Shown in pieces: positions 1 to 60,621 of a stretch of DNA of 60,621 nucleotides. The DNA comes from a virus. Taxonomy: Duplodnaviria > Caudoviricetes. Every line of letters starts with the position of its first letter. Within the stretch, counting starts at the first letter, position 1. A program made the translations under genes and the position numbers. The stretch is taken from positions 1-60,621 of the IMG/VR virus record IMGVR_UViG_3300048930_000296. One strand, written 5' to 3'. The notes beneath the pieces were generated by a model that was not told the DNA's origin, made no database searches, and saw only the letters and a list, made by a program, of their open reading frames with translations.

Positions 1-126
1 ATGGCGCAATCAGTGCAGGGTTGACCACACTTGCCGACGTCAACCTTAACAGCGAGCTTCGTGCTCCTGGCCTTATGCTTCTTTGGCAGAGCGATTCACA
101 GTGGCAGGTTATAGGATTCGATTCTT
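1..126. repeat. Terminal direct repeat, copy 1 (circular-assembly overlap)
   Basis: 1-126 is identical to 60489-60614 and lies inside a CDS. Confidence 0.95.
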
Positions 127-890
127 TCGACGGTGATGATGCTCAGTTGAACACGGTGACGCAATCATTTTCGAATGCTTGGGTCATACCCTTGCGCTTT
201 GGTTTCGTTGAAGAGAATGCGACACGCAACTTTTTTGGATATGACGCAGCTTTTGATTTGACGTTCAGAATCCTGGACAATAAGCAGCTGACGCCAGCAG
301 CGCCGGCGCAGTATCTTGGTAATGACATCTATACCGAGCCAACCTTGATGCAAGGTTCAAGCTTGTCAGATGATATCATTTCAAATCTTGATGTTTTTGA
401 TCCGGGGGTTGGTCCTGTTTCGTTCTATTCAAACTGGCTTTACAGTAAGACAGCCAAGACCTACCGCGTTGTCTGCGAAGGGTTGGACGAGATTTGGGAA
501 TTGCGTGAGTTCTTGCATCGTCGTGCTGGTAGACTGCGTGCCTTCTGGCAACCAACTTTTGAAAACGATTTGGTTTTGCAGAATACTGGAACCATAACGA
601 ACACGTTGCTCATTCAAAAGGATAACTTCATTCGTTACGCCGCTGACCGCGAAAATATTGCTGTCGAAGCTGCGGGTGTTTGGTATCCAAGAGCAATCAC
701 GCTTATCACCGAAGTTGATTCTGATACTGTTCAGCTAACCCTCAGCAGTGCTTTGAACGTTGCAGCCAACCACGTTTCTCGCGTAAGCTGGTTGGGCCTA
801 CGGCGTCTCAATACTGACCGGGTTGAGATCCGCTATATAGGCGGTGGCGTTGCTGAAGTTTCGTTCAGAACCTTGGAGATCAGTCCGTGA
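1..890 (+). CDS. Distal tail/tail assembly protein, C-terminal part (joins 59789-60488; about 529 aa in total)
   Basis: ORF 21..890 is in frame with the 59789 ORF across the overlap (shared LTTLADVNLNSELRAPG); sits between tape measure and BR0599-like gene. Confidence 0.8.
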   Translation, partial: GAISAGLTTLADVNLNSELRAPGLMLLWQSDSQWQVIGFDSFDGDDAQLNTVTQSFSNAWVIPLRFGFVEENATRNFFGYDAAFDLTFRILDNKQLTPAAPAQYLGNDIYTEPTLMQGSSLSDDIISNLDVFDPGVGPVSFYSNWLYSKTAKTYRVVCEGLDEIWELREFLHRRAGRLRAFWQPTFENDLVLQNTGTITNTLLIQKDNFIRYAADRENIAVEAAGVWYPRAITLITEVDSDTVQLTLSSALNVAANHVSRVSWLGLRRLNTDRVEIRYIGGGVAEVSFRTLEISP

Positions 891-1666
891 GCCAGCAATT
901 CGATCTCTTTCGGATTTCAATGGGCTCTTTGCTCTGGACTATGACTGCAGGCCCTGATGTAGAATACAATTCTGAGATTTATGAAGAAACGCCAATTAAA
1001 CGAAATGGAATTGAGCAAAAGAACGAAATCTCAAAGGCAACACTCGAAGTTTCAATTCCTATTGATCATCCAATTGCACTTAACCTTCTGACTACTTACA
1101 CTGAAGAAGTGATGACGATCACAATTTTCACAAAGATTGATGCAGTCTACGAAACTAGCTGGAAAGGAAGACTCGCGAGTATTAAGCCTGCTGATGAGAG
1201 CTTAACTCTGAACTTTGAATCTGTCTTCACAAGTCTTCGCAGGCCCGGTCTTCGTGCTCGCTTTCAACGTAGCTGCAGACATGCTCTCTACGGACGGGGC
1301 TGCGGTCTTGACTTTGCTGACCACGCGGTTCCAGCTACGATTACTTCAATCACAGGAACGACGCTCGTGGTTCCTGAGGCTGCTCTTCAAGCATCCGGGT
1401 ATTACACCGGGGGTATGATCGCCGCAGCTGATGGCGCGTTGTCTTACATCATATCACACACTGGATCTTCTTTGGTTCTACAACGAGTCAGTTATTCAAT
1501 TCTTTCAGAATTTGCAATTACAGGGTCCGGGACACCTGTTAATCTGTATCCAGGTTGTGACCATGCAAGATCAACTTGCATTGGAAAGTTCAATAACCTT
1601 CTCAACTACGGTGGATTTGACTGGATTCCAAATAAGAATCCGATGGGTGGGAGCTCGATAATCTAA
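887..1666 (+). CDS. Tail hub/baseplate protein, DUF2163 / phage BR0599 family
   Basis: CRHALYGRGC and PGCDHARSTCIGKFNNLLNYGGF cysteine motifs. Confidence 0.85.
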   Translation: MSQQFDLFRISMGSLLWTMTAGPDVEYNSEIYEETPIKRNGIEQKNEISKATLEVSIPIDHPIALNLLTTYTEEVMTITIFTKIDAVYETSWKGRLASIKPADESLTLNFESVFTSLRRPGLRARFQRSCRHALYGRGCGLDFADHAVPATITSITGTTLVVPEAALQASGYYTGGMIAAADGALSYIISHTGSSLVLQRVSYSILSEFAITGSGTPVNLYPGCDHARSTCIGKFNNLLNYGGFDWIPNKNPMGGSSII

Positions 1667-1893
1667 TGTGGTTCTTTTTCGCTGTCTTTGTTGTTGCGTT
1701 CGTTATTGCTTACGCAACGATGCCGAAACCGCAGACACGCAAACCAGCGGGTCTTGATGAGTTCCAGGCACCTACCGCCGAGGACGGCCGCGAAATACCT
1801 GTTCTTTTTGGAACCCGTGATCTTAACGGACCAAACGTTGTTTGGTATGGCCATCTGAACGTTACTCCAATCAAGAAGAAGCAAAAGAAATGA
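1666..1893 (+). CDS. Small tail-tip assembly protein
   Basis: Hydrophobic N-terminus then PTAEDGREIPVLFGT...NVVWYG; coupled to neighbours. Confidence 0.75.
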   Translation: MWFFFAVFVVAFVIAYATMPKPQTRKPAGLDEFQAPTAEDGREIPVLFGTRDLNGPNVVWYGHLNVTPIKKKQKK

Positions 1894-2087
1894 CTTCAGA
1901 TGTAATAGTAACTATGGAGCACGTTCGAAAGGCTCAAATGTGCTCAAGGGGTTCGCGAAAATTCTTTGAACGGCATAATCTTGATTGGAATGACTTCTTA
2001 CTGAACGGGATACCTGCGTCGAAGCTGATTCCGTTGAATGACGCAATGGCCAACGAAGTGGTGGAGATCGCTTATGGGCGGAAGTAA
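1890..2087 (+). CDS. Small tail assembly protein (65 aa)
   Basis: ATGA overlap at 1890; CSRGSRKFFERHNLDW motif typical of this position. Confidence 0.75.
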   Translation: MTSDVIVTMEHVRKAQMCSRGSRKFFERHNLDWNDFLLNGIPASKLIPLNDAMANEVVEIAYGRK

Positions 2088-4659
2088 GAAACAGACTGTT
2101 GGCTACCGATACTTTCTCGGCCAGCATATGGTTCTCTGCCATGGGCCAATTGATCTGATTACTAGAGTTGAAATTGACAAAAAGACTGCGTGGCAAGGTT
2201 CAACCACGGGTGGAACAATTTCAATCAACAACCCAGCACTATTCGGCGGTGACGATAGAGAAGGGGGCGTTTCTGGCAACGTTGATATTGATATGGGTGC
2301 TCCTGACCAATTGCAGAACAGTTATCTGCTCTCAGTTCTTGGACCAACGGTTCCAGCTTTCCGAGGTGTGGTCAGCGCAATACTCAGGCAATGCTATCTT
2401 GGAAATAGCCCATATCTCAAAGCGTGGTCTTTTCGTGCAACTCGTATTCTCAAGACGAGTAACGATGAGCCCCAGTGGTATCCTGAAAAGGCTTACATTG
2501 CAAAACCTGATCTTCCGATTGGAGTAACAGTAACATATAATCTGGATTCAACTTTCCCTTTGCTAACCGTTGGAAATCCAAGTTATCCTGCAATTGGAAT
2601 GGACTATCCTGCAACTTTGACTATTGGACCTTTTTCAGACACTCGGAGAATTGTCGCTGGCCCAAGTGGAGTTCGTGCAGACGACCGATTTGTATTTAAT
2701 GGGGTTGTTTATGATAGCTCAAATAACGCTTCAATTCCAGGTGGAACAGTTTTTGCTGAACTTCAGCCAGGGCAAACCCTTACTGTTACTGTTCGAAACA
2801 ATGTGAACATACATTGCGATGCAGGTGGAGATCTTTTAGCAGTCCCAGTTCTTTCACCTCAGCCTGACATGAACCCTGCTCACATTATTCGGGAATGCCT
2901 TACAAATCCTGATTGGGGTATGGGTTATCAAGCTTCTGATGTTGACGACGACGCTTTTTCTGCTGTTGCCGATACTCTCTTTGCTGAGGGTCTTGGTATG
3001 TCTTTGCTTTGGGACAGGCAGATTGTCATTGAAGATTTTATCAAAGAAATTGTTAGACACATTAACGCTGCGCTTTATGTTTCAAGAACAACTGGTAAAT
3101 TCGTTCTGAAGCTTATTAGAAATGATTACGTTATAGACGATCTTATCGTTCTTGATGAAAGCAATATCAGCAAAGTTTCAAATCCAAATCGCCCTACATT
3201 CGGAGAATTGTCAAACAGCGTTAGTGTTACATTCTGGGACTACTTGACCGGAAAAGATGCTAGCGTAACTGTCACGGATACGGCTCTTGTTCAAATGCAG
3301 GGGCAAGTGATTGGAACAAATATCCAATACCCCGGTTTCACGCATCGCCGAAACGCTACGCTTGCTGCTCAGCGTGATTTGAAAGCGCTTTCATCTTCCA
3401 TCTTTTCTTGCACCATTTATTGCAAGAGCATTGCGAGATCGCTGAACATAGGGGACACTTTCAAGTTCAGCTGGCCCAGATGGCAGATTTCGAATATGGT
3501 TATGCGAGTCAGTGGTATCGCATTTGGTGATGGCAAGAGCAATCAAATTAGAATTACTTGCTCTCAAGATGTCTTTTCAACTCCCGATGCTGTTGTGGTA
3601 TCAGCACCTGGAACTGAATGGGTTGATCCATCTGCGCCGCCAGTAGCTGTCATTGATCAAATGGCAGCTGAAATCCCTTACTACGAACTAGTCCAAAGTA
3701 AAGGGCAACTCGACGTTGATAATAACTTAGCTGCAGACCCTGAAATGGGCTATGTGATGGCAGCAGCTCCAAAGCCTGATGGATCAATCAATGCAAGGTT
3801 GTGGACAGATATTGGTTCGGGCTACGAGGATTCAGCAAGTCTTGACTTTTGCCCTTACGCTTTAACAGCTGACGCAATCAGCCCCGCGCAGACAAGTATC
3901 CTTCTCTCTTCCGGGTTAAATCTAGATCAAGTTGAAGTTGGTTCTTTTGTCCAGATTGGAAAAGAAAATACTAACCTTGAAATTTGTAGGGTCGATGCAA
4001 TAGACCTGAACACGAATGTTCTTACTGTGGGAAGGGGTTGTCTTGATACAACTCCAAAACCGCACGATCAGGGAACTCCGCTATTCTTCTGGGACTTGTT
4101 TAACGGCTATGACCCTATCGATTATAGCTTGGCGGAGACTGTCGCGCTGAAGATTGCAGTAGTAACAGGTTCGGGTGAGCTGAGTCTTCTTGACGCAACT
4201 GAAATGCAAGTAACTTTGGACCAAAGAGCTTGGCGCCCGTATGCTCCTGGGCAGTTTCAAATCAATGCTGAATACTATCCCGAAGATGTCAGCCCATTCA
4301 GTGGACCTTTGGAACTTACATGGGTTGGCCGTGACCGTGTTCAGCAGACATCAGGTGTTGTTTATGACCACACTTACGCAAATATCGGCCCTGAAGCTGG
4401 AACGACCTACAGAGTTCAAGGTTATGTCAACGGTTCACTTGTTCATACAGAAGAACCCGCTGTTAGCGGAACTGATTGGTCTCCGGGTGAAGGTATAGTC
4501 AGAGTGGAAGTTCACTCAAAGAGGGATGGGGTTTATTCATTCCAGCCTGCCGCGCATGACTTCTATTGCACTCTAGGTGAATTGCGAATACTTGCGGAAA
4601 GTGATGACCTGCGCTATACTGAAACCGGCGATACTGAAATTCGCGTAACCGAGGACTGA
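2074..4659 (+). CDS. Central tail tip / host-specificity protein (J-like)
   Basis: MGGSKKQTVGYRY start, PAFRGV and MNPAHIIRECLT motifs; about 860 aa. Confidence 0.85.
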   Translation: MGGSKKQTVGYRYFLGQHMVLCHGPIDLITRVEIDKKTAWQGSTTGGTISINNPALFGGDDREGGVSGNVDIDMGAPDQLQNSYLLSVLGPTVPAFRGVVSAILRQCYLGNSPYLKAWSFRATRILKTSNDEPQWYPEKAYIAKPDLPIGVTVTYNLDSTFPLLTVGNPSYPAIGMDYPATLTIGPFSDTRRIVAGPSGVRADDRFVFNGVVYDSSNNASIPGGTVFAELQPGQTLTVTVRNNVNIHCDAGGDLLAVPVLSPQPDMNPAHIIRECLTNPDWGMGYQASDVDDDAFSAVADTLFAEGLGMSLLWDRQIVIEDFIKEIVRHINAALYVSRTTGKFVLKLIRNDYVIDDLIVLDESNISKVSNPNRPTFGELSNSVSVTFWDYLTGKDASVTVTDTALVQMQGQVIGTNIQYPGFTHRRNATLAAQRDLKALSSSIFSCTIYCKSIARSLNIGDTFKFSWPRWQISNMVMRVSGIAFGDGKSNQIRITCSQDVFSTPDAVVVSAPGTEWVDPSAPPVAVIDQMAAEIPYYELVQSKGQLDVDNNLAADPEMGYVMAAAPKPDGSINARLWTDIGSGYEDSASLDFCPYALTADAISPAQTSILLSSGLNLDQVEVGSFVQIGKENTNLEICRVDAIDLNTNVLTVGRGCLDTTPKPHDQGTPLFFWDLFNGYDPIDYSLAETVALKIAVVTGSGELSLLDATEMQVTLDQRAWRPYAPGQFQINAEYYPEDVSPFSGPLELTWVGRDRVQQTSGVVYDHTYANIGPEAGTTYRVQGYVNGSLVHTEEPAVSGTDWSPGEGIVRVEVHSKRDGVYSFQPAAHDFYCTLGELRILAESDDLRYTETGDTEIRVTED

Positions 4660-4661
4660 CA

Positions 4662-5417
4662 ATGGCTGGATTAAAACGAATCACTGATCTTCCAATAGCT
4701 TCGTCAGTTCTTGGCGATGAGCTAATTGAAGTTTCTCAAGTTTCGACGACAGTCAGGATTGTCGGAACAACAATTAGTGCGCAGGCGTCTGATAACAGTT
4801 TCAACGATTCCGGAAACGGTTTTATCACAGCGGGGTTTGCTGTAGGTGATAGAGTTCGAATAACAGGGTTTACTGGAAACGTCGCCAACAATATCGTTGC
4901 TGCTGTGGTCACTGCTTTGACTGCTGGAAAAATGACGATCGGCGGCGCTGATGGTGACGTCATTGTTGATGATGCTGCGGGCGAGAGTGTCACGATTGCA
5001 AAGTGGTTCAGCCGCCGACTTGCGATCGACGATCTTCCCTCTAGTGGCGGCGGTGGTGGGCCGGTCGACGAAAGCTTGATCATCGCGGTTGGGGATGAGA
5101 CGACGAACCTTTCGACTGGGACGGCGAAGGTCACATTTCGGATGCCTTACGCCTTCACCCTGTCGGCCGTTAGAGCTTCCCTTTCCGCGGCAAGCTCCTC
5201 GGGCACCCCTACGATTGACATCAACGAGGATGGGGTGTCGATCCTTTCGACCAAGCTAACGATCGATGCGAGCGAGAAGACCTCTTTGACTGCCTTGACC
5301 CCGGCAGTCATCTCTGATCCTGACCTTGCGGACGACGCTGAGATCACAATCGACATTGATGTTTCTGGCACGAATGCCAAGGGCCTTAAGGTAATTCTGA
5401 TCGGACAGCAAGCATGA
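4662..5417 (+). CDS. Tail fibre / receptor-binding adaptor protein
   Basis: Follows tail tip gene; KRITDLP N-terminus, SSGGGGG linker, beta-rich C-terminal domain. Confidence 0.65.
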   Translation: MAGLKRITDLPIASSVLGDELIEVSQVSTTVRIVGTTISAQASDNSFNDSGNGFITAGFAVGDRVRITGFTGNVANNIVAAVVTALTAGKMTIGGADGDVIVDDAAGESVTIAKWFSRRLAIDDLPSSGGGGGPVDESLIIAVGDETTNLSTGTAKVTFRMPYAFTLSAVRASLSAASSSGTPTIDINEDGVSILSTKLTIDASEKTSLTALTPAVISDPDLADDAEITIDIDVSGTNAKGLKVILIGQQA

Positions 5418-6784
5418 GTATGATGGTTCAGTCTGGGCGCTTTGGGGCATCTGCACCGCCGCCCGATCTCACTGCACGTTATTGGCGCGTGCGGGTATAC
5501 GACAATTACAGTGGCGGGTCGACGGCTGCGATCTCGGCCGCAGAGCTTGAGATGAGGGCGACTGCTGGGGGAGCGGATCAATGTTCAGGCGGCACGCCGC
5601 TCGTCAGCAACACGAGCGAGGGATCTGCTGCTAACATCTTTGATAACAATGGCTCTACCTATTGGGTCTCAGTCAACACTGGATACGGAACCCACTTCCT
5701 TGGCTACGACTTCGGAGTTGGCAATGCTGTTGCCGTCACCGAGATCAGCTACTCGAAGCGACCGGACACTTTTGGTCGGAACGAAGCTATAACCTATGCT
5801 GACGTTCAGTATTCGAATGACGGGACAAACTGGATCACTGCTTGGTCGTTCTTCACCCTTTCCACTTGGGGAACTGGAGCTGAGACTCGAGTCTTTAACC
5901 GTGACGACGCCTTGCCGGTTGGCATCAACTGGCGCCTCTCGATTGACAAGACTGCATATAGTGAATTCGAAACAGTCACAAGCTCAGGTCTAGCCGAAGT
6001 CGAGATGCGCTTGACAGCGGGAGGTGCAGATCAGTGCAGTGGAGGTGTTGCTCTAGCCAATTCCGGAACAGCCGCAAACGCTTTCGACAACAGCACAGGA
6101 ACTTTGTGGAATCCGAGTTCAACTTCTCTACCTCACACCCTTCTCTATCAATTTGCTTCGCCGAAGGACATTCGTGAGATTGCCATAACCTCAAGAAGTG
6201 ACAGCTTCCTTGGAGATGGCACCACCGAGTTTCGCCTCCAGTCGAAAGACGGTCCTTTGGTCGACATCTTTACCTTCAAGACTGGCCCTTGGGGGCGAGG
6301 CGAGACTAGGTTGTTTAACCTAGACACTTTCGTTGAAGAGCCAGGAAAGTTCATTCGTATTCGTCCGACCGGAGTTCATGGTGGTGGATCTGCTCGCTTC
6401 TCTTGTGCTAAGATAGAGTTCAGAACCTCAGTCGGTGGTGCTGATATCTGCACTGGTGGAGTCGCCTTTGCTAGAGATTACTCAGATGCGAACTATCCTG
6501 CAAACGCTTTCGATGGCACTCTATCATCTCGATATTCACAGCGTCTTGTCGGCAACTTCTCTGGGAATCCCAGGAACTACATCGGTTATCATTTGACTTC
6601 TGAGATCGCACAAGACGTTGTTCAAGTTGCTCTGACTTGCACGAATGAGACTTTTGGTCCGAACGAAGCTCCGACTGGTTTCAAAGTAGAATATGGGATC
6701 GGTAACGTTTGGACTCTCCTCTGGGAAGAGACTAGCATCCCAACTTGGACGGCAGGCGAAACTAAGGTTTTCACCAAGCCTTAA
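5414..6784 (+). CDS. Receptor-binding protein with three tandem discoidin/F5-8C-like domains
   Basis: Three repeats of E(M/F)R..GGAD(Q/I)C(S/T)GG...AN(I/A)FD...ET(R/K)(V/L)F; last tail gene. Confidence 0.7.
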   Translation: MSMMVQSGRFGASAPPPDLTARYWRVRVYDNYSGGSTAAISAAELEMRATAGGADQCSGGTPLVSNTSEGSAANIFDNNGSTYWVSVNTGYGTHFLGYDFGVGNAVAVTEISYSKRPDTFGRNEAITYADVQYSNDGTNWITAWSFFTLSTWGTGAETRVFNRDDALPVGINWRLSIDKTAYSEFETVTSSGLAEVEMRLTAGGADQCSGGVALANSGTAANAFDNSTGTLWNPSSTSLPHTLLYQFASPKDIREIAITSRSDSFLGDGTTEFRLQSKDGPLVDIFTFKTGPWGRGETRLFNLDTFVEEPGKFIRIRPTGVHGGGSARFSCAKIEFRTSVGGADICTGGVAFARDYSDANYPANAFDGTLSSRYSQRLVGNFSGNPRNYIGYHLTSEIAQDVVQVALTCTNETFGPNEAPTGFKVEYGIGNVWTLLWEETSIPTWTAGETKVFTKP

Positions 6785-6851
6785 CGCAAGCCACGCAAGA
6801 CCTATACAGTAACCCCCAAAATTTGCCGCGCTGTGCCAGCTACAGGGTGCC

Positions 6852-6886
6852 GCGCGGCTAGGGTGGCGGCACTGCGCTAGCCGCGC
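6852..6886. terminator. GC-rich inverted repeat between convergent late and early operons
   Basis: gcgcggctag (6852-6861) pairs with ctagccgcgc (6877-6886); no U-tract. Confidence 0.45.
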
Positions 6887-6898
6887 TGTAGCGGCCCC

Positions 6899-9127
6899 TT
6901 ATGCAGCGTCAGTTTCAGTGGGCATCACACCGATGTCTCTTAGGATTCGTAATGCTTCAGCTTCATACCAGTCGTAATCAATATCCTGAGGAAATTGATC
7001 CTCGAAAGACATGACAGGCTTTGCTCCATCCGACCGCGGAACCTTGTTTCCATTCTTAGCGTAAACAAGCTCACCCTGAACGTTCTTTGCGTAATACCAG
7101 CGCACAGTCTTTCCGATGTATTCAGTATGGCCAGGAGCGCTCAGCATATCAACTGCCATCTTGTATGCCTGCTTGCCGTAGCGAGCATTCCTTTCAGTCT
7201 CGCCCTTACGGATCCAGGCGTCTTTGTTAATCTCATAGAAGCCCGCCATCTCAAGAAGTTCTTCTTCTGTCTCGTGCGGCGGTGGAGGCAAGCGATCCCA
7301 CACTTTGACAGCTCCGCCAGTGACACTGCGAACGCAGACAAACTTAGTGATATCCTGGCATGACCGGATTGTGGTCACAATCGACGTTCCGCTTGTAAGG
7401 AACGCATTCACTGCATCAACGCAGATAGTTGCCATCGGGTTCTTCTTGAGCTTTTCGTCACTTTTCTTCTTGGATGCCCACGGGTTGGCATATGCGCCCT
7501 TACCCTTTGTCCCATCCGGAACTTCAATCCAAGCTTTAGTTGCGTCATCGAATTTTTGCTTGACTGCGGTGTAGTTGTTCACATCCCGTGAGAACAAACC
7601 CATGTATCTGGTTTCTTCAGTTTCGAATCCGGTATCAATTTCCCATTGCTTGACAATCGCGTTCATGATATGCTGCGCTGCCCGGGGGCACTTGATTACG
7701 ATTCCATCTGTGTTCGCGCTGACCACAGGGATTCCCGCTAGCTCCAGTCGTTCAATAAGCATCAGCAGTGAAAGCTGACCAGTCATTGTCACTTGGAACA
7801 ACAGGTCAGGCGCGTAGAGGATTGAACATTTGCTTCCAAGCTTACCGAAAGACCCGTTGATAACGATCTTGAGTGAATCAGCAACAACCTTGTTCTTCGC
7901 GCGCTTCGCTGCTATGCGCCTTTCAACGATTCCGTGGTAGACCCGCAGGAAAGGTTCGCCCAGGTGCTTAGGGGACAGCGCTTGGTTCAGGATGATATAT
8001 GGGTAATATGACGCCACGTCTTTGTCAAAGAGAATGTTGTTCTCATCTGTGTAGTGAGCAATCGTCTCTTCGCAACTGTGCAGCCCACCAAGACCCATCT
8101 GGTAGACGCTTCCGTTTATCTTAAGCTTCAGCGATTTCACTTCGCCTGGAAGCGCAACTGAACCAGAGTCATCCACAACGAAATAGGCGTTGGCTACAGT
8201 CTCAAGCGCCCACTGCAACAAAGGTGATTGGAACCGTATGAAGTGAGGAACGTGGTATCGGTAAGCTGTTCCAATTTCGATCTTAGGTCTCTGCGCCCTT
8301 ACTCCGGTGATGCGGTAGTATTCATTTCCGATAATAGCTTCAGCAATCTGCGCATCAGACTTGCTACGCAGATCAATCTTGTATTCGTTAGATAAGGTGT
8401 AACGCAGATCAATCTGCTCAGACAACTCGTTGCGAAGGATTTCAGTGTTGCGAGTGTCGTTGACACAATACCAACGAGTGATTGTAATCTGATCGGGCGT
8501 GAGGACTGTTCCAGGTGCAAAAGGCAGATCCTGCATTCGAGGCGCGTGCAACCGTCCCGCGTATGTCTTAAGCGAAGCCATGAGCGGCGCGACTTCAATA
8601 ATGTCAATGTGGTCGCAATAGTAAGCCTTCAACTTGTTGGCTTTCAGGATGTCGCTTCCGCGAAACCCGTTGACGATAATGTTGTGCGTTGCTTCAAATA
8701 ACTTGCGCGGGCGCCATCCATAGGACGCCATCAGCAGAATCGGAAGGTCGTAATTGTTCGAGTTATACCCGATGGTTGTTGCTGACTTCATCAACCACAT
8801 CAGCAACTGTGCGTTCAGAGGTTCACCTCCCTCAACCTCTTCAAAGTAACAAACTCCACCTGACTGGACATGCGTGAAAACAACTAGGAAATAATTCGGG
8901 TAAGATTCGACGTCAACAATGAACTGCTCTTTTCGAGCAATCGCATCACTTACTTCACCGACACTCATTAGTTTTACGGGGAAGCGCCTGGCTTCTTCAA
9001 GGCCTGGGAGATAATCAGGGCGAAGCCATGTTGCTTCGGGCGGAATGCGCTTTGCTTTCTCAGCTTTAGGAGGCTTCGGGGGCGGGGTATCGTCCCAAAA
9101 GAATCCAACCATGTCATTCCGAGCCAT
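6899..9127 (-). CDS. DNA polymerase, family B, with 3'-5' exonuclease
   Basis: Exo motifs VDVESY, YNSNNYD, YCVND; polymerase motifs DVASYYP, KIVINGSFG, NTDG. Confidence 0.9.
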   Translation of the reverse strand: MARNDMVGFFWDDTPPPKPPKAEKAKRIPPEATWLRPDYLPGLEEARRFPVKLMSVGEVSDAIARKEQFIVDVESYPNYFLVVFTHVQSGGVCYFEEVEGGEPLNAQLLMWLMKSATTIGYNSNNYDLPILLMASYGWRPRKLFEATHNIIVNGFRGSDILKANKLKAYYCDHIDIIEVAPLMASLKTYAGRLHAPRMQDLPFAPGTVLTPDQITITRWYCVNDTRNTEILRNELSEQIDLRYTLSNEYKIDLRSKSDAQIAEAIIGNEYYRITGVRAQRPKIEIGTAYRYHVPHFIRFQSPLLQWALETVANAYFVVDDSGSVALPGEVKSLKLKINGSVYQMGLGGLHSCEETIAHYTDENNILFDKDVASYYPYIILNQALSPKHLGEPFLRVYHGIVERRIAAKRAKNKVVADSLKIVINGSFGKLGSKCSILYAPDLLFQVTMTGQLSLLMLIERLELAGIPVVSANTDGIVIKCPRAAQHIMNAIVKQWEIDTGFETEETRYMGLFSRDVNNYTAVKQKFDDATKAWIEVPDGTKGKGAYANPWASKKKSDEKLKKNPMATICVDAVNAFLTSGTSIVTTIRSCQDITKFVCVRSVTGGAVKVWDRLPPPPHETEEELLEMAGFYEINKDAWIRKGETERNARYGKQAYKMAVDMLSAPGHTEYIGKTVRWYYAKNVQGELVYAKNGNKVPRSDGAKPVMSFEDQFPQDIDYDWYEAEALRILRDIGVMPTETDAA

Positions 9128-10083
9128 TACATGCGCATCCCGATAATGGCCCCGCGCAAGCGCTCGCCAAAGAACATTGTCGGTTCAGGGTATCTTGTAA
9201 AGTCCGCGTGCGTTGCAACACCAGCCAACAAGCTGAGCATCTTGATCTGGTAAGCGCCTTCAAACCCAAGACCGTCGACCGCGTAACCGGCGCCGCTTTC
9301 CAAGTCATCGTTCTCAGTTCGGAGCATACCGTTTCTGATGTAGACCCTTCCCGCCTTATCCGTGAAACCGTCCAAGCTTGCAAGCGCTTCGAAGAGCCTT
9401 GGGTCAATTGGGGTTGGCTTGGATTGAACGTCAAGAATCTTGGTAAGCTCTGGCCAAGTGGTTTCCAAGAGCTGCGTGCGGATCCACCGCCCGTCACTGT
9501 AATGGAATGTGACCGAGTTAGTGTCCATCTGGGCGTAAGTAGGTGGCTCATCAATCCGAAGCATTTCAGTGATTGCCACTTCGGGAATGTTGATTACTTC
9601 AGGAAAGTTTGCAGCCAGCCAATACTCAATCAGGCAGACGTTATTCGTAGCGAATGCTGATTGACCACGCAGAAGCACCCCGTTCGTCCACGGCCGAGAC
9701 GCATCATCTCCAATGAACGGTGAAATGACTTTCAGTGCGTTCAGCAGTGCTGCTCCGTCAAAGTCAACCCTTACACCAGCAGGTTCAACATGATGCGTTT
9801 CACCTTCAATGCAGTCAACAAAGACGTGAAACGGTCCACTTGAGATTTCAAGCTTGCCGTTCGCGCAGAACGTCATCGTCATAACATCCTTGCACCGGCT
9901 AATCGCCTTCACCAGCTTGTCAGCTTTCGGAATGCAATCAATGTCGCAATCAATTGGACTGCACAGTGCCAGAACGCCATTGTATGAACGGACAAAACCC
10001 CCTTCAATCCTGAAGTGCGTCATTGCGGGCATCAGATCGCGCTTGGCAACTGCACCCTGAACAAACTTCAACTCCTTCAGCAT
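9127..10083 (-). CDS. DNA sliding clamp (Pol III beta-like)
   Basis: Starts MLKELKFVQGAVAKRD; DASRPWTNGVLL..AFATN pattern, C-terminal GMRM; adjacent to polymerase. Confidence 0.75.
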   Translation of the reverse strand: MLKELKFVQGAVAKRDLMPAMTHFRIEGGFVRSYNGVLALCSPIDCDIDCIPKADKLVKAISRCKDVMTMTFCANGKLEISSGPFHVFVDCIEGETHHVEPAGVRVDFDGAALLNALKVISPFIGDDASRPWTNGVLLRGQSAFATNNVCLIEYWLAANFPEVINIPEVAITEMLRIDEPPTYAQMDTNSVTFHYSDGRWIRTQLLETTWPELTKILDVQSKPTPIDPRLFEALASLDGFTDKAGRVYIRNGMLRTENDDLESGAGYAVDGLGFEGAYQIKMLSLLAGVATHADFTRYPEPTMFFGERLRGAIIGMRM

Positions 10084-10205
10084 TGCTTGAACTCCAAAAC
10101 AATGCCAAAGCACGGGATCGGAAAGATGTAAAGCTTGCGCTTTTTCGAATCCCAGAACAACCCAATCCAGAAGTCATACCAGGCAAAGATTGGTCTAATT
10201 TTCAT
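10077..10205 (-). CDS. Small aromatic/hydrophobic protein (42 aa, MKIRPIFAWYDFWIGLFWD...)
   Basis: Not in ORF track; ATG overlaps dpdA stop (TGATG) and its end overlaps the clamp start. Confidence 0.7.
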   Translation of the reverse strand: MKIRPIFAWYDFWIGLFWDSKKRKLYIFPIPCFGIVLEFKQC

Positions 10206-11164
10206 CAGAACAGCTCCCTCACTTGCGCCTTGAAACGTTCATTTCCGGAAGCATTGATCATTGCGTTAACGACGCCGAACGCCCACAGGTTGTAAGCTGC
10301 TCGCGATTCATAGACAGAAGACAAGCGCTCGTAGGTGAACCCGTTCTCTTCCAACGTTCTGAACAGGTAATCTACTTCAACAGGCGACAGCGTTGTCATA
10401 TGCTGGTTTGCATCGTGCCTGCTTGGTGACTTCTCTGACACGTTGATTGGCCAGGCTGGTGCGTTTGCACTGACACCTGGCATAATAACCGAACCAAACG
10501 CCGCTGACTGGATCCAGGAAGATGAGTCGCAGCTATACCACGGATATTCATTCATAATGGGAACCGAGGTAATGCCGAACCCGTGAACCTTGAGTCTAGG
10601 GTTGCCCGAACCGTCAGTCAAGAACTTGTCCCAAATGCGGTCAAGCCAGACCATAAGTTGCTTCGTTGAGCTGCCAACCATACCGCCCAACGTGATGTAT
10701 TCGTAATTTCGAACGTAGTGTTCGAGGTAGCGTTCATCCTCACCAGCGTGGAAGCACGGAAGCGGACGCAGGTCCATTCCGTAATCCTCCTTGAAGCGCA
10801 TTTCCATTTCGTTCTGATTGCGCCAGGTCTGCAATGGGTCGCCAATACCGTCAAGGACAGACGCCATTATGTCATTGCCTTCAACGCGGATGATGTCAAG
10901 ATTGCGAACGATATAATCGCAATACTCCTTGACTGAAAGCTCAACCCCAAGCGAGTAGGCTGAGAACGCTCCGCTGTCCAGAAAGATGCGAGCTTTGTTG
11001 TTGCGCATATGATCGACGAAGCTCTGCTTGCCAACGTAATGCCAGGACTCAAGGATGTTGGGCAGTGTGGTCACAACATCCCTTTCACGTTCAGTCAGCT
11101 TGACATAACGGTTCATTCCCGGCATGTAACTGTTGGAATAGACCGCAGCCATGTAGATGTGCAA
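10205..11164 (-). CDS. dpdA: DpdA, 7-deazaguanine DNA transglycosylase (TGT fold)
   Basis: FLDSGAFSA, PCFH, LGGMVG, VHGFG, SCDSSSW motifs; located with folE/queCDE. Confidence 0.85.
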   Translation of the reverse strand: MHIYMAAVYSNSYMPGMNRYVKLTERERDVVTTLPNILESWHYVGKQSFVDHMRNNKARIFLDSGAFSAYSLGVELSVKEYCDYIVRNLDIIRVEGNDIMASVLDGIGDPLQTWRNQNEMEMRFKEDYGMDLRPLPCFHAGEDERYLEHYVRNYEYITLGGMVGSSTKQLMVWLDRIWDKFLTDGSGNPRLKVHGFGITSVPIMNEYPWYSCDSSSWIQSAAFGSVIMPGVSANAPAWPINVSEKSPSRHDANQHMTTLSPVEVDYLFRTLEENGFTYERLSSVYESRAAYNLWAFGVVNAMINASGNERFKAQVRELF

Positions 11165-11312
11165 TTTTGGCTCCTAACCATGCGGCTGTTATCGATGCCG
11201 ACCGCCGACCACCCTCGCCCCTCGCTCACGGTTGTGGGGACCGACCGCCGGTTGCTATCCGGAGTTCCAGAAGTGCTACCGCTGGAACCCCTGCACTTTA
11301 ACAGCCCCTGGC

Positions 11313-11942
11313 TCAGCGTGCAAGCTGCAAAAATTCGGCACGCACGATAGGGTCATCGCGGAAGATTCCGCGCGTGGCTGACGTCACCGTGTGGTGCCCT
11401 TGCTGGCAGACCCCGCGCGATTCCATGCACAGATGCCGCGCTTTGATAACCACAGCGGCGCCGAGCGGTTCCAGGTGCGTCATCAGTGCATCAACAACCT
11501 GACACGTCAGACGCTCTTGCACTTGGAGCCTGCGGGCATACACTTCAAGCAGCCTGGACAGCTTGCTCAAACCCACAATCTTTCCCTTCGGCAGATACGC
11601 GATGGTTGCGGTGCCGAAGATTGGCGCCATGTGGTGTTCACAGTGGGAGTAAAATGGGATGTCTTTCACCATCACCATCTCGTCAACACCCTCAGCACCA
11701 TCTTCGAAGGTCTTCAGAATGTCTGCCGGGTCAACACCGTAGCCAGAAGTCCAGAACTCCCAAGCTTTGGCAACGCGGTCGGGTGTCTCTTCAAGACCCT
11801 GCCTGACGTCTTCACTGTCAGGCACCTGTTCAATTGCACGAATTAGGGCACTGGCAGCGACTGCAAGCTGCCCCCGGCGGCTCAAGGACGTGTCGAGTTT
11901 CATGTTGGCCAGTTGGTCCAGGGCTTCACGCAGCTTGCTCAT
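11313..11942 (-). CDS. folE: GTP cyclohydrolase I
   Basis: ETPDRVAK, SHCEHH, GLSKLSR, LQVQERLT, HLCMESRG. Confidence 0.96.
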   Translation of the reverse strand: MSKLREALDQLANMKLDTSLSRRGQLAVAASALIRAIEQVPDSEDVRQGLEETPDRVAKAWEFWTSGYGVDPADILKTFEDGAEGVDEMVMVKDIPFYSHCEHHMAPIFGTATIAYLPKGKIVGLSKLSRLLEVYARRLQVQERLTCQVVDALMTHLEPLGAAVVIKARHLCMESRGVCQQGHHTVTSATRGIFRDDPIVRAEFLQLAR

Positions 11943-12394
11943 TTCTTGTCTCCGGTGTAGGTTGCTGAATTCGCGCCGTGCTCACGGACGGTCACGTGGT
12001 GCATACGCACGCGGGGCGCGTATCCGTAGTCGGCAAGCCACACTTCAGCAGCTTCGTAAACTAGCTTCGCAAATGCTTCGCAACCCGTTGCTTCGACAAC
12101 GATCACATCCGCCAGTCCCATGCCAGACAAGCTGCACAGGAAGTCCTTCTGCGGATCGTCGTCGGCCACCAGAAGCTTGTGATCGAAGGTGCGCTCGAGC
12201 TGTCCCTTGAACGACTTCAGAGACCCAAAGTCGACAACCCAATTGCGTTCGTCCAGCTCGTCCGCCTCAAACTCAAGGTGAACCGAAAGGGCGTAGCCAT
12301 GCAGCAAGTGGCAGTGGCTCTGCGCCTTCCATTGGCGGAAGCACGCCGAAAGGCCAATCTCATGGCCATACGTCTTCGACGACCTGTAGGTCAT
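11939..12394 (-). CDS. queD: 6-carboxytetrahydropterin synthase
   Basis: SHCHLLHGY, WVVDFG, FDH, VREH motifs. Confidence 0.92.
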   Translation of the reverse strand: MTYRSSKTYGHEIGLSACFRQWKAQSHCHLLHGYALSVHLEFEADELDERNWVVDFGSLKSFKGQLERTFDHKLLVADDDPQKDFLCSLSGMGLADVIVVEATGCEAFAKLVYEAAEVWLADYGYAPRVRMHHVTVREHGANSATYTGDKK

Positions 12395-13374
12395 ACTTTC
12401 ATCACTCCAATCAGGAAATCAAGGTTCTTTTGGTGGGTCAGGCAGTCGTCGGGGTCCCGCGTGTGGACGAACTTCGGATAGTGGCGTTCGGTCGCAAGCG
12501 CAGGAACCAGAAATGTCCGAAGTTCAGGATGCGGGTCACGTTTCAACATGACCGAGCTCACCGCGTTGAAGGTGTTTCCGCCGTGCCGAAGATAGATGAC
12601 GATCCGCTCATAGGACGCGCCGTAGGTATCAAGCCAGTCTTTGAACCGACGCTTGATTGCCGAGATGTGGTAATCCTTGACCTCAGGGGTGCAAAGGTCC
12701 CCGTTCCAGTCGTAGGCGTTGAACGGGTATTCCATCTCAGCAGACGCCGGAATGATACCGGCGTTCGAAATATGGATGTAGTCGCAGACAGGCAACATCT
12801 TGGCTTCGTGCAGTGCCTTGCGAATAGACGTGTGGATGAACGACTTGCTGTAGGGCTTCGCGTGTGAACAGATCGTCATGAAGGCTGTAGGCTTTTCGAT
12901 TTTGCGCCGATGCCAGACACCTCTCCAGGCGTCTTCGAACATGTCCACGTAAACCTTGCCCACGCCCGCAAAATAGGGCTTCGGGTTGTGGCTGCTGAAG
13001 AACTTGTCACGTTCGAAATCCGCAGGACCTTTCTTCTGGGATTCGGTGTGTATCAACGCCAGGATACGTTGCGGATTGTCGTCCCAACGGATAGCTTCAT
13101 CTCCGATGTAAAAATCAAAGCTTGCTTTGCCGCTCTCTGTTGGGTAAGGTGACCGATTGATCCCCATAAAATAGTCAATCAAGTGGTAGCGTTTCAACCA
13201 CTGCTTGACCACATAGTCAGCTCGACAGCTCCAAGCGTAGAGCATATGCCCGCGCGTGAACAACTCAACAACCAGCGCAGCCATCTTGGTGTTCGGTTCC
13301 GGGATCACATCACCGCCAGCCCAGCTACCGCCTTTGGCAAGCGTGCCGTCGATGTCAATTCCAATGACTGCCAT
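12391..13374 (-). CDS. Fusion of HAD-family phosphatase and ArcS/DUF5591-like domain
   Basis: N-terminal DIDGTL...WSCR...K...YIGD (HAD motifs I-IV); C-terminal CSHAKPYSKSFIH matches ArcS C-x3-KPY-x2-S-x2-H, followed by GIIP...EYPFNAYDW. Confidence 0.75.
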   Translation of the reverse strand: MAVIGIDIDGTLAKGGSWAGGDVIPEPNTKMAALVVELFTRGHMLYAWSCRADYVVKQWLKRYHLIDYFMGINRSPYPTESGKASFDFYIGDEAIRWDDNPQRILALIHTESQKKGPADFERDKFFSSHNPKPYFAGVGKVYVDMFEDAWRGVWHRRKIEKPTAFMTICSHAKPYSKSFIHTSIRKALHEAKMLPVCDYIHISNAGIIPASAEMEYPFNAYDWNGDLCTPEVKDYHISAIKRRFKDWLDTYGASYERIVIYLRHGGNTFNAVSSVMLKRDPHPELRTFLVPALATERHYPKFVHTRDPDDCLTHQKNLDFLIGVMKV

Positions 13375-14396
13375 TACGCCCACTCCCCTGCTTTGATCAT
13401 TACCGTGCGAAGCGTTTCAAGCTGCTCATCGGTTGTGTAGAAGTTCGGCCCGAGCCTGAGAACATTCCCGTGCCACGATGCAACGATATTTTCGCGCTCA
13501 AAGACGCTGCGCACTGATGAGCTTGGCAGCGTCAGATCCCTGAAGGCCAGCGCACCATAGACGCGGCCGAACCTGTATTGCCTCAGAAAGTTCTCAACCC
13601 GAAGAACCCTGTTGTTGAGTTCATCCTCATGCCACATCAGGTAATCAAGAACGTTCAGCGCGATGCTTGCGCAGAGATTGTTCCCGCCCCCGGTTGTATT
13701 CCAACCGATGGAAATCTTGTCGTTGAGCTTTTCTGAGATGCCCAGGACTGCCAGCGGTGCACCTTGCGCAAGACCTTTCCCGCTGACAATCATGTCCGCA
13801 TTGCGGGAAAGGAAACGCTCACCGCAACGGCCGAAGCCGGTGATCATCTCGTCGGCAACCAGGAGCGCTCCACGCTCATCACAGAGCTTGCGCATCTTGA
13901 TTGGACTGTTCCAGGTTCCGTCCCAACCCGAGACAGGTTCGTAAATCAGAACGTCAAAATGTTGCTTCGGGGCATCGGGGTGCAAGTCAAGTTCAACAAC
14001 CCCCATCGGGTTGCCCCATTCGATGTCATAGCGAATCCCAGCCATGGACAGGGACTTCCCGTGAAAGCTTCCAGGAAGAACCGCCACGATAGGCCGGCGC
14101 CCAAGGTGCAATGCTGCAACCTGGATTGCACGTTCGATTGCCTCTGCTCCGGTGTTGAGCAGCTTCCAGGTGAAGCCCGGCTTGTATTCAGCAAGCTTGG
14201 CGCGCAACTGCTCAGCTGCCAGCGAAGGCCGGTCGTAGCTATTCAGCAGCCCATTTGCCTCCACATCGTTCAGCGCTTGCCTGACAGGAAGTGACCCGTG
14301 CCCAAGCGAGACATTCAGAATCCCGCTCAGCATGTCAAGCCATTCGTTGCCCATTTCATCGTAGAGGTAAGACCCTCTTGCACCGCAGACTTTCAT
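13374..14396 (-). CDS. Class-III PLP-dependent aminotransferase
   Basis: GSYLYD...WLD, SLGHG, NTGAEA, SFHG, EPV, ADEMITGFGRCG, D...GKGLAQG (PLP lysine). Confidence 0.92.
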   Translation of the reverse strand: MKVCGARGSYLYDEMGNEWLDMLSGILNVSLGHGSLPVRQALNDVEANGLLNSYDRPSLAAEQLRAKLAEYKPGFTWKLLNTGAEAIERAIQVAALHLGRRPIVAVLPGSFHGKSLSMAGIRYDIEWGNPMGVVELDLHPDAPKQHFDVLIYEPVSGWDGTWNSPIKMRKLCDERGALLVADEMITGFGRCGERFLSRNADMIVSGKGLAQGAPLAVLGISEKLNDKISIGWNTTGGGNNLCASIALNVLDYLMWHEDELNNRVLRVENFLRQYRFGRVYGALAFRDLTLPSSSVRSVFERENIVASWHGNVLRLGPNFYTTDEQLETLRTVMIKAGEWA

Positions 14397-15178
14397 CACA
14401 GAACGAACCCCGCTTCCTCGAGCGCGGCAGCGCTGTAGTTGTCAGTCGCAGGCAGAGGCATCAAACCTTCCCGCCATGCGCGAACCACAAGCGGGTCTGG
14501 CCTGCCAGCTTCCTCGAACCCGGCAGCGCGCAGGACGTTGGCATGGTTCATATCCGTTGGCGGATACTTCCCGTCATAGCTGGTATGGCTGTAGGCAAGC
14601 GCAGCCCAGCAAGCGGGGTTCGCAAACGCCATGTGGACCGTCTGCGCCTTGGTGGCGTTCATCAGCGGAGTGATGATGCGGATGGCGCTCTCCGGATCCC
14701 TGTGGTCATGTCCGAGTGCCTTGTTGATGTAGTCTTCGGTTGCCCGGATGAACACCTCGCGGCAGTCGTCATAGTTCGCATTGTCCATCTGACAGACACC
14801 TGTGATGATATCGGCGCCGCCAAGCGCTTCCGCACGGTTTGCCGCGATGGTCAGGAACAGCGCATTGCGCATCGGAACAAACGTCAGCTCGCGACGGTTG
14901 CCGATCACTTCTTCCATTTGCTGCGCGTCGCTGTAGCGCTCAAGTTCGTTGTTGCTGGTGAGCGGGCTGGTGCTGACAAGACAGTTGGGCACGTCAACAA
15001 TTTCATGCGTCCGCACCCCCGCCATTTCAGCGACCTTCACCGCAGCGCTGAGCTCAATGCGGTGCCGCTGACCGTAGTCAAACGTGATTGCATGAACCTC
15101 ACTGTAGAACTCGCGTGCCCAAAACAGGCACGTCGTCGAATCCTGTCCGCCCGAAAGGACAACAAGCGCTCTCTTCAT
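14396..15178 (-). CDS. queC: 7-cyano-7-deazaguanine (preQ0) synthase, variant lacking the Cys cluster
   Basis: SGGQDSTT, FDYGQRH, TFVPMRN, YDDCR motifs; ATG overlaps queE stop. Confidence 0.93.
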   Translation of the reverse strand: MKRALVVLSGGQDSTTCLFWAREFYSEVHAITFDYGQRHRIELSAAVKVAEMAGVRTHEIVDVPNCLVSTSPLTSNNELERYSDAQQMEEVIGNRRELTFVPMRNALFLTIAANRAEALGGADIITGVCQMDNANYDDCREVFIRATEDYINKALGHDHRDPESAIRIITPLMNATKAQTVHMAFANPACWAALAYSHTSYDGKYPPTDMNHANVLRAAGFEEAGRPDPLVVRAWREGLMPLPATDNYSAAALEEAGFVL

Positions 15179-15909
15179 CACTCTACTCCGATGATCTTGT
15201 GGATTTGCAGTTGCATGATGTATCCGTGCTTCATACACGAATCGCGAACAGCCATGACGTTCCTTGCGTTCTCTGCAGTGTTCTTCGCGTCCATGGGCTG
15301 AAGATAGATAGGCCTATCCCACCAGTCTGGCGGTCGAGCGACACACGGATTGGCGCTGTGCATCAGCGCAGTGGCGGGCAACCCGTCATCGAGCATGTTC
15401 TGAGCTTCCATGACATACTTGACGCAACAAGCTTGCTGCCAAATCTCGTGATGCACCTTACCCGACTTGGGACTGCATACGATGTAGACTCCGGTCCGCA
15501 TACTCGGAACGGTGTTATATCCGTATTGCAACGGTGAAGGGGGAAGTGTCCCGTTCGTTTCAACCTGGACATAATAGCCGCTGTATTCGAGCAGCTCGAG
15601 AAGCCTGGTCAAATTCTGCCTGTAGGGTTCACCCCCGGTGATGACCACAAGGCCGCGCCTCCAATAGTGAGGACGCCAAAGATCGTTGACTTCTTCCAGG
15701 ATTGCGCCTGGCCCCATCAGCTTTCGCCCGCTGGTGTATTCGGTGTCACATGCAGGGCATTGGAGGTTGCATCCAGCGAGGCGCACAAAGACGCACGGGG
15801 TCCCACAGAAAGGACCTTCACCTTGGATGGTAACAAAAATCGAATGCACATCGAGCATCCCGTCTGGACGGTCAACACGCTTTTCGATTGGCTGGTCGTT
15901 GAGCTTCAT
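15178..15909 (-). CDS. queE: 7-carboxy-7-deazaguanine synthase (radical SAM)
   Basis: IQGEG, RLAGCNLQCPACDT, ITGGEP, VETNG, SPK, QIHK. Confidence 0.95.
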   Translation of the reverse strand: MKLNDQPIEKRVDRPDGMLDVHSIFVTIQGEGPFCGTPCVFVRLAGCNLQCPACDTEYTSGRKLMGPGAILEEVNDLWRPHYWRRGLVVITGGEPYRQNLTRLLELLEYSGYYVQVETNGTLPPSPLQYGYNTVPSMRTGVYIVCSPKSGKVHHEIWQQACCVKYVMEAQNMLDDGLPATALMHSANPCVARPPDWWDRPIYLQPMDAKNTAENARNVMAVRDSCMKHGYIMQLQIHKIIGVE

Positions 15910-15960
15910 AAGCCCTCCGGAGGTTTCTAACGCATCGCGCTAGGAGGTTTCGGGGGAGGT

Positions 15961-15993
15961 TGCGTCCCCGCCCAGCAAGGTAGCGGGGACGCA
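15961..15993. other. Hairpin between the Ala/Lys-rich gene and queE
   Basis: tgcgtccccgc / gcggggacgca 11-bp stem, 11-nt loop, no U-tract. Confidence 0.5.
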
Positions 15994-16036
15994 GGCCGGT
16001 AGCGGGGTTGGCCCTTGATGAACCAACCCGTGCCAG

Positions 16037-16591
16037 TTACTCAGCAGCCGCGGGCTCGGGAGCCACCGGAGCGGCCGGCGCAGCGGGCTTCGGAGCAGCG
16101 ATGCGGCCGGTCACGCCGTAGAACTTCCGCCAGCGCGCATACTCGGCGCGAACGTTCGCTTCGTTCAGACCGCGCGCCCGCGCGATTTCCATCGACTCGC
16201 CGATCGACGCGGTGCTCTGGTTGCGCTGCGACACCTCGTCGAAGATCGCCCAGGCCTGGCCACACAGGGTTTCGGGCTTCGGCCGGCGCACCCCGTTCGC
16301 TTCAGGCATCTTGTTCGCTTCCTTGGCAGCCAGCGCAGCGGCCTTCGCATCAGCCTTGGCCTGCTCCTTGGCAGCTTTCTCCGCCGCCTTGGCAGCCTTG
16401 GCAGCTTCGGCTTCCGCAGCCTTGGCAGCTTTCTGGGCTTCCTTCTCGGCAGCCTTCTGCGCCTTGGCAGCAGCCTTCTCAGCGTCCTTCGCTGCCTTCT
16501 CGGCAGCTTTGTCGGCAGCAGCCTGCGAGGCAGCAGCAGCCCTCACAGCGGCTTCATTAACCGCCGGAGCGGCCTCGGTATTCGTGTCCAT
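16037..16591 (-). CDS. Ala/Lys-rich protein with conserved C-terminal helical domain (possibly DNA-binding)
   Basis: AAEKAAK low-complexity tract, GGAG RBS, own promoter. Confidence 0.8.
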   Translation of the reverse strand: MDTNTEAAPAVNEAAVRAAAASQAAADKAAEKAAKDAEKAAAKAQKAAEKEAQKAAKAAEAEAAKAAKAAEKAAKEQAKADAKAAALAAKEANKMPEANGVRRPKPETLCGQAWAIFDEVSQRNQSTASIGESMEIARARGLNEANVRAEYARWRKFYGVTGRIAAPKPAAPAAPVAPEPAAAE

Positions 16592-16637
16592 CGTATCTCT
16601 CCTTCAGGGTTAATGCCCACGCGGGCAGCGGTTCGTT

Positions 16638-16665
16638 ACGTTAGCACCCCTGCGGGCAATTACAA
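16638..16665 (-). promoter_or_regulatory. Sigma70-like promoter
   Basis: TTGTAA-16-TAACGT, followed by a TGCCC/GGGCA hairpin. Confidence 0.55.
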
Positions 16666-16683
16666 GGGCGAATTTTAGAAAAC

Positions 16684-17433
16684 TTACGACAATCGGGCTT
16701 TCATCCACTGGCCCAATGTGTTCGAAGCTGTCGTGCGCTTAATGTCGTGCTGAGTCTCAAGCACTTCCATCATTGTCATCCGCAGCTTCAGAACGACTTT
16801 CGTGTCCTTGGGGCTTCCAGCTTCTTTCCACATCTTGTCAGCCACCATCCAGATCTCACCTGCAACTCCCCCGGTTGGCTCAGCACCAGCGGGGCGCGGG
16901 GTGCCCGCAGGCTGCCGCGCTACGCCAGCGGGGCGGGGTGCCGGTATGGTTGCCGCGGGCAGCGGTTGCAGCGCTGTAGCGGCCCCTTTGGCTGCGCTAC
17001 GCATAGCATCAGTCATTTGAAGTGTGCGGGGCAAAATATCGTCAACAGTCTTTGGCGTTCTGCTGCCGAGCGCATAACGGTAGAAAGGAACTTTGCCAAC
17101 CGGAAGCTTCAATTGTGCTTCAACGGATGTGATCTGTTTGTCAAGCTCTTGATCGTCAACGAGTGGTGGCTTCATCGCGCCAATGACCACAGTGAGCGCC
17201 GCTCGCCGTTCGGCGTGAGTCAATGCCAGACCGGGTTCACCTGTCACACTGGTGTAGAGAAGTTGCATCTGCAAGACCTTGAGCCCCGCCAGGAAGTAGG
17301 GGCTATCGGTGTTTTCGAACTTCACATTCTTCACGTTGGCAGCTTCAAGCTGAACCAGACCGTGAAGTATGTCTTGCACGCGATGCACGTTCAGCACGCG
17401 CATCTTGTCCATGTCAATCGCGACGTGCATCAC
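16684..17433 (-). CDS. Hypothetical protein with Pro/Ala linker and C-terminal helical domain
   Basis: Long ORF, AGGAGG RBS, overlaps upstream stop. Confidence 0.8.
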   Translation of the reverse strand: MMHVAIDMDKMRVLNVHRVQDILHGLVQLEAANVKNVKFENTDSPYFLAGLKVLQMQLLYTSVTGEPGLALTHAERRAALTVVIGAMKPPLVDDQELDKQITSVEAQLKLPVGKVPFYRYALGSRTPKTVDDILPRTLQMTDAMRSAAKGAATALQPLPAATIPAPRPAGVARQPAGTPRPAGAEPTGGVAGEIWMVADKMWKEAGSPKDTKVVLKLRMTMMEVLETQHDIKRTTASNTLGQWMKARLS

Positions 17434-17624
17434 TCCCTCCTTTTCGCAATAAGCGTCACGAACCGATCCCTGGACAAATCAATTTCGTGCTTCCACTTGC
17501 TGAAGTGATACTTGCACGAGAACTCGTTACATTTTGCGACGAACAGCTCTGGGTTCTTTTCAGCCCAGTTCATGTTCATCTCAATCTCAACGCGGACGAC
17601 ACCATCCATCTGATCAGTTGTCAT
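17430..17624 (-). CDS. Hypothetical protein
   Basis: Overlaps both neighbours in the operon. Confidence 0.65.
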   Translation of the reverse strand: MTTDQMDGVVRVEIEMNMNWAEKNPELFVAKCNEFSCKYHFSKWKHEIDLSRDRFVTLIAKRRE

Positions 17625-18018
17625 TGCCCGGGCGCCCCTTCCAGCCGATCGTTTCCATCGCGCTCACCTTGCATGCGCGCTCCTGTGCGACCCGCTGAAT
17701 CGTCTTCATGAACTCCGCGCGGGTCTTCGAAGTTGCATTGGTCCGAAGACCGATGTGCATCTCAACGTCCTTCTTGCTCAGGTGGATTCCACCTTTCGGA
17801 CCGTTGAGCAAGCTGCCGTTGATCATCTGCCAGATGTTGACCCTCTCCCAGACTTCGTCCAGGTTCTTCTCGGTGATCTGGTAGAAGCCGCACGGTATGG
17901 TTGCCCACACCAGGACTTCAGTGACCGGGTGCCACTGTGCCTTCCCGAAGCGCTCATGCGGAGCTGTGGTCACATTCTGAAAGTCCTTCACCGCGCTGAC
18001 GTCAAAATCCAGGGACAT
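17614..18018 (-). CDS. Hypothetical protein
   Basis: GAGGAG RBS and upstream promoter. Confidence 0.75.
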   Translation of the reverse strand: MSLDFDVSAVKDFQNVTTAPHERFGKAQWHPVTEVLVWATIPCGFYQITEKNLDEVWERVNIWQMINGSLLNGPKGGIHLSKKDVEMHIGLRTNATSKTRAEFMKTIQRVAQERACKVSAMETIGWKGRPGNDN

Positions 18019-18052
18019 GGTTCGCTCCTCAAGCTGAATTGCCTACTTGCTT

Positions 18053-18080
18053 ACAGTAGCAGAACCAACAGCGAACGCAA
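18053..18080 (-). promoter_or_regulatory. Sigma70-like promoter
   Basis: TTGCGT-16-TACTGT in intergenic gap. Confidence 0.5.
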
Positions 18081-18090
18081 TAGCTAAAAT

Positions 18091-19968
18091 TCAGAACGGA
18101 ATGTCATCATCGTCAATGACTCGGGTTTCGCCTGCTTGCGTCGTTCCTGGTTTCTTCAACGTCGACATGTAGCCGGCAATCGCGGAAGTATCTGCTTCCA
18201 GCTCAATTGAAGGACCTTCGTCGTAATCTGAGCGCTCGGTTGCACCGAAGGCGGTTCCATCAAGGCAGGTCGCCATAATTTCCGGATATTGCTTGTTTGT
18301 CCAGACTCGCAAGTGTGTTGCAACGGGCAAGTTCTTCAAGACCGAAAGGACATGGTCTGTGGATCCAACAAAAGGTTCTTTAGTCCGTTCCCGCCACCAC
18401 TGTTGCGCTTTGCGAAGCGCATACTTATCGTGCTCAGGGCAGACGTATTCACTAAAGACACGACGACCGCAGTAGTATGAGACTTTAATCGACGGGGGCC
18501 GACCTTCTTTAAGATGCTTCTTGGCTACAACGTGGTCGACCGCAAATATCTGCATGACCGGAAAGTCACCTCGGATAAGTTGCTCAGACGCAGCTTCTTC
18601 TTTGAGTTTATTCGTGAACTGAAACTCATGTCCACACTCTTTGCCAGTTGAGCTGTCAATGCCAGTGCAGAATCGGGCGCTTGCGTGGCAGTAGCAGTGG
18701 CAGACCGGGCATTCCTTAACCGGCGCTTCACCTCCGCCTTCACCCTTTCGCTTCGGAATTACAGGATCGTTGACTGGACCGAGACGCTTTGTATTCTGGG
18801 CGTAATCAAGAACGAGACAGTTCTGCTTAGGACTTGCAGCAATCGACGCCAATCTACCCTCAGGGGTGTCAAGGTCAAACAGCGGTCCACCGTTATGCCC
18901 AGTCATTGGGTTGTGATAGAACGGTCGTGTTCCACGGCCAAGCATCTGCACCCAAAGAACGGGTGAAGCAGTTGGACGCAGAACAACAATCATGTCAATT
19001 CCAGGATCATCAAATCCCGTTGTCAACACATTGTTGTTCACCAGCGCGCGAAGCTTACCAGCTTTGAAATCACGAATTGCTTGGTCCCGACCTTCGCGCT
19101 TGCTATGGACGCAACCCGCAGAAACGCCAAGCAGATTAAGCATATCGGCAATGTGGTCAGCGTGATCGGTCCCAGACGCAAAGACCAGCCACTTGTTTCG
19201 ATCGTGCCCAAGCTCCATGGCTTCACGAAGTGCTGCCATTGTTGTTTCGTCTTTGTCGACAGCTTTCTGAAGCTCACTCTCAATGAACTCGCCGCCCCGC
19301 ATATGCACGCCCTCAACATCAAGTTTAGTGGCTGTCCGGCGTGGCACAAGCGGAACAAGGTAGCCTTCAGAAATCAGTCGATTGAATGCAATCACCCCCG
19401 TTATGTCGAAACATACGTCGGTGAAGATGCTTGGTGTTTCACTCTTGTCCGGATTAACCACAGGGCTGGTGATGTGCCCATGCCCAAGCCTCCACGGAGT
19501 TGCTGTCAACCCTATGACCTTCAGCATGGGGTTCATCGCGAGCAGTGCGTTAATGAACGTTTGATACATTGTCGACTCAGCTGGGCTTACCAGATGCGCT
19601 TCGTCAACAATAATCAAATCAACGTGCCCGAACAACGAAGCCTTATTAGCTACGGAAGCGATGCCAGCAAAGGTGATCGGACGATTGTGGGTCTTCTGGT
19701 TCAGGCCTGCACTGTATATCCCCGCTGGCGCAAAAGGCCAGACCATCATCAGCTTCTCATAGTTCTGTTGGATAAGCTCTTTAACGTGTGTCAGGATCAT
19801 CACTTTCTGGCCTGGAAAGTGCGAGTAGATTGACTGCAAGAATCGAGCGATGATAATCGACTTGCCCGTTCCCGTAGGCATAGCAACGACCGGGTTTCCG
19901 GAATTGCTTCTGAAATAATCCCAGATTGATGCTACTGCTTCAGTTTGGTAAGGCCGGTCCCTGATCAT
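18091..19968 (-). CDS. SF2 helicase (RadD/UvsW-like) with Zn ribbon
   Basis: RPYQ, PTGTGKS, DEAH, TATP, LTTGFD, QMLGRGTR, CPVC; acidic DDDDIPF tail. Confidence 0.92.
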   Translation of the reverse strand: MIRDRPYQTEAVASIWDYFRSNSGNPVVAMPTGTGKSIIIARFLQSIYSHFPGQKVMILTHVKELIQQNYEKLMMVWPFAPAGIYSAGLNQKTHNRPITFAGIASVANKASLFGHVDLIIVDEAHLVSPAESTMYQTFINALLAMNPMLKVIGLTATPWRLGHGHITSPVVNPDKSETPSIFTDVCFDITGVIAFNRLISEGYLVPLVPRRTATKLDVEGVHMRGGEFIESELQKAVDKDETTMAALREAMELGHDRNKWLVFASGTDHADHIADMLNLLGVSAGCVHSKREGRDQAIRDFKAGKLRALVNNNVLTTGFDDPGIDMIVVLRPTASPVLWVQMLGRGTRPFYHNPMTGHNGGPLFDLDTPEGRLASIAASPKQNCLVLDYAQNTKRLGPVNDPVIPKRKGEGGGEAPVKECPVCHCYCHASARFCTGIDSSTGKECGHEFQFTNKLKEEAASEQLIRGDFPVMQIFAVDHVVAKKHLKEGRPPSIKVSYYCGRRVFSEYVCPEHDKYALRKAQQWWRERTKEPFVGSTDHVLSVLKNLPVATHLRVWTNKQYPEIMATCLDGTAFGATERSDYDEGPSIELEADTSAIAGYMSTLKKPGTTQAGETRVIDDDDIPF

Positions 19969-20933
19969 CAGATAACTCTCGAGCGCTCGTAGTGGCTGCA
20001 ACCAGTTAGTTGTGTCTTCTTATCAATCGGGCCTGGGCAGACAACGTTTGAGCATTGCCAGACGCCACCGGGTGCAGGGTCAGAAAAGCGGCAAGTTCGG
20101 CAGTTGATGTCCGGCGCGGCGCCAAGGTGGCAGACGGGTTTGTGGTCACAGAATCTGCACTTCCAGAAGCCTGGGCTAGGATTCAATTTGTCGGGCGGCG
20201 TCTTGCTCCAGATGATTTGCTCACCTTTGTCAAGATACATCTGAGCCAGAAGCGGGTCGACCGTAAGAACCTCAGCGTAGAGATCATCGGTGTTCTTGTT
20301 CACCGCAACGTAGAGCGCGTGACCGATTCCCATCTTGTGCATATAGAGGTTCATCTGAACATAGTGTTCGAACTTTGCCTCCTTGACACCTTTCCCGGGA
20401 AACTTCGTAGTCTTTCCTGCAAGGTAGTCACGCCAGTCTTTCAGCGGACCAGCAAGCTCAATAAACGATTTTTCGCTATGCGTCTTGAACTCGCTCAGTG
20501 CAGGAAGCCCGGGCGGTATATCAGGAACGTTGATTGCGATACCGTCACCGCTGCCGCCCCCATGCCCGTCGCCAAAGTGGATACGAAACTGTTTCCCGTT
20601 TTCGTCCTGCTGATAAATCTGGCAACCAATCATCAGAAGCAGCGCAATAAAACGAGCTTCTTCAAGATGTCCCCGGTTGAACAACCGCAGCATCCGCCCT
20701 TCAAATGCCCCTTTTGTTGTCCAGTGAAAGTTATACCAGATTGCCCGATTGCACTCTTGCCCAAGAATGGACGCGCCAAGGTGCGACCTATGCTCTTCTT
20801 CATCGGTGCGATATGCGTCGCCTATATGCGGAATGACTTTTCCGAGCCATCCACGAAAGGAAGCACCTCCGTCAGCTGCAACGATTTCGTCGATTCTGCG
20901 GAGTGTCGCAAAGGCGACTTTTACGTTTGTCAT
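19968..20933 (-). CDS. PD-(D/E)XK Cas4-like exonuclease
   Basis: HLGAS..G.EC, DG...EFKT, QMNLYM, CRFC...C Fe-S-type cysteines. Confidence 0.82.
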   Translation of the reverse strand: MTNVKVAFATLRRIDEIVAADGGASFRGWLGKVIPHIGDAYRTDEEEHRSHLGASILGQECNRAIWYNFHWTTKGAFEGRMLRLFNRGHLEEARFIALLLMIGCQIYQQDENGKQFRIHFGDGHGGGSGDGIAINVPDIPPGLPALSEFKTHSEKSFIELAGPLKDWRDYLAGKTTKFPGKGVKEAKFEHYVQMNLYMHKMGIGHALYVAVNKNTDDLYAEVLTVDPLLAQMYLDKGEQIIWSKTPPDKLNPSPGFWKCRFCDHKPVCHLGAAPDINCRTCRFSDPAPGGVWQCSNVVCPGPIDKKTQLTGCSHYERSRVI

Positions 20934-20993
20934 CTGTTCCTCGCTGACTGAAAATGGCGCCCGTTTCCAGGCGCCTAGTTGAGGCAGCGAGCG

Positions 20994-21869
20994 TCAGCCG
21001 CCAGGCTTCTGAGTCCACGGAGGCGCGAACCCCTGAGCGGGGTGCGGTGCCTCGGGCGCAGCAGGAGCACCAGCCGCAGCGGGCGGAGCGCCAGGCGCAG
21101 CGCCACCGGGTTGCCCCCAAGGCTGCTGACCTGCCGGTTGCTGCCAACCCCCTTGTGCGGGCGGCGCTGCGGGCGCTGCGGGCGCTGCGGGCGGGGCAGG
21201 GGGTGCCGCTGGTGCAGCAGGCTGAGCAGGGAACCGAGCACGAAGATCAGCTTCGCTGAGAACTTCGTTTCCGGCGTAGTAGTAGCCGGGTGCGCTCGGA
21301 TGTGCCAACCAACCCGCAGGCGGGAACGCTGCGGCCGGCGGGGCGACCGGGGGTGCTGCCGGCGGAGCTGCGGGCGGTGCTGCCTGGGTCTGTTGCGCCC
21401 AGGGCTGCGCGGGCGGAATCTGGGCAGCGGGCGGTGCGGTAGCGGCCGGAGCACCAGCAGGCTGACCATCGACAGCTTCGTTGATGTTCTTGAAGCTGCG
21501 AAGCTCGTTCGACGGTTCGTAGCCCTCATCCTTCTTGACGATGGCTTTCACCTTCATCGGGATGTTGTGGAGCTGCTGCGTATCGCTCAGCTGCAGAACG
21601 CCGGCAGCGTGGCAAAGAGCGGACAGCTGGCGCTGAGCGATCTCGGACGTCTGAGCGTTCGTGTGCTGCAGATTGAACCGGGCGAACAGCTTCCGGCCCT
21701 TGTATTGGCCGTCGAGAATGGTGAACCGAAACTGCGTGTAGCTGTTCACGCCGTCCTTGGTCGGCTTGTTGCCGCTTTCGTCGATCGCCGCGTTATACCA
21801 GCCAGCGGGAACGACTTCGATCCCGTTGTCCGGTTCAACTTTGGACGCGTCAAAGTGAAGTTGTGCCAT
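20994..21869 (-). CDS. Single-stranded DNA-binding protein (DUF669-like) with Pro/Ala-rich tail
   Basis: PAGWY...YKGRKLF...N motif; next to Sak4-like ATPase. Confidence 0.78.
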   Translation of the reverse strand: MAQLHFDASKVEPDNGIEVVPAGWYNAAIDESGNKPTKDGVNSYTQFRFTILDGQYKGRKLFARFNLQHTNAQTSEIAQRQLSALCHAAGVLQLSDTQQLHNIPMKVKAIVKKDEGYEPSNELRSFKNINEAVDGQPAGAPAATAPPAAQIPPAQPWAQQTQAAPPAAPPAAPPVAPPAAAFPPAGWLAHPSAPGYYYAGNEVLSEADLRARFPAQPAAPAAPPAPPAAPAAPAAPPAQGGWQQPAGQQPWGQPGGAAPGAPPAAAGAPAAPEAPHPAQGFAPPWTQKPGG

Positions 21870-21883
21870 GTGGAACTGTTCCT

Positions 21884-22726
21884 TTACTGGCGGTTGAAGA
21901 TATCAATCCCGGTCTGCGTATAGACCGCGTGAGCAAGCGCGTTCCATCCATTCTGCGGGGGAGCTGGGATTGGAATTTCCCCCGTGATGCCAAACCTGTT
22001 CCCGGCGGTATAGCCTGGCGTCCTGCTCAGACCCAAGACCCGCCCCTTATTCTGGGACATAGCCTTGGACAAGTTATCGGTTTTGCTGACATAGACAGGT
22101 TCGTAGAGAAACCCGATAATGTCAGCCCATTGGGTCATGCGTTCACGCTTCCCATAGGTCTTCTGGTTTTTCGGGGAATGCAGAAGCAAGTCCCACGAAT
22201 CGTATTCGCCCGCGGTAGGGTCCATCACCTTGCTTGAAAACACGTGGCAGGTGAGAACAATGTTCAGACCCCCGTAGACCGCCAGCGCGTCAAGTTTCAC
22301 AAGGATAGCGTCAAGGTCTTCGTTGGCAAGGTTGTATCCCTTCCCATAACCCCCGTGGCAACTTTCCATCGTGATGATTTTCTTGCTCCCAGGGCGGTAG
22401 AGCGGGTCGCGTTCGATCACCGCGTCATGGATCATCCGTTCCAATGCGGTGGCACTGTCAAAGACAAGTGTCTTGAATGGGAAATTCCCTTGCTGCGCAT
22501 ACATCGTCACTTCGTCAATCAGCGAGTGGACTTGCGCAAGCGTCTCAAGCCTTGGGGTCTTCGCAACAGCGACCCCCGCGAACCCGACTTCCAACGGAAC
22601 GAGCAGCGCGCCGGGCGCATAGCTGCACAAGGTAGTCTTGCCGAGCTTTTCCTGCCCCGCAATCAGAATTCGCAACCCGGTCCGGGTGGCACCCGTCGTG
22701 ATTCCACCAAGGATGCTCTGGCTCAT
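21884..22726 (-). CDS. Sak4-like AAA_24 ATPase / annealase
   Basis: Walker A GQEKLGKTT, TLVFDS, GGYGKGY. Confidence 0.85.
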   Translation of the reverse strand: MSQSILGGITTGATRTGLRILIAGQEKLGKTTLCSYAPGALLVPLEVGFAGVAVAKTPRLETLAQVHSLIDEVTMYAQQGNFPFKTLVFDSATALERMIHDAVIERDPLYRPGSKKIITMESCHGGYGKGYNLANEDLDAILVKLDALAVYGGLNIVLTCHVFSSKVMDPTAGEYDSWDLLLHSPKNQKTYGKRERMTQWADIIGFLYEPVYVSKTDNLSKAMSQNKGRVLGLSRTPGYTAGNRFGITGEIPIPAPPQNGWNALAHAVYTQTGIDIFNRQ

Positions 22727-23661
22727 GACATGTCCTCTTTCATGCGAATGCTCTGGAAGGTCGGGAATCGCAACTTGTCCTTCACTCCATGCGGGAAGTA
22801 TTGGAATTTCACAACCCTACCAACAATTTCAGCGGGGTGCAACAGGTAATGCGCCCGCTCTTCAGACGTCATTTTGCCAGCTGCGATTGTGATTTCTTCA
22901 CCAGCTTCGAACCGCTTATTCGGCGTTTCAATCGGCGCAAGAAGTTTCGCAGTCAGCGTGCCGACAAGACCGTTCTTGACCATGTTAGCTTGATGCGTGC
23001 TGCGCTCAGTGTATCCGAGCGCGTTGATTGTTGCTTCGTTGTTGTTGGTTTCCCCTTCGTGGACAGCAGTAACCACAGCTTCAGCGTCCATGAACGCCTT
23101 GATGCGCAACAAACCGCCTTCGCGAATCGTGCTGCGGCCTGACTTGTGTGGCGCGTGCGGGTCACGAAGAATTGTTCCTTCGTAGCCAAGTGCAGCGTTG
23201 ACATCAATCCGTGACTGAAGCTCGTCCATGTTGTGGCAGAGCACGCCTTCAACGACTTGCACGTGACGGAAAATGTCATTCCCCGCTGCGCCAAGCTTGG
23301 CAACTTCCTGATGCAGAATCTGAATTCGCTGCATGTAGGGCAAGCCTTTCGTGTCAGCCCGAACAAGATCAAACAGGTGCCAAGCAACCCAAGGCGAACC
23401 ATCATGCGAGCTGAGTGCGCTTGTGGTCATCCTGCACAGATCAGGATGCGTTTCAACTTCAACCGCCATTTCGCCATCGAAACCAAGGGTTGCGCTGTGG
23501 CTGAAGATACGGCTGACATACTTGTTGCCGAATGGCTTCAAGCTGCGCCCGGTGACCTGCCCGAAAAGGTTGATAGCGCGAACCCCGTCGATTTTGGGCT
23601 GCGCCAGAACCGGAAACTTGACCTTCTCCGGGTCCCAGTCATCAGCAAGCATTGGTTTCAT
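22723..23661 (-). CDS. lig: ATP-dependent DNA ligase
   Basis: PMLA, PKIDGVR (KxDG), FDGE, EGTILR, LRFPTF. Confidence 0.93.
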   Translation of the reverse strand: MKPMLADDWDPEKVKFPVLAQPKIDGVRAINLFGQVTGRSLKPFGNKYVSRIFSHSATLGFDGEMAVEVETHPDLCRMTTSALSSHDGSPWVAWHLFDLVRADTKGLPYMQRIQILHQEVAKLGAAGNDIFRHVQVVEGVLCHNMDELQSRIDVNAALGYEGTILRDPHAPHKSGRSTIREGGLLRIKAFMDAEAVVTAVHEGETNNNEATINALGYTERSTHQANMVKNGLVGTLTAKLLAPIETPNKRFEAGEEITIAAGKMTSEERAHYLLHPAEIVGRVVKFQYFPHGVKDKLRFPTFQSIRMKEDMS

Positions 23662-23957
23662 TTCGGCGCCTCCAGTTGCAGCTGAGCAATGGTTCCGTCC
23701 GGTTGCGCTTCAAGAGCAACATAGCCGTCACCGGGTTTCACGCAGAGGCGCCCGAACTTGTCCTTGAACAGCGGGCCCTCATACGCCAACAAGTCCAACG
23801 TGCAACCCTCAACACTGGACTTGCCATCTGCGTTCAAGCGAACAAACCCGCCGCCGAACTTGGCAAAGAGCTGCCCACGATATTCGTAGATATCACAAGG
23901 CTTGTAGATGCCTCCTTTGCGAACAACTGCGCTTTGTCCGATCAGTTGGGTGAACAT
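23658..23957 (-). CDS. Hypothetical protein
   Basis: GAGG RBS, overlaps neighbours. Confidence 0.7.
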   Translation of the reverse strand: MFTQLIGQSAVVRKGGIYKPCDIYEYRGQLFAKFGGGFVRLNADGKSSVEGCTLDLLAYEGPLFKDKFGRLCVKPGDGYVALEAQPDGTIAQLQLEAPK

Positions 23958-24418
23958 GCACTAGACCTCAGCTTGTGGCGAACCTTCCGCATTGCCTGCT
24001 TGGCACGCTGGTCGCAATGGTTGTTGGCGGCAAAGCGTGCCCCCGGCGCATCACTATGCCCTTTCACATGGCGAAACTGAATTGTCAAATTCTTATCCGC
24101 CTTGTATCCGTCAAGGAAGCTTACTGCATCCCGTTCAGCCTGCTCGCCTGGAATGCGGCGACCTTCAAACGCCGCAATCGTGTTCTTGCTGTCAGTTTGC
24201 ACAAGGACAACATCACCCGGTTCAACAAGGCCCGAGTTAACAGCTTCGACAAGCGCGTTGCAGACAGCTTTCATTTCAACTTCAGTCGGGTTAATGCAGA
24301 CCCCTTTTATGGGTCCAGCACCAGGCTTCTTTCCACGGTAACTGGCAATCCAGTAACCGAAACCTCCTGCCCCTGTCTCGGGGCAGAAGGAACCATCAAC
24401 CATCAGGGTGACTTGCAT
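23942..24418 (-). CDS. rnhA: Ribonuclease HI
   Basis: VDGS, E, TDS, HVKGHS, N..CD..A motifs. Confidence 0.9.
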   Translation of the reverse strand: MQVTLMVDGSFCPETGAGGFGYWIASYRGKKPGAGPIKGVCINPTEVEMKAVCNALVEAVNSGLVEPGDVVLVQTDSKNTIAAFEGRRIPGEQAERDAVSFLDGYKADKNLTIQFRHVKGHSDAPGARFAANNHCDQRAKQAMRKVRHKLRSSACSPN

Positions 24419-24885
24419 TAGGTCTGCACCCTCTTCGGGATCACAATCTCCAGCGACGGTGAACCGTCCTTGATGATCAAGCACTGGTCAAAGTAGTGCC
24501 GTTCGTTGTCGGTCAGCTTGCGGTATTCGCTGATCGCCAACTCGGGCTTCCACCTGATCAGTTCGTCAAGTTTCAAAAGCGGAACCTGCGGGACGGTTCC
24601 CGGCGCCTTGCTTTCGCCCCAGTTCTCTTCCTGCGCCTTCTTCAACGCATCCAGCGCCGCGACGTCAACCTTGCGGTCGATCACACGGTTCGCCTTCAGG
24701 ACTGCACCAGTCCCATCGCCGATGTCGTAGTTGTTGGTCCCTTCCTTGGGGTCCTGGAAATAGTGGCGGTAGATGCGCCCGCGGAGCAGCGCTTCAGCTT
24801 GCTTCACCTTTGCAAGCGTGTCTTTGAGTTCATACCACTGCGCCAGCTCTTGCGGGGTGACGGGGTCGGGGTTGATGTCAACCAT
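24418..24885 (-). CDS. Conserved phage hypothetical protein
   Basis: Coupled ORF with protein-like composition (RWKPEL...IKDGSPSLEI). Confidence 0.75.
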   Translation of the reverse strand: MVDINPDPVTPQELAQWYELKDTLAKVKQAEALLRGRIYRHYFQDPKEGTNNYDIGDGTGAVLKANRVIDRKVDVAALDALKKAQEENWGESKAPGTVPQVPLLKLDELIRWKPELAISEYRKLTDNERHYFDQCLIIKDGSPSLEIVIPKRVQT

Positions 24886-25126
24886 TGTTCGGATCCTTCG
24901 GTTTCTGGCCCAAGAAGCGTCTCTGGGCAGGTTTCGGGGTTAGTTCAGGCAGTATAAGCGGCGCGGGGCATTCTGTAAAGAGGGCTGTGTGGGCATAGCC
25001 ACCCAAATAGCCGTCAAACACGAAGTATTGATCTCCGCGCCGCAAAAGAACGACACCAACAATGCCGGAGTCATCAAGAACGAGCTCCTCCTTGGAGCCA
25101 TCGCTCAGCTGGAGGAGCGCACGCAT
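24878..25126 (-). CDS. Hypothetical protein
   Basis: TGATG coupling, GGAGG RBS. Confidence 0.65.
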   Translation of the reverse strand: MRALLQLSDGSKEELVLDDSGIVGVVLLRRGDQYFVFDGYLGGYAHTALFTECPAPLILPELTPKPAQRRFLGQKPKDPNNG

Positions 25127-25401
25127 CAGTTCCCCTCCGCTTCCGAAAGCTCGTCGATCAGCTGGTCAACCTTTGCCACCAACTCATCAAGCGTGTCACA
25201 GATTTCTTCAGAGGTGCTCTGCGCGGTGTCGAGTGCATCAGCGGCAGCTTCGATTGCCTGCCCCCGTTCAGCTTGCTGCAACCCTTCAGAAAGGTTGTCA
25301 AACTTTTCACGCTCTTCACTTGCGAGCTCTTCGATCTCACTCTTGATGTCGTCAAGAGCTGCGACCCATTTCGCAATGAGCTTTCTTCCTTCTGCGTTCA
25401 T
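25126..25401 (-). CDS. Acidic coiled-coil protein
   Basis: AGGAG RBS, promoter upstream, strongly acidic helix. Confidence 0.75.
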   Translation of the reverse strand: MNAEGRKLIAKWVAALDDIKSEIEELASEEREKFDNLSEGLQQAERGQAIEAAADALDTAQSTSEEICDTLDELVAKVDQLIDELSEAEGN

Positions 25402-25439
25402 GTCAAACTCCTATCAACGCGGGCAACCCCGCAGAACTA

Positions 25440-25468
25440 ACCTTAAACGCCATTCGGTTCGATTGCAA
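25440..25468 (-). promoter_or_regulatory. Sigma70-like promoter
   Basis: TTGCAA-17-TAAGGT, followed by GCGGG-GTTG-CCCGC hairpin. Confidence 0.6.
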
Positions 25469-25471
25469 CAC

Positions 25472-27994
25472 CTAATTTGCCAAATCGTCAACTGCTTGGT
25501 TAGGCAGCTGAATAATCTTGAAGGCTTTCCCGTGGAAGTTGTAGGCGTCAGCAACCGCGTCTTTCTTGGCTTCCATAATGTATCCCGAAGCCATCATAGA
25601 TGCAAGAGCATCATCCAGCGCACGGTTTGAACCTGCCTTGTGGTTAAGGAAGGATGAAACTCTCTGCGTTCTGACTTGCAGATAGCTTCTTGGTATAATC
25701 GCGTTCAACCGCATTGGCTCAGGAACCTTATAGCCATCTGGAACAGGTTTCGACAGGTAATCGTGCATAATCGAAACAAGCTTCCGCTCGCGTGATTTGT
25801 CACCCTGTCCAACGTCGCCGCTTTCAAGACGCTTGCTCATAATTGCTATATCTTTCCTGACCACAGCTTGCGCCCACTGCACCTGTTCCAAGGTGATACA
25901 AGGTGTCAGCCAATTGTCAGCAACCGCCAGAAGCCCTGCAATTCTGAGTGATTTAAGCGCAGCACGGTTCCACATCTGCCTGCGCGATTCGTCGTTCGTT
26001 CCATTGATTTTGTTATCACACTCGAGCTCAAACGATTCCATCAGAATGCGAGCATCTTCGGTGCGGTTGATCAACTGCGAGTAATCTTTCGCAGTCATGT
26101 TGTCTGCCTGCTGGGCGATAGAATTGAGTGCTCGCTTCATATATTCATCAGGTGCGGTCAACGGAAGCTTGTTCGCTTCAGGGCGCAATCCGTCATATTC
26201 AACAATCAGGAAGCGTGACATAAACCCGTCTTCCATCATGCTTTCAGTCAGCGAGTCGTAGAATGTCCCCGGTGTTGTTTCGCCGATCATGCTGTAGCTG
26301 ACACCGCTAATCGATGCAACGTTGTTATCGGTTGCGCTATACCCGATGCCCCCAACTATAGATTGCGGGCCTGACTTCTGGTAGAGGTTCGTCATCTGCG
26401 TTCGCAGTGTTTGGATTGGACCATCTCGTCCATCCTCATGCGCAAGACGCTTCAGCTTTCGCCCCCACTCACCACTAACATTCAGGAAACACGGGTTAGC
26501 GACGCAAGCTTTGATAAGCGCAGGACCGGAAGCGTATTCTGTGAAGTCGACAAACTTCTGGAATGCAGGGTTCTCTCGCTTGCAAGCGCTCACAATCTCA
26601 CTGATCCCGTTGTGCATCGTTTCTTTACCGATAGCAGATTTCGCAATCAGGATAATATAAAGGTTCAAACCAGACTTTGGAATGTGCCACGCCTTACCAC
26701 ACAACCCGGCCAGCAGTCCAAGGGCTGCAACGATAGCAACCTCCTTGACCGGACGGTTCGCTGAGTTGTAGATATACCGTGCAATATGACCCGTGAACCC
26801 CGGCGGCCAAGGCAGCCCGTGCTCGCCGGCTTGCAGCGCCCCTTCAGTAATGGGTGCCAACCCTGCCAGCTGCACTGATTCGGGCGCTGGTGCCTGCGCT
26901 GGTGCGCTGCTGCCCGCAACGTGCAAAGGTGCCTCGCTGCGGGATTGTGGGGCACCGAATTCAACGGGGGTGGCTGCTACGCCCGTCAACCGTTGTATCT
27001 CAGCGGCGGTGCGCTCGCGAACGGTGCGGTTGGCTTCAGCAAATGCTTCAGCCTGCTTCAGCATGATGCTAATGTCAGCGCGCTGTTCTCGAGCTTCACG
27101 TTCCCTGATTGTGGTTAACGTCAAGTTCAAGTAACGATCGTCCTTGACAGCCTTTTCACGCTTGCCCAATCCACTCTCACGGAACAACCGTCTGCACTGA
27201 GAATTCGATGGACTGTAGAACGTAAGCATTGACATCAGCGCAAGGTCAGCTTCAGATTGGGAAGGAAAGTCAAGTTCCTTCCAACGGCCTTCCCAAAGTG
27301 GGATAAACTTTTCGCTGTTGGCTGCGCGGAATGCAGTTTCAAGAACTGCCCAGTCATCTTCTCGCTCAGGATGTTCCTCGAGCTTAAACTCACCTGGAGC
27401 AGGCATCATCCGTGAAACAAGGTTAGCCAGCATCAGTCGATTATCACGAATAGGGCGTGACATCACAACTTTACCAGTGCTGATAATGAAACGCTCCTGG
27501 CTGTATACCTCAACCCCGTCACGACGGAACCCTCGACCGACGTTACCTTTTATCCAAACGTGGACCCCTTTACCTCCACGGCTCAGCTCGGTGTAGCTGT
27601 CGAACTGCGTCATGATGCTGGTATATCGGTCGAACTGCTCAGGCGTTGTCCACAGGTGTGGCTCTGATGGGTTGCTCTGCGCGTCTTTGACGTCAAGGTC
27701 AATACAGGTAAACGGGTCAGCTTCATGCAGTATGAATCCAACGTCATACCCTGCCTGCTCAACAATGCTCCCATCTTTCAAAACATGTCGAGTGATAGTT
27801 TGCCCGTTCTCCCAAGCGTATCGCGCCGCTTGCTCAAATGGCATCCACTGACTTGGTTGCGTCACTGAAGCGTGGAACAACTTTCCATCTGCACCAATTG
27901 ACATTGGTGCCTTACTGGCACCCGCGACGCACCACTGCGCCAGCTCCTTGAGCTCGTCAGGGATGGTCGGCCATCCCGCTGCCCGGTCATTCAT
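25472..27994 (-). CDS. Primase-polymerase (AEP, NrS-1-like) fused to a helicase-like domain
   Basis: CIDLD, ELSRGGKGVH, EVY...RF, SQSEAD; C-terminal AKSAIGKE, DGFMSRF. Confidence 0.85.
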   Translation of the reverse strand: MNDRAAGWPTIPDELKELAQWCVAGASKAPMSIGADGKLFHASVTQPSQWMPFEQAARYAWENGQTITRHVLKDGSIVEQAGYDVGFILHEADPFTCIDLDVKDAQSNPSEPHLWTTPEQFDRYTSIMTQFDSYTELSRGGKGVHVWIKGNVGRGFRRDGVEVYSQERFIISTGKVVMSRPIRDNRLMLANLVSRMMPAPGEFKLEEHPEREDDWAVLETAFRAANSEKFIPLWEGRWKELDFPSQSEADLALMSMLTFYSPSNSQCRRLFRESGLGKREKAVKDDRYLNLTLTTIREREAREQRADISIMLKQAEAFAEANRTVRERTAAEIQRLTGVAATPVEFGAPQSRSEAPLHVAGSSAPAQAPAPESVQLAGLAPITEGALQAGEHGLPWPPGFTGHIARYIYNSANRPVKEVAIVAALGLLAGLCGKAWHIPKSGLNLYIILIAKSAIGKETMHNGISEIVSACKRENPAFQKFVDFTEYASGPALIKACVANPCFLNVSGEWGRKLKRLAHEDGRDGPIQTLRTQMTNLYQKSGPQSIVGGIGYSATDNNVASISGVSYSMIGETTPGTFYDSLTESMMEDGFMSRFLIVEYDGLRPEANKLPLTAPDEYMKRALNSIAQQADNMTAKDYSQLINRTEDARILMESFELECDNKINGTNDESRRQMWNRAALKSLRIAGLLAVADNWLTPCITLEQVQWAQAVVRKDIAIMSKRLESGDVGQGDKSRERKLVSIMHDYLSKPVPDGYKVPEPMRLNAIIPRSYLQVRTQRVSSFLNHKAGSNRALDDALASMMASGYIMEAKKDAVADAYNFHGKAFKIIQLPNQAVDDLAN

Positions 27995-28230
27995 GCCCGC
28001 AGCTCCCCGCGCCTTGCTTTCAGATTAATGCGCCAAGCGTCAAGGTAAGGCATGACTTCACTGCGCTTCCAGAGCTGCACTTGTCCACTGCCCCCATCAA
28101 TCAAAATGGGCTCAGGAAGCAATCCCCTCTGCTTTCCTTGGACAATAGTAGATCTGTTGATATTCAGGTATTGGCAGATTTCCCTGGAGGTTATATACGT
28201 CTTGTCGAATTCTTCTTGTGCCGTCGGCAT
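27991..28230 (-). CDS. AlpA/Xis-like HTH DNA-binding protein
   Basis: EICQYLNINRSTI...LPEPI...W..SEV; GGAGGT RBS. Confidence 0.75.
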   Translation of the reverse strand: MPTAQEEFDKTYITSREICQYLNINRSTIVQGKQRGLLPEPILIDGGSGQVQLWKRSEVMPYLDAWRINLKARRGELRA

Positions 28231-28258
28231 ACTACCTCCAGGACCCGTGTAACGGGTG

Positions 28259-28287
28259 AGCATAAACAACCCGCTGGGGCTTCGCAA
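28259..28287 (-). promoter_or_regulatory. Sigma70-like promoter for the HTH-primase operon
   Basis: TTGCGA-17-TATGCT, followed by ACCCG/CGGGT hairpin. Confidence 0.6.
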
Positions 28288-28314
28288 CACCTGTTTTGCA
28301 AGTCTAAGCTAGCG

Positions 28315-28708
28315 CTAGCTAACATCAGCCTGAAAAGCGCGGATTTCTTTTGCAAGAGCTTCGAGAAGCTCGGGCGTTGCCGGGTCCATCACCGGCCTTC
28401 CTGACAGACCGTCAATCCTGGTTTGCAAGAGCTTGCGGGCATTGTCACGCTTCTGCGAAGCAATACCCCGTTCGTAGACAGCTTTTGGAAATCAGGTCTG
28501 CCTGCCTCCACTTGCTTGACGGATTGATCTCATGCCCCCTGTTGTTGAACCGATAAACGACGGGGCTGCTCGCGGTCGGGATTTCAACGACAACCTGTCC
28601 GCTCGGAGTGATCTTCGTCACCTTACCACGTTTCAGACGGCTGTAAGCATCTGAAACATACGCGTCACCGCCGACGGACAGGTTCAGCCTTTCAACCAAT
28701 GTGGTCAT
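28315..28708 (-). pseudogene. Hypothetical gene apparently split by a 1-nt frameshift (or a sequencing error)
   Basis: AGGAGGT RBS and ATG at 28708; removing one A at 28483-28486 gives a 130-aa ORF ending at 28315. Confidence 0.55.
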
Positions 28709-28709
28709 C

Positions 28710-30173
28710 TCACACCTCCTTTCCTGCAAGTTCAATCATGTGAAGTTCTTCCTGGGCGCGGGTTGCTGCAACATAGCAGAGATTCAGTTCTTGCTGCTTC
28801 TGCCAATCCTGGCGGGCCCACTTAGCAGGGCACTCAGCGCGGCCCAACCAGAACACCCGCGGAGCTTCCAGCCCCTTGGACTTGTGAATGGTCGCCAGGA
28901 CAACCGCATCAGCCTTGTTGGCGAACAGGTAGTCAATGCCTGCTTCCAGATCAGGGATGGTGCGCTTGTTCTCTTTCAGGTTGTCGATCAGGAACAGCAA
29001 GCTCCCAACCTTATCCTCGAGCGCTTCAACTTTTGCATCTTCTTTCTTCGCCCGAAGCTTTTCGGATTCACGCTCGAGGTATGCTTCAAGCTTCTCTTGA
29101 AGCTTGTCCAATCCACGGGCGTTCATCTTCTTGATCAGTGCCTTCAGACCCTGCCCGATCTCACGTCCCATCACCGTGGCAGGCACATTGGCGCGGATGC
29201 AGCGGTAGGCAACCGTCAGCAGGGGTGCAGTCTTGCGACACACAACCAGATCACCGGAACGGAAGTCTTCAACTTTCCAGTCGGTGCCATGTTCCTGCAC
29301 CAGCCCCTCGGGCTTGCCCGGCGCTGCTTCAATGTGCGGGACCCACTGCTGGGCGTAGGTGACCACACTGGTCGGGCAACGGTAGGTGATGGTCAGCGGT
29401 AGCGGGTGGCAGTTGAACTCTTCACGCAAAAGGTCCATGGACGCACTGTCCGCACCGCGGAAACCGTAGATGGCTTGCGCGGAGTCGCCCACCGCAACGA
29501 TGCGCGCATTGGGGCGCATGATCTTCCGAAGCACCGCGCGCTGGATAGCGTTCGTGTCTTGTGCTTCGTCAACGAACACGAAGTCGAACTTGGGCAGGGT
29601 AATTCCGTCCTTGACTGCGAAGTAAAGCATGTCATCGAAGTCAACCATCTTGCTGGCGTTGGACAGGTCCAGCAACTCCCGCGCAACCTCGATTGCACGC
29701 CCGAAGTCAGCTTCATCCGCGTCGGGCTCGATGTTGTGGTGCTCGCACAGCTCGATCCACGCATATTCTGTGTCCTGCACCAGGCACCCAATGCCAACCC
29801 CGCGCGCAAGCCCCACCAGCTTCTGCGCGAACGCACCATACAGGCGGACGTCCTCACCGCTGAACCGTTCCTCCGTTAGCTTCCGCAGCTTGTTCATCTC
29901 AGGGTCACGCGCCCCGCGGGCACGCATCACGGGCATCATGCACAGCGAGTGGAAGGTGCGTCCGTTGACGCCAGCCTTCTTCAGCTCGTCAGCGATGGAC
30001 TTGTTGAACGCCAGGAAGATTGCTTCTCCCTTGACGTGCTTGAACGCCTCCTTGATGGTTGCGGATTTGCCAGACCCTGCAACAGCTTCAACGATCCCGT
30101 TGCGGGTGTCGTGCTTCACAAAGTCAAAGATTGCGGTCTGGTAGGCAGACCAAGTGCGAATCGGTGCGGACAT
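28710..30173 (-). CDS. SF1 UvrD/Rep-like helicase
   Basis: AVAGSGKS, DEAQD, VGD..QAIYGFRGA, TYRCP, TIHKSKGLE, YVAATRA. Confidence 0.93.
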   Translation of the reverse strand: MSAPIRTWSAYQTAIFDFVKHDTRNGIVEAVAGSGKSATIKEAFKHVKGEAIFLAFNKSIADELKKAGVNGRTFHSLCMMPVMRARGARDPEMNKLRKLTEERFSGEDVRLYGAFAQKLVGLARGVGIGCLVQDTEYAWIELCEHHNIEPDADEADFGRAIEVARELLDLSNASKMVDFDDMLYFAVKDGITLPKFDFVFVDEAQDTNAIQRAVLRKIMRPNARIVAVGDSAQAIYGFRGADSASMDLLREEFNCHPLPLTITYRCPTSVVTYAQQWVPHIEAAPGKPEGLVQEHGTDWKVEDFRSGDLVVCRKTAPLLTVAYRCIRANVPATVMGREIGQGLKALIKKMNARGLDKLQEKLEAYLERESEKLRAKKEDAKVEALEDKVGSLLFLIDNLKENKRTIPDLEAGIDYLFANKADAVVLATIHKSKGLEAPRVFWLGRAECPAKWARQDWQKQQELNLCYVAATRAQEELHMIELAGKEV

Positions 30174-30213
30174 TTCGATCAATCCTCTAGACGGGCACCA
30201 TTGCCCATGAACA

Positions 30214-30242
30214 AAAGTAGCACAAGGGAACTAGATGTTCAA
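30214..30242 (-). promoter_or_regulatory. Sigma70-like promoter
   Basis: TTGAAC-17-TACTTT; spacer CTAGTTC..CCCTTGTGCTA shared with the 30870 promoter. Confidence 0.6.
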
Positions 30243-30348
30243 GAACTATTTGCGGATAGCGCTGAACTATTTGCACCCGCCCGACATTGCGGTCCGGTTG
30301 CAGGGTTGCGGGCGCACTGGTGGGAAGGTGCGCCCGCATGGGATTCGT

Positions 30349-30579
30349 CTACTTGGAGAAAGCCTTCAGGAAAGCTCGCACCTCTTTGGCTTTGTCACCG
30401 CGCCACCGGGTGATGTTACCCAGGATGTAGAGCGCCTGCACCTTGCGCGCGTAAGCGTCTTCCTTGGGAATCCTGTAGATGCCTGCGTAGGCGTAGTTGA
30501 CCGCGTAGTTGACCTGATTGACCTGCTTCGGGTCATTACCAGCGTCAACGATTGCCTGGCACGCTTCTTCGAATGTCAT
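30349..30579 (-). CDS. Hypothetical early protein
   Basis: GAGGTG RBS, start MTFEEAC. Confidence 0.7.
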   Translation of the reverse strand: MTFEEACQAIVDAGNDPKQVNQVNYAVNYAYAGIYRIPKEDAYARKVQALYILGNITRWRGDKAKEVRAFLKAFSK

Positions 30580-30580
30580 C

Positions 30581-30811
30581 TCACACCTCATAGTTGATAG
30601 ACTTGCAGGCAGCTCGGAATCCTTCCAGATGCTCTGCGTTGTCAGCCACGGTTCCGTTGTAGAAGAAATGCCGCACTTCGTTTGCCTGCATGAACAGCGC
30701 AACCGCAAGCGGATTCCGCCCAAAGAAAATCCAGTGCTTCTCTTTGGAAGTAACAACTTCCAGCCCGAATCCTCCGTAGTAGGACAGGCTCACAAACTTG
30801 GCACCAATCAT
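30581..30811 (-). CDS. Hypothetical early protein
   Basis: Abuts next gene; downstream of promoter. Confidence 0.6.
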   Translation of the reverse strand: MIGAKFVSLSYYGGFGLEVVTSKEKHWIFFGRNPLAVALFMQANEVRHFFYNGTVADNAEHLEGFRAACKSINYEV

Positions 30812-30869
30812 CGCGTTTGGAATAGTCTGAACTCCTCACATATCGGCGAGCCAACCTCCCCGTGCTGCA

Positions 30870-30899
30870 ACCCTAGCACAAGGGGTGAACTAGCGGCAA
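30870..30899 (-). promoter_or_regulatory. Sigma70-like promoter with conserved leader hairpin
   Basis: TTGCCG-18-TAGGGT, then GCACGGGGAGGTTGGCTC. Confidence 0.5.
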
Positions 30900-30912
30900 G
30901 CGAATTGTTCAG

Positions 30913-31191
30913 CTACTTTGGAACTTCCTCGAGCAGCACCTTGCGCGCATTCGTTGCGGGCACGCTTCCGATAGCATCCGTGCCTTTGTTGAGCTCACCG
31001 TTCTGCCCAATGAAGAACAACAGATGCGCTCCGGGCTTCGCAAAGGCTGCGAAGCGAGCGCTGCTGCGGTTGTGGTCAACCTTGTATCCACGGGCCGTCA
31101 AAGCGTCAATCAGGCGCGCTTTAACACTGCGCCCAGCTGCCACCGTCTTTCCGTTCTTCCGTGCTGCAAGGTGCAGGGTTTCACGTGCCAT
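30913..31191 (-). CDS. Basic hypothetical protein
   Basis: GGAGG RBS before MARETL. Confidence 0.7.
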   Translation of the reverse strand: MARETLHLAARKNGKTVAAGRSVKARLIDALTARGYKVDHNRSSARFAAFAKPGAHLLFFIGQNGELNKGTDAIGSVPATNARKVLLEEVPK

Positions 31192-31525
31192 GAGCAACCT
31201 CCGTTGCGATGTAGATAACCTTGCGGTTCCCGTCATAGGTGACGTGGATGTCGCCCTGGCTGTCAATGCCAACCGTCCTGACACCAGCTCCGAACAGCGA
31301 AGGCATCAGATTTGTCAAATGCACAGGCCGGATAAGCAACGCCGGATCAGGCACGCGGAACGCAGCTTTGACAGCGTTCTCTTCAGCCTGCTTGCGCTGC
31401 GCCTCAATCTCAGCATAGCGGCGATCTTCCTGCCTGTTGTATTCTTCATACTCCAGGTCAGGCTTCTCCAACCAGCGTCCAACGCTAGCTTCGAACCTGT
31501 CAAGCATCCGTGTAAGGAATTTCAT
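31181..31525 (-). CDS. Hypothetical protein
   Basis: Coupled ORF. Confidence 0.7.
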   Translation of the reverse strand: MKFLTRMLDRFEASVGRWLEKPDLEYEEYNRQEDRRYAEIEAQRKQAEENAVKAAFRVPDPALLIRPVHLTNLMPSLFGAGVRTVGIDSQGDIHVTYDGNRKVIYIATEVAHGT

Positions 31526-31716
31526 TTCTTCACCGCCTCTCTGACCAGTGTCATAATGTAGTCGTGCGGGACACCCGCGCCAAGGCGCCCAGCGACATCC
31601 ATCTCGGAAATCGCACCGCGCCCATCCTGCACCGTAACGCTCACAGACCCATCAGGATTCCTGAACAGGTTCAGTGTCGCAAGGTGCGTTGCAAGCTTCG
31701 GCGAGCCAACCATCAT
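31522..31716 (-). CDS. Hypothetical protein
   Basis: Coupled ORF, GGAGG RBS. Confidence 0.65.
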   Translation of the reverse strand: MMVGSPKLATHLATLNLFRNPDGSVSVTVQDGRGAISEMDVAGRLGAGVPHDYIMTLVREAVKK

Positions 31717-31898
31717 CCGCCCTCCTTCGTCTCTACGAGCAGAACCGCAGTGTAGAACTGGACGGTGATGTCCTGTCCGAACTGCTCATAGGCAACCTGC
31801 CTGTCGTGGCCTTCGACCAGATAGGACTTACCGTCCTCATGGGTCGTCACCCGCATGAAGTCAAGCGTGTCTCCAGGCATAGGTTTTGCATCAGACAT
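31713..31898 (-). CDS. Hypothetical protein
   Basis: GGAGGT RBS. Confidence 0.65.
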   Translation of the reverse strand: MSDAKPMPGDTLDFMRVTTHEDGKSYLVEGHDRQVAYEQFGQDITVQFYTAVLLVETKEGG

Positions 31899-31918
31899 TC
31901 TCTTTTACCTCCGAGTTG

Positions 31919-32482
31919 TCAAATAATTCGAGCCACTTCCAGTGCAATCATATCCGGCCCATAGACATGCTTCCGAGTCTTGAAGTGCCGCCCAGTGCGC
32001 TTCGTGATGCGGTTGATATAGACGTTCACCCGGTTCTGCAGCACGCGCGCCTCGGCCATCGTGTGGACCTGCCACACGAGCGATTCCATTGGCTTCAGCT
32101 TCAGAAGTGGATACTTGGCGTCGGCCGGATCCTCAGGTTCGTCAAATTCCACGCCCGCGGCAAGCAACTCCTCGATTTCCTGCGCCATTTCCGGGCTACA
32201 GGGGCCGCACCAGGGCGCGTGCCAAGGGTCTGTGGTGACCACAGGCATTGGCTCAGCTGGCACCAGTGCAGCGCTTGCGGGCTGTGCGGGCACGGGAATC
32301 GGGGGCGGTGGCTCAGGTGCAGGAAAGAACGTCGAAGGGTCAAATTCTGCAGGGTCACCCGTGTAATGCTGCAACTCCCGAGCGGCAACTTGCTGTGCAT
32401 CTTCGACGCTGGCGATGCCGATATATTCGGCTTCGTCAAATATCGGCTTGGGCGCTGGTGCGGTAGTCCATTCGTCAGACAT
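31919..32482 (-). CDS. Hypothetical protein, acidic/Pro-rich N-terminus and basic C-terminal domain
   Basis: GAGGA RBS; next to origin-like region. Confidence 0.75.
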   Translation of the reverse strand: MSDEWTTAPAPKPIFDEAEYIGIASVEDAQQVAARELQHYTGDPAEFDPSTFFPAPEPPPPIPVPAQPASAALVPAEPMPVVTTDPWHAPWCGPCSPEMAQEIEELLAAGVEFDEPEDPADAKYPLLKLKPMESLVWQVHTMAEARVLQNRVNVYINRITKRTGRHFKTRKHVYGPDMIALEVARII

Positions 32483-32544
32483 GGTATGTCCTCAACGGGC
32501 GAGAGTGCTGGCGCAATGGTTGCACGGTTCAAATATGGATAGCA

Positions 32545-32960
32545 AGCTCAAATATTGAGCTCGAATTGTCAAATTTTACCCGATTGTCAAAATTAGCCGG
32601 AACTGCCAAAATTTTGGGCTATAAAGCGAGTTGTGTAGCCCTTTAGCAATTTAGCTTAAATAGTCGAGGGGGGTATATACCCGAAAAGCTGTGTAGCCGG
32701 CTATAAAGGGGCTATAAGGCTATAAGGTAGGCAACGGGTTGAGGTTAAAGTGGGTTGTGTAGCCTGCCGATCTTCGAACGCTAAAAGGGGCTATACGGCA
32801 TTTCTCACATTGCTGTTAAAGTGTTAAAACTGTTAATTTTTACACCCTATAGGGGTCCCCTAAATCCCTACTATTCGAGCCAACCTTGCGCTAGTTTTCG
32901 AACTACAGATGCTTCGGATAACAGTGTGCATCCACTCTAATTGCATTATATCCACAATTA
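32545..32960. repeat. Candidate replication origin with iterons and AT-rich tract
   Basis: GGCTATA x5, TGTGTAGCC x3 (inverted GGCTACA), TGYCAAAWTT x3, TGTTAA x3, palindromes GGGTATATACCC and CCCTATAGGG; ORF-free. Confidence 0.6.
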
Positions 32961-32964
32961 GGCC

Positions 32965-32994
32965 TTGCGATGCGGTTGCCCGGCGTGCTAGGGT
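32965..32994 (+). promoter_or_regulatory. Rightward sigma70-like promoter into a non-coding region
   Basis: TTGCGA-18-TAGGGT, same style as the other phage promoters. Confidence 0.5.
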
Positions 32995-33000
32995 GCAGCT

Positions 33001-33170
33001 AGGAACCTTTGAACCTTGGATACTGAATCTGAACCTTCGGAGACGTCGGCCTTTCCGACTGCCTAAGTTACTGGCGATTGGGATGTAACTCTAGCTGACG
33101 TCTCCACTACACCCCGAACCGCCACAGGGCGAGAAGTAGCCGCCACACCCCTCTCCACTATAGGGGTGAT
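33001..33170 (+). ncRNA. Candidate structured non-coding RNA
   Basis: 12-bp stem 33039-33050/33094-33105 enclosing inner stem 33066-33071/33085-33090; 3' hairpin 33146-33168. Confidence 0.4.
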
Positions 33171-33380
33171 GCCAAATTAGCCGACGCTCTTTGATAACTT
33201 TGATGCTGACCGCCAGCCTGCCGAGCTCGATAGCTTTCTACATCTGCAGATGTCTATTGGCGGTCGTGCGCGCTGCATCCGCGAACCTCGAGGTTGTGGT
33301 CATGCACGGGGTCAGTCCCCTGCTCACGAGTTCACCCCGCCAGCTGTGTCTGCTAGCGGGGTCAACTGGTGCGGGTCAGG

Positions 33381-33635
33381 TTAGCAGTGGATGTTCACCT
33401 TCTTCCAGGTGCCCGCGCTGTAGGTCTCAAGCCAGATCGAGTGCAACCGGACCGGGGGGAGCGCCCCCGGCAGGTTGTGCGTCCGCGCGAACTTGATAAG
33501 CTGTCCCTCACCCGCTGCTTCAACCGCAGCGCGCGCCTCCTGCTCGTCAGAGTAGTCCTTGGACTGCACCGTCTCGGCGTAGCGCCCAGGGGTCCAGGTG
33601 CGAGCGTCGTATACCGGGGCCAACATCACTGCCAC
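33381..33635 (-). CDS. Hypothetical early protein
   Basis: GGAGG RBS, coupled. Confidence 0.6.
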   Translation of the reverse strand: MAVMLAPVYDARTWTPGRYAETVQSKDYSDEQEARAAVEAAGEGQLIKFARTHNLPGALPPVRLHSIWLETYSAGTWKKVNIHC

Positions 33636-33811
33636 CCTCCGATGCGCCCCTGGAGCACAACCCGCAACGGGGGTTCCTGCTCCCGCAGCTTGCGCTCCAG
33701 CTCAGCCGCCTCAGCGCGCGCCGCAGCACGCTCAGCGGGGGTGTATTCGGGGTGACGCGCCTCTTCCCGCAGGATTGCGAGCTTGCGGTGCAGGTCTTGG
33801 GTCGGGCTCAT
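33626..33811 (-). CDS. Hypothetical early protein
   Basis: GGAGG RBS before MSPTQD, ATGA overlap. Confidence 0.6.
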   Translation of the reverse strand: MSPTQDLHRKLAILREEARHPEYTPAERAAARAEAAELERKLREQEPPLRVVLQGRIGGWQ

Positions 33812-34032
33812 TGTGCTTCCTCCGGTTCGCAGGTGTAGGTGGCGGGCGCAGTGGTGTAGCGCTGCAAGGTCCAAGCGACCTCTTCGCAGTCCTCGGGGGT
33901 GTCGTATGCTGCGACCAGCACGTCAACCTCGGGGGTGCTGAATACCAGCACGGTGGCGGGGTGGGCGTTGGCAACCGTAGCGGTTGCAAGCAGACCGCTC
34001 AACGCGGTCAGTGGTCCAAGGTGCTTCAGCAT
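33808..34032 (-). CDS. Hypothetical exported protein with signal peptide
   Basis: MLKHLGPLTALSGLLATATVANA resembles a Sec signal; TGATG coupling. Confidence 0.6.
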   Translation of the reverse strand: MLKHLGPLTALSGLLATATVANAHPATVLVFSTPEVDVLVAAYDTPEDCEEVAWTLQRYTTAPATYTCEPEEAQ

Positions 34033-34277
34033 CAGTTTTCCTTCCATTCATGCCCGGGGCCCAGCGCCCTGGAGCTCATGTGGTATGCGTTGCAGTCGTA
34101 GATGTCCAAGACCTCCTTTGCGCAGAAGTCCTCGGGGAAATATGACGTGTATTCCCCAGCGATCATCCGGTCGTGGTCCCGGAAGGTGACAACGTTGTCG
34201 TCATGCAGGACAGCGACAATGCGCTGCCCCTGGGCGGTGTAGCGCCGCCCGGTGTTGAACTGAATACGCTTCTGCAT
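34032..34277 (-). CDS. Hypothetical early protein
   Basis: Start MQKRIQFNTGRRY overlaps upstream stop. Confidence 0.65.
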   Translation of the reverse strand: MQKRIQFNTGRRYTAQGQRIVAVLHDDNVVTFRDHDRMIAGEYTSYFPEDFCAKEVLDIYDCNAYHMSSRALGPGHEWKEN

Positions 34278-34384
34278 CACAGCCACCGCGACGTGACGGT
34301 TGCAAACGTAGCGGACGCAATGACCGCACCGAGCACAAGCGCGGCGGGGTATGCGCGGAGGTATTCCATAGCGAGTTCGAACAT
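34277..34384 (-). CDS. 35-aa membrane peptide (MFELAMEYLRAYPAALVLGAVIASATFATVTSRWL)
   Basis: Not in ORF track; AGGAG RBS, TGATG coupling to next gene. Confidence 0.6.
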   Translation of the reverse strand: MFELAMEYLRAYPAALVLGAVIASATFATVTSRWL

Positions 34385-34434
34385 TGGTAGCTCCTACTTG
34401 ATGTGGCGGGTGAGTCAAACCTCCCCGTGCTTAC

Positions 34435-34463
34435 AAGGTAAGCCCTCGGCCGACCGATAACAA
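34435..34463 (-). promoter_or_regulatory. Sigma70-like promoter with conserved leader hairpin
   Basis: TTGTTA-17-TACCTT, then GCACGGGGAGGTTTGACTC. Confidence 0.55.
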
Positions 34464-34499
34464 GGGCTGTCGAACGGAAAAGTTAGCTCACCTGACGAC

Positions 34500-34520
34500 A
34501 AAGGGCGCCCGAAGGCGCCC
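34500..34520 (-). terminator. Rho-independent terminator
   Basis: GGGCGCC-TTCG-GGCGCCC then TTT on the minus strand. Confidence 0.7.
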
Positions 34521-34543
34521 GATGTGCTTTGCGCGGGTTGTGG

Positions 34544-35287
34544 TCAGTTACCGGCGTCGGGTTCCGGGGTGCTGGCAAGCTTCTCGTCAGCTTCGGCGTT
34601 GCGCGCTGCTTCGTGCTGGGCCAGCTGCTCCTCGGCGGTCGGTGCAGCCCACTTCTTCCAACGGTAAAACTCGATCGTCGCGTTGTTGACGTTCCACTGC
34701 ATGGTTGCAGCGTGCTCCTTCACCTGCTTCACCGTCAGCGGGGTATCGGGGTTCAGCGCTTGCATCTCAGCACAAGCATCCCAAACGCTGCGGCACGCGC
34801 CACCGATGCTCGGCTGTTTGATACCGTTGCGCATCACCCGGTCCTTTTCGATCTTCAGCCCGGTTCCTTTGATCTCCTTCGTGCTCGGCTTGCGGGGGGC
34901 AACGTAGGGTTCGCGCACATCGCCCCACTGTCCGCCGCACCCCATGCACTCCCAGTGCGCAACCATCCCTTCCTGGTGCAGCGTCACCCCGGGCTTGTTC
35001 GCAGCCTCGTCGTCCCGGGAAACAACCCCGTTGTCGAAGTGGTTGATACCGCAGTGCGGGCACACAGCGGTTTCAGCGCTTTCCCCCTCGCCGAACTCAC
35101 CCAAAGAAGCGAGGTAGCTCGCACGGTCCGCAAGCGCCGCTTCGTCCGCTGCACGCTGGGCGCTCAGCGCAGCATGGTGAGCGCTCAGCGCGGCCCGCAT
35201 GTTGTCGTTGCTCATCCCACCGTAGGAGATGCGGGCGTCCTTGCAGGCTGCGCGAAGGGTGGCTTTGTTCATCGAAGCGAAGTCCAT
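34544..35287 (-). CDS. Early protein with helical N-terminus, Zn finger (CPHC...CMGC) and conserved C-terminal domain
   Basis: AGGAG RBS before MDFASMNKATL. Confidence 0.78.
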   Translation of the reverse strand: MDFASMNKATLRAACKDARISYGGMSNDNMRAALSAHHAALSAQRAADEAALADRASYLASLGEFGEGESAETAVCPHCGINHFDNGVVSRDDEAANKPGVTLHQEGMVAHWECMGCGGQWGDVREPYVAPRKPSTKEIKGTGLKIEKDRVMRNGIKQPSIGGACRSVWDACAEMQALNPDTPLTVKQVKEHAATMQWNVNNATIEFYRWKKWAAPTAEEQLAQHEAARNAEADEKLASTPEPDAGN

Positions 35288-35372
35288 AGTAGTTCTCCTA
35301 TCTTGCACCGTAGGGGTGCGGGTTATGCTGCGCAGGTGCAGCGGAATGGAGGTGCAGCGCACCCCCTAACCG

Positions 35373-35576
35373 CTACACCTCCGACATGCGCTTCAACCAT
35401 GCACGGAAATGCGCACGGTCCAGTTCCGTGCATTGGGTGCGGTTGTAACCCCGCACCATGTTGCGGAAGCGCAGCGCGCTAGCAAGGGTTTCGACGCAAC
35501 CGCTGTTTTCGGCGCTTGCGACGTAAGCGTCGGCTTCGGCAAAGCGCAGCGGGACGGGACGGGTAGCTTGCAACAT
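35373..35576 (-). CDS. Hypothetical early protein
   Basis: AAGGTG RBS, promoter upstream. Confidence 0.55.
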   Translation of the reverse strand: MLQATRPVPLRFAEADAYVASAENSGCVETLASALRFRNMVRGYNRTQCTELDRAHFRAWLKRMSEV

Positions 35577-35625
35577 GGGTAGCACCTTTCGAGCTAGGGG
35601 TGAGCCAACCTCCCCCCACTCCACT

Positions 35626-35654
35626 AACATAGTTCCAGCTGGACCCAATTACAA
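35626..35654 (-). promoter_or_regulatory. Sigma70-like promoter with conserved leader hairpin
   Basis: TTGTAA-17-TATGTT; GCCCTTGTAATTG shared with the 16665 promoter. Confidence 0.6.
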
Positions 35655-36302
35655 GGGCAATGGTGGGATTTTTCCCACTATTTTTAGGTCGACCGGATGT
35701 AGTGGTTTGCAATGTTTGCAGCCCAAGCTCTTGTGTGGGGCCCTATAGGTTGGGCCGACCCAGGTCGTAGCCCATACGAAAAAACCCGATTTGCCACGTG
35801 GTGCCGGCTAACCCCTTACTCGCCCCAAGGGTCAAGGGACCGCAGACCTACGCTGTAGCGGCCCCTTATGGGCTGTGCTGGCAGACCTACCCCTTGCAAG
35901 GGGTGCGCTTGCTTGTGCCCAGGCAGCATCTATGCTGCTGTGCAGCATCATGGTGATGGGTGCTGCTGTGCAGGGGTAAGTGGTGCTGCTGCTTGGGTGC
36001 TAGTGGATGCCCATCCATACATATGCCTAGATGGATATGTGTTGTCCATGGTGTTACACTATAACAGCTAGGCCGTCAGGCAGGTGTCGCCTCGAGATGG
36101 GGCCGGCCACGTCCCCCTCCTCCCTCTGTGGTCCGACGACGATTCTCGCGATCCGAGCCCGACCAGCCTCTCGCGGTTTTTCGTTATATCTAACCCTAGT
36201 CTGCCCTAGTTCTGATTGTTTGCCGTATAGCCGGGGGTAGGCTAAGTTCTGTGCAAATCGCTCACCCCGAGCAAAAAATAGCGCGCGCCCCTAATTCTGA
36301 GT

Positions 36303-36512
36303 TTATCTAACTTTGCCTGTGGGTCCTTTGAGCAGTGAAAGCGCCTCTTCACCGCTAAAGCCATGCACAAGGAGAAGACCAAGAGCAGTTCCAAGGCAGT
36401 TCTCACAGTCTTCAGGCTTGCCACCGACTGTGTTGCTGCAACCTTTTCTGAATTCAAGCACAATGTCGTCTGGTGACATGGCAGGAACACCGAGTTCAGC
36501 AGGTGTGGTCAT
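36303..36512 (-). CDS. Hypothetical protein
   Basis: GGAGG RBS. Confidence 0.6.
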   Translation of the reverse strand: MTTPAELGVPAMSPDDIVLEFRKGCSNTVGGKPEDCENCLGTALGLLLVHGFSGEEALSLLKGPTGKVR

Positions 36513-36513
36513 G

Positions 36514-36744
36514 TCAAAACCTCCGGTATTCGTCCGACTTCGTGAACCAACTGTGCAACGGGGTTAGACTTCCGTCAATTTCTTCAAGCTGGTATGCAAT
36601 GCAATTGAGTTGCTCAGCCTGATCCGCAGCAATGCAGAGCTCAACGATGCGTGCTCGGTGGTTCGGATCGGTGATGTAGTCGAAACTACAGCCTGCAATC
36701 AGCATGGACATGGTATTCAGGTCGTCTATTTCGGGCATACGCAT
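36514..36744 (-). CDS. Hypothetical protein
   Basis: GGAG RBS. Confidence 0.6.
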   Translation of the reverse strand: MRMPEIDDLNTMSMLIAGCSFDYITDPNHRARIVELCIAADQAEQLNCIAYQLEEIDGSLTPLHSWFTKSDEYRRF

Positions 36745-36801
36745 GATTTTCTCCGGTTGTTTGAGAAGCTAGCTCCTTTCGGAGCTAGCCAGCTGAAACA
36801 A

Positions 36802-37332
36802 TCAGTCTTTCTTGTCTTTCTTGGGCTTGCTGCCGCTTGGGTTGTCCGGGTCGTTGCACCCGCGCCCTTGGCAGTCACCTTCATCGCCGTTCCCGTGACC
36901 ATTGTTGTCCTTCGGGTCGTCTTCGTCATCCTCGCCATCTGGCGGGTCTTCATCATCTGGGTCTTCCTCGCAAGGAGGATCACCTTCGTCATCATCCTCA
37001 TCGTCAGGCGGGTCACCTTCATCGTCATCATCGGGCGGGTCGGTGTCGTCATCCGGATCTTCAGGTTCGTCGTCATCGTCCGGAGGGGTTTCATCCGGCG
37101 GCCTCGGCGTAAACTTGGGAACCATGATATCAGAACCACTGGGCTCGGTGACCACAGGAACAACTCCGCAGTCACAGTCTGTCAGCTGCTCAGCTGTCAT
37201 CCAGCGGATGGTGCAGTAGGCGGTTTCACCCGCTTTGTTCAGAATTCGGACGCTGCACTGCATCCTTTCAACTGCAAGCGCTGGGAAACTCAGCGCGCAG
37301 AGTGCGGTTGTTGCAATAAGTAGACGTTTCAT
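36802..37332 (-). CDS. Secreted Asp/Pro-rich acidic protein
   Basis: AGGAGG RBS; signal peptide ending PALA; PPDDDDE repeats; NNGHGN motif. Confidence 0.75.
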   Translation of the reverse strand: MKRLLIATTALCALSFPALAVERMQCSVRILNKAGETAYCTIRWMTAEQLTDCDCGVVPVVTEPSGSDIMVPKFTPRPPDETPPDDDDEPEDPDDDTDPPDDDDEGDPPDDEDDDEGDPPCEEDPDDEDPPDGEDDEDDPKDNNGHGNGDEGDCQGRGCNDPDNPSGSKPKKDKKD

Positions 37333-37418
37333 TTAAGCCTCCTTGTTTACCGGGGACCGCCCGGCGCGGATTCACTTGTTCAGCTGCGCTAGCGTGCGCA
37401 ACCGTTGCTGAGCGCGAG

Positions 37419-37853
37419 CTAGCGTTCGTCTCCAGAGCCGCGCAATGCGTCCCTGTCGGTGCGGTCCTTCAGCTTCTCAAGGTTGATCATTGCAGCTTCT
37501 GCCAGGCTGATGCCAAGCTCGTTGCAGATGGCGCTCAGATACCACAGCACGTCACCGACCTCTTTGATGATCAGGGCCTTGCGACCATCAGTCAGCTTGG
37601 CGTGTTCAAGATACACAACAGCAGTTCCCGGGTCATAGGGTATCAGCCCGTCATCCCGCATTGCCTTGCCGACGTGCTCTGCGAGCTCACCCGCCTCCCC
37701 ATTCAGCTTCAGGGCGCAGTAGGCAAGCCCGAGCGGGGTGCCCTGGCCGGGGTAGATCGCTGACTTGGTTGCGACTTCTTGGTAGACGCGCAAACTTTCG
37801 TCAGTGTTGAACCGAGCAAGGTCGTGACCCGTGATGCGGTTGATTGTGGTCAT
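37419..37853 (-). CDS. MazG-like NTP pyrophosphohydrolase
   Basis: LNGEAGELAEHVGK, KEVGDVLWY, NLEKL..R, GSGDER. Confidence 0.88.
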   Translation of the reverse strand: MTTINRITGHDLARFNTDESLRVYQEVATKSAIYPGQGTPLGLAYCALKLNGEAGELAEHVGKAMRDDGLIPYDPGTAVVYLEHAKLTDGRKALIIKEVGDVLWYLSAICNELGISLAEAAMINLEKLKDRTDRDALRGSGDER

Positions 37854-37854
37854 T

Positions 37855-38067
37855 TCAGACAAACTCCTTGAATCTGAAGGTTTCTTCGTGTTGCTTCTCC
37901 AACTTCCGCACAACGTAACGGAAGCGTGGCCCACCGTATTGGAGGGCTGTCTCACCTTGCTTCTTGTTCTTCCTGAACACCCCAAGAACAAGACCAGTCT
38001 CTACCGTTGCGCAGAGTCTGTATTCTTGCCCGGGTTCTTTCAGTTTGAAATTGACGTAAGTTGTCAT
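37855..38067 (-). CDS. Hypothetical protein
   Basis: ATGA coupling. Confidence 0.6.
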   Translation of the reverse strand: MTTYVNFKLKEPGQEYRLCATVETGLVLGVFRKNKKQGETALQYGGPRFRYVVRKLEKQHEETFRFKEFV

Positions 38068-38237
38068 TTCAGCAACGCCTCAAGAACGTCAGCTGCATTT
38101 CGCAGCCTTTTTACCCATCTAAGCACGGCAGCCTTCGAAACAGGTTGCTTCTTTTCGATAGCAAGAGAAATTTCTCCGTTGACGCCTGCCATAGCGTGCC
38201 ACGCAGCAGCCAGAACTTGCCCGGCGCTCATTACCAT
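38064..38237 (-). CDS. Hypothetical protein (about 57 aa)
   Basis: Not in ORF track; fills the gap and overlaps both neighbours. Confidence 0.55.
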   Translation of the reverse strand: MVMSAGQVLAAAWHAMAGVNGEISLAIEKKQPVSKAAVLRWVKRLRNAADVLEALLK

Positions 38238-38464
38238 GGCCCTTGAAAGCTTAGTTGAAGCCTTCGTTTTGGCGCGTCTTCGCTATAAATATGACAGATT
38301 TCTTTGAAAGGAAGGTCAAAATGCTCAACTGCAATCGCTTTCGGCGGGTTTCTAAACACTTTGCGAGCGCCTTCAGTTCTTTTTTCAGACGGAGGTTCTT
38401 TGCTGTAGTATATAGCTGGGCACCAGTTGCCACGAAAGCCTTTTTCTTCAACGAACCACTTCAT
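38231..38464 (-). CDS. Hypothetical protein
   Basis: GAGG RBS; first gene of the leftward arm. Confidence 0.6.
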   Translation of the reverse strand: MKWFVEEKGFRGNWCPAIYYSKEPPSEKRTEGARKVFRNPPKAIAVEHFDLPFKEICHIYSEDAPKRRLQLSFQGPW

Positions 38465-38491
38465 CTGAGTTTCCTCTGTTGTGTTGACCTA

Positions 38492-38585
38492 CAGTTAAGC
38501 AGGCACTCACCCGCGTTGCAAGTAAAAAACGCCCGTTGTGAACAGTGTTTTGCCCTTGCGATGGCGCTTACCTGTGCATTAAGCT
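38492..38585. promoter_or_regulatory. Divergent promoter pair at the strand switch
   Basis: Leftward TTGCAA-17-TTAACT; rightward TTGCGA-18-TAAGCT. Confidence 0.5.
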
Positions 38586-38614
38586 GCCTGAACACGCCAG
38601 TCACGGAGTTGGCA

Positions 38615-38824
38615 ATGCTGAGACGTTTCTTTCTGATGGGGTTTCTGAATGACGAATGCACGCATTGCAAAGGTGCGGGCTTTCACAAGTATCCGGCTCT
38701 TCGGCCAATGGTTTGCGAGACCTGTGACGGCACAGGAAAGAACGCTAACCCACTCGCAACGATTGTTTGGATCTTTGCGATACTGGTTCTGACGTTCGGA
38801 CCCGTTATCTGGTATTTCAGCTGA
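38615..38824 (+). CDS. DnaJ-type Zn finger membrane protein
   Basis: CTHCKGAG...CETCDGTG plus C-terminal TM helix; GGAG RBS. Confidence 0.65.
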   Translation: MLRRFFLMGFLNDECTHCKGAGFHKYPALRPMVCETCDGTGKNANPLATIVWIFAILVLTFGPVIWYFS

Positions 38825-39651
38825 TGCCAAAAGAGCGCGGAACGGTTCTTGGGGGCGGTGTTCGAAAGGCATACGCTAGCAAAGGGGATGACACGACTCT
38901 TTCGAGATTCGTGAAGGTTCATGGTGCTAAACCGCTGAGACAGAAGCCCAAGCAGGGCTGGCTGAAAGGAACTCGTTTCGACGTTTCAACCATAGGCAGG
39001 TCGGTCTTTTACCGCAACGGGGTCAAAGCTCCGGATAAGAAACCTCTTGTCAGCGGCCACAGCAATGCGAAAATTGGACGCGATGTCCGTAAAGGCAGAT
39101 TGTTCCGCGGATACTGGATCTATACGCTAACGCTTGAAGAGCGGGCAACCTGCCCTCGGAGCTGTTTCCACTGGGACACTTGTTACGGCAACAACATGCC
39201 TTTTGCGAAGCGAGTTGATCACACTGATCATCGCGCCTTGCAGCAAGCTATTGTCGACCAACTTTACATCGAATTGAATAAAGCTGGTCGCGCTGGTGTT
39301 CTGGTGCGCTTGCACGCTCTCGGAGACTTCTTTTCAGTTGAATATGTTCGCTTCTGGGAGCGACTGCTTGAACACTGGCCCAGGCTTGCTGTCTTCGGTT
39401 ATACCGCGTGGAAGCTGAATACGGAAATTGGCTGTGAGGTGGCAAGGGTAAAGGGGCGCCACGGCAGGCGCTTTGCAATTCGCTGGTCGGATGGGTGGGG
39501 CGCAGAGGATTGTGCAATTCCAATAGCGTTTGAATCCGACTGTCCTGACAATGCGTTTGTCTGCCCTGAGCAGACAGGCAGAACCGCAGCTTGTGCGACC
39601 TGTGGCCTCTGTTGGAACTCGACCCGTAACGTCGCCTTTCTGGAGCACTAG
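38824..39651 (+). CDS. GP88-like Cys-rich (putative Fe-S) protein
   Basis: NAKIG, TCPRSC...CY, VRLHALGDF, YT, CP...CATCGLCW. Confidence 0.65.
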   Translation: MPKERGTVLGGGVRKAYASKGDDTTLSRFVKVHGAKPLRQKPKQGWLKGTRFDVSTIGRSVFYRNGVKAPDKKPLVSGHSNAKIGRDVRKGRLFRGYWIYTLTLEERATCPRSCFHWDTCYGNNMPFAKRVDHTDHRALQQAIVDQLYIELNKAGRAGVLVRLHALGDFFSVEYVRFWERLLEHWPRLAVFGYTAWKLNTEIGCEVARVKGRHGRRFAIRWSDGWGAEDCAIPIAFESDCPDNAFVCPEQTGRTAACATCGLCWNSTRNVAFLEH

Positions 39652-40002
39652 ATGAAACTGCCTGAAACTGTTCTCGTTGGTTGGAAAACGTTCAAGGTTG
39701 AAGATTGGGATCCGAAGCTTGCTGCGTCAAGTCGCCGGTATGGTGAGTGTGACCATACGCCAGCGATCATCCGCATTGACACTTCGCACAGCCCCGAGCA
39801 GGTCCTTGAGACTTTTTTGCATGAGCTGTATCACGCAGCAATTGAGGTTGGAGGCCTGGTTGCAGGACCTGGACCTCAATGGGACGAGGAGCGTGTGGTC
39901 ACATACTTCGCGTCATGGCAGTCAACTCTTCTCAAGCAGAACCCAGCTCTTGCAAAGCTGATCTGGCAGGTGTATGGTGCAGCAGAAGGAGAGACCAAAT
40001 GA
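39652..40002 (+). CDS. HExxH zincin-like protein
   Basis: YGEC...IRID...FLHELYH...EE. Confidence 0.65.
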   Translation: MKLPETVLVGWKTFKVEDWDPKLAASSRRYGECDHTPAIIRIDTSHSPEQVLETFLHELYHAAIEVGGLVAGPGPQWDEERVVTYFASWQSTLLKQNPALAKLIWQVYGAAEGETK

Positions 40003-40490
40003 AACCTCAGAAGCAACGTTATCGCCACAAGCCTGAAGAAGGCATCTACGGGGATTGTCACCGCACTTGTATCGCCATGCTTCTTGACATGGATCGTGAT
40101 AGCGTTCCGCACTTTGCTGAACAGCATCCAGATGATTCGCGGTCATTCCAGCGCGCCTGCGAGGACTGGTTGAACGCCCACGGGCTTGCTACGGTCAATA
40201 TACCGTTCAATGCAAGCCTTCAGGAAGTGTTTGATTTCATGCGGGTCGTGAACCCTGGAGTCTACTACATTCTTGGCGGTGAGTCGAGAACCGGAGTTAA
40301 CCACAGTGTCGTCGCTGTGAACGACATGATTGCTGCCGATCCGTCGTTGAATGATTCTGGAATTATTGGTCCAACAAAGCCTGACGGGCATTATTGGGTG
40401 ACGTTCTACGTTCCAATGAGTTTGAAGTTGAATTCCGGATATGCTTCCGACCCTACTTATGAAGGGATTAAGGAGCCCGCGGATGATTGA
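39999..40490 (+). CDS. Putative papain/C39-like peptidase-fold protein
   Basis: GDCHRTCIA...HSVV...DPS Cys-His-Asp pattern. Confidence 0.55.
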   Translation: MKPQKQRYRHKPEEGIYGDCHRTCIAMLLDMDRDSVPHFAEQHPDDSRSFQRACEDWLNAHGLATVNIPFNASLQEVFDFMRVVNPGVYYILGGESRTGVNHSVVAVNDMIAADPSLNDSGIIGPTKPDGHYWVTFYVPMSLKLNSGYASDPTYEGIKEPADD

Positions 40491-40977
40491 CTTCTTTGAT
40501 GAGATGTTCAAGAGCGCACAGAGCCCTTTCGCGCCGCAGCTAACGCCTCTGCAAATGATGGAAATGGGGGTGTTCGGGCGCAGCTACTTCACCGAGGCAA
40601 CTGAAGAAGATTTTGAAGGCCTTGCGCCTGCAGTTGAAGAGCTGGCACGGAAGCAGGTTGGGAAGTATAGCCCCAAGCTGAACCGATTTAAGGTTCGCAG
40701 CGGTGACAGTAAGCAAGCCTGGGCAGCGCAAGGATGGTTGAAGCCGGAAGACCCGCTTGGCTGGTTCCATTGGTATTGCCGATATCACAACGGGCGTCGG
40801 CATATGCGCGACGAATGGCAGATTGAACGCTGGCGCAACTTTGGAATTCGTTGGGGCAGATTTGGTCGAGACCAAGTGCGGACGCGCGGATGGTGTTCCC
40901 CTGTAGTCAAGCAGAGTCTGCTCCATTGGGCGTATGAACCCGAGACAATTCTGAGGATTGGCAATGGACCTTCTTGA
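40483..40977 (+). CDS. Conserved protein of unknown function (DPxGWFxWYCRY family)
   Basis: LTP..M...GVFG, DPLGWFHWYCRY..GRR..D..QI.RW, Q.LLHWAY. Confidence 0.7.
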   Translation: MIDFFDEMFKSAQSPFAPQLTPLQMMEMGVFGRSYFTEATEEDFEGLAPAVEELARKQVGKYSPKLNRFKVRSGDSKQAWAAQGWLKPEDPLGWFHWYCRYHNGRRHMRDEWQIERWRNFGIRWGRFGRDQVRTRGWCSPVVKQSLLHWAYEPETILRIGNGPS

Positions 40978-41539
40978 AAAGCTTGACACCGCCAGGCAGC
41001 ACGCTCACAATGGCGGGATTCCTGTTCGTCGTAAAGACGGAAAGCTCTATGCTCTACTTTCCGAATGCCTTTCGATCTGCGAAGAAGTGATTGCTGAAGG
41101 TATGTTCGAGGAACTTCGTCAACTGGCTCGGGTTTCTGTCAATGAGCGCAAGCCTAGAGGGTCTGTAACTCGTGCTGAAAGCAATAATGGCCGAGGCCGC
41201 AACTATGTCGAAAAAGGCTCTGACGCTTTCATCCTTGTCTGCAGATATGTTCTTAGCGGGGTTGACGAACGTAACTCGTCTTATCGCTACGCCACAACCC
41301 TGCGTGAAGCGCACCGTCGGTCAATCAGATCCAATGATCTTGCTTCTTGGCTGAAAGAGAACGGTGGCGTCAATGCTCTTTATGGGCGAGCAATCTACAA
41401 AGGTGATATCAACAGCAAACGAACACTTCATCTGAACGAAGCTGTTTCATTTCCCCGTGAAGGTGAGTTCACCATAAGGTTGAAACACGACGGAAAAGGT
41501 TTCTTCGACGTTGTGCAAAAGCCCTTGCGATGTGACTAG
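40964..41539 (+). CDS. Hypothetical protein
   Basis: GAGG RBS, overlap with upstream gene. Confidence 0.7.
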   Translation: MDLLEKLDTARQHAHNGGIPVRRKDGKLYALLSECLSICEEVIAEGMFEELRQLARVSVNERKPRGSVTRAESNNGRGRNYVEKGSDAFILVCRYVLSGVDERNSSYRYATTLREAHRRSIRSNDLASWLKENGGVNALYGRAIYKGDINSKRTLHLNEAVSFPREGEFTIRLKHDGKGFFDVVQKPLRCD

Positions 41540-41553
41540 TGTTGCGCTAGCCT
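41525..41553 (+). promoter_or_regulatory. Sigma70-like promoter
   Basis: TTGCGA-17-TAGCCT. Confidence 0.55.
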
Positions 41554-41583
41554 ACGTTCAACAGCAATCGGAAAGGTTATACT

Positions 41584-42057
41584 GTGCCACCCATCAACGT
41601 TCGTGCCAAGGGGCAGACAGGCGAGCGCGAAGTCGCTGACATGCTGAACTTTATTATCTACAAAGCGATGCAGCGTTGCGGAAAGCCCGAAGCTGAATGC
41701 TTGAAGGCAATGAGCACGGTTCAACGCAACCAGAACCAGAGTGCAGTTGGCGGAAACGATCTCACCAACTGCCTTGGCTTGTCGATTGAAGTCAAGCGTC
41801 AAGAAAGCCTCGCGATTCCGCAATGGTGGCGCCAGACGGTTGCTGCCGCTGAACGGAACGGAGAAGTGCCTGTTCTGATTTACAGGCAGAACCGCAAGCC
41901 CTGGCACGTTCGTTTGCCAATCTTGATCCCTGTCCCGGGTCAAGTCGTCCAGGGTTCGATGCCTGCGGTGGGCGAAGTGGACATTGACACGTTCAAATCC
42001 TGGTTCGCTGAATGGGCGTTCCGGGCAATTCAACTGGGAATGGAGGTGAGGTCATGA
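41584..42057 (+). CDS. PD-(D/E)XK nuclease, Holliday junction resolvase-like
   Basis: KGQTGEREVA, GNDL, IEVKRQE, WWRQ. Confidence 0.75.
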   Translation: MPPINVRAKGQTGEREVADMLNFIIYKAMQRCGKPEAECLKAMSTVQRNQNQSAVGGNDLTNCLGLSIEVKRQESLAIPQWWRQTVAAAERNGEVPVLIYRQNRKPWHVRLPILIPVPGQVVQGSMPAVGEVDIDTFKSWFAEWAFRAIQLGMEVRS

Positions 42058-42107
42058 GCTACGGTGACAAGAAGAAGCCGAAAGGCAAAGGGGGTAAGCC
42101 GAAATGA
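42054..42107 (+). CDS. 17-aa Lys-rich minigene (MSYGDKKKPKGKGGKPK)
   Basis: GGAGGTGAGG RBS; ATGA overlaps at both ends. Confidence 0.55.
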   Translation: MSYGDKKKPKGKGGKPK

Positions 42108-42466
42108 CCCCGCTCACGCCTGAGCAAGAGCTCAAACTGAACCCGCCGAAAAGGCGTGACATTTCCGAGCTTGAAGCTTGGGCGAATCGGGACATGCGAC
42201 CCGTCGTGTCTGCACAAGGCTACGACGGGCGTCACTGTGGTGGAAGGTTTGGAAAAGACGATGGTGTCCTCGATGGTCTTGGTTGGATGGCAACGCAGGA
42301 TCTTGACGGGCAAATCGAGCTCAGCGCGTCGTTCAGCCACAAGCGTCCCAACAACTTCGAAATCATGCGGTTGTTCGGCAAGTTCGGCTGGACTTATTTC
42401 CGCGAAGAATCCCGAGCTGTCGGACGCGTCCGGCATTTCGTTGTGCAAAGGGGAATCACATCGTGA
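42104..42466 (+). CDS. Hypothetical protein
   Basis: Coupled ORF. Confidence 0.65.
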   Translation: MTPLTPEQELKLNPPKRRDISELEAWANRDMRPVVSAQGYDGRHCGGRFGKDDGVLDGLGWMATQDLDGQIELSASFSHKRPNNFEIMRLFGKFGWTYFREESRAVGRVRHFVVQRGITS

Positions 42467-42648
42467 TCACAAAGATAGGTGACCTGATCAACCGCGTGAC
42501 AGCTTCGGTCAGACAGTTTGGGATTGACCCTCACTCTGACATTGTGGTAAGGGTTGGTGATTTTGGTCATGAGCTGCCGATCGAGCATCTCAAGGTCCAA
42601 GGGGGTATTCGGCCGAAACTGGTTCTGCAAGTGAAGTCACAACCATGA
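42463..42648 (+). CDS. Hypothetical protein
   Basis: GTGA coupling. Confidence 0.6.
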   Translation: MITKIGDLINRVTASVRQFGIDPHSDIVVRVGDFGHELPIEHLKVQGGIRPKLVLQVKSQP

Positions 42649-42959
42649 CGGAACCGTTTGAACCTCCTCGGCGTTTGTCGATCTGGCTTTCGCATCCTGC
42701 CTATCACCCATCGTATGCGCGGGTTGGCATCAAGTTCAACGGCGTTGAGCGAAACGATGTTCAGTGGTATGATTTGGACAAGCGCCAGATCCGTATCAAG
42801 GACACCAATGAACTGTTGGAAGGCGATATTGTTGCCTTCTGGCGCTACCCTGAAACCCGCCAGCAGAGACGTGCTCGCGAATCCTGGGAGAAGAAAAATG
42901 TTCGGAACGATCTGGGGAATGGCCCTTCGGGCGCAACTGGAAGCAAGAGTGAGGGCTGA
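42645..42959 (+). CDS. Hypothetical protein
   Basis: ATGA coupling. Confidence 0.65.
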   Translation: MTEPFEPPRRLSIWLSHPAYHPSYARVGIKFNGVERNDVQWYDLDKRQIRIKDTNELLEGDIVAFWRYPETRQQRRARESWEKKNVRNDLGNGPSGATGSKSEG

Positions 42960-42964
42960 AACAA

Positions 42965-43192
42965 ATGATCGACGCGCAAGCAATTCAGAAGGAAATCAGT
43001 CAGCTGACGTTGCGGGGGGTTTCCCTTCAGCAACAGCAAATCGCTCAGACCCACTTGTTCAACGCTGCGGCGATCATGATGGACGGGAATATGATGGACA
43101 GCCACCGCGCATCCATTCACGCGGTCGTTGACGAAATCCTTGACGGGAATGCGCGGATGTTTGCGCTGACCCGGCAGCTGAACGCCCTGTAG
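42965..43192 (+). CDS. Hypothetical protein
   Basis: GAGGG RBS. Confidence 0.65.
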   Translation: MIDAQAIQKEISQLTLRGVSLQQQQIAQTHLFNAAAIMMDGNMMDSHRASIHAVVDEILDGNARMFALTRQLNAL

Positions 43193-43403
43193 GGTTGCAG
43201 CTTGCACCCCGTGAAATTTGCCGCAGCGTGCCAGCTAGCGCTGCGGCCGTAGGGTAGGCCGCCCCTAACAAGCGCACCCTACAGCGTGGCCCCTGCTGGG
43301 CTACAGTGAAAGGCCCTTGCTGACTGTCTGGCTCCTATGCTATGGGTTGTCCACCGACGGTCGATGGCGACTCGGTAATTCCGCAAGTTGCCTAGAGGTG
43401 CCC

Positions 43404-43634
43404 ATGGAAAATCTGATCGATTCTGTTGCAGGCACGTTAGCGGGCTATGGCGTTCTCGGCGCCTGGGCTCTCTATCTTATCTGGCAGAGCTGGCAAAAAG
43501 ATAAAATCATTGAGCGCCGCGATGATCGAATCAATGACTTGATGGATCGGTCAGCTCAACGTGAAATCGATGCAACTAAAACATTGACAGAGCTGACAAT
43601 CCTTGTCCGAGCAATCGGAGGGGGTAAACAATGA
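43404..43634 (+). CDS. Holin-like single-TM protein
   Basis: GAGGTG RBS; one TM helix then coiled coil; first gene of lysis cassette. Confidence 0.6.
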   Translation: MENLIDSVAGTLAGYGVLGAWALYLIWQSWQKDKIIERRDDRINDLMDRSAQREIDATKTLTELTILVRAIGGGKQ

Positions 43635-43807
43635 GCTTGCGCACAATGTTCTTTGGCGAATCGAAAAACACGGTTGCTGCCCGCAAAGAAGAACGATATG
43701 ACGAAGCAGACACCATGCTTCGTGAACTTGAAGCGAAACGTGAGCAAATGCGGGAGCAACTGTCCCAGGCGCTGCACGAAATTATCAAAGGAACACCTGG
43801 AACATGA
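43631..43807 (+). CDS. Small coiled-coil protein in lysis cassette (58 aa)
   Basis: Not in ORF track; GGAGG RBS, ATGA overlaps on both sides. Confidence 0.65.
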   Translation: MSLRTMFFGESKNTVAARKEERYDEADTMLRELEAKREQMREQLSQALHEIIKGTPGT

Positions 43808-44217
43808 TTACGCAACTCACTAGCTTGATCACGGTCATGAGCGCGCTGGTGGCATCGCTGATGCTCGTGCTGGTGGTTTACGGGTTCAGACGCTACATCA
43901 AACGTCCCCGCACCGCTCCAATTGACTATATTGCAACTGGCATTTGGATGATGGCTGTCGCGAAGCTTTTGAGGCTTCTGTGGTGGGACGTTGTTCCTTT
44001 CACATTCCTTCCAAACCTGACAGAATTCCGTGTCGCGCAGCATGAAGTCAATTGGGTCTTTGACGTCATTGTGGTCATTGCGTGCTGGTATATGCTCAAG
44101 GGCATCTACATCATGGTGGAAGCCAAAGAGCCTGGCAAGTATAACGTTCTGACCGCCGTCTTTTATCCCAAACGGCTGCGGATGTGGTTGATCTCACGCC
44201 CTGATGAAGAGGAATGA
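43804..44217 (+). CDS. Three-TM membrane protein (holin candidate)
   Basis: Three hydrophobic segments directly upstream of endolysin. Confidence 0.6.
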   Translation: MITQLTSLITVMSALVASLMLVLVVYGFRRYIKRPRTAPIDYIATGIWMMAVAKLLRLLWWDVVPFTFLPNLTEFRVAQHEVNWVFDVIVVIACWYMLKGIYIMVEAKEPGKYNVLTAVFYPKRLRMWLISRPDEEE

Positions 44218-44864
44218 ACATGACCCCTTGGATTGGCGCAGCCAAGCGCATTGAAGACATCGACATTCCCCGCATCGGTCATGAGATTGGTGTTGGGGAG
44301 GATGAACTCCACGCTGTGATGGATGTTGAAGCTCGGGGAACTGGTTTTGACCGTCAGGGGCGTGTCATCATGCTGTATGAACCGCATGTCTTCAACCGCG
44401 AAGTTGAGCCAAGCCTTCGTGCCGAGGCGGTCGCGCAAGGCCTCGCTTATCCCAAGTGGGGAACCAAGCCCTATCCGAAGAGCAGCTATCCAATCTTTGA
44501 GCGCGCGCTCGGATTGGACCGTGATGCAGCTTTTCGCTCGTGCTCTTGGGGCTTCGGGCAGATCATGGGCTTCAACTGCAAACTGGCTGGATATTCCACC
44601 GCTGAAGCGATGGTTGCTGCTTTCGCTGCTGACGAAGAAACGCACCTTGAAGCGATGGTGCGGTTCATCAAGAATGCTGGTCTTGATGATGAACTTCGCA
44701 GGCACGACTGGGAAGGTTTCGCTCGCGGATACAACGGTTCGGGATACGCGAAACACAACTATCATGGAAGGCTGGCTGCAAGATACAAGTTCTGGGCAAG
44801 CAAACCTGACACGCCCTGGGAGCCTGGAATGCGCGGATGCAACTGCCCGGCGGAGGCTGCCTGA
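44214..44864 (+). CDS. Endolysin, N-acetylmuramidase (DUF3380 family)
   Basis: AV..VE..G.GF, LYEPHVF, SWGFGQIMGFN, FARGYNG.GY. Confidence 0.92.
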   Translation: MNMTPWIGAAKRIEDIDIPRIGHEIGVGEDELHAVMDVEARGTGFDRQGRVIMLYEPHVFNREVEPSLRAEAVAQGLAYPKWGTKPYPKSSYPIFERALGLDRDAAFRSCSWGFGQIMGFNCKLAGYSTAEAMVAAFAADEETHLEAMVRFIKNAGLDDELRRHDWEGFARGYNGSGYAKHNYHGRLAARYKFWASKPDTPWEPGMRGCNCPAEAA

Positions 44865-45199
44865 TGTGGAGATACCTGTCCGGAGCGATGCTGATTGCTC
44901 TGTTGGCTGCGGGAGGTGTGGTTATGCACCAGCGCGCCACCATCGCTCAGCAAGAAACCGAAATGTCAGCGCTCGTTCGCGAGCGCGACAATCTGAAGAG
45001 CGAATTGTCTGTTGCTGCTGAGCGTCTGCGCCAGAGCCAGCGTGCTCAGATGACCACAGCTGAAGCGCTGTCTCGCGCCCAGGAGGCTTCGAGGGAACTT
45101 GCGTCCCTCAAGGATTGGATCAAAGGAAACGAAGATGCGCCGATTCCTGATTGGTTTGTCGATCTGCTCAATCGCCTTGGTTTCAGCGTGCGGCCCTGA
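44864..45199 (+). CDS. i-spanin (Rz-like)
   Basis: N-terminal TM plus coiled coil after endolysin. Confidence 0.8.
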   Translation: MWRYLSGAMLIALLAAGGVVMHQRATIAQQETEMSALVRERDNLKSELSVAAERLRQSQRAQMTTAEALSRAQEASRELASLKDWIKGNEDAPIPDWFVDLLNRLGFSVRP

Positions 45200-45458
45200 A
45201 CCACAGATTGAGATTCGGACTGAAATTGTCAGGACCGAAATTCCGGCGCCGCTTCTTGAACCTGTTGAAGTGAGAGCACGTCGGGTGACTGGTCTGCAAG
45301 GTGTTGGCGAAGTTCTTGTTGATGCAGCTGATGCGCTTACGCGCGCCAACTGCCAGCTGTCAGGGATTGACGCCATTGACCGTGAAGCTCGCGGTGCTGA
45401 ACTCCGTGATTGGAGCAAATGGTGCCCCGTAAAGGCAGAAGAAACTCCGACGAAATAG
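45135..45458 (+). CDS. o-spanin (Rz1-like lipoprotein)
   Basis: Lipobox VSAC-G; overlaps i-spanin; Pro-rich segment. Confidence 0.8.
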   Translation: MRRFLIGLSICSIALVSACGPEPQIEIRTEIVRTEIPAPLLEPVEVRARRVTGLQGVGEVLVDAADALTRANCQLSGIDAIDREARGAELRDWSKWCPVKAEETPTK

Positions 45459-45485
45459 GTCCAAAAGGATTATTTTTATCACCTG

Positions 45486-45515
45486 TTGCAAAACGAGTGC
45501 GGTCTCCCCTATACT
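45486..45515 (+). promoter_or_regulatory. Promoter for packaging genes
   Basis: TTGCAA-18-TATACT. Confidence 0.55.
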
Positions 45516-45553
45516 CAGCACGAAAGCACCTCTGACATACTAGGGATTGGGCT

Positions 45554-45979
45554 ATGGACTCGGACGCAAGATTTTCGGAGCAAGAGCTCACTGCTGACGA
45601 AATCGCTCTGCGCGATTCCTTCGTATCTGAATATATGCTGGACTTCAACATCTTCCTTTCAGCTATCCGGTGCGGGTTCACAGCGGCTCACGCTTTGGAT
45701 TGGGGGAAGAAGCTTTTCGAAGATGCTTATGTTCAGAAACGCATCATTGAGCTGACCCGCAAGGCACCCGAGAACCCTGAGGCTCAAGCCCAGGCTGACA
45801 AAGAGCTGATTGCGAACACCTATCGCAGCGCAATGGCAACGGGAACCAAGGCTGAACAAATTGCCGCGGCACGAGCGCTGGCAGCAATGCGTGGATTTGA
45901 GAAGCCCGATACGGTTGGCGATGCTGCTGCTGCACTGGCTGACGTCATGCGCGAATTTGCAACTCGAGCTCCTGTGTAA
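45554..45979 (+). CDS. terS: Terminase small subunit
   Basis: FVSEYMLDFN...AIRCGF HTH pattern; directly upstream of TerL. Confidence 0.82.
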   Translation: MDSDARFSEQELTADEIALRDSFVSEYMLDFNIFLSAIRCGFTAAHALDWGKKLFEDAYVQKRIIELTRKAPENPEAQAQADKELIANTYRSAMATGTKAEQIAAARALAAMRGFEKPDTVGDAAAALADVMREFATRAPV

Positions 45980-47301
45980 TGACGAACTTAGTTCTCGAGC
46001 GCCAGATGGCGCGATGGTATCAGCTGAAAGAGCATCCTGTCCAGCGTTCACTTGTGAATGCTGTCGAGAACGGCATTCGTTTTCCAATCGTTCCCGCGGG
46101 ACGTCGATCAGGCAAGACTGAACGTGCGAAACGTTTTGTCGCTCGCCAAGCGATGTGGTATCCCGAAGAAAAGTTCTTCCTTGCTGCGCCCACCTATACG
46201 CAAGCCAAGAAGATCTGGTGGGACGACATGAAGATGCTTACACTGAGTTGCCTGCATGAGCGGAAGCCAAGTGAATCAGAGCTCAAGATCTTTCTTCCGA
46301 ACTCTACTGAGATCCACATTATTGGACTCGACCAACCGCAGCGCATTGAAGGCATCAACTGGACAGGCGGCGTCATTGACGAAATTGCTGACGTTAAGTC
46401 TGAGTCGCTTGAAGCTAACATCATGCCTGCACTTAACACGGTCAATCCAACAAGACCGTTTTATCGTGCCTGGTGCTGGTTCATTGGTGTTCCAGACGGT
46501 CTGAACCATTATTACGATATGGCTGAATACGCCAAGAACAGCGGCGACAAGGACTACGGATATTTTCATTGGACGTCTGAGGAGATTCTTCCTGCTGACG
46601 TGATTGAAGCTGCTAAACGGACAATGTCTAAGAAGCAGTATGACCAGGAATACCGCGCAAGCTTTGAAACTGCAGGCGGACGCATCTACGAAGACTATGG
46701 CAAGGACAACTTGTCAAAAGCTGAAGTAATGCCTCACGAAGTCCTTCATTGGACCCATGACCAGAACTTCACACCTCTGTCAAGCGCAATTGTTGTCATA
46801 CGCGGCGATATGCCATACCTTGTTGACGAAATCGTTCTGACCAGTGCAATCAGCAGGCAGTCCGCAGTAGAGTTCGTTGAGCGGTATAAGGACCATGAGA
46901 ACAAGACTGTTTATATCTATGGTGACCCCGCAGGTCGAGCTGGCGAGAAACATGGGCACAAATCTGATTATACTGAGATTGAAGAAGTTCTTCGCTTGCA
47001 TGGTTGGAAGTTCGAGCGCAGAGTTCGCCCTTCCCATCCGTCTATCAAAGATCGGCAGAATGCGGTCAGGGCGCGTATCAAGAACGCAAAAGACGAAGTT
47101 AAATTCTTCGTGAACCCTATTAAAGCTCCTTGGAGCCACAAAGGGTTGAGCACTGTGCAGCATAAGGAAGGGTCGACTTTTCAAGAAGATGATACGAACA
47201 AATATCAGCATATAACGACTGCGATAGGTTATTTTATAGACTGGCATTGGCCCGCTGGACGATCGCCCGGCGGTAGTGGTAAGGTAACTGGCAACTTCTA
47301 A
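45979..47301 (+). CDS. terL: Terminase large subunit
   Basis: GRRSGKT Walker A, VIDE Walker B, QEYRASF, DQNF..., IYGDPAG. Confidence 0.93.
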   Translation: MTNLVLERQMARWYQLKEHPVQRSLVNAVENGIRFPIVPAGRRSGKTERAKRFVARQAMWYPEEKFFLAAPTYTQAKKIWWDDMKMLTLSCLHERKPSESELKIFLPNSTEIHIIGLDQPQRIEGINWTGGVIDEIADVKSESLEANIMPALNTVNPTRPFYRAWCWFIGVPDGLNHYYDMAEYAKNSGDKDYGYFHWTSEEILPADVIEAAKRTMSKKQYDQEYRASFETAGGRIYEDYGKDNLSKAEVMPHEVLHWTHDQNFTPLSSAIVVIRGDMPYLVDEIVLTSAISRQSAVEFVERYKDHENKTVYIYGDPAGRAGEKHGHKSDYTEIEEVLRLHGWKFERRVRPSHPSIKDRQNAVRARIKNAKDEVKFFVNPIKAPWSHKGLSTVQHKEGSTFQEDDTNKYQHITTAIGYFIDWHWPAGRSPGGSGKVTGNF

Positions 47302-47316
47302 AACGGGGGCAGCCCA

Positions 47317-48903
47317 ATGGGCCTCGATTCCAAACATCCTGACTATCTGTCGCACATTGACGACTGGATTATGATGCGGGATTTCTATCGGGGTGAGCGG
47401 GTTGTCAAATCGAAGACGACCACATACCTTCCTGCAACTTCAGGTATGATCATTGACGGAATGGGGAAGGCTGCTTCTGGGCGTGTCAACCTTGGGCAAG
47501 CTGCCTATGACGCGTATCTTACCAGAGCATTGTTCCCTGACTATGTCAAAGAGGCGGTTGAGGCGTATATCGGTCTTCTGCACCAGAAGTCGCCTACTAT
47601 CCAACTGCCTAAGGCGCTGGAGCCACTTCGTGAAAAGGCTTCGCTGTATGGTGAATCCCTTGAGATGCTTCTTCGCCGGATTAACGAGGAGCAGCTCGTT
47701 AGCGGTCGGATGGGCATTCTGCTTGATCTCCCCGGTGAAGTGACGTTCGGCCCGGATACAGTTCCGTATATTGCAACGTATGTTGCTGAATCAGCAATCA
47801 ACTGGGACGCTGGCCAAATTGGTGAGGGTGCAGCTAAGCTTGAATTAGTCATTCTTAACGAAAGCGGTGTTCGTCGCAATCAAAGCTTCGATTGGGTTGT
47901 TCAATCGAAATACCGTGTCTTGGAGCTGCACAATCCCACAGAAAGTGATCAACTCCAAGAAGGGATTGAAAATACTGAAGCGGTAACGCCAGTTCAGCAG
48001 ACTGGTAGAACATATCGTTTTGGTGTATTTACAAGCGAAGGCAATGGTGCGCCATCCTACGTTGAAACTGACATGCGAGAAGCACTCTGGCGCGGTCAGA
48101 CTTTGGACGAAATTCCATTTGTCTTTGTCAATTCGAAAGACATTACCGCTGAGCCTGATGAGCCGCCGTTGATGGGGTTGGCGCGCCTGTGTCGTGCGAT
48201 CTACTGTGGCGAAGCTGACCTGCGACAGAACCTGTTCATGCAAGGCCAAGACACGCTTGTCATTTCCGGTGAGCGCAAAAAGCCTGTTGATGCAGTGGTT
48301 AGTGATACCGCTATTCGCACAGGCGCAGGAAGTATGATTGAGCTTGAGCAGGGTGGGACAGCTGAATATGTTGGTGTTACTGCAAACGGGCTGAACGAAC
48401 AACGTGAAACCCTGAAAGATGATCACCAGCGGGCTGCATCTCGAGCTGGTCAGCTTATCAACACAAAAGCAAACGGTGTCGAAAGTGGAGATGCGCTGAA
48501 GACTCGTGTTGCAGCTCAAACCGCTACACTGAACATGATTGCATTAACGAGTGCAGCCGCGCTCGAGCAGCTTCTGAAGATTGCTGCCAAATGGGTTGGA
48601 GCTGACCCTGATGAAGTCAAGGTGCAACCGAACCTTGAATTCTCTGATTACGATATGACTGGCGACAATCTTGTTAAGCTGATGACAGCTCGGAAAGAAG
48701 GCGCGCCGCTCAGCAAGGAATCGATCCATGCGCTTATGGCTGATCAGGGCCTGACCCGTATGGACTTCAAGACTGAGATTGCTACCATCAAGAAAGAGGA
48801 TGCTGATATGCCTCCTCCTGCTCCTTCGTCTGGCACACCTGGAGCACAAACGACCCCCGCGCCAAAAGAACCCAAGCCTGGGGAAGAAACGAAAACGCCA
48901 TAA
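47317..48903 (+). CDS. Portal protein (DUF4055-like)
   Basis: Follows TerL; HPDY...W, YL.RA, GR.GILLD, IPFVF, PPL..LA motifs. Confidence 0.87.
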   Translation: MGLDSKHPDYLSHIDDWIMMRDFYRGERVVKSKTTTYLPATSGMIIDGMGKAASGRVNLGQAAYDAYLTRALFPDYVKEAVEAYIGLLHQKSPTIQLPKALEPLREKASLYGESLEMLLRRINEEQLVSGRMGILLDLPGEVTFGPDTVPYIATYVAESAINWDAGQIGEGAAKLELVILNESGVRRNQSFDWVVQSKYRVLELHNPTESDQLQEGIENTEAVTPVQQTGRTYRFGVFTSEGNGAPSYVETDMREALWRGQTLDEIPFVFVNSKDITAEPDEPPLMGLARLCRAIYCGEADLRQNLFMQGQDTLVISGERKKPVDAVVSDTAIRTGAGSMIELEQGGTAEYVGVTANGLNEQRETLKDDHQRAASRAGQLINTKANGVESGDALKTRVAAQTATLNMIALTSAAALEQLLKIAAKWVGADPDEVKVQPNLEFSDYDMTGDNLVKLMTARKEGAPLSKESIHALMADQGLTRMDFKTEIATIKKEDADMPPPAPSSGTPGAQTTPAPKEPKPGEETKTP

Positions 48904-48915
48904 GAGGAGTTGAAC

Positions 48916-49728
48916 ATGGCACTGAAGGCAATTCTTGATTCAATTGATGATCTCCCGGACGCCCTGAAGGGGGAATACGTCCAGAAGGGGGACAAGTATG
49001 AGCTCCAGGTTGAGGGAATGAAGACTGAGGCTGACGTTGCCCGGGTCCAAGAAGCCCTCCGCAAGGAGAAAAACGATTTCACCGCGTTCAAGGCGCAGTT
49101 TGCCCCGCTGGCGGGCAAGAAGGTTGAAGACGTCGTTGCTGCACTCGACCGCATCCCTGAGCTTGAAGCTGCCGCTCAGGGAAAGCTCGATGACACCAAG
49201 ATCAACGAGATTGTCGAGACCAGGCTGAAGGCGCGCGTCGCCCCGATCGAACGTGAGAACACGCAGCTGAAGGCGACCGTCGCGGAAAAGGATACGGTCA
49301 TCGCTGGCTACGAGGGCAAGGAAAAGACCCGCAGCATCCATGATGCTGTGCGGAAAGCTGCGAACGCGGTGAAAGTTGTCCCCGAGGCAATCGAAGATGC
49401 CCTGATCCTTGCTGAGCGCCATTTCCAGGTTGACGAATCCGGCCGTGTGGTCACAAAGGATGGTGTCGGGGTGACGCCTGGTATCCAACCCGAGGCCTGG
49501 TTCACCGATCTTCAGTCGACTCGGAAGCATTGGTGGGGCGCGAACATCGGTGGCGGCGGGAATGGGAATCGTGGCGGTAATGGTGGCGCTGACAACCCGT
49601 GGACCGCCGAAAACTGGAACATGACCAAGCAAGGCCAGATCGTTCGTGAGAATCCGCAGAAAGCGGAACAGCTTGCGAAAGTTGCTGGAACGAAGGTCGG
49701 CGGCCCGAAACCCGCCCCGAAGAAGTAA
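48916..49728 (+). CDS. Capsid scaffolding protein
   Basis: Coiled coil, Gly-rich linker, NPW...WNMTKQ C-terminus; upstream of capsid gene. Confidence 0.8.
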   Translation: MALKAILDSIDDLPDALKGEYVQKGDKYELQVEGMKTEADVARVQEALRKEKNDFTAFKAQFAPLAGKKVEDVVAALDRIPELEAAAQGKLDDTKINEIVETRLKARVAPIERENTQLKATVAEKDTVIAGYEGKEKTRSIHDAVRKAANAVKVVPEAIEDALILAERHFQVDESGRVVTKDGVGVTPGIQPEAWFTDLQSTRKHWWGANIGGGGNGNRGGNGGADNPWTAENWNMTKQGQIVRENPQKAEQLAKVAGTKVGGPKPAPKK

Positions 49729-49746
49729 AGTTCGCAATTTTCGGGC

Positions 49747-49776
49747 TTGCGTGCTAAGGTTGGTCCATGCTACTGT
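49747..49776 (+). promoter_or_regulatory. Promoter for major capsid gene
   Basis: TTGCGT-18-TACTGT. Confidence 0.5.
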
Positions 49777-49881
49777 CACTGATAAGGTGGCATGGGCCAA
49801 CCTCCAACACAGGCGTTGACCGAGCATGGGTTCGGATCAGTCTGGAACAAATCTGAAACCAATCCCAAGGAGATATGTCCC

Positions 49882-50919
49882 ATGGCATCGGGCATCACCA
49901 AACTTGCTGACGTCATCGTCCCGGAAGTCTTCAGCCCCTACACGCAGCAGATGACGCAGGAGAAATCCCGTCTGATCCGCTCCGGGGCGATCGTGATGGA
50001 TGGCGCACTGAACACTGCGCTGGCTGGAGGCGGTCTGACGTTCAACGAGCCGTCGTTCAAGGACCTCGACAACGACGCTGAGAACGTTTCGTCCGACGAC
50101 AACACCACGACGTCCACGCCGAACAAGATCGGCACCGCAACCGAGATCCAGGTCCGCCTGTCGCGGAACAACTCCTGGAGCTCCATGGACCTTACCGGCG
50201 ACCTGGCTGGTGAAGATCCGATGAACGCCATTTCCAACCGCGTGTCCGACTATTGGGTGCGTCGTGTGCAGGCTGCGTTCGTTGCAACCCTGACCGGCGT
50301 GTTCGCTGACAACGACGCGGCTCCTGGCGGCAGCGATACCCACACGGCGGGCGACATGACCCACGATGTGTCAGGCGCTGTGTTCGCTGAAGGCATCACC
50401 AACTTCACCGCTGAAGCGTTCATCGACGCGACGGCCACCATGGGCGACTCCATGGGGAATCTGACGATGGTGATGATGCACTCGTTGGTCTATGCCCGGG
50501 CGCAGAAGAACAACCTGATCGACTTCGTGTCGGACAGCGTCAACGGCAACGCGGTTTCCATCCCGACCTTCCTGGGACGCGAAGTGATCGTTGACGATGG
50601 CGTCACCCAGGCGGCCGGCGTGTTCAACACCTGGCTCTTCGGTGCTGGTGCGATCCGGATGGGTATGGGTTCGCCCAAGGTTCCCACCGAAGTCGATCGC
50701 GCGCCTGCTGCCGGCAACGGCGGTGGTCAGGAAGTGCTCTACAACCGCGTCGAGTGGATCATCCACCCGGTCGGTCACGCCTATGTGGGCACCCCCGCCA
50801 ACGGTGGTCCGTCGAACGCCAGCACTTCCAACAACCTGGCGAACGCTGCCAGCTGGAGCCGGCGTTTCCCGGAGCGCAAACAGATCAACATCGCGCGTCT
50901 GATCACCCGCGAATACTGA
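49882..50919 (+). CDS. Major capsid protein
   Basis: AAGGAG RBS; DVIVPEVF..Y, DPMNAI...YW, VIVDDG; strongly biased codon usage. Confidence 0.92.
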   Translation: MASGITKLADVIVPEVFSPYTQQMTQEKSRLIRSGAIVMDGALNTALAGGGLTFNEPSFKDLDNDAENVSSDDNTTTSTPNKIGTATEIQVRLSRNNSWSSMDLTGDLAGEDPMNAISNRVSDYWVRRVQAAFVATLTGVFADNDAAPGGSDTHTAGDMTHDVSGAVFAEGITNFTAEAFIDATATMGDSMGNLTMVMMHSLVYARAQKNNLIDFVSDSVNGNAVSIPTFLGREVIVDDGVTQAAGVFNTWLFGAGAIRMGMGSPKVPTEVDRAPAAGNGGGQEVLYNRVEWIIHPVGHAYVGTPANGGPSNASTSNNLANAASWSRRFPERKQINIARLITREY

Positions 50920-50927
50920 TCGGTCGC

Positions 50928-50951
50928 AGGGGGCGTCTAACGGCGCCCCCT
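50928..50951 (+). terminator. Hairpin after capsid gene
   Basis: agggggcgtc-taac-ggcgccccct; no U-tract. Confidence 0.55.
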
Positions 50952-50977
50952 AACGCAACCTCTGGAGAAACATCGAA

Positions 50978-51502
50978 ATGGGTAAAGGCCTCGCACGTTC
51001 GCTGGCACGCGGAAAGTCCGCTGTCGCACCCATCATCAAGCAGACCATCGGGCTTGATGATGTCGCCATCACCGTCACTGCTGTCAGCACTGCTGTCGGT
51101 TTCGGAACCGCTGTCATCGGGGATTTCCCCGCCGGCAACATCCTGTTCCTTGGCGCAGTTTCCTATCTGCGCTTCACCACGGCGGACACCGACCTGACCG
51201 CCACCTTTGACGGCGACTACAGCATCGGAACTGCTCCGACTGCCGATGCCACGCTGAGCGGCTCTGAAGTTGACGTGATTCCGTCGACTGCGCTTGGCGC
51301 AGCAACTGCTCGGGTCTCCCCCGTTGCGCGGGGCGCAAGCGCTGCCGCTCAGACCGGGGTGATCTTTGACAACACCGACGGTTCGCTTGAGCTGAACCTG
51401 AACTTGCTGATTGACGCTGCGAACATTGCAGACGATACATCAGCGACGTTGACGGTTGACGGTGTCGTCTACGTCTCCTACATCGTTCTCGGCGACGATT
51501 GA
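50978..51502 (+). CDS. Virion structural protein (decoration-like)
   Basis: Beta-rich, directly after capsid gene. Confidence 0.7.
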   Translation: MGKGLARSLARGKSAVAPIIKQTIGLDDVAITVTAVSTAVGFGTAVIGDFPAGNILFLGAVSYLRFTTADTDLTATFDGDYSIGTAPTADATLSGSEVDVIPSTALGAATARVSPVARGASAAAQTGVIFDNTDGSLELNLNLLIDAANIADDTSATLTVDGVVYVSYIVLGDD

Positions 51503-51525
51503 TCGCCCCCAACCTGGAGTTGAAA

Positions 51526-52257
51526 ATGGATATCCCGGCGCTTCAAGCGGTCCTGCAGAAACTGGATGTCACCAACGACACCCATTGGACGGCGGACGGT
51601 CAACCCCGCCTTGACACTGTGAAGATGATGGCGGGGAACCCCGGCGTCACCCGTGAGCAAGTTGAGGCCGCTGCGCCGGGGTATTCCCGCAGCAACGCGG
51701 GCAGCTACACTATGCAACCCCCTGCCGCTGCACCCCAGGCCGGGGAAACCGGGACCGCCCCTGTAGAGGCCCCTGTTGCGCCCCCTGCCCCAGCTGACAT
51801 CACCAACCCCGAGTCGGAGGGTTCTGATGGTGCTGCTCCCTTTTCCGAGGTCAAGTCCGAACAGCCCGCGCTGGTCGACGGAATCGGATCTGCCGGTGCA
51901 GAAGATGACGTCGCATCGCTGGAAACGAAGCTGGCCGAAGCGATCGCGCATACCCAAGAGATCCGTGAAGCCTTGGACCATGTGAACAAGCTTCTGAAGG
52001 AAGCGATCGCTGAGGAAGACCGTCTGCGGGACTTGCTGAAGGTGGATGAACGCACGTCGAACATCCAGGCGATCCAGGGCTACCTCGCCAGCCAGAAACG
52101 CATTCTGGAAGATCGCGCCCGTCGGCGTGCTATCATTCAGGAATCTGGCGTCGACCTGAAGGAGCTCACCGCAAACCTGAAGGCGCCGATCGACGCTGCA
52201 ATGGCCCGTCGGACAGGCCGTGGTGGTTCGCGTCCTTCGATTCCGCTGAAACGCTGA
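51526..52257 (+). CDS. Hypothetical head-region protein
   Basis: GGAG RBS; HWTADGQP motif, Pro/Ala linker, coiled coil. Confidence 0.7.
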   Translation: MDIPALQAVLQKLDVTNDTHWTADGQPRLDTVKMMAGNPGVTREQVEAAAPGYSRSNAGSYTMQPPAAAPQAGETGTAPVEAPVAPPAPADITNPESEGSDGAAPFSEVKSEQPALVDGIGSAGAEDDVASLETKLAEAIAHTQEIREALDHVNKLLKEAIAEEDRLRDLLKVDERTSNIQAIQGYLASQKRILEDRARRRAIIQESGVDLKELTANLKAPIDAAMARRTGRGGSRPSIPLKR

Positions 52258-52270
52258 AAGGGGATCAACG

Positions 52271-52603
52271 GTGCAACTTTCAAAGGACCGTCGGCAGCGG
52301 GCAAAGATTGACGCGGTGAGGTTCAAGCCCCTTATCGCAAGCCCTGCCGTTGGCCCTTTTATCATGCCTGGCAGCGCAACTCTCTTTGCTCTGAGCATTG
52401 CGGGTTGCGCTGCCGGAACGACTGCCGCAACCTACACCTCGAGCTCTGGTGCAAAAGCAGTGAAGACGCCATTGCTTGTCGCAGGGGGGTTCACGCCTAT
52501 CGGTTTCGTTGAAAAAGGCATCACTCTTACTCCTGCAACAGGCTTTGAAATTTACATGGATTCAGGCCTTGGTCGCAGGGTGAAAATCGCGAAAGGTGCG
52601 TGA
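52271..52603 (+). CDS. Hypothetical virion protein
   Basis: Coupled ORF in the head-tail region. Confidence 0.6.
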   Translation: MQLSKDRRQRAKIDAVRFKPLIASPAVGPFIMPGSATLFALSIAGCAAGTTAATYTSSSGAKAVKTPLLVAGGFTPIGFVEKGITLTPATGFEIYMDSGLGRRVKIAKGA

Positions 52604-53097
52604 TGGCATTCACTGTCGAAGATGGCACGGGTGTAACCGACGCCAACTCCTGGACCGATGTTGCGTTTGCTGACGCATACTTTGCCGACCGAGCTATCAC
52701 CGCTTGGACTGGCTCGAACAGCGTCAAGGAAGCTGCGCTGATCCGCGCAGCAGATTACATCCATACTCGGTTCGGCGCAAACTGGATTTACGTCGACCCC
52801 GATGAGGTTGATCCGAACGTTCTTTACACTTTCGGCGGAACGATCCCTGTTCTTCTGAAGAAAGCTCAGAGCGAGTATGCAGTTCGCGCATTGACCACAG
52901 TGCTGGCACCTGACCCCGAAGTTGACGCCAGCGGGGTTCAGACTGTGGTTATCCAGAAAGTTCTTGGGCCACTCGAGAAGAAATTCCAACGAGTTGGCAA
53001 TCCGATGTCTGCCCCGCCTTTGCTGCGGAACTACCCTGCCGCTGACCTGCTTCTTGCTTCGCTTGTCAATCCTGCAAGCGGAAGGACGTATCGCTGA
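52603..53097 (+). CDS. Head-tail adaptor
   Basis: FTVEDGTG...ANS...ADAYF..R motif. Confidence 0.78.
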   Translation: MAFTVEDGTGVTDANSWTDVAFADAYFADRAITAWTGSNSVKEAALIRAADYIHTRFGANWIYVDPDEVDPNVLYTFGGTIPVLLKKAQSEYAVRALTTVLAPDPEVDASGVQTVVIQKVLGPLEKKFQRVGNPMSAPPLLRNYPAADLLLASLVNPASGRTYR

Positions 53098-53522
53098 TGT
53101 CACTCGAAGACGATCTTGACTTTCTTGAGCTTGCACATGAGCTCATCAACGAGAACGGTCGGACCGTCACCGTTGGAAAGATGCTTGACGTCAAGCCTGA
53201 TGCTGCCCGACCCTGGAAAGGAGCAGGCACTGGTGTCGCTCCTGGGTTGAATCCGAGTTACACGGTCAAAGGCGTCTTTCTTCCGGACATGACGCTTGGC
53301 CTCATTGGTGGCAGCGGATTCGGTCGAATGGACAAGATCGAGGAGCTAATCAAAGAGTCTGAGCGAGTTGTTCTTGTTGCTCACCCTGATGGTGTAACGA
53401 TCGCAAACTTCACGTCCTGCAACGTTGTTGTTGATACGGATGGGCGGTTTCGCATTCATGCTCGCAAGGTTCTGATGCCTGGTGACACGCCCATCTTTTA
53501 CGCATTGGGGTTGATTAGATGA
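53097..53522 (+). CDS. Head closure / head-tail joining protein
   Basis: Position and size. Confidence 0.6.
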   Translation: MSLEDDLDFLELAHELINENGRTVTVGKMLDVKPDAARPWKGAGTGVAPGLNPSYTVKGVFLPDMTLGLIGGSGFGRMDKIEELIKESERVVLVAHPDGVTIANFTSCNVVVDTDGRFRIHARKVLMPGDTPIFYALGLIR

Positions 53523-53929
53523 CGCCCGAGCAAGCGGTTGACGCAATTCTTGACATCTTCAAAGCTGCCTGGGATACAACTGGATATCCTGCGCTTTATG
53601 ATGACAAGTCGGGTGAAATTCCCACTAGCGAAACCCCGTGGGCTCGTGCTACTATCAAGCACGCTACAGGGGCTCAATCGACTCTAGCTGGTGCGTCTGG
53701 GACGAAACGGTTCACTGAGACTGGGACTCTGTTTGTTCAAGTGTTCACGCCTGTAGGAGATGGCTCGACGGCGTGCTATAAGCTGGCTAAAGTGGTGCGA
53801 GATGCTTATCGGGACGCACGCGATCCGGAACTGTGGTTCCGCAACGTGTTCTTGGAAGAGATCGGTATCAACAAAGCCTTCCGTCAAATCAATGTCCAAG
53901 CGACATTCTCCTACGATGAGGTGAGATAA
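53519..53929 (+). CDS. Tail terminator protein
   Basis: W.R......GTLFVQVFTP.G.G motif; upstream of tail tube gene. Confidence 0.72.
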   Translation: MTPEQAVDAILDIFKAAWDTTGYPALYDDKSGEIPTSETPWARATIKHATGAQSTLAGASGTKRFTETGTLFVQVFTPVGDGSTACYKLAKVVRDAYRDARDPELWFRNVFLEEIGINKAFRQINVQATFSYDEVR

Positions 53930-53934
53930 GCACA

Positions 53935-55461
53935 ATGGCTGACAAAATCGACTCCAACGTCACCGGGCTGAGCTTCGCTGAAGAAGCGTCGCTTGGCGTT
54001 CTTCCGGGTTCCCCTGTCTGGCACGCCCTTGAACCGAACAGCTATTCGGACTTTGGCGGGCAGATCAAGACGGTTGCGCGCAACCCGATCAACCAGACCC
54101 GTCAGCGCAAGAAGGGCGTCATCACCGACCTCGATGCTTCTGGTGGCTTCAACCAGGACCTGACGTTCGCGAACACTATCCGCATTCTGCAAGGGTTCAT
54201 GTTCGCAAACATCCGCGAGAAGAAGACCACGAAGCCGCTCAACAGCGCAGCGATTCCGGTCACTGGTGTCACCGCCGCTGACGACACCTTTGCTGCCGCG
54301 TCTGGTCTGAGCGGGTTCCTGGCGAACCAACTGGTGCTGGCTTCCGGGTTTGGTGTTCCTGCGAACAACGGATTGAAGGTTGTGGCGTCTGCTTCCACAG
54401 CAACTGCTGTCGTTGTCGGTGATGGGTTGGTTGACGAAGCTTCCCCGCCTGCTGATGCAGCTTTGCAAGCGGTCGGATACCAGTTCGCCAGTGCCACGCT
54501 CAATGTGGTCATGTCTGGTAACATCTGCACGCTGTCCCGCGCCTCCGGAACGTTCGATCTGACGACGCTCGGTCTGTTGCCGGGTGAGTGGATCTTTGTT
54601 GGCGGTGACAATGCTTCGCTTCGTTTCGCCAACAACCAAGGGTGGGCCCGTGTCAAGAGCGTGACCGCAACTCTGATCACCCTCGACAAGACGAGCTGGA
54701 CTGGTGGCAACGAGACGGGCACCGGCAAGACGATCCAAATCTTCTTCGGAGACATCCTGCGGAACGAACCCGCAGCGGCTGACATCGTTCGTCGCACCTA
54801 CCAACTCGAGCGCACCTTGGGCGAAGACGATGATGGCACGATGTCTGAATATCTTGTTGGCGCAGTTGCCAACGAGATGACGATCAACATCCCGATGGCG
54901 GACAAGGTCATGCTGGACATGTCGTTCGTTGCAATCGACAACGAGCAGTATACGGGACTTGAGGGAACGAAGTCCGGGACCCGCGTGCCTGTCGTTGAAG
55001 AAGACGCTTACAATACCAGCGTCGACGTTCGCCGTGTGAAGCTTTACCAGTCGGATGATACCAATTCGGCACCAGCTCCGCTCTTTGCTTTCGCAACTGA
55101 GCTTTCGCTGATGGTGAAGAACAACGCAAGCCCGAACAAGGCTATCGGGGTTCTCGGTTCGTTCGAAGTGACGACCGGCACGTTCGAAGTTGGTGGTTCC
55201 TTGACCGTCTACTTTGCCAACATCGAAGCTGTGCAGGCGGTCCGGAACAACGCGGACATCACCCTGGACATCTGCCTGGTGAAGGACAACAAGGGGCTTC
55301 TGATCGACGTCCCGTTGATTGCTCTTGGTGACGGTCGTCTGTCTGTTGAGCAGGACCAGCCCATCACGCTTCCGTTGGAAACGATGGCAGCGCAGCATGG
55401 GACGCTTGGCTATACCCTGCTCATCGGGCGCTTTTCCTACTTGCCCGACCTCGCTAGCTAA
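53935..55461 (+). CDS. Major tail tube protein
   Basis: KIDSNVTGL..AEE, EPNSYSDFGG, RQRKKGV; 508 aa. Confidence 0.85.
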   Translation: MADKIDSNVTGLSFAEEASLGVLPGSPVWHALEPNSYSDFGGQIKTVARNPINQTRQRKKGVITDLDASGGFNQDLTFANTIRILQGFMFANIREKKTTKPLNSAAIPVTGVTAADDTFAAASGLSGFLANQLVLASGFGVPANNGLKVVASASTATAVVVGDGLVDEASPPADAALQAVGYQFASATLNVVMSGNICTLSRASGTFDLTTLGLLPGEWIFVGGDNASLRFANNQGWARVKSVTATLITLDKTSWTGGNETGTGKTIQIFFGDILRNEPAAADIVRRTYQLERTLGEDDDGTMSEYLVGAVANEMTINIPMADKVMLDMSFVAIDNEQYTGLEGTKSGTRVPVVEEDAYNTSVDVRRVKLYQSDDTNSAPAPLFAFATELSLMVKNNASPNKAIGVLGSFEVTTGTFEVGGSLTVYFANIEAVQAVRNNADITLDICLVKDNKGLLIDVPLIALGDGRLSVEQDQPITLPLETMAAQHGTLGYTLLIGRFSYLPDLAS

Positions 55462-55517
55462 GGGTAAGGTGCCTGGGCGGGGGTGCAGCTCCCGCCCAAC
55501 CACACAGGAGAAAGTCC

Positions 55518-55937
55518 ATGTCGCTTTTCAAGCAGTTCGCAACTGACCCGGAACTCGAGAAGAAGGGTATTCTTCTTGACTACGGCAAGAACGCTGATGG
55601 CACCAGCATCTGCATTCGAATTGCCCGCGCCGGGGGTGCCAACAAGCAGTTCGACAAGCGCATGGAAGCGCTGACGAAACCGATCCGCCGCCAGCTCCAG
55701 AACGAGACTGCTGAAGCTGAACAGATTGACACCATCTTCCGCAAGCTTTGGGCCGAGACCGTCGTCCTTGGCTGGGAGAATGTTCAGGACGAAGACGGAA
55801 AGCCGATTCCGTTCAACGTTGCGAACTGCGTGGCTCTGTTCGACAAGCTGCCCGATCTTTTTGCGGATATCCAGGAGCAGTCCCGCAAGGCTGCGCTGTT
55901 CCGCAAAGCCAACCTGGAGGCTGACGCAAAAAACTAA
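55518..55937 (+). CDS. Tail assembly chaperone (G)
   Basis: Follows tail tube gene; ends at a slippery site. Confidence 0.85.
   Translation: MSLFKQFATDPELEKKGILLDYGKNADGTSICIRIARAGGANKQFDKRMEALTKPIRRQLQNETAEAEQIDTIFRKLWAETVVLGWENVQDEDGKPIPFNVANCVALFDKLPDLFADIQEQSRKAALFRKANLEADAKN
55928..55934 (+). other. -1 programmed ribosomal frameshift site A AAA AAC
   Basis: GCA AAA AAC TAA; the -1 frame is open into ORF 55955-56299. Confidence 0.8.
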
Positions 55938-56299
55938 CTGACTGCCTTCTCTACATGCTCGAACAAGGGCCAACCGAGAAGGTAATCTTAGAGCAGTGCT
56001 ACCGGAACAAGATGCCCTTACCAGAGAGCATCAAGAACGCCCCTGAACTTCTTCCAGGGCTTGAACTTTTCTACGTTGCGTTCTTTGACTTGACGTCTTG
56101 CCGGACTGGGCTGCATTCTACCGAAGGACCTATCCAATGGACCGCAATGGACCGTTGGGCAGAGCGCTACCAACTGGACGAAGAACAGTGGGAAGACCTT
56201 GTCTACCATCTCGGTCAAATGGATGAGGCCTACCTGAAGTTTAAGACTAAGAAGTTGTCCAGTATCACAAAGCCACCGCCTACGAGGGGCAAGAAGTAA
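55928..56299 (+). CDS. Tail chaperone frameshift extension (GT)
   Basis: In frame with the -1 slip product. Confidence 0.78.
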   Translation, partial: KKLTDCLLYMLEQGPTEKVILEQCYRNKMPLPESIKNAPELLPGLELFYVAFFDLTSCRTGLHSTEGPIQWTAMDRWAERYQLDEEQWEDLVYHLGQMDEAYLKFKTKKLSSITKPPPTRGKK

Positions 56300-56770
56300 A
56301 TGGCAGGCATTGACATCGGTTCTCTGCAAGTTCGCATTGAAGCCCATGTCAATGCTCTGACCAGAAACCTCAGCGTTCTCACTCGGAACACTACCAGAGC
56401 GATTGTTAACCGGCTTGCTACGTCAACGCCTGTTGATACCGGGGACGCTGTTTCCAACTGGCAAGTGAGCTTGAACGGACCGCCAACAACCAGGCTTCCG
56501 CCTTATTTCCCGGGCAACGCTGGAAGCACTCGCGGTGAAAACGCGCGGGCCATGCTTATCGCTGCTCGCGCTGTAATTCCGAACTTCTACGTTGGGAAAG
56601 GTGACATCCTTTACATTGGAAACACCGCTCCTCATATCGAAAAACTGAACAAAGGAAGCTCGACGCAAGCTCCGGCTGGTTTTGTCGAAGCTGCTATTCT
56701 TGCAGGCTCGCAGCATGTAAGAAGTTCTGCTCCGATCATCACAGGAAAGTATACCGACGATGTCAGTTAA
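56300..56770 (+). CDS. Tail completion / neck protein (HK97 gp10-like)
   Basis: TPVDTG...NWQVS, N..PHI..LN.GSSTQAPAGFVE. Confidence 0.8.
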   Translation: MAGIDIGSLQVRIEAHVNALTRNLSVLTRNTTRAIVNRLATSTPVDTGDAVSNWQVSLNGPPTTRLPPYFPGNAGSTRGENARAMLIAARAVIPNFYVGKGDILYIGNTAPHIEKLNKGSSTQAPAGFVEAAILAGSQHVRSSAPIITGKYTDDVS

Positions 56771-59700
56771 TGAAGCAGTCGTTATCACCGTCAGAGAAGA
56801 CGGAGCACTTGTGGTCAAGCGGAACCTTGAATCAATGGGTGCTGCGGGAACGACTGCATCCAAAGGAATTGACCGGGTCAAGATGGCACTTGGCCAGATG
56901 ACCACAAGCATCACGAACGCCAACCCCGCGATGACCGCAATGCAGCAACGCATCGGAATCATTACGGGTTCGCTTGGAAATGTGATGAAATCAGCTCGGG
57001 ACAGCGCATCTGCGTTCTCGGGCTTCCAGACCGCAAGTGATAACGTCGATGCCCTGCGTGCATCGCTTGACCCCGCGTATGCGGCGCTCTTGAAGTTCAA
57101 CCAAGGGTTTGACCTGCTTGAGAGTTCTCTTGCCAGTGGCGCCATCAAGAACGAACAATACAGCAAAACTCTCGAGCTACTGATCCGTGACTACGATGGA
57201 AGCAGTGCGGCGGCACGTGAGTTCGCAACGGCGCAGACCGCGTTGCAAGGCAGGCTTGATTCGCTTCGTGCGTCGTATGACCCGCTCTTCGCTGCTTCAA
57301 AACGCTATGAGGCTGCGGTCGAGACACTCAACCAAGGTTTGAACGCGGGGCTGATGAGTGTTGCTCAGTATGAACGAGCTCTCGAAAGCTTGGGGCAGCA
57401 ATACCTCGTCACCGGCGCGCAATCCCAATCGCTCGGTGTTGCATCAGCGAACACTGCGAACCTCTTTGCGCAGTTCAACGATATTGGCGTCATGCTTGCA
57501 GCGGGGCAGAATCCGTTCCAACTTGCTATCCAGCAAGGCACGCAGATTAGTCAGGTGCTTACGGGCATCTCAACTGCTGGTGGCGGGGTCATGGGGATGC
57601 TTCGCGCCTTGGGTGCAGGCTTCATGTCCTTGATCAGCCCGATCACGTTGCTCACTGTGGGTATCATTGCCTTCGGTGCAGCGGGGTTCCAGTGGCTTAT
57701 GACTCTGATCCCTGAGACGGTCACTCTTGCTGATCGAATGGACGACCTTCGCGATTCTGTTGCTGCTTATCAAGAGATTGCTTCCGTTGCATCAGGAACA
57801 ACTGCTGAACTTACTGAACAGTTCGGACAGTCAGGCGTTGAGATTGGCAAAGCTGCACAGATTCTTTCCGAGTTTGTCCAAGCTCGCGCTATCACGCAAA
57901 TGAAGGACACTATCAAAGCTCTGTCTGAAGAGTATGGTGGATTCAGCAGGGAAGCGCTTGTTGCGTCTTACAGCCTCAGCGGTGTTGGTGGTATCATGTT
58001 TGAGATTGAAGCAACCATGGCTGATCTGCGTGAGCAGTTCCAGCTTGGAAAACAAGACGCTGCTCAACTGACCCTTGCGCTTGAAGCCATGTCGCTCGCG
58101 TCAACCCCCGAAGCTGCGATTGAGGCGTCTACTCGTTTCAACGAAGTGCTTCTGCAGATTTACGGGACTGCTGAAAAGGTTCCACCAGAGTTCCAAGAGA
58201 TGGCTATCGCGGCGGGTGAAGTGGCGCGGATGGGTGGTGAGATCCTGTCTGCCGAAGAGAAGATTGCTCAAGCTCGCGCTCGCAACTTGCAGATGCAGAT
58301 GCAGATCTATGCTGATTCGCGGATGGCTGCTGCCGCTGCTCAAGCTGAAGCAAACCAGATGATTGCGTCTTACCAAGAGCAGACGCGAATGCAGCAACTT
58401 ATCGCAATGTATGGTGAAGGTAGCGTTCAAGTCACTCGTGCCCGTCAGGCTGCTGAGATGGATGTTCTCCGTGCCCAGGTGCAGCAACTTGATGTCAGTC
58501 AAGACGTCAAGAACGCTATTCTGCAGGCAGCGCAAGCAACGAATAACGCGGTCAACGCCACCAATGCTTGGGCCGGTGCAATGGCAGGGGTTGCAGCGCA
58601 GATTCGGGGAATCATGGCCGCGCTGTCTTCGCTCGCTGGAACGATGATCAGCAACGCTTCAACTCAAGTCGAAATCCAGGCGCTGAAAGCAGGAAAGACG
58701 ATTGCTGAGGCGCGGATTGCTGCCACCAAGTATGAAATCGAAACTGAAATGAACGCCCGTGAGATGGCTGCGGGAAATATGTTCGAACGCGGTCTGGTTT
58801 GGATGGAAAAGAAAGCCAAGCTGCGTGCTGTCGACCAGGCTGAAGAGCTCACCGGGCTTCAAGCTATCGCAGCTGAGCGTGAGCGTGCTAATGCTGGTGG
58901 ATCTGGTGGTGGCGCTGGTGGAGGTAAGATTAGCGACCAGCTTAAGATGGAAAACGAACTGCTTTCTGAGGGGATTGGTAAGCGAGCTGAGTTCCTTGAA
59001 AAGCTGATGGCTGTGAATGCGCTTCTTGCTGACGAAAGTAGTGGCTACACAAAGAACGATGCGTTCCAAGAGATGAGCCAAATGGTTGGCGCTGATATCT
59101 TTGCTGGAACGCAAGAAGCAATCGACATGCAGCTTGAGCGCTTCCGCGTTATGTATGAGCAAATTGAGCTTATGCGTCAAGCTGACCTCATCAGCGAACA
59201 AACTGCGCGCCAAGCGATGCAGCAAGTTAACTTGATGTATGTCGAAGAGCGCCTGGCAAGTCAGAAAGCATTCTTTGGTGAACTAGCTAAGCTTTCGCGC
59301 AGTGGGAACCGAACGATTGCAGCAATCGGAAAAGCTGCGGCTGTGACGCAAGCTACAATCGACGGATATCTGGCAATACAAAAAGCTCTTGCTAGCCATC
59401 CTCCGCCGATGAACTACGCTATTGCGGCCGCTATCGGAGCGACGACTGCTGCCAATATTGCGGGCATCCTTTCACAGAACGCGAACTTTGCAACCGGGGG
59501 TTCGTTTGTTGTTCCTGGTAGTGGCGGGGTTGACTCGCAGCTTGTTGGCTTGCGCGCCAGCCCAGGAGAGCGTGTAACGGTGCAAACCCCTGCTCAGGTG
59601 CGTAAGGGCACAGAGGCTGCAAACGGCACCAGCGGGCAAGCTACGGGCGCTGCGCCGCAAGTCAACCAGCGGATCATCAACGTTGTTGACCCCGCGATGG

Positions 59701-59789
59701 TTGGTGACTTCCTTGCTACTCCCGAAGGTGAAGATGTCTTGGTGAATGTCATCACTCGAAGCGGTATCATGGGACGGAGCGGCGCGTAA
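56760..59789 (+). CDS. Tape measure protein
   Basis: 1009 aa, Ala-rich helical; QFNDIGV..AAGQNPF...IQQG.Q motif; C-terminal FATGG. Confidence 0.92.
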   Translation: MSVNEAVVITVREDGALVVKRNLESMGAAGTTASKGIDRVKMALGQMTTSITNANPAMTAMQQRIGIITGSLGNVMKSARDSASAFSGFQTASDNVDALRASLDPAYAALLKFNQGFDLLESSLASGAIKNEQYSKTLELLIRDYDGSSAAAREFATAQTALQGRLDSLRASYDPLFAASKRYEAAVETLNQGLNAGLMSVAQYERALESLGQQYLVTGAQSQSLGVASANTANLFAQFNDIGVMLAAGQNPFQLAIQQGTQISQVLTGISTAGGGVMGMLRALGAGFMSLISPITLLTVGIIAFGAAGFQWLMTLIPETVTLADRMDDLRDSVAAYQEIASVASGTTAELTEQFGQSGVEIGKAAQILSEFVQARAITQMKDTIKALSEEYGGFSREALVASYSLSGVGGIMFEIEATMADLREQFQLGKQDAAQLTLALEAMSLASTPEAAIEASTRFNEVLLQIYGTAEKVPPEFQEMAIAAGEVARMGGEILSAEEKIAQARARNLQMQMQIYADSRMAAAAAQAEANQMIASYQEQTRMQQLIAMYGEGSVQVTRARQAAEMDVLRAQVQQLDVSQDVKNAILQAAQATNNAVNATNAWAGAMAGVAAQIRGIMAALSSLAGTMISNASTQVEIQALKAGKTIAEARIAATKYEIETEMNAREMAAGNMFERGLVWMEKKAKLRAVDQAEELTGLQAIAAERERANAGGSGGGAGGGKISDQLKMENELLSEGIGKRAEFLEKLMAVNALLADESSGYTKNDAFQEMSQMVGADIFAGTQEAIDMQLERFRVMYEQIELMRQADLISEQTARQAMQQVNLMYVEERLASQKAFFGELAKLSRSGNRTIAAIGKAAAVTQATIDGYLAIQKALASHPPPMNYAIAAAIGATTAANIAGILSQNANFATGGSFVVPGSGGVDSQLVGLRASPGERVTVQTPAQVRKGTEAANGTSGQATGAAPQVNQRIINVVDPAMVGDFLATPEGEDVLVNVITRSGIMGRSGA

Positions 59790-60614
59790 TGGCTTTGATT
59801 GCACTTGAAGCGTTCTGGGAACACCAGTCAGTTTCGAACGATGTTCCAGCAAATCCTGCTCTTGTCACAGTTCCGTCAACGAGCTGGTCAGCCGCTTCTT
59901 TGTCACCATTTGGTGAAGGCGATTTCACTGATTCACCACTCACACCTCCTAACACCGCATGGGCTCGCGCAACTGGGCTCTGGATTCGACGTGGTGTCAC
60001 GCTCAACGGACAGGCTCCGATTCTAATCAAAGGGAACTGCGAACAAGCAATGTATCTCTATTTTGACGGAGATTACGTTGGCACTCTTAACCCGACGAAT
60101 GCAGCTAGGTCAGATAACCCCGAATACAATGTGGTCATTCCTGTAGAACTTGCAACGACAGGAACTCACGAGATTGCTCTTCTTTGCCTTGATGATACGG
60201 GAGTTCTAACGCCCGACATAAGTTACATTTCGGTTGAAGCTGATTACCTTCCAGCGTTCTTTCCTTTTCAACCTGAAGCTCCTGTAAATGAAGAGCTTAC
60301 TTGGTTCACTGATCTGATTGTTGCAAAGGATGGTTCTGAAGAGAGGCGTCAGATCTCCCAATACCCGAGACAAAAGTTCACTTACCTCTATCCCGCTATT
60401 GCTCGCAAGAAAGCTAATGCGCTGAACATTGTTTGGGGAGCTCTTCCTGATCGTTGGTTGGTTCCGGTATGGCCGCAAGCTGAACGCTATGGCGCAATCA
60501 GTGCAGGGTTGACCACACTTGCCGACGTCAACCTTAACAGCGAGCTTCGTGCTCCTGGCCTTATGCTTCTTTGGCAGAGCGATTCACAGTGGCAGGTTAT
60601 AGGATTCGATTCTT
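59789..60614 (+). CDS. Distal tail/tail assembly protein, N-terminal part (continues at 127)
   Basis: In frame across the overlap; E.L.WFTD...DGSEER motif. Confidence 0.8.
60489..60614. repeat. Terminal direct repeat, copy 2
   Basis: Identical to 1-126; the last 7 nt (aaaacct) do not match. Confidence 0.95.
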
Positions 60615-60621
60615 AAAACCT

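What the first reader, a model, noticed from the sequence alone, without database searches (positions are those of the whole stretch)
6801..43308. Long windows with no GA or TC dinucleotide: possible modification-free islands
Seen by manual scan: no GA and no TC (so no GA on either strand) in 6801-6909 (109 bp), 16881-17009 (129 bp), 21129-21224 (96 bp) and 43214-43308 (95 bp). Weaker depletion occurs at 26881-26934, 35846-36006 and 51665-51745. GA/TC is common elsewhere; at a naive 1/8 per position a 109-bp gap has probability near 5e-7 per site. Two windows are intergenic, so amino-acid bias cannot explain them. Established: DpdA of coliphage CAjan modifies G in GA (and GGC) contexts. Inference: the genome keeps unmodified patches every 5-10 kb, sometimes hidden in Pro/Ala linkers, for a protein or process that cannot handle the bulky base (packaging, ejection, nicking or replisome loading).
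Basis: partly seen in the sequence, partly recalled or inferred. Interest (0 to 1): 0.75.

Follow-up and report, generated by a model that had tools for sequence, protein, structure and literature searches.

The report
GA-free islands in a deazaguanine phage
A complete 60-kb phage genome that encodes enzymes for replacing guanine with a bulky 7-deazaguanine keeps a few ~100-base stretches, mainly copies of one repeat at the borders of its gene blocks, free of the dinucleotide GA on both strands; related phages do the same, so control sites may be kept unmodified in this way.

Summary
There are four GA/TC-free gaps of 129, 110, 96 and 95 nt, and the next longest is 60 nt. Local-composition shuffles give even one gap of 95 nt or more in at most 3 of 300 runs. 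The mirror class AG/CT never exceeds 63 nt.

The windows are of different kinds.
- 21129-21224 is the Pro/Ala tail of a DUF669 (SSB-like) protein. Amino-acid composition explains it, and a DpdA-less phage (phage 73) has the same kind of window.
- 6800-6909 and 43214-43308 are intergenic copies of one ~95-nt repeat. A third, degenerate copy lies at 35787-35880, and a fourth lies inside linker-coding DNA (16881-17009).
- The three intergenic copies sit at the convergent, divergent and early-to-lysis borders of the genome.

An orthologous copy in a relative stays GA/TC-free despite 31 substitutions (P=1e-4).

In a survey, 16 Queuovirinae-like DpdA+ genomes have 38 significant gaps. Ten DpdA- controls have 1, and four DpdA+ genomes of other lineages have 0. 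Iggy, whose DpdA is shown experimentally to be GA-specific, has some of the longest gaps. CAjan (GA+GGC) has none.

My best reading (about 0.45) is that these are cis-acting sites kept free of the DpdA target. This phage's DpdA specificity is unknown, the windows are GGC-rich, and no function could be assigned. The regular 5-10 kb spacing is not supported.

The parts
6800..6909 (.). GA/TC-free window 1. It is repeat copy 1 (element about 6819-6909) and fills the convergent spacer between a tail-side gene (ends 6784, +) and the DNA polymerase gene (stop codon 6899-6901, -).
   Evidence: The spacer 6785-6898 has 1 GA+TC against 12.5 expected. An orthologous copy exists in L016.
43214..43308 (.). 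GA/TC-free window 4. It is repeat copy 2, in the same orientation as copy 1. It lies in an intergenic spacer about 1 kb upstream of the endolysin gene, at the early-to-lysis/late border.
   Evidence: The endolysin was assigned. The spacer 43132-43316 has 9 GA+TC against 21.2 expected.
35787..35880 (.). Degenerate repeat copy 3, in the same orientation, with 5 GA/TC. It lies in the divergent spacer 35649-36030, which is GA/TC-poor overall.
   Evidence: The spacer has 20 GA+TC against 46.3 expected.
16881..17009 (.). GA/TC-free window 2. It lies inside the linker-coding DNA of gene 16684-17433 (-). It shares the 17-mer CGCTGTAGCGGCCCCTT and 84 nt (71% identity) with copy 1, on the same DNA strand.
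   Evidence: Synonymous resampling: 0 observed against 8.8 expected, with 0 of 20000 resamplings reaching zero. Genome-wide corrected P is about 0.03 (12 of 400). Linkers defined in advance across the family give a ratio of 0.51.
21129..21224 (-). GA/TC-free window 3. It is a PAAPAAPP tandem repeat in the disordered tail of the DUF669 (SSB-like) protein gene 20994-21869. I read it as a compositional by-product.
   Evidence: Synonymous tests give P=0.012-0.019. The whole tail has 30 GA+TC against 30.7 expected.
10205..11164 (-). DpdA candidate (DNA guanine transglycosylase), Queuovirinae type.
   Evidence: phrog_887, E=3e-85. Amino-acid identity is 74.7% to the MMDA13 homologue, about 71% to NP1/PaMx25, about 60% to Seuratvirus and 57.7% to Iggy DpdA.
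11313..15909 (-). 7-deazaguanine precursor cluster: FolE 11313-11942, QueD 11939-12394, a DUF5591 protein 12391-13383, a class-III aminotransferase 13374-14399, QueC 14396-15238 and a radical-SAM QueE-like protein 15178-15909.
   Evidence: Pfam hits.
6899..9127 (-). DNA polymerase gene. Repeat copy 1 starts directly after its stop codon.
   Evidence: phrog_1252, E=2e-204.
16684..17433 (-). Gene of unknown function (phrog_7864) with two domains joined by a Pro/Ala/Arg-rich linker. The linker DNA is window 2.
   Evidence: No informative look-alikes were found.
44214..44864 (+). Endolysin gene, used as the landmark for the early-to-late border downstream of copy 2.
   Evidence: phrog_1224, E=1e-73.

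Best explanation
The four windows are two different things.

(A) 21129-21224 is the Pro/Ala-rich disordered tail of a DUF669/SSB-like protein. It lacks GA/TC because it has no Asp, Glu, Ser, Ile or Phe codons.

(B) 6800-6909 and 43214-43308 are members of one ~95-nt GC-rich repeat. The same family includes a degenerate copy at 35787-35880 and a copy embedded in the linker-coding DNA of gene 16684-17433 (window 16881-17009). All four copies lie on the same DNA strand. The three intergenic copies occupy the three transcription-unit borders of the genome: the convergent junction after the DNA polymerase gene, the divergent early control region, and the border before the lysis/late genes.

I propose that these are cis-acting, protein-read DNA sites that selection keeps free of GA on both strands. 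The reasoning is that the phage's DpdA exchanges the G of GA for a 7-deazaguanine, as Iggy's DpdA does. Avoiding the motif would then exempt these sites from the phage's own hypermodification, so whatever reads them sees ordinary guanine.

Shown here: the windows, the repeat family and its positions, the site-specific depletion, the maintenance of the GA/TC-free state across divergence, and its occurrence across one phage lineage.

Inferred: that this DpdA targets GA only, that the DNA is modified at all, and what binds or uses the sites.
For: 1. Site specificity. The three element-bearing spacers have 30 GA+TC against 80 expected (ratio 0.38, Poisson P=1.3e-10). All other spacers have 623 against 641 (0.97). 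Coding DNA has slightly more GA+TC than synonymous permutation predicts (7400 against 7252±32).

2. Maintenance. The orthologous element after the polymerase stop in relative L016 is GA/TC-free for 98 nt. That is the longest gap in the 13.9-kb locus; the next is 67 and the mirror maximum is 57. It differs from the window's copy by 31 substitutions and 14 gap columns. Placing 31 substitutions at random creates 7.8 new GA/TC on average, and no new GA/TC arose in only a fraction 1e-4 of 20000 simulations.

3. Regions defined in advance. The 120 nt after the polymerase stop in 20 genomes or loci have 187 GA+TC against 287 expected (0.65), while AG+CT is 0.96. Eleven distinct linkers of the 16684-17433 gene family have 87 against 169 expected under synonymous resampling (0.51; AG+CT 0.90). 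The same model gives 1.07-1.09 on DUF669, so it is calibrated.

4. Lineage survey. There are 38 gaps with E<0.05 in 16 Queuovirinae-like DpdA+ genomes (983 kb; 12 of 16 genomes have at least one). There is 1 in 10 DpdA- phages (520 kb) and 0 in 4 DpdA+ genomes of other lineages. The mirror class AG/CT gives 0 in all 30 genomes. Gaps that look noncoding number 14, 0 and 0 in the three sets.

5. The effect is not a GC-hairpin artefact. Relatives with about 40% GC have kb-scale GA deserts: G004 2076-4475 with 65 against 287 expected, and G005 39001-41000 with 50 against 238. These lie at the divergent early region, as do deserts in Iggy and G007.

6. Iggy's DpdA is strictly GA-specific by experiment (PMC10484667). 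Iggy has gaps of 171, 161, 157, 152, 108, 95, 95 and 93 nt. CAjan (GA+GGC) has none above 81 nt.

7. The absence is strand-symmetric (no GA and no TC) and specific to this class. GC, TA, AG/CT and CA/TG are at or above expectation; AC/GT is slightly below.

8. Non-homologous windows occupy the same border upstream of the lysis genes in the window, MMDA13, G001, G002 and Iggy.
Against: 1. Neither the modification nor the target motif of this phage's DpdA is known. The protein is only 58-60% identical to the two DpdAs with mapped motifs.

2. The windows are 2.5-3 times enriched in GGC/GCC (8.3-10.5 per 100 nt against 3.4 genome-wide). With CAjan-type specificity they would be heavily modified.

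3. Four of 16 Queuovirinae-like genomes have no significant window (CAjan, JenK1, G006, G010), and neither does any of the 4 DpdA+ genomes of other lineages (BcepGomr, RHEph06, Rosebush, Baskent_P4_1).

4. The rule is not absolute. Copy 35787-35880 has 5 GA/TC. The orthologous junction elements of MMDA13, G001 and G010 keep a conserved CGATCG, and MMDA13 has 9 GA+TC against 14.3 expected.

5. All positive genomes belong to one lineage. The link to DpdA could therefore be phylogenetic coincidence.

6. I chose G001-G010 for contig length after having seen gap values for parts of them, so the choice was not blind.

7. No function could be assigned. There is no sigma-70-like promoter or intrinsic terminator, no Rfam family or tRNA, and no fold more stable than shuffles.

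8. Pooled noncoding DNA is only slightly more GA/TC-poor than in controls (median 0.92 against 0.97).
Confidence: 0.45

Rival explanations
1. Element-intrinsic grammar. The repeat is a functional cis-element, such as a protein-binding site or a structured DNA region. Its required words (GCTACAGC, TAGGGTAGC-like boxes, GC-rich stems) happen to contain no GA/TC. DpdA plays no part.
For: Signature words are concentrated in the elements. CTACAG/CTGTAG occurs 6 times out of 33 in 0.71% of the genome (0.23 expected), and GCTACAGC/GCTGTAGC 3 times out of 5. Words are shared with the junction elements of MMDA13, G001, G002 and G010. DpdA+ phages of other lineages lack windows. Some orthologues tolerate a conserved CGATCG.
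Against: The 31 substitutions between the window and L016 copies fall largely outside the shared words, yet none creates GA/TC. Unrelated AT-rich sequences in G004 and G005 show a 4- to 5-fold GA/TC depletion over 2 kb. The mirror class AG/CT is never depleted. An independent grammar would be needed for each non-homologous window in Iggy, MMDA13 and G001-G009.
Confidence: 0.25
2. GA sites are a general liability in these phages. Modified G could be a target for host glycosylases or type IV enzymes, or it could be mutagenic or costly. GA would then be lost wherever sequence is free to change, and the windows would simply be the least constrained DNA.
For: GA/TC is under-represented genome-wide in Iggy (odds 0.77/0.80) and in G004 and G005 (0.82-0.86). 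The largest deserts are noncoding. Host glycosylases that cleave DNA containing dPreQ0 or 7-deazaguanine are reported in bioRxiv 10.1101/2025.10.29.685425 (passages seen).
Against: In the window genome GA and TC are over-represented (1.05 and 1.08). Other spacers are at 0.97 and coding DNA exceeds synonymous expectation (z=+4.7). DUF669 tails are not depleted at the codon level (ratio 1.07). NP1, MMDA13, G001 and G003 have windows although their genome-wide odds are 1.08-1.14.
Confidence: 0.13
3. Everything is composition, low complexity or chance. GC-rich, Pro/Ala/Gln-coding or repeat-expanded DNA simply lacks GA/TC.
For: Fifty-nine DUF669 tails show no codon-level depletion (1423 against 1331). 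A single coding gap of 96 nt or more arises in 69 of 400 genome-wide synonymous permutations, and a gap of 129 nt or more in 12 of 400. DpdA-less phage 73 has a 168-nt window in a Q/P/G/A-rich tail. Window 21129-21224 is a 9-nt tandem repeat.
Against: Two windows are intergenic. Local-composition shuffles reach 95 nt in at most 3 of 300 runs. Two coding gaps of 96 nt or more together occurred in 0 of 400 permutations. Controls have no intergenic window in 520 kb. See also the L016 conservation test.
Confidence: 0.07
4. An RNA-level constraint. Untranslated transcript segments would avoid Shine-Dalgarno-like GGAG/GAGG/AGGA, or a GA- or UC-specific RNase site.
For: The absence of GA removes all core Shine-Dalgarno words. 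The elements lie in untranslated spacers at operon ends.
Against: This would need two separate constraints on one RNA (no GA and no UC), or transcription of both strands. It does not explain the loss of every GA outside Shine-Dalgarno-like contexts, nor the copy inside a translated linker. The folds show no special structure.
Confidence: 0.05

Closest known systems
Motif-specific dPreQ0 modification by phage DpdA (Escherichia phage CAjan: GA and GGC; Pseudomonas phage Iggy: GA only)
   Same: The window has the same gene set (DpdA, FolE, QueD, QueC, QueE) in the same order beside the DNA polymerase and clamp genes. DpdA identity is 58-60%. Iggy itself has GA/TC-free windows and a terminal GA desert.
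   Different: This phage's modification and motif are unmeasured. Its cluster carries an extra DUF5591 protein and a class-III aminotransferase. In the passages I read and in three full-text searches I found no description of motif-free islands. Supplementary per-site tables were closed.
Restriction-site or short-palindrome avoidance in phage genomes (recalled general knowledge, not checked here)
   Same: Selection acts on the count of a short DNA word because an enzyme acts on that word.
   Different: Here the avoided word would be the target of the phage's own modifying enzyme. The avoidance is local (islands of 95 nt to 2.4 kb), whereas the genome as a whole is GA-rich (odds 1.05-1.08).
Regulatory DNA kept unmodified in otherwise modified genomes, such as vertebrate CpG islands or protein-protected unmethylated GATC sites in bacteria (recalled, not checked here)
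   Same: Control regions differ in modification state from the bulk genome.
   Different: In those cases the motif is present and is protected or enriched. Here the motif is absent from the sequence.
Intrinsically disordered Gln/Pro/Gly/Ala-rich linker of SSB-like proteins
   Same: Window 21129-21224 and the long gaps after the DUF669 N-terminal domain in about 40 relatives are such tails, ending in a PPW-type tip. Phage 73 has one too.
   Different: This explains only that class of window. It does not explain the intergenic ones or the extra codon-level depletion in the 16684-17433 linker.

Membership tests
Queuovirinae-type 7-deazaguanine DNA modification system | A DpdA (TGT-like DNA transglycosylase) is encoded. 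| tested here: met
   10205-11164(-): phrog_887, E=3e-85. It is 57.7-74.7% identical to DpdA of Iggy, CAjan-like phages, NP1 and MMDA13.
Queuovirinae-type 7-deazaguanine DNA modification system | preQ0 synthesis genes FolE, QueD, QueE and QueC are present. | tested here: met
   Pfam hits PF01227, PF01242, PF06508 and PF04055 at 11313-15909.
Queuovirinae-type 7-deazaguanine DNA modification system | The DNA actually carries a 7-deazaguanine, inserted at GA. | not testable with these tools
   This needs LC-MS or native-versus-amplified nanopore data. Only contigs of public runs were available.
Dispersed repeat family (the ~95-nt element) | Several copies share ordered modules beyond chance. | tested here: met
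   Module TTTGCCNCNNNGTGCCNGCTA: 3 exact matches, and 2 of 100 shuffles reach 3. Module CGCTGTAGCGGCCCCTT: 3 exact matches, and 0 of 100 shuffles reach the observed 4. Alignment. BLAST links 16913-16996 to copy 1.
Intrinsic (rho-independent) terminator | A GC-rich hairpin followed by a T-run. | tested here: not met
   0 sites in each of the three intergenic copies. In L016 the T-run precedes the stem and the A-run follows it, on both strands.
Sigma-70 promoter | -35 and -10 hexamers with a 16-18 nt spacer. | tested here: not met
   0 sites. The G004 desert has 7 sites against 6.7±2.6 in shuffles. Other promoter types are not covered by the tool.
Structured non-coding RNA | A match to a known family, or a fold more stable than shuffles. 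| tested here: not met
   Rfam gave 0 matches. Fold z-scores range from -0.70 to +1.02 on both strands of three copies.
SSB-like disordered tail (for 21129-21224 only) | A low-complexity Pro/Ala/Gln/Gly tail after a conserved N-terminal domain, with GA/TC at the level its amino-acid sequence predicts. | tested here: met
   DUF669 domain at residues 5-115. The tail has 30 GA+TC against 30.7 expected, and 59 tails give 1423 against 1331.

The most novel reading that the evidence does not exclude
Queuovirinae phages whose DpdA targets GA carve modification-free islands into their genomes. These range from ~100-nt elements at operon borders to 0.7-2.4 kb GA deserts over the divergent early control region. 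The result would be that the host and phage proteins reading these sites see ordinary guanine on virion-derived, hypermodified DNA. If this is true, the target motif of a DNA-hypermodifying enzyme can be read from where it is locally absent. For this phage the prediction is GA only, and not GGC. The islands would also mark the phage's key cis-acting sites.
Probability: 0.4. Interest if true: 0.8.

Novelty: new variant of a known kind. Interest (0 to 1): 0.62.

Why it matters
Partial, motif-specific hypermodification raises a question that the papers I read do not address. How do promoters, origins, packaging sites and other protein-read sites cope with a bulky major-groove substituent? Local motif avoidance would be a simple answer.

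If it holds, it gives three practical handles:
- a sequence-only way to guess a DpdA's specificity;
- a map of candidate cis-elements in a phage subfamily that is used and studied for Pseudomonas and E. coli;
- a clean experimental lever, namely adding GA sites and comparing dpdA+ with dpdA- backgrounds.

The finding also carries a caution. Long dinucleotide-free gaps in Pro/Ala/Gln linkers are compositional and should not be over-read.

Tried and rejected
- **Rfam and tRNA scans:** nothing found.
- **RNA folds:** three copies on both strands were no more stable than shuffles.
- **Promoter and terminator scans:** none found at the three copies. In the G004 desert, promoters are not enriched and terminator-like hairpins are only mildly enriched.
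- **Sigma-54-like reading:** I considered by eye that the reverse strand of module 1 (GGCAC-N5-GGCAAA) might be a sigma-54 site. I dropped the idea because the GG-to-GC spacing is one base short. No tool tested this.
- **Element words in IMG/VR:** the 16-mer gave 7 unrelated chance or hairpin hits. One search used a wrongly spaced pattern (my slip). The corrected pattern found nothing.
- **Distant polymerase relatives:** L008-L010 have no element or window.
- **CAjan windows free of both its motifs:** the longest is 79 nt against a shuffle maximum of 78, so not significant.
- **Gene 16684-17433:** no informative look-alike was found, so I did not pursue a lambda-O-like 'origin inside its own gene' idea.
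- **G004 desert:** megablast against annotated phages gave no match.
- **Public runs:** only contigs are held, so ends or nicks cannot be seen. Contigs of relatives roughly 90-97% identical cover the windows. The per-site table was cut (1671 rows not shown), so the natural-variation test could not be read.
- **Metagenome scan for closer orthologues:** three attempts got no answer from the machine, and I stopped.
- **First window classifier:** my first IDL/noncoding classifier picked wrong frames. I replaced it, where 13 of the 38 gaps remain 'ambiguous'.
- **Regular 5-10 kb spacing:** rejected, because the fill-in windows are chance-level.

Full report
**What the window is.** The 60,621-nt window is a complete, circularly assembled phage genome; positions 1-126 repeat at 60489-60614. 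It is a stand-alone IMG/VR virus record. It is a distant relative of the NP1/PaMx25-type Pseudomonas siphoviruses and of Sphingomonas phage MMDA13. Genes run on the + strand to 6784, on the - strand from 6899 to about 35712, and on the + strand again from 35868. The minus block carries:
- DNA polymerase at 6899-9127 and a clamp-like protein at 9127-10113;
- DpdA at 10205-11164 (phrog_887, E=3e-85);
- FolE, QueD, a DUF5591 protein, a class-III aminotransferase, QueC and a QueE-like protein.

DpdA is 74.7% identical to that of MMDA13, about 71% to NP1/PaMx25, about 60% to Seuratvirus and 57.7% to Iggy. I first took the DUF5591 protein for DpdA. One search showed that it has almost no phage relatives, and one search identified the real DpdA.

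The GA/TC-free stretches are 16881-17009 (129 nt), 6800-6909 (110), 21129-21224 (96) and 43214-43308 (95). The next longest is 60 nt. From each window's own base composition, 7.3-12.4 GA+TC are expected and none is seen, while the mirror class AG+CT is at or above expectation. Shuffles within 50-, 100- or 200-nt blocks reach 95 nt in 0, 3 and 2 of 300 runs. The longest AG/CT gap is 63 nt.

**Three or four windows are one repeat.** Repeat finding, alignment and pattern searches link four sites:
- 6819-6909
- 35787-35880
- 43214-43308
- 16962-16996 through its 3' module; BLAST extends this link to 16913-16996.

All copies lie on the same DNA strand. The three intergenic copies sit at three borders:
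- the convergent junction directly after the polymerase stop codon;
- the divergent spacer between the two early arms;
- a spacer about 1 kb upstream of the endolysin gene.

The 35.8-kb copy has 5 GA/TC. The elements' words are absent from other IMG/VR contigs. Rfam, tRNA, fold-stability, promoter and terminator tests were all negative.

**The coding windows.** Window 21129-21224 is a PAAPAAPP repeat in the tail of a DUF669 protein. Window 16881-17009 is the Pro/Ala/Arg linker of a two-domain protein of unknown function.

Post-hoc synonymous tests looked strong for 16881-17009: 0 observed against 8.8 expected, with 0 of 20000 resamplings reaching zero. They were marginal for 21129-21224 (P=0.012-0.019). 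Because the windows were picked for being empty, I ran a genome-wide within-gene synonymous permutation:
- the longest coding gap is 76±20 nt;
- a gap of 129 nt or more occurs in 12 of 400 permutations;
- a gap of 96 nt or more occurs in 69 of 400;
- two gaps of 96 nt or more together occur in 0 of 400.

With the region defined in advance, 59 DUF669 tails (not de-duplicated) show no codon-level depletion. GA+TC is 1423 against 1331 expected (ratio 1.07), AG+CT is 1.06 and the N-terminal domain is 1.09. The window's own tail has 30 against 30.7. DpdA-less phage 73 has a 168-nt window whose reverse strand encodes a Q/P/G/A-rich tail. That class of window is therefore compositional.

The linker of the 16684-17433 family behaves differently. 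In 11 distinct linkers, several of them from one clade, GA+TC is 87 against 169 expected (0.51) and AG+CT is 0.90. Something at the DNA level seems to overlie the coding sequence there, and this is the window that shares sequence with the intergenic repeat.

**Is the depletion site-specific?** Yes:
- the three element-bearing spacers have 30 GA+TC against 80 expected (P=1.3e-10);
- all other spacers have 623 against 641;
- coding DNA exceeds synonymous expectation (7400 against 7252±32).

A generally hypermutable or generally avoided GA is therefore rejected for this genome.

**Is the GA/TC-free state maintained?** L016 is a 68-82% identical relative with the same deazaguanine cluster and polymerase. 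It carries a recognisable orthologue of the junction element right after its polymerase stop. That orthologue is GA/TC-free for 98 nt although 31 positions are substituted. Random substitutions would create 7.8 new GA/TC on average, and none arose in a fraction 1e-4 of simulations.

Over 20 genomes or loci, the 120 nt after the polymerase stop have 187 GA+TC against 287 expected (0.65; AG+CT 0.96). The depletion is concentrated in the window's wider clade. Against a strict rule, MMDA13, G001 and G010 keep a conserved CGATCG inside the element.

**Relatives and controls.** Long GA/TC-free gaps occur in Iggy (171, 161, 157, 152, 108, 95, 95 and 93 nt), NP1 (144 and 111) and MMDA13 (117 and 116). 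They do not occur in CAjan, whose longest gap is 81 nt. GA/TC is the dinucleotide class with the most significant gaps in 4 of these 5 genomes.

| Set | Genomes | Size | Gaps with E<0.05 | Noncoding-likely |
|---|---|---|---|---|
| Queuovirinae-like DpdA+ | 16 | 983 kb | 38 (12 of 16 genomes) | 14 |
| DpdA+ of other lineages | 4 | 216 kb | 0 | 0 |
| DpdA- phages | 10 | 520 kb | 1 | 0 |

The mirror class gives 0 gaps in all 30 genomes. The DpdA- phages had no hit with a query that found DpdA in 15 of 15 positive records tested this way. By a crude frame test, the 38 gaps split into 11 disordered-tail, 14 noncoding-likely and 13 ambiguous.

Relatives with about 40% GC have kb-scale deserts: G004 2076-4475 (65 against 287 expected) and G005 39001-41000 (50 against 238). 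Deserts are also found at G007 62351-63200 and Iggy 59901-60625. All four lie between the primase-side block and the late block, the equivalent of the window's divergent spacer.

MMDA13, G001 and G002 have a 109-120-nt window just after the UvrD gene and upstream of the lysis/terminase genes. Iggy has one upstream of RusA-endolysin.

Two caveats apply. Pooled noncoding DNA differs only slightly from controls (median 0.92 against 0.97, Mann-Whitney P=0.005), so the effect is local.

**Literature.**
- CAjan: GA and GGC (PMC7544227, abstract and passages).
- Iggy: GA only, about 97% of GA sites modified, and a 'lower count of GA sites' (PMC10484667, passages).
- DpdA subfamilies (PMC10516641, passages).
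- Host glycosylases that cut deazaguanine DNA (bioRxiv 10.1101/2025.10.29.685425, passages).

Three full-text searches and term searches within these papers turned up no description of motif-free islands. Supplements were closed and were not seen.

**Verdict.** The finding is real. It is also narrower, because one window is purely compositional, another is partly so, and there is no regular spacing.

The most parsimonious agent known to act on the dinucleotide GA in duplex DNA in this lineage is DpdA. I therefore favour local avoidance of the phage's own modification motif at cis-acting sites (0.45). This rests on an untested GA-only specificity, since the windows are GGC-rich, and on correlation within one lineage. 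What the sites do remains unknown.

Noticed in passing
window 12391-14399 (-): The deazaguanine cluster contains a DUF5591 (ArcS/TGT-C-like) protein and, overlapping its start, a class-III aminotransferase. In 50,697 phage records the DUF5591 protein matches only two Synechococcus phages (45% identity; one record annotates an aminotransferase gene next to it) and an archaeal virus. This may point to a 7-deazaguanine derivative other than dPreQ0.
   Followed up: partly
window 1-126 and 60489-60614: An exact 126-nt terminal overlap indicates a circular or permuted assembly. The true genome length is about 60,488 nt, and the physical ends are unknown.
   Followed up: no
window 16314-16484 (gene 16037-16591, -): A 171-nt stretch has no AC/GT. 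It encodes KAAEKAAK-type repeats. The homologous genes of MMDA13 and Iggy show the same AC/GT gap, so low-complexity coding can empty other dinucleotide classes too.
   Followed up: partly
G004:2076-4475 (L135) and G005:39001-41000: Two relatives with 39-40% GC have 2-2.4 kb regions with 4- to 5-fold fewer GA/TC than expected (65 against 287; 50 against 238) and normal AG/CT. The regions contain several terminator-like hairpins. Megablast against annotated phages found no match.
   Followed up: partly
Iggy (L019+L020), whole genome and 60363-60457: Iggy is GA/TC-poor genome-wide (odds 0.77/0.80). Near its right end it has a 95-nt GA/TC-free, AT-rich stretch with two runs of nine G.
   Followed up: no
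L016 9273-9370: The orthologous junction element is bracketed by T6 on its 5' side and A6 on its 3' side. The same holds when read on either strand. This is the reverse of a bidirectional terminator and would extend a long hairpin or cruciform.
   Followed up: no
NP1 (L023) 39698-39841: A stretch annotated as intergenic reads as a Gln/Pro/Ala-rich continuation of the DUF669 gene gp47. The annotated gene may be truncated or frameshifted.
   Followed up: no
Iggy (L019) 27653-27871 and 39259-39663: The annotated genes gp34 and gp52 lie almost wholly inside GA/TC-free windows and match no PHROG or Pfam family. They may not be genes.
   Followed up: partly
window 6500-21500, runs X1, X2, X3, X5: Contigs roughly 90-97% identical to the window occur in runs labelled sludge, activated sludge and wastewater metagenome. 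Some contigs skip or replace short stretches, for example 11163-11295 between DpdA and FolE.
   Followed up: no
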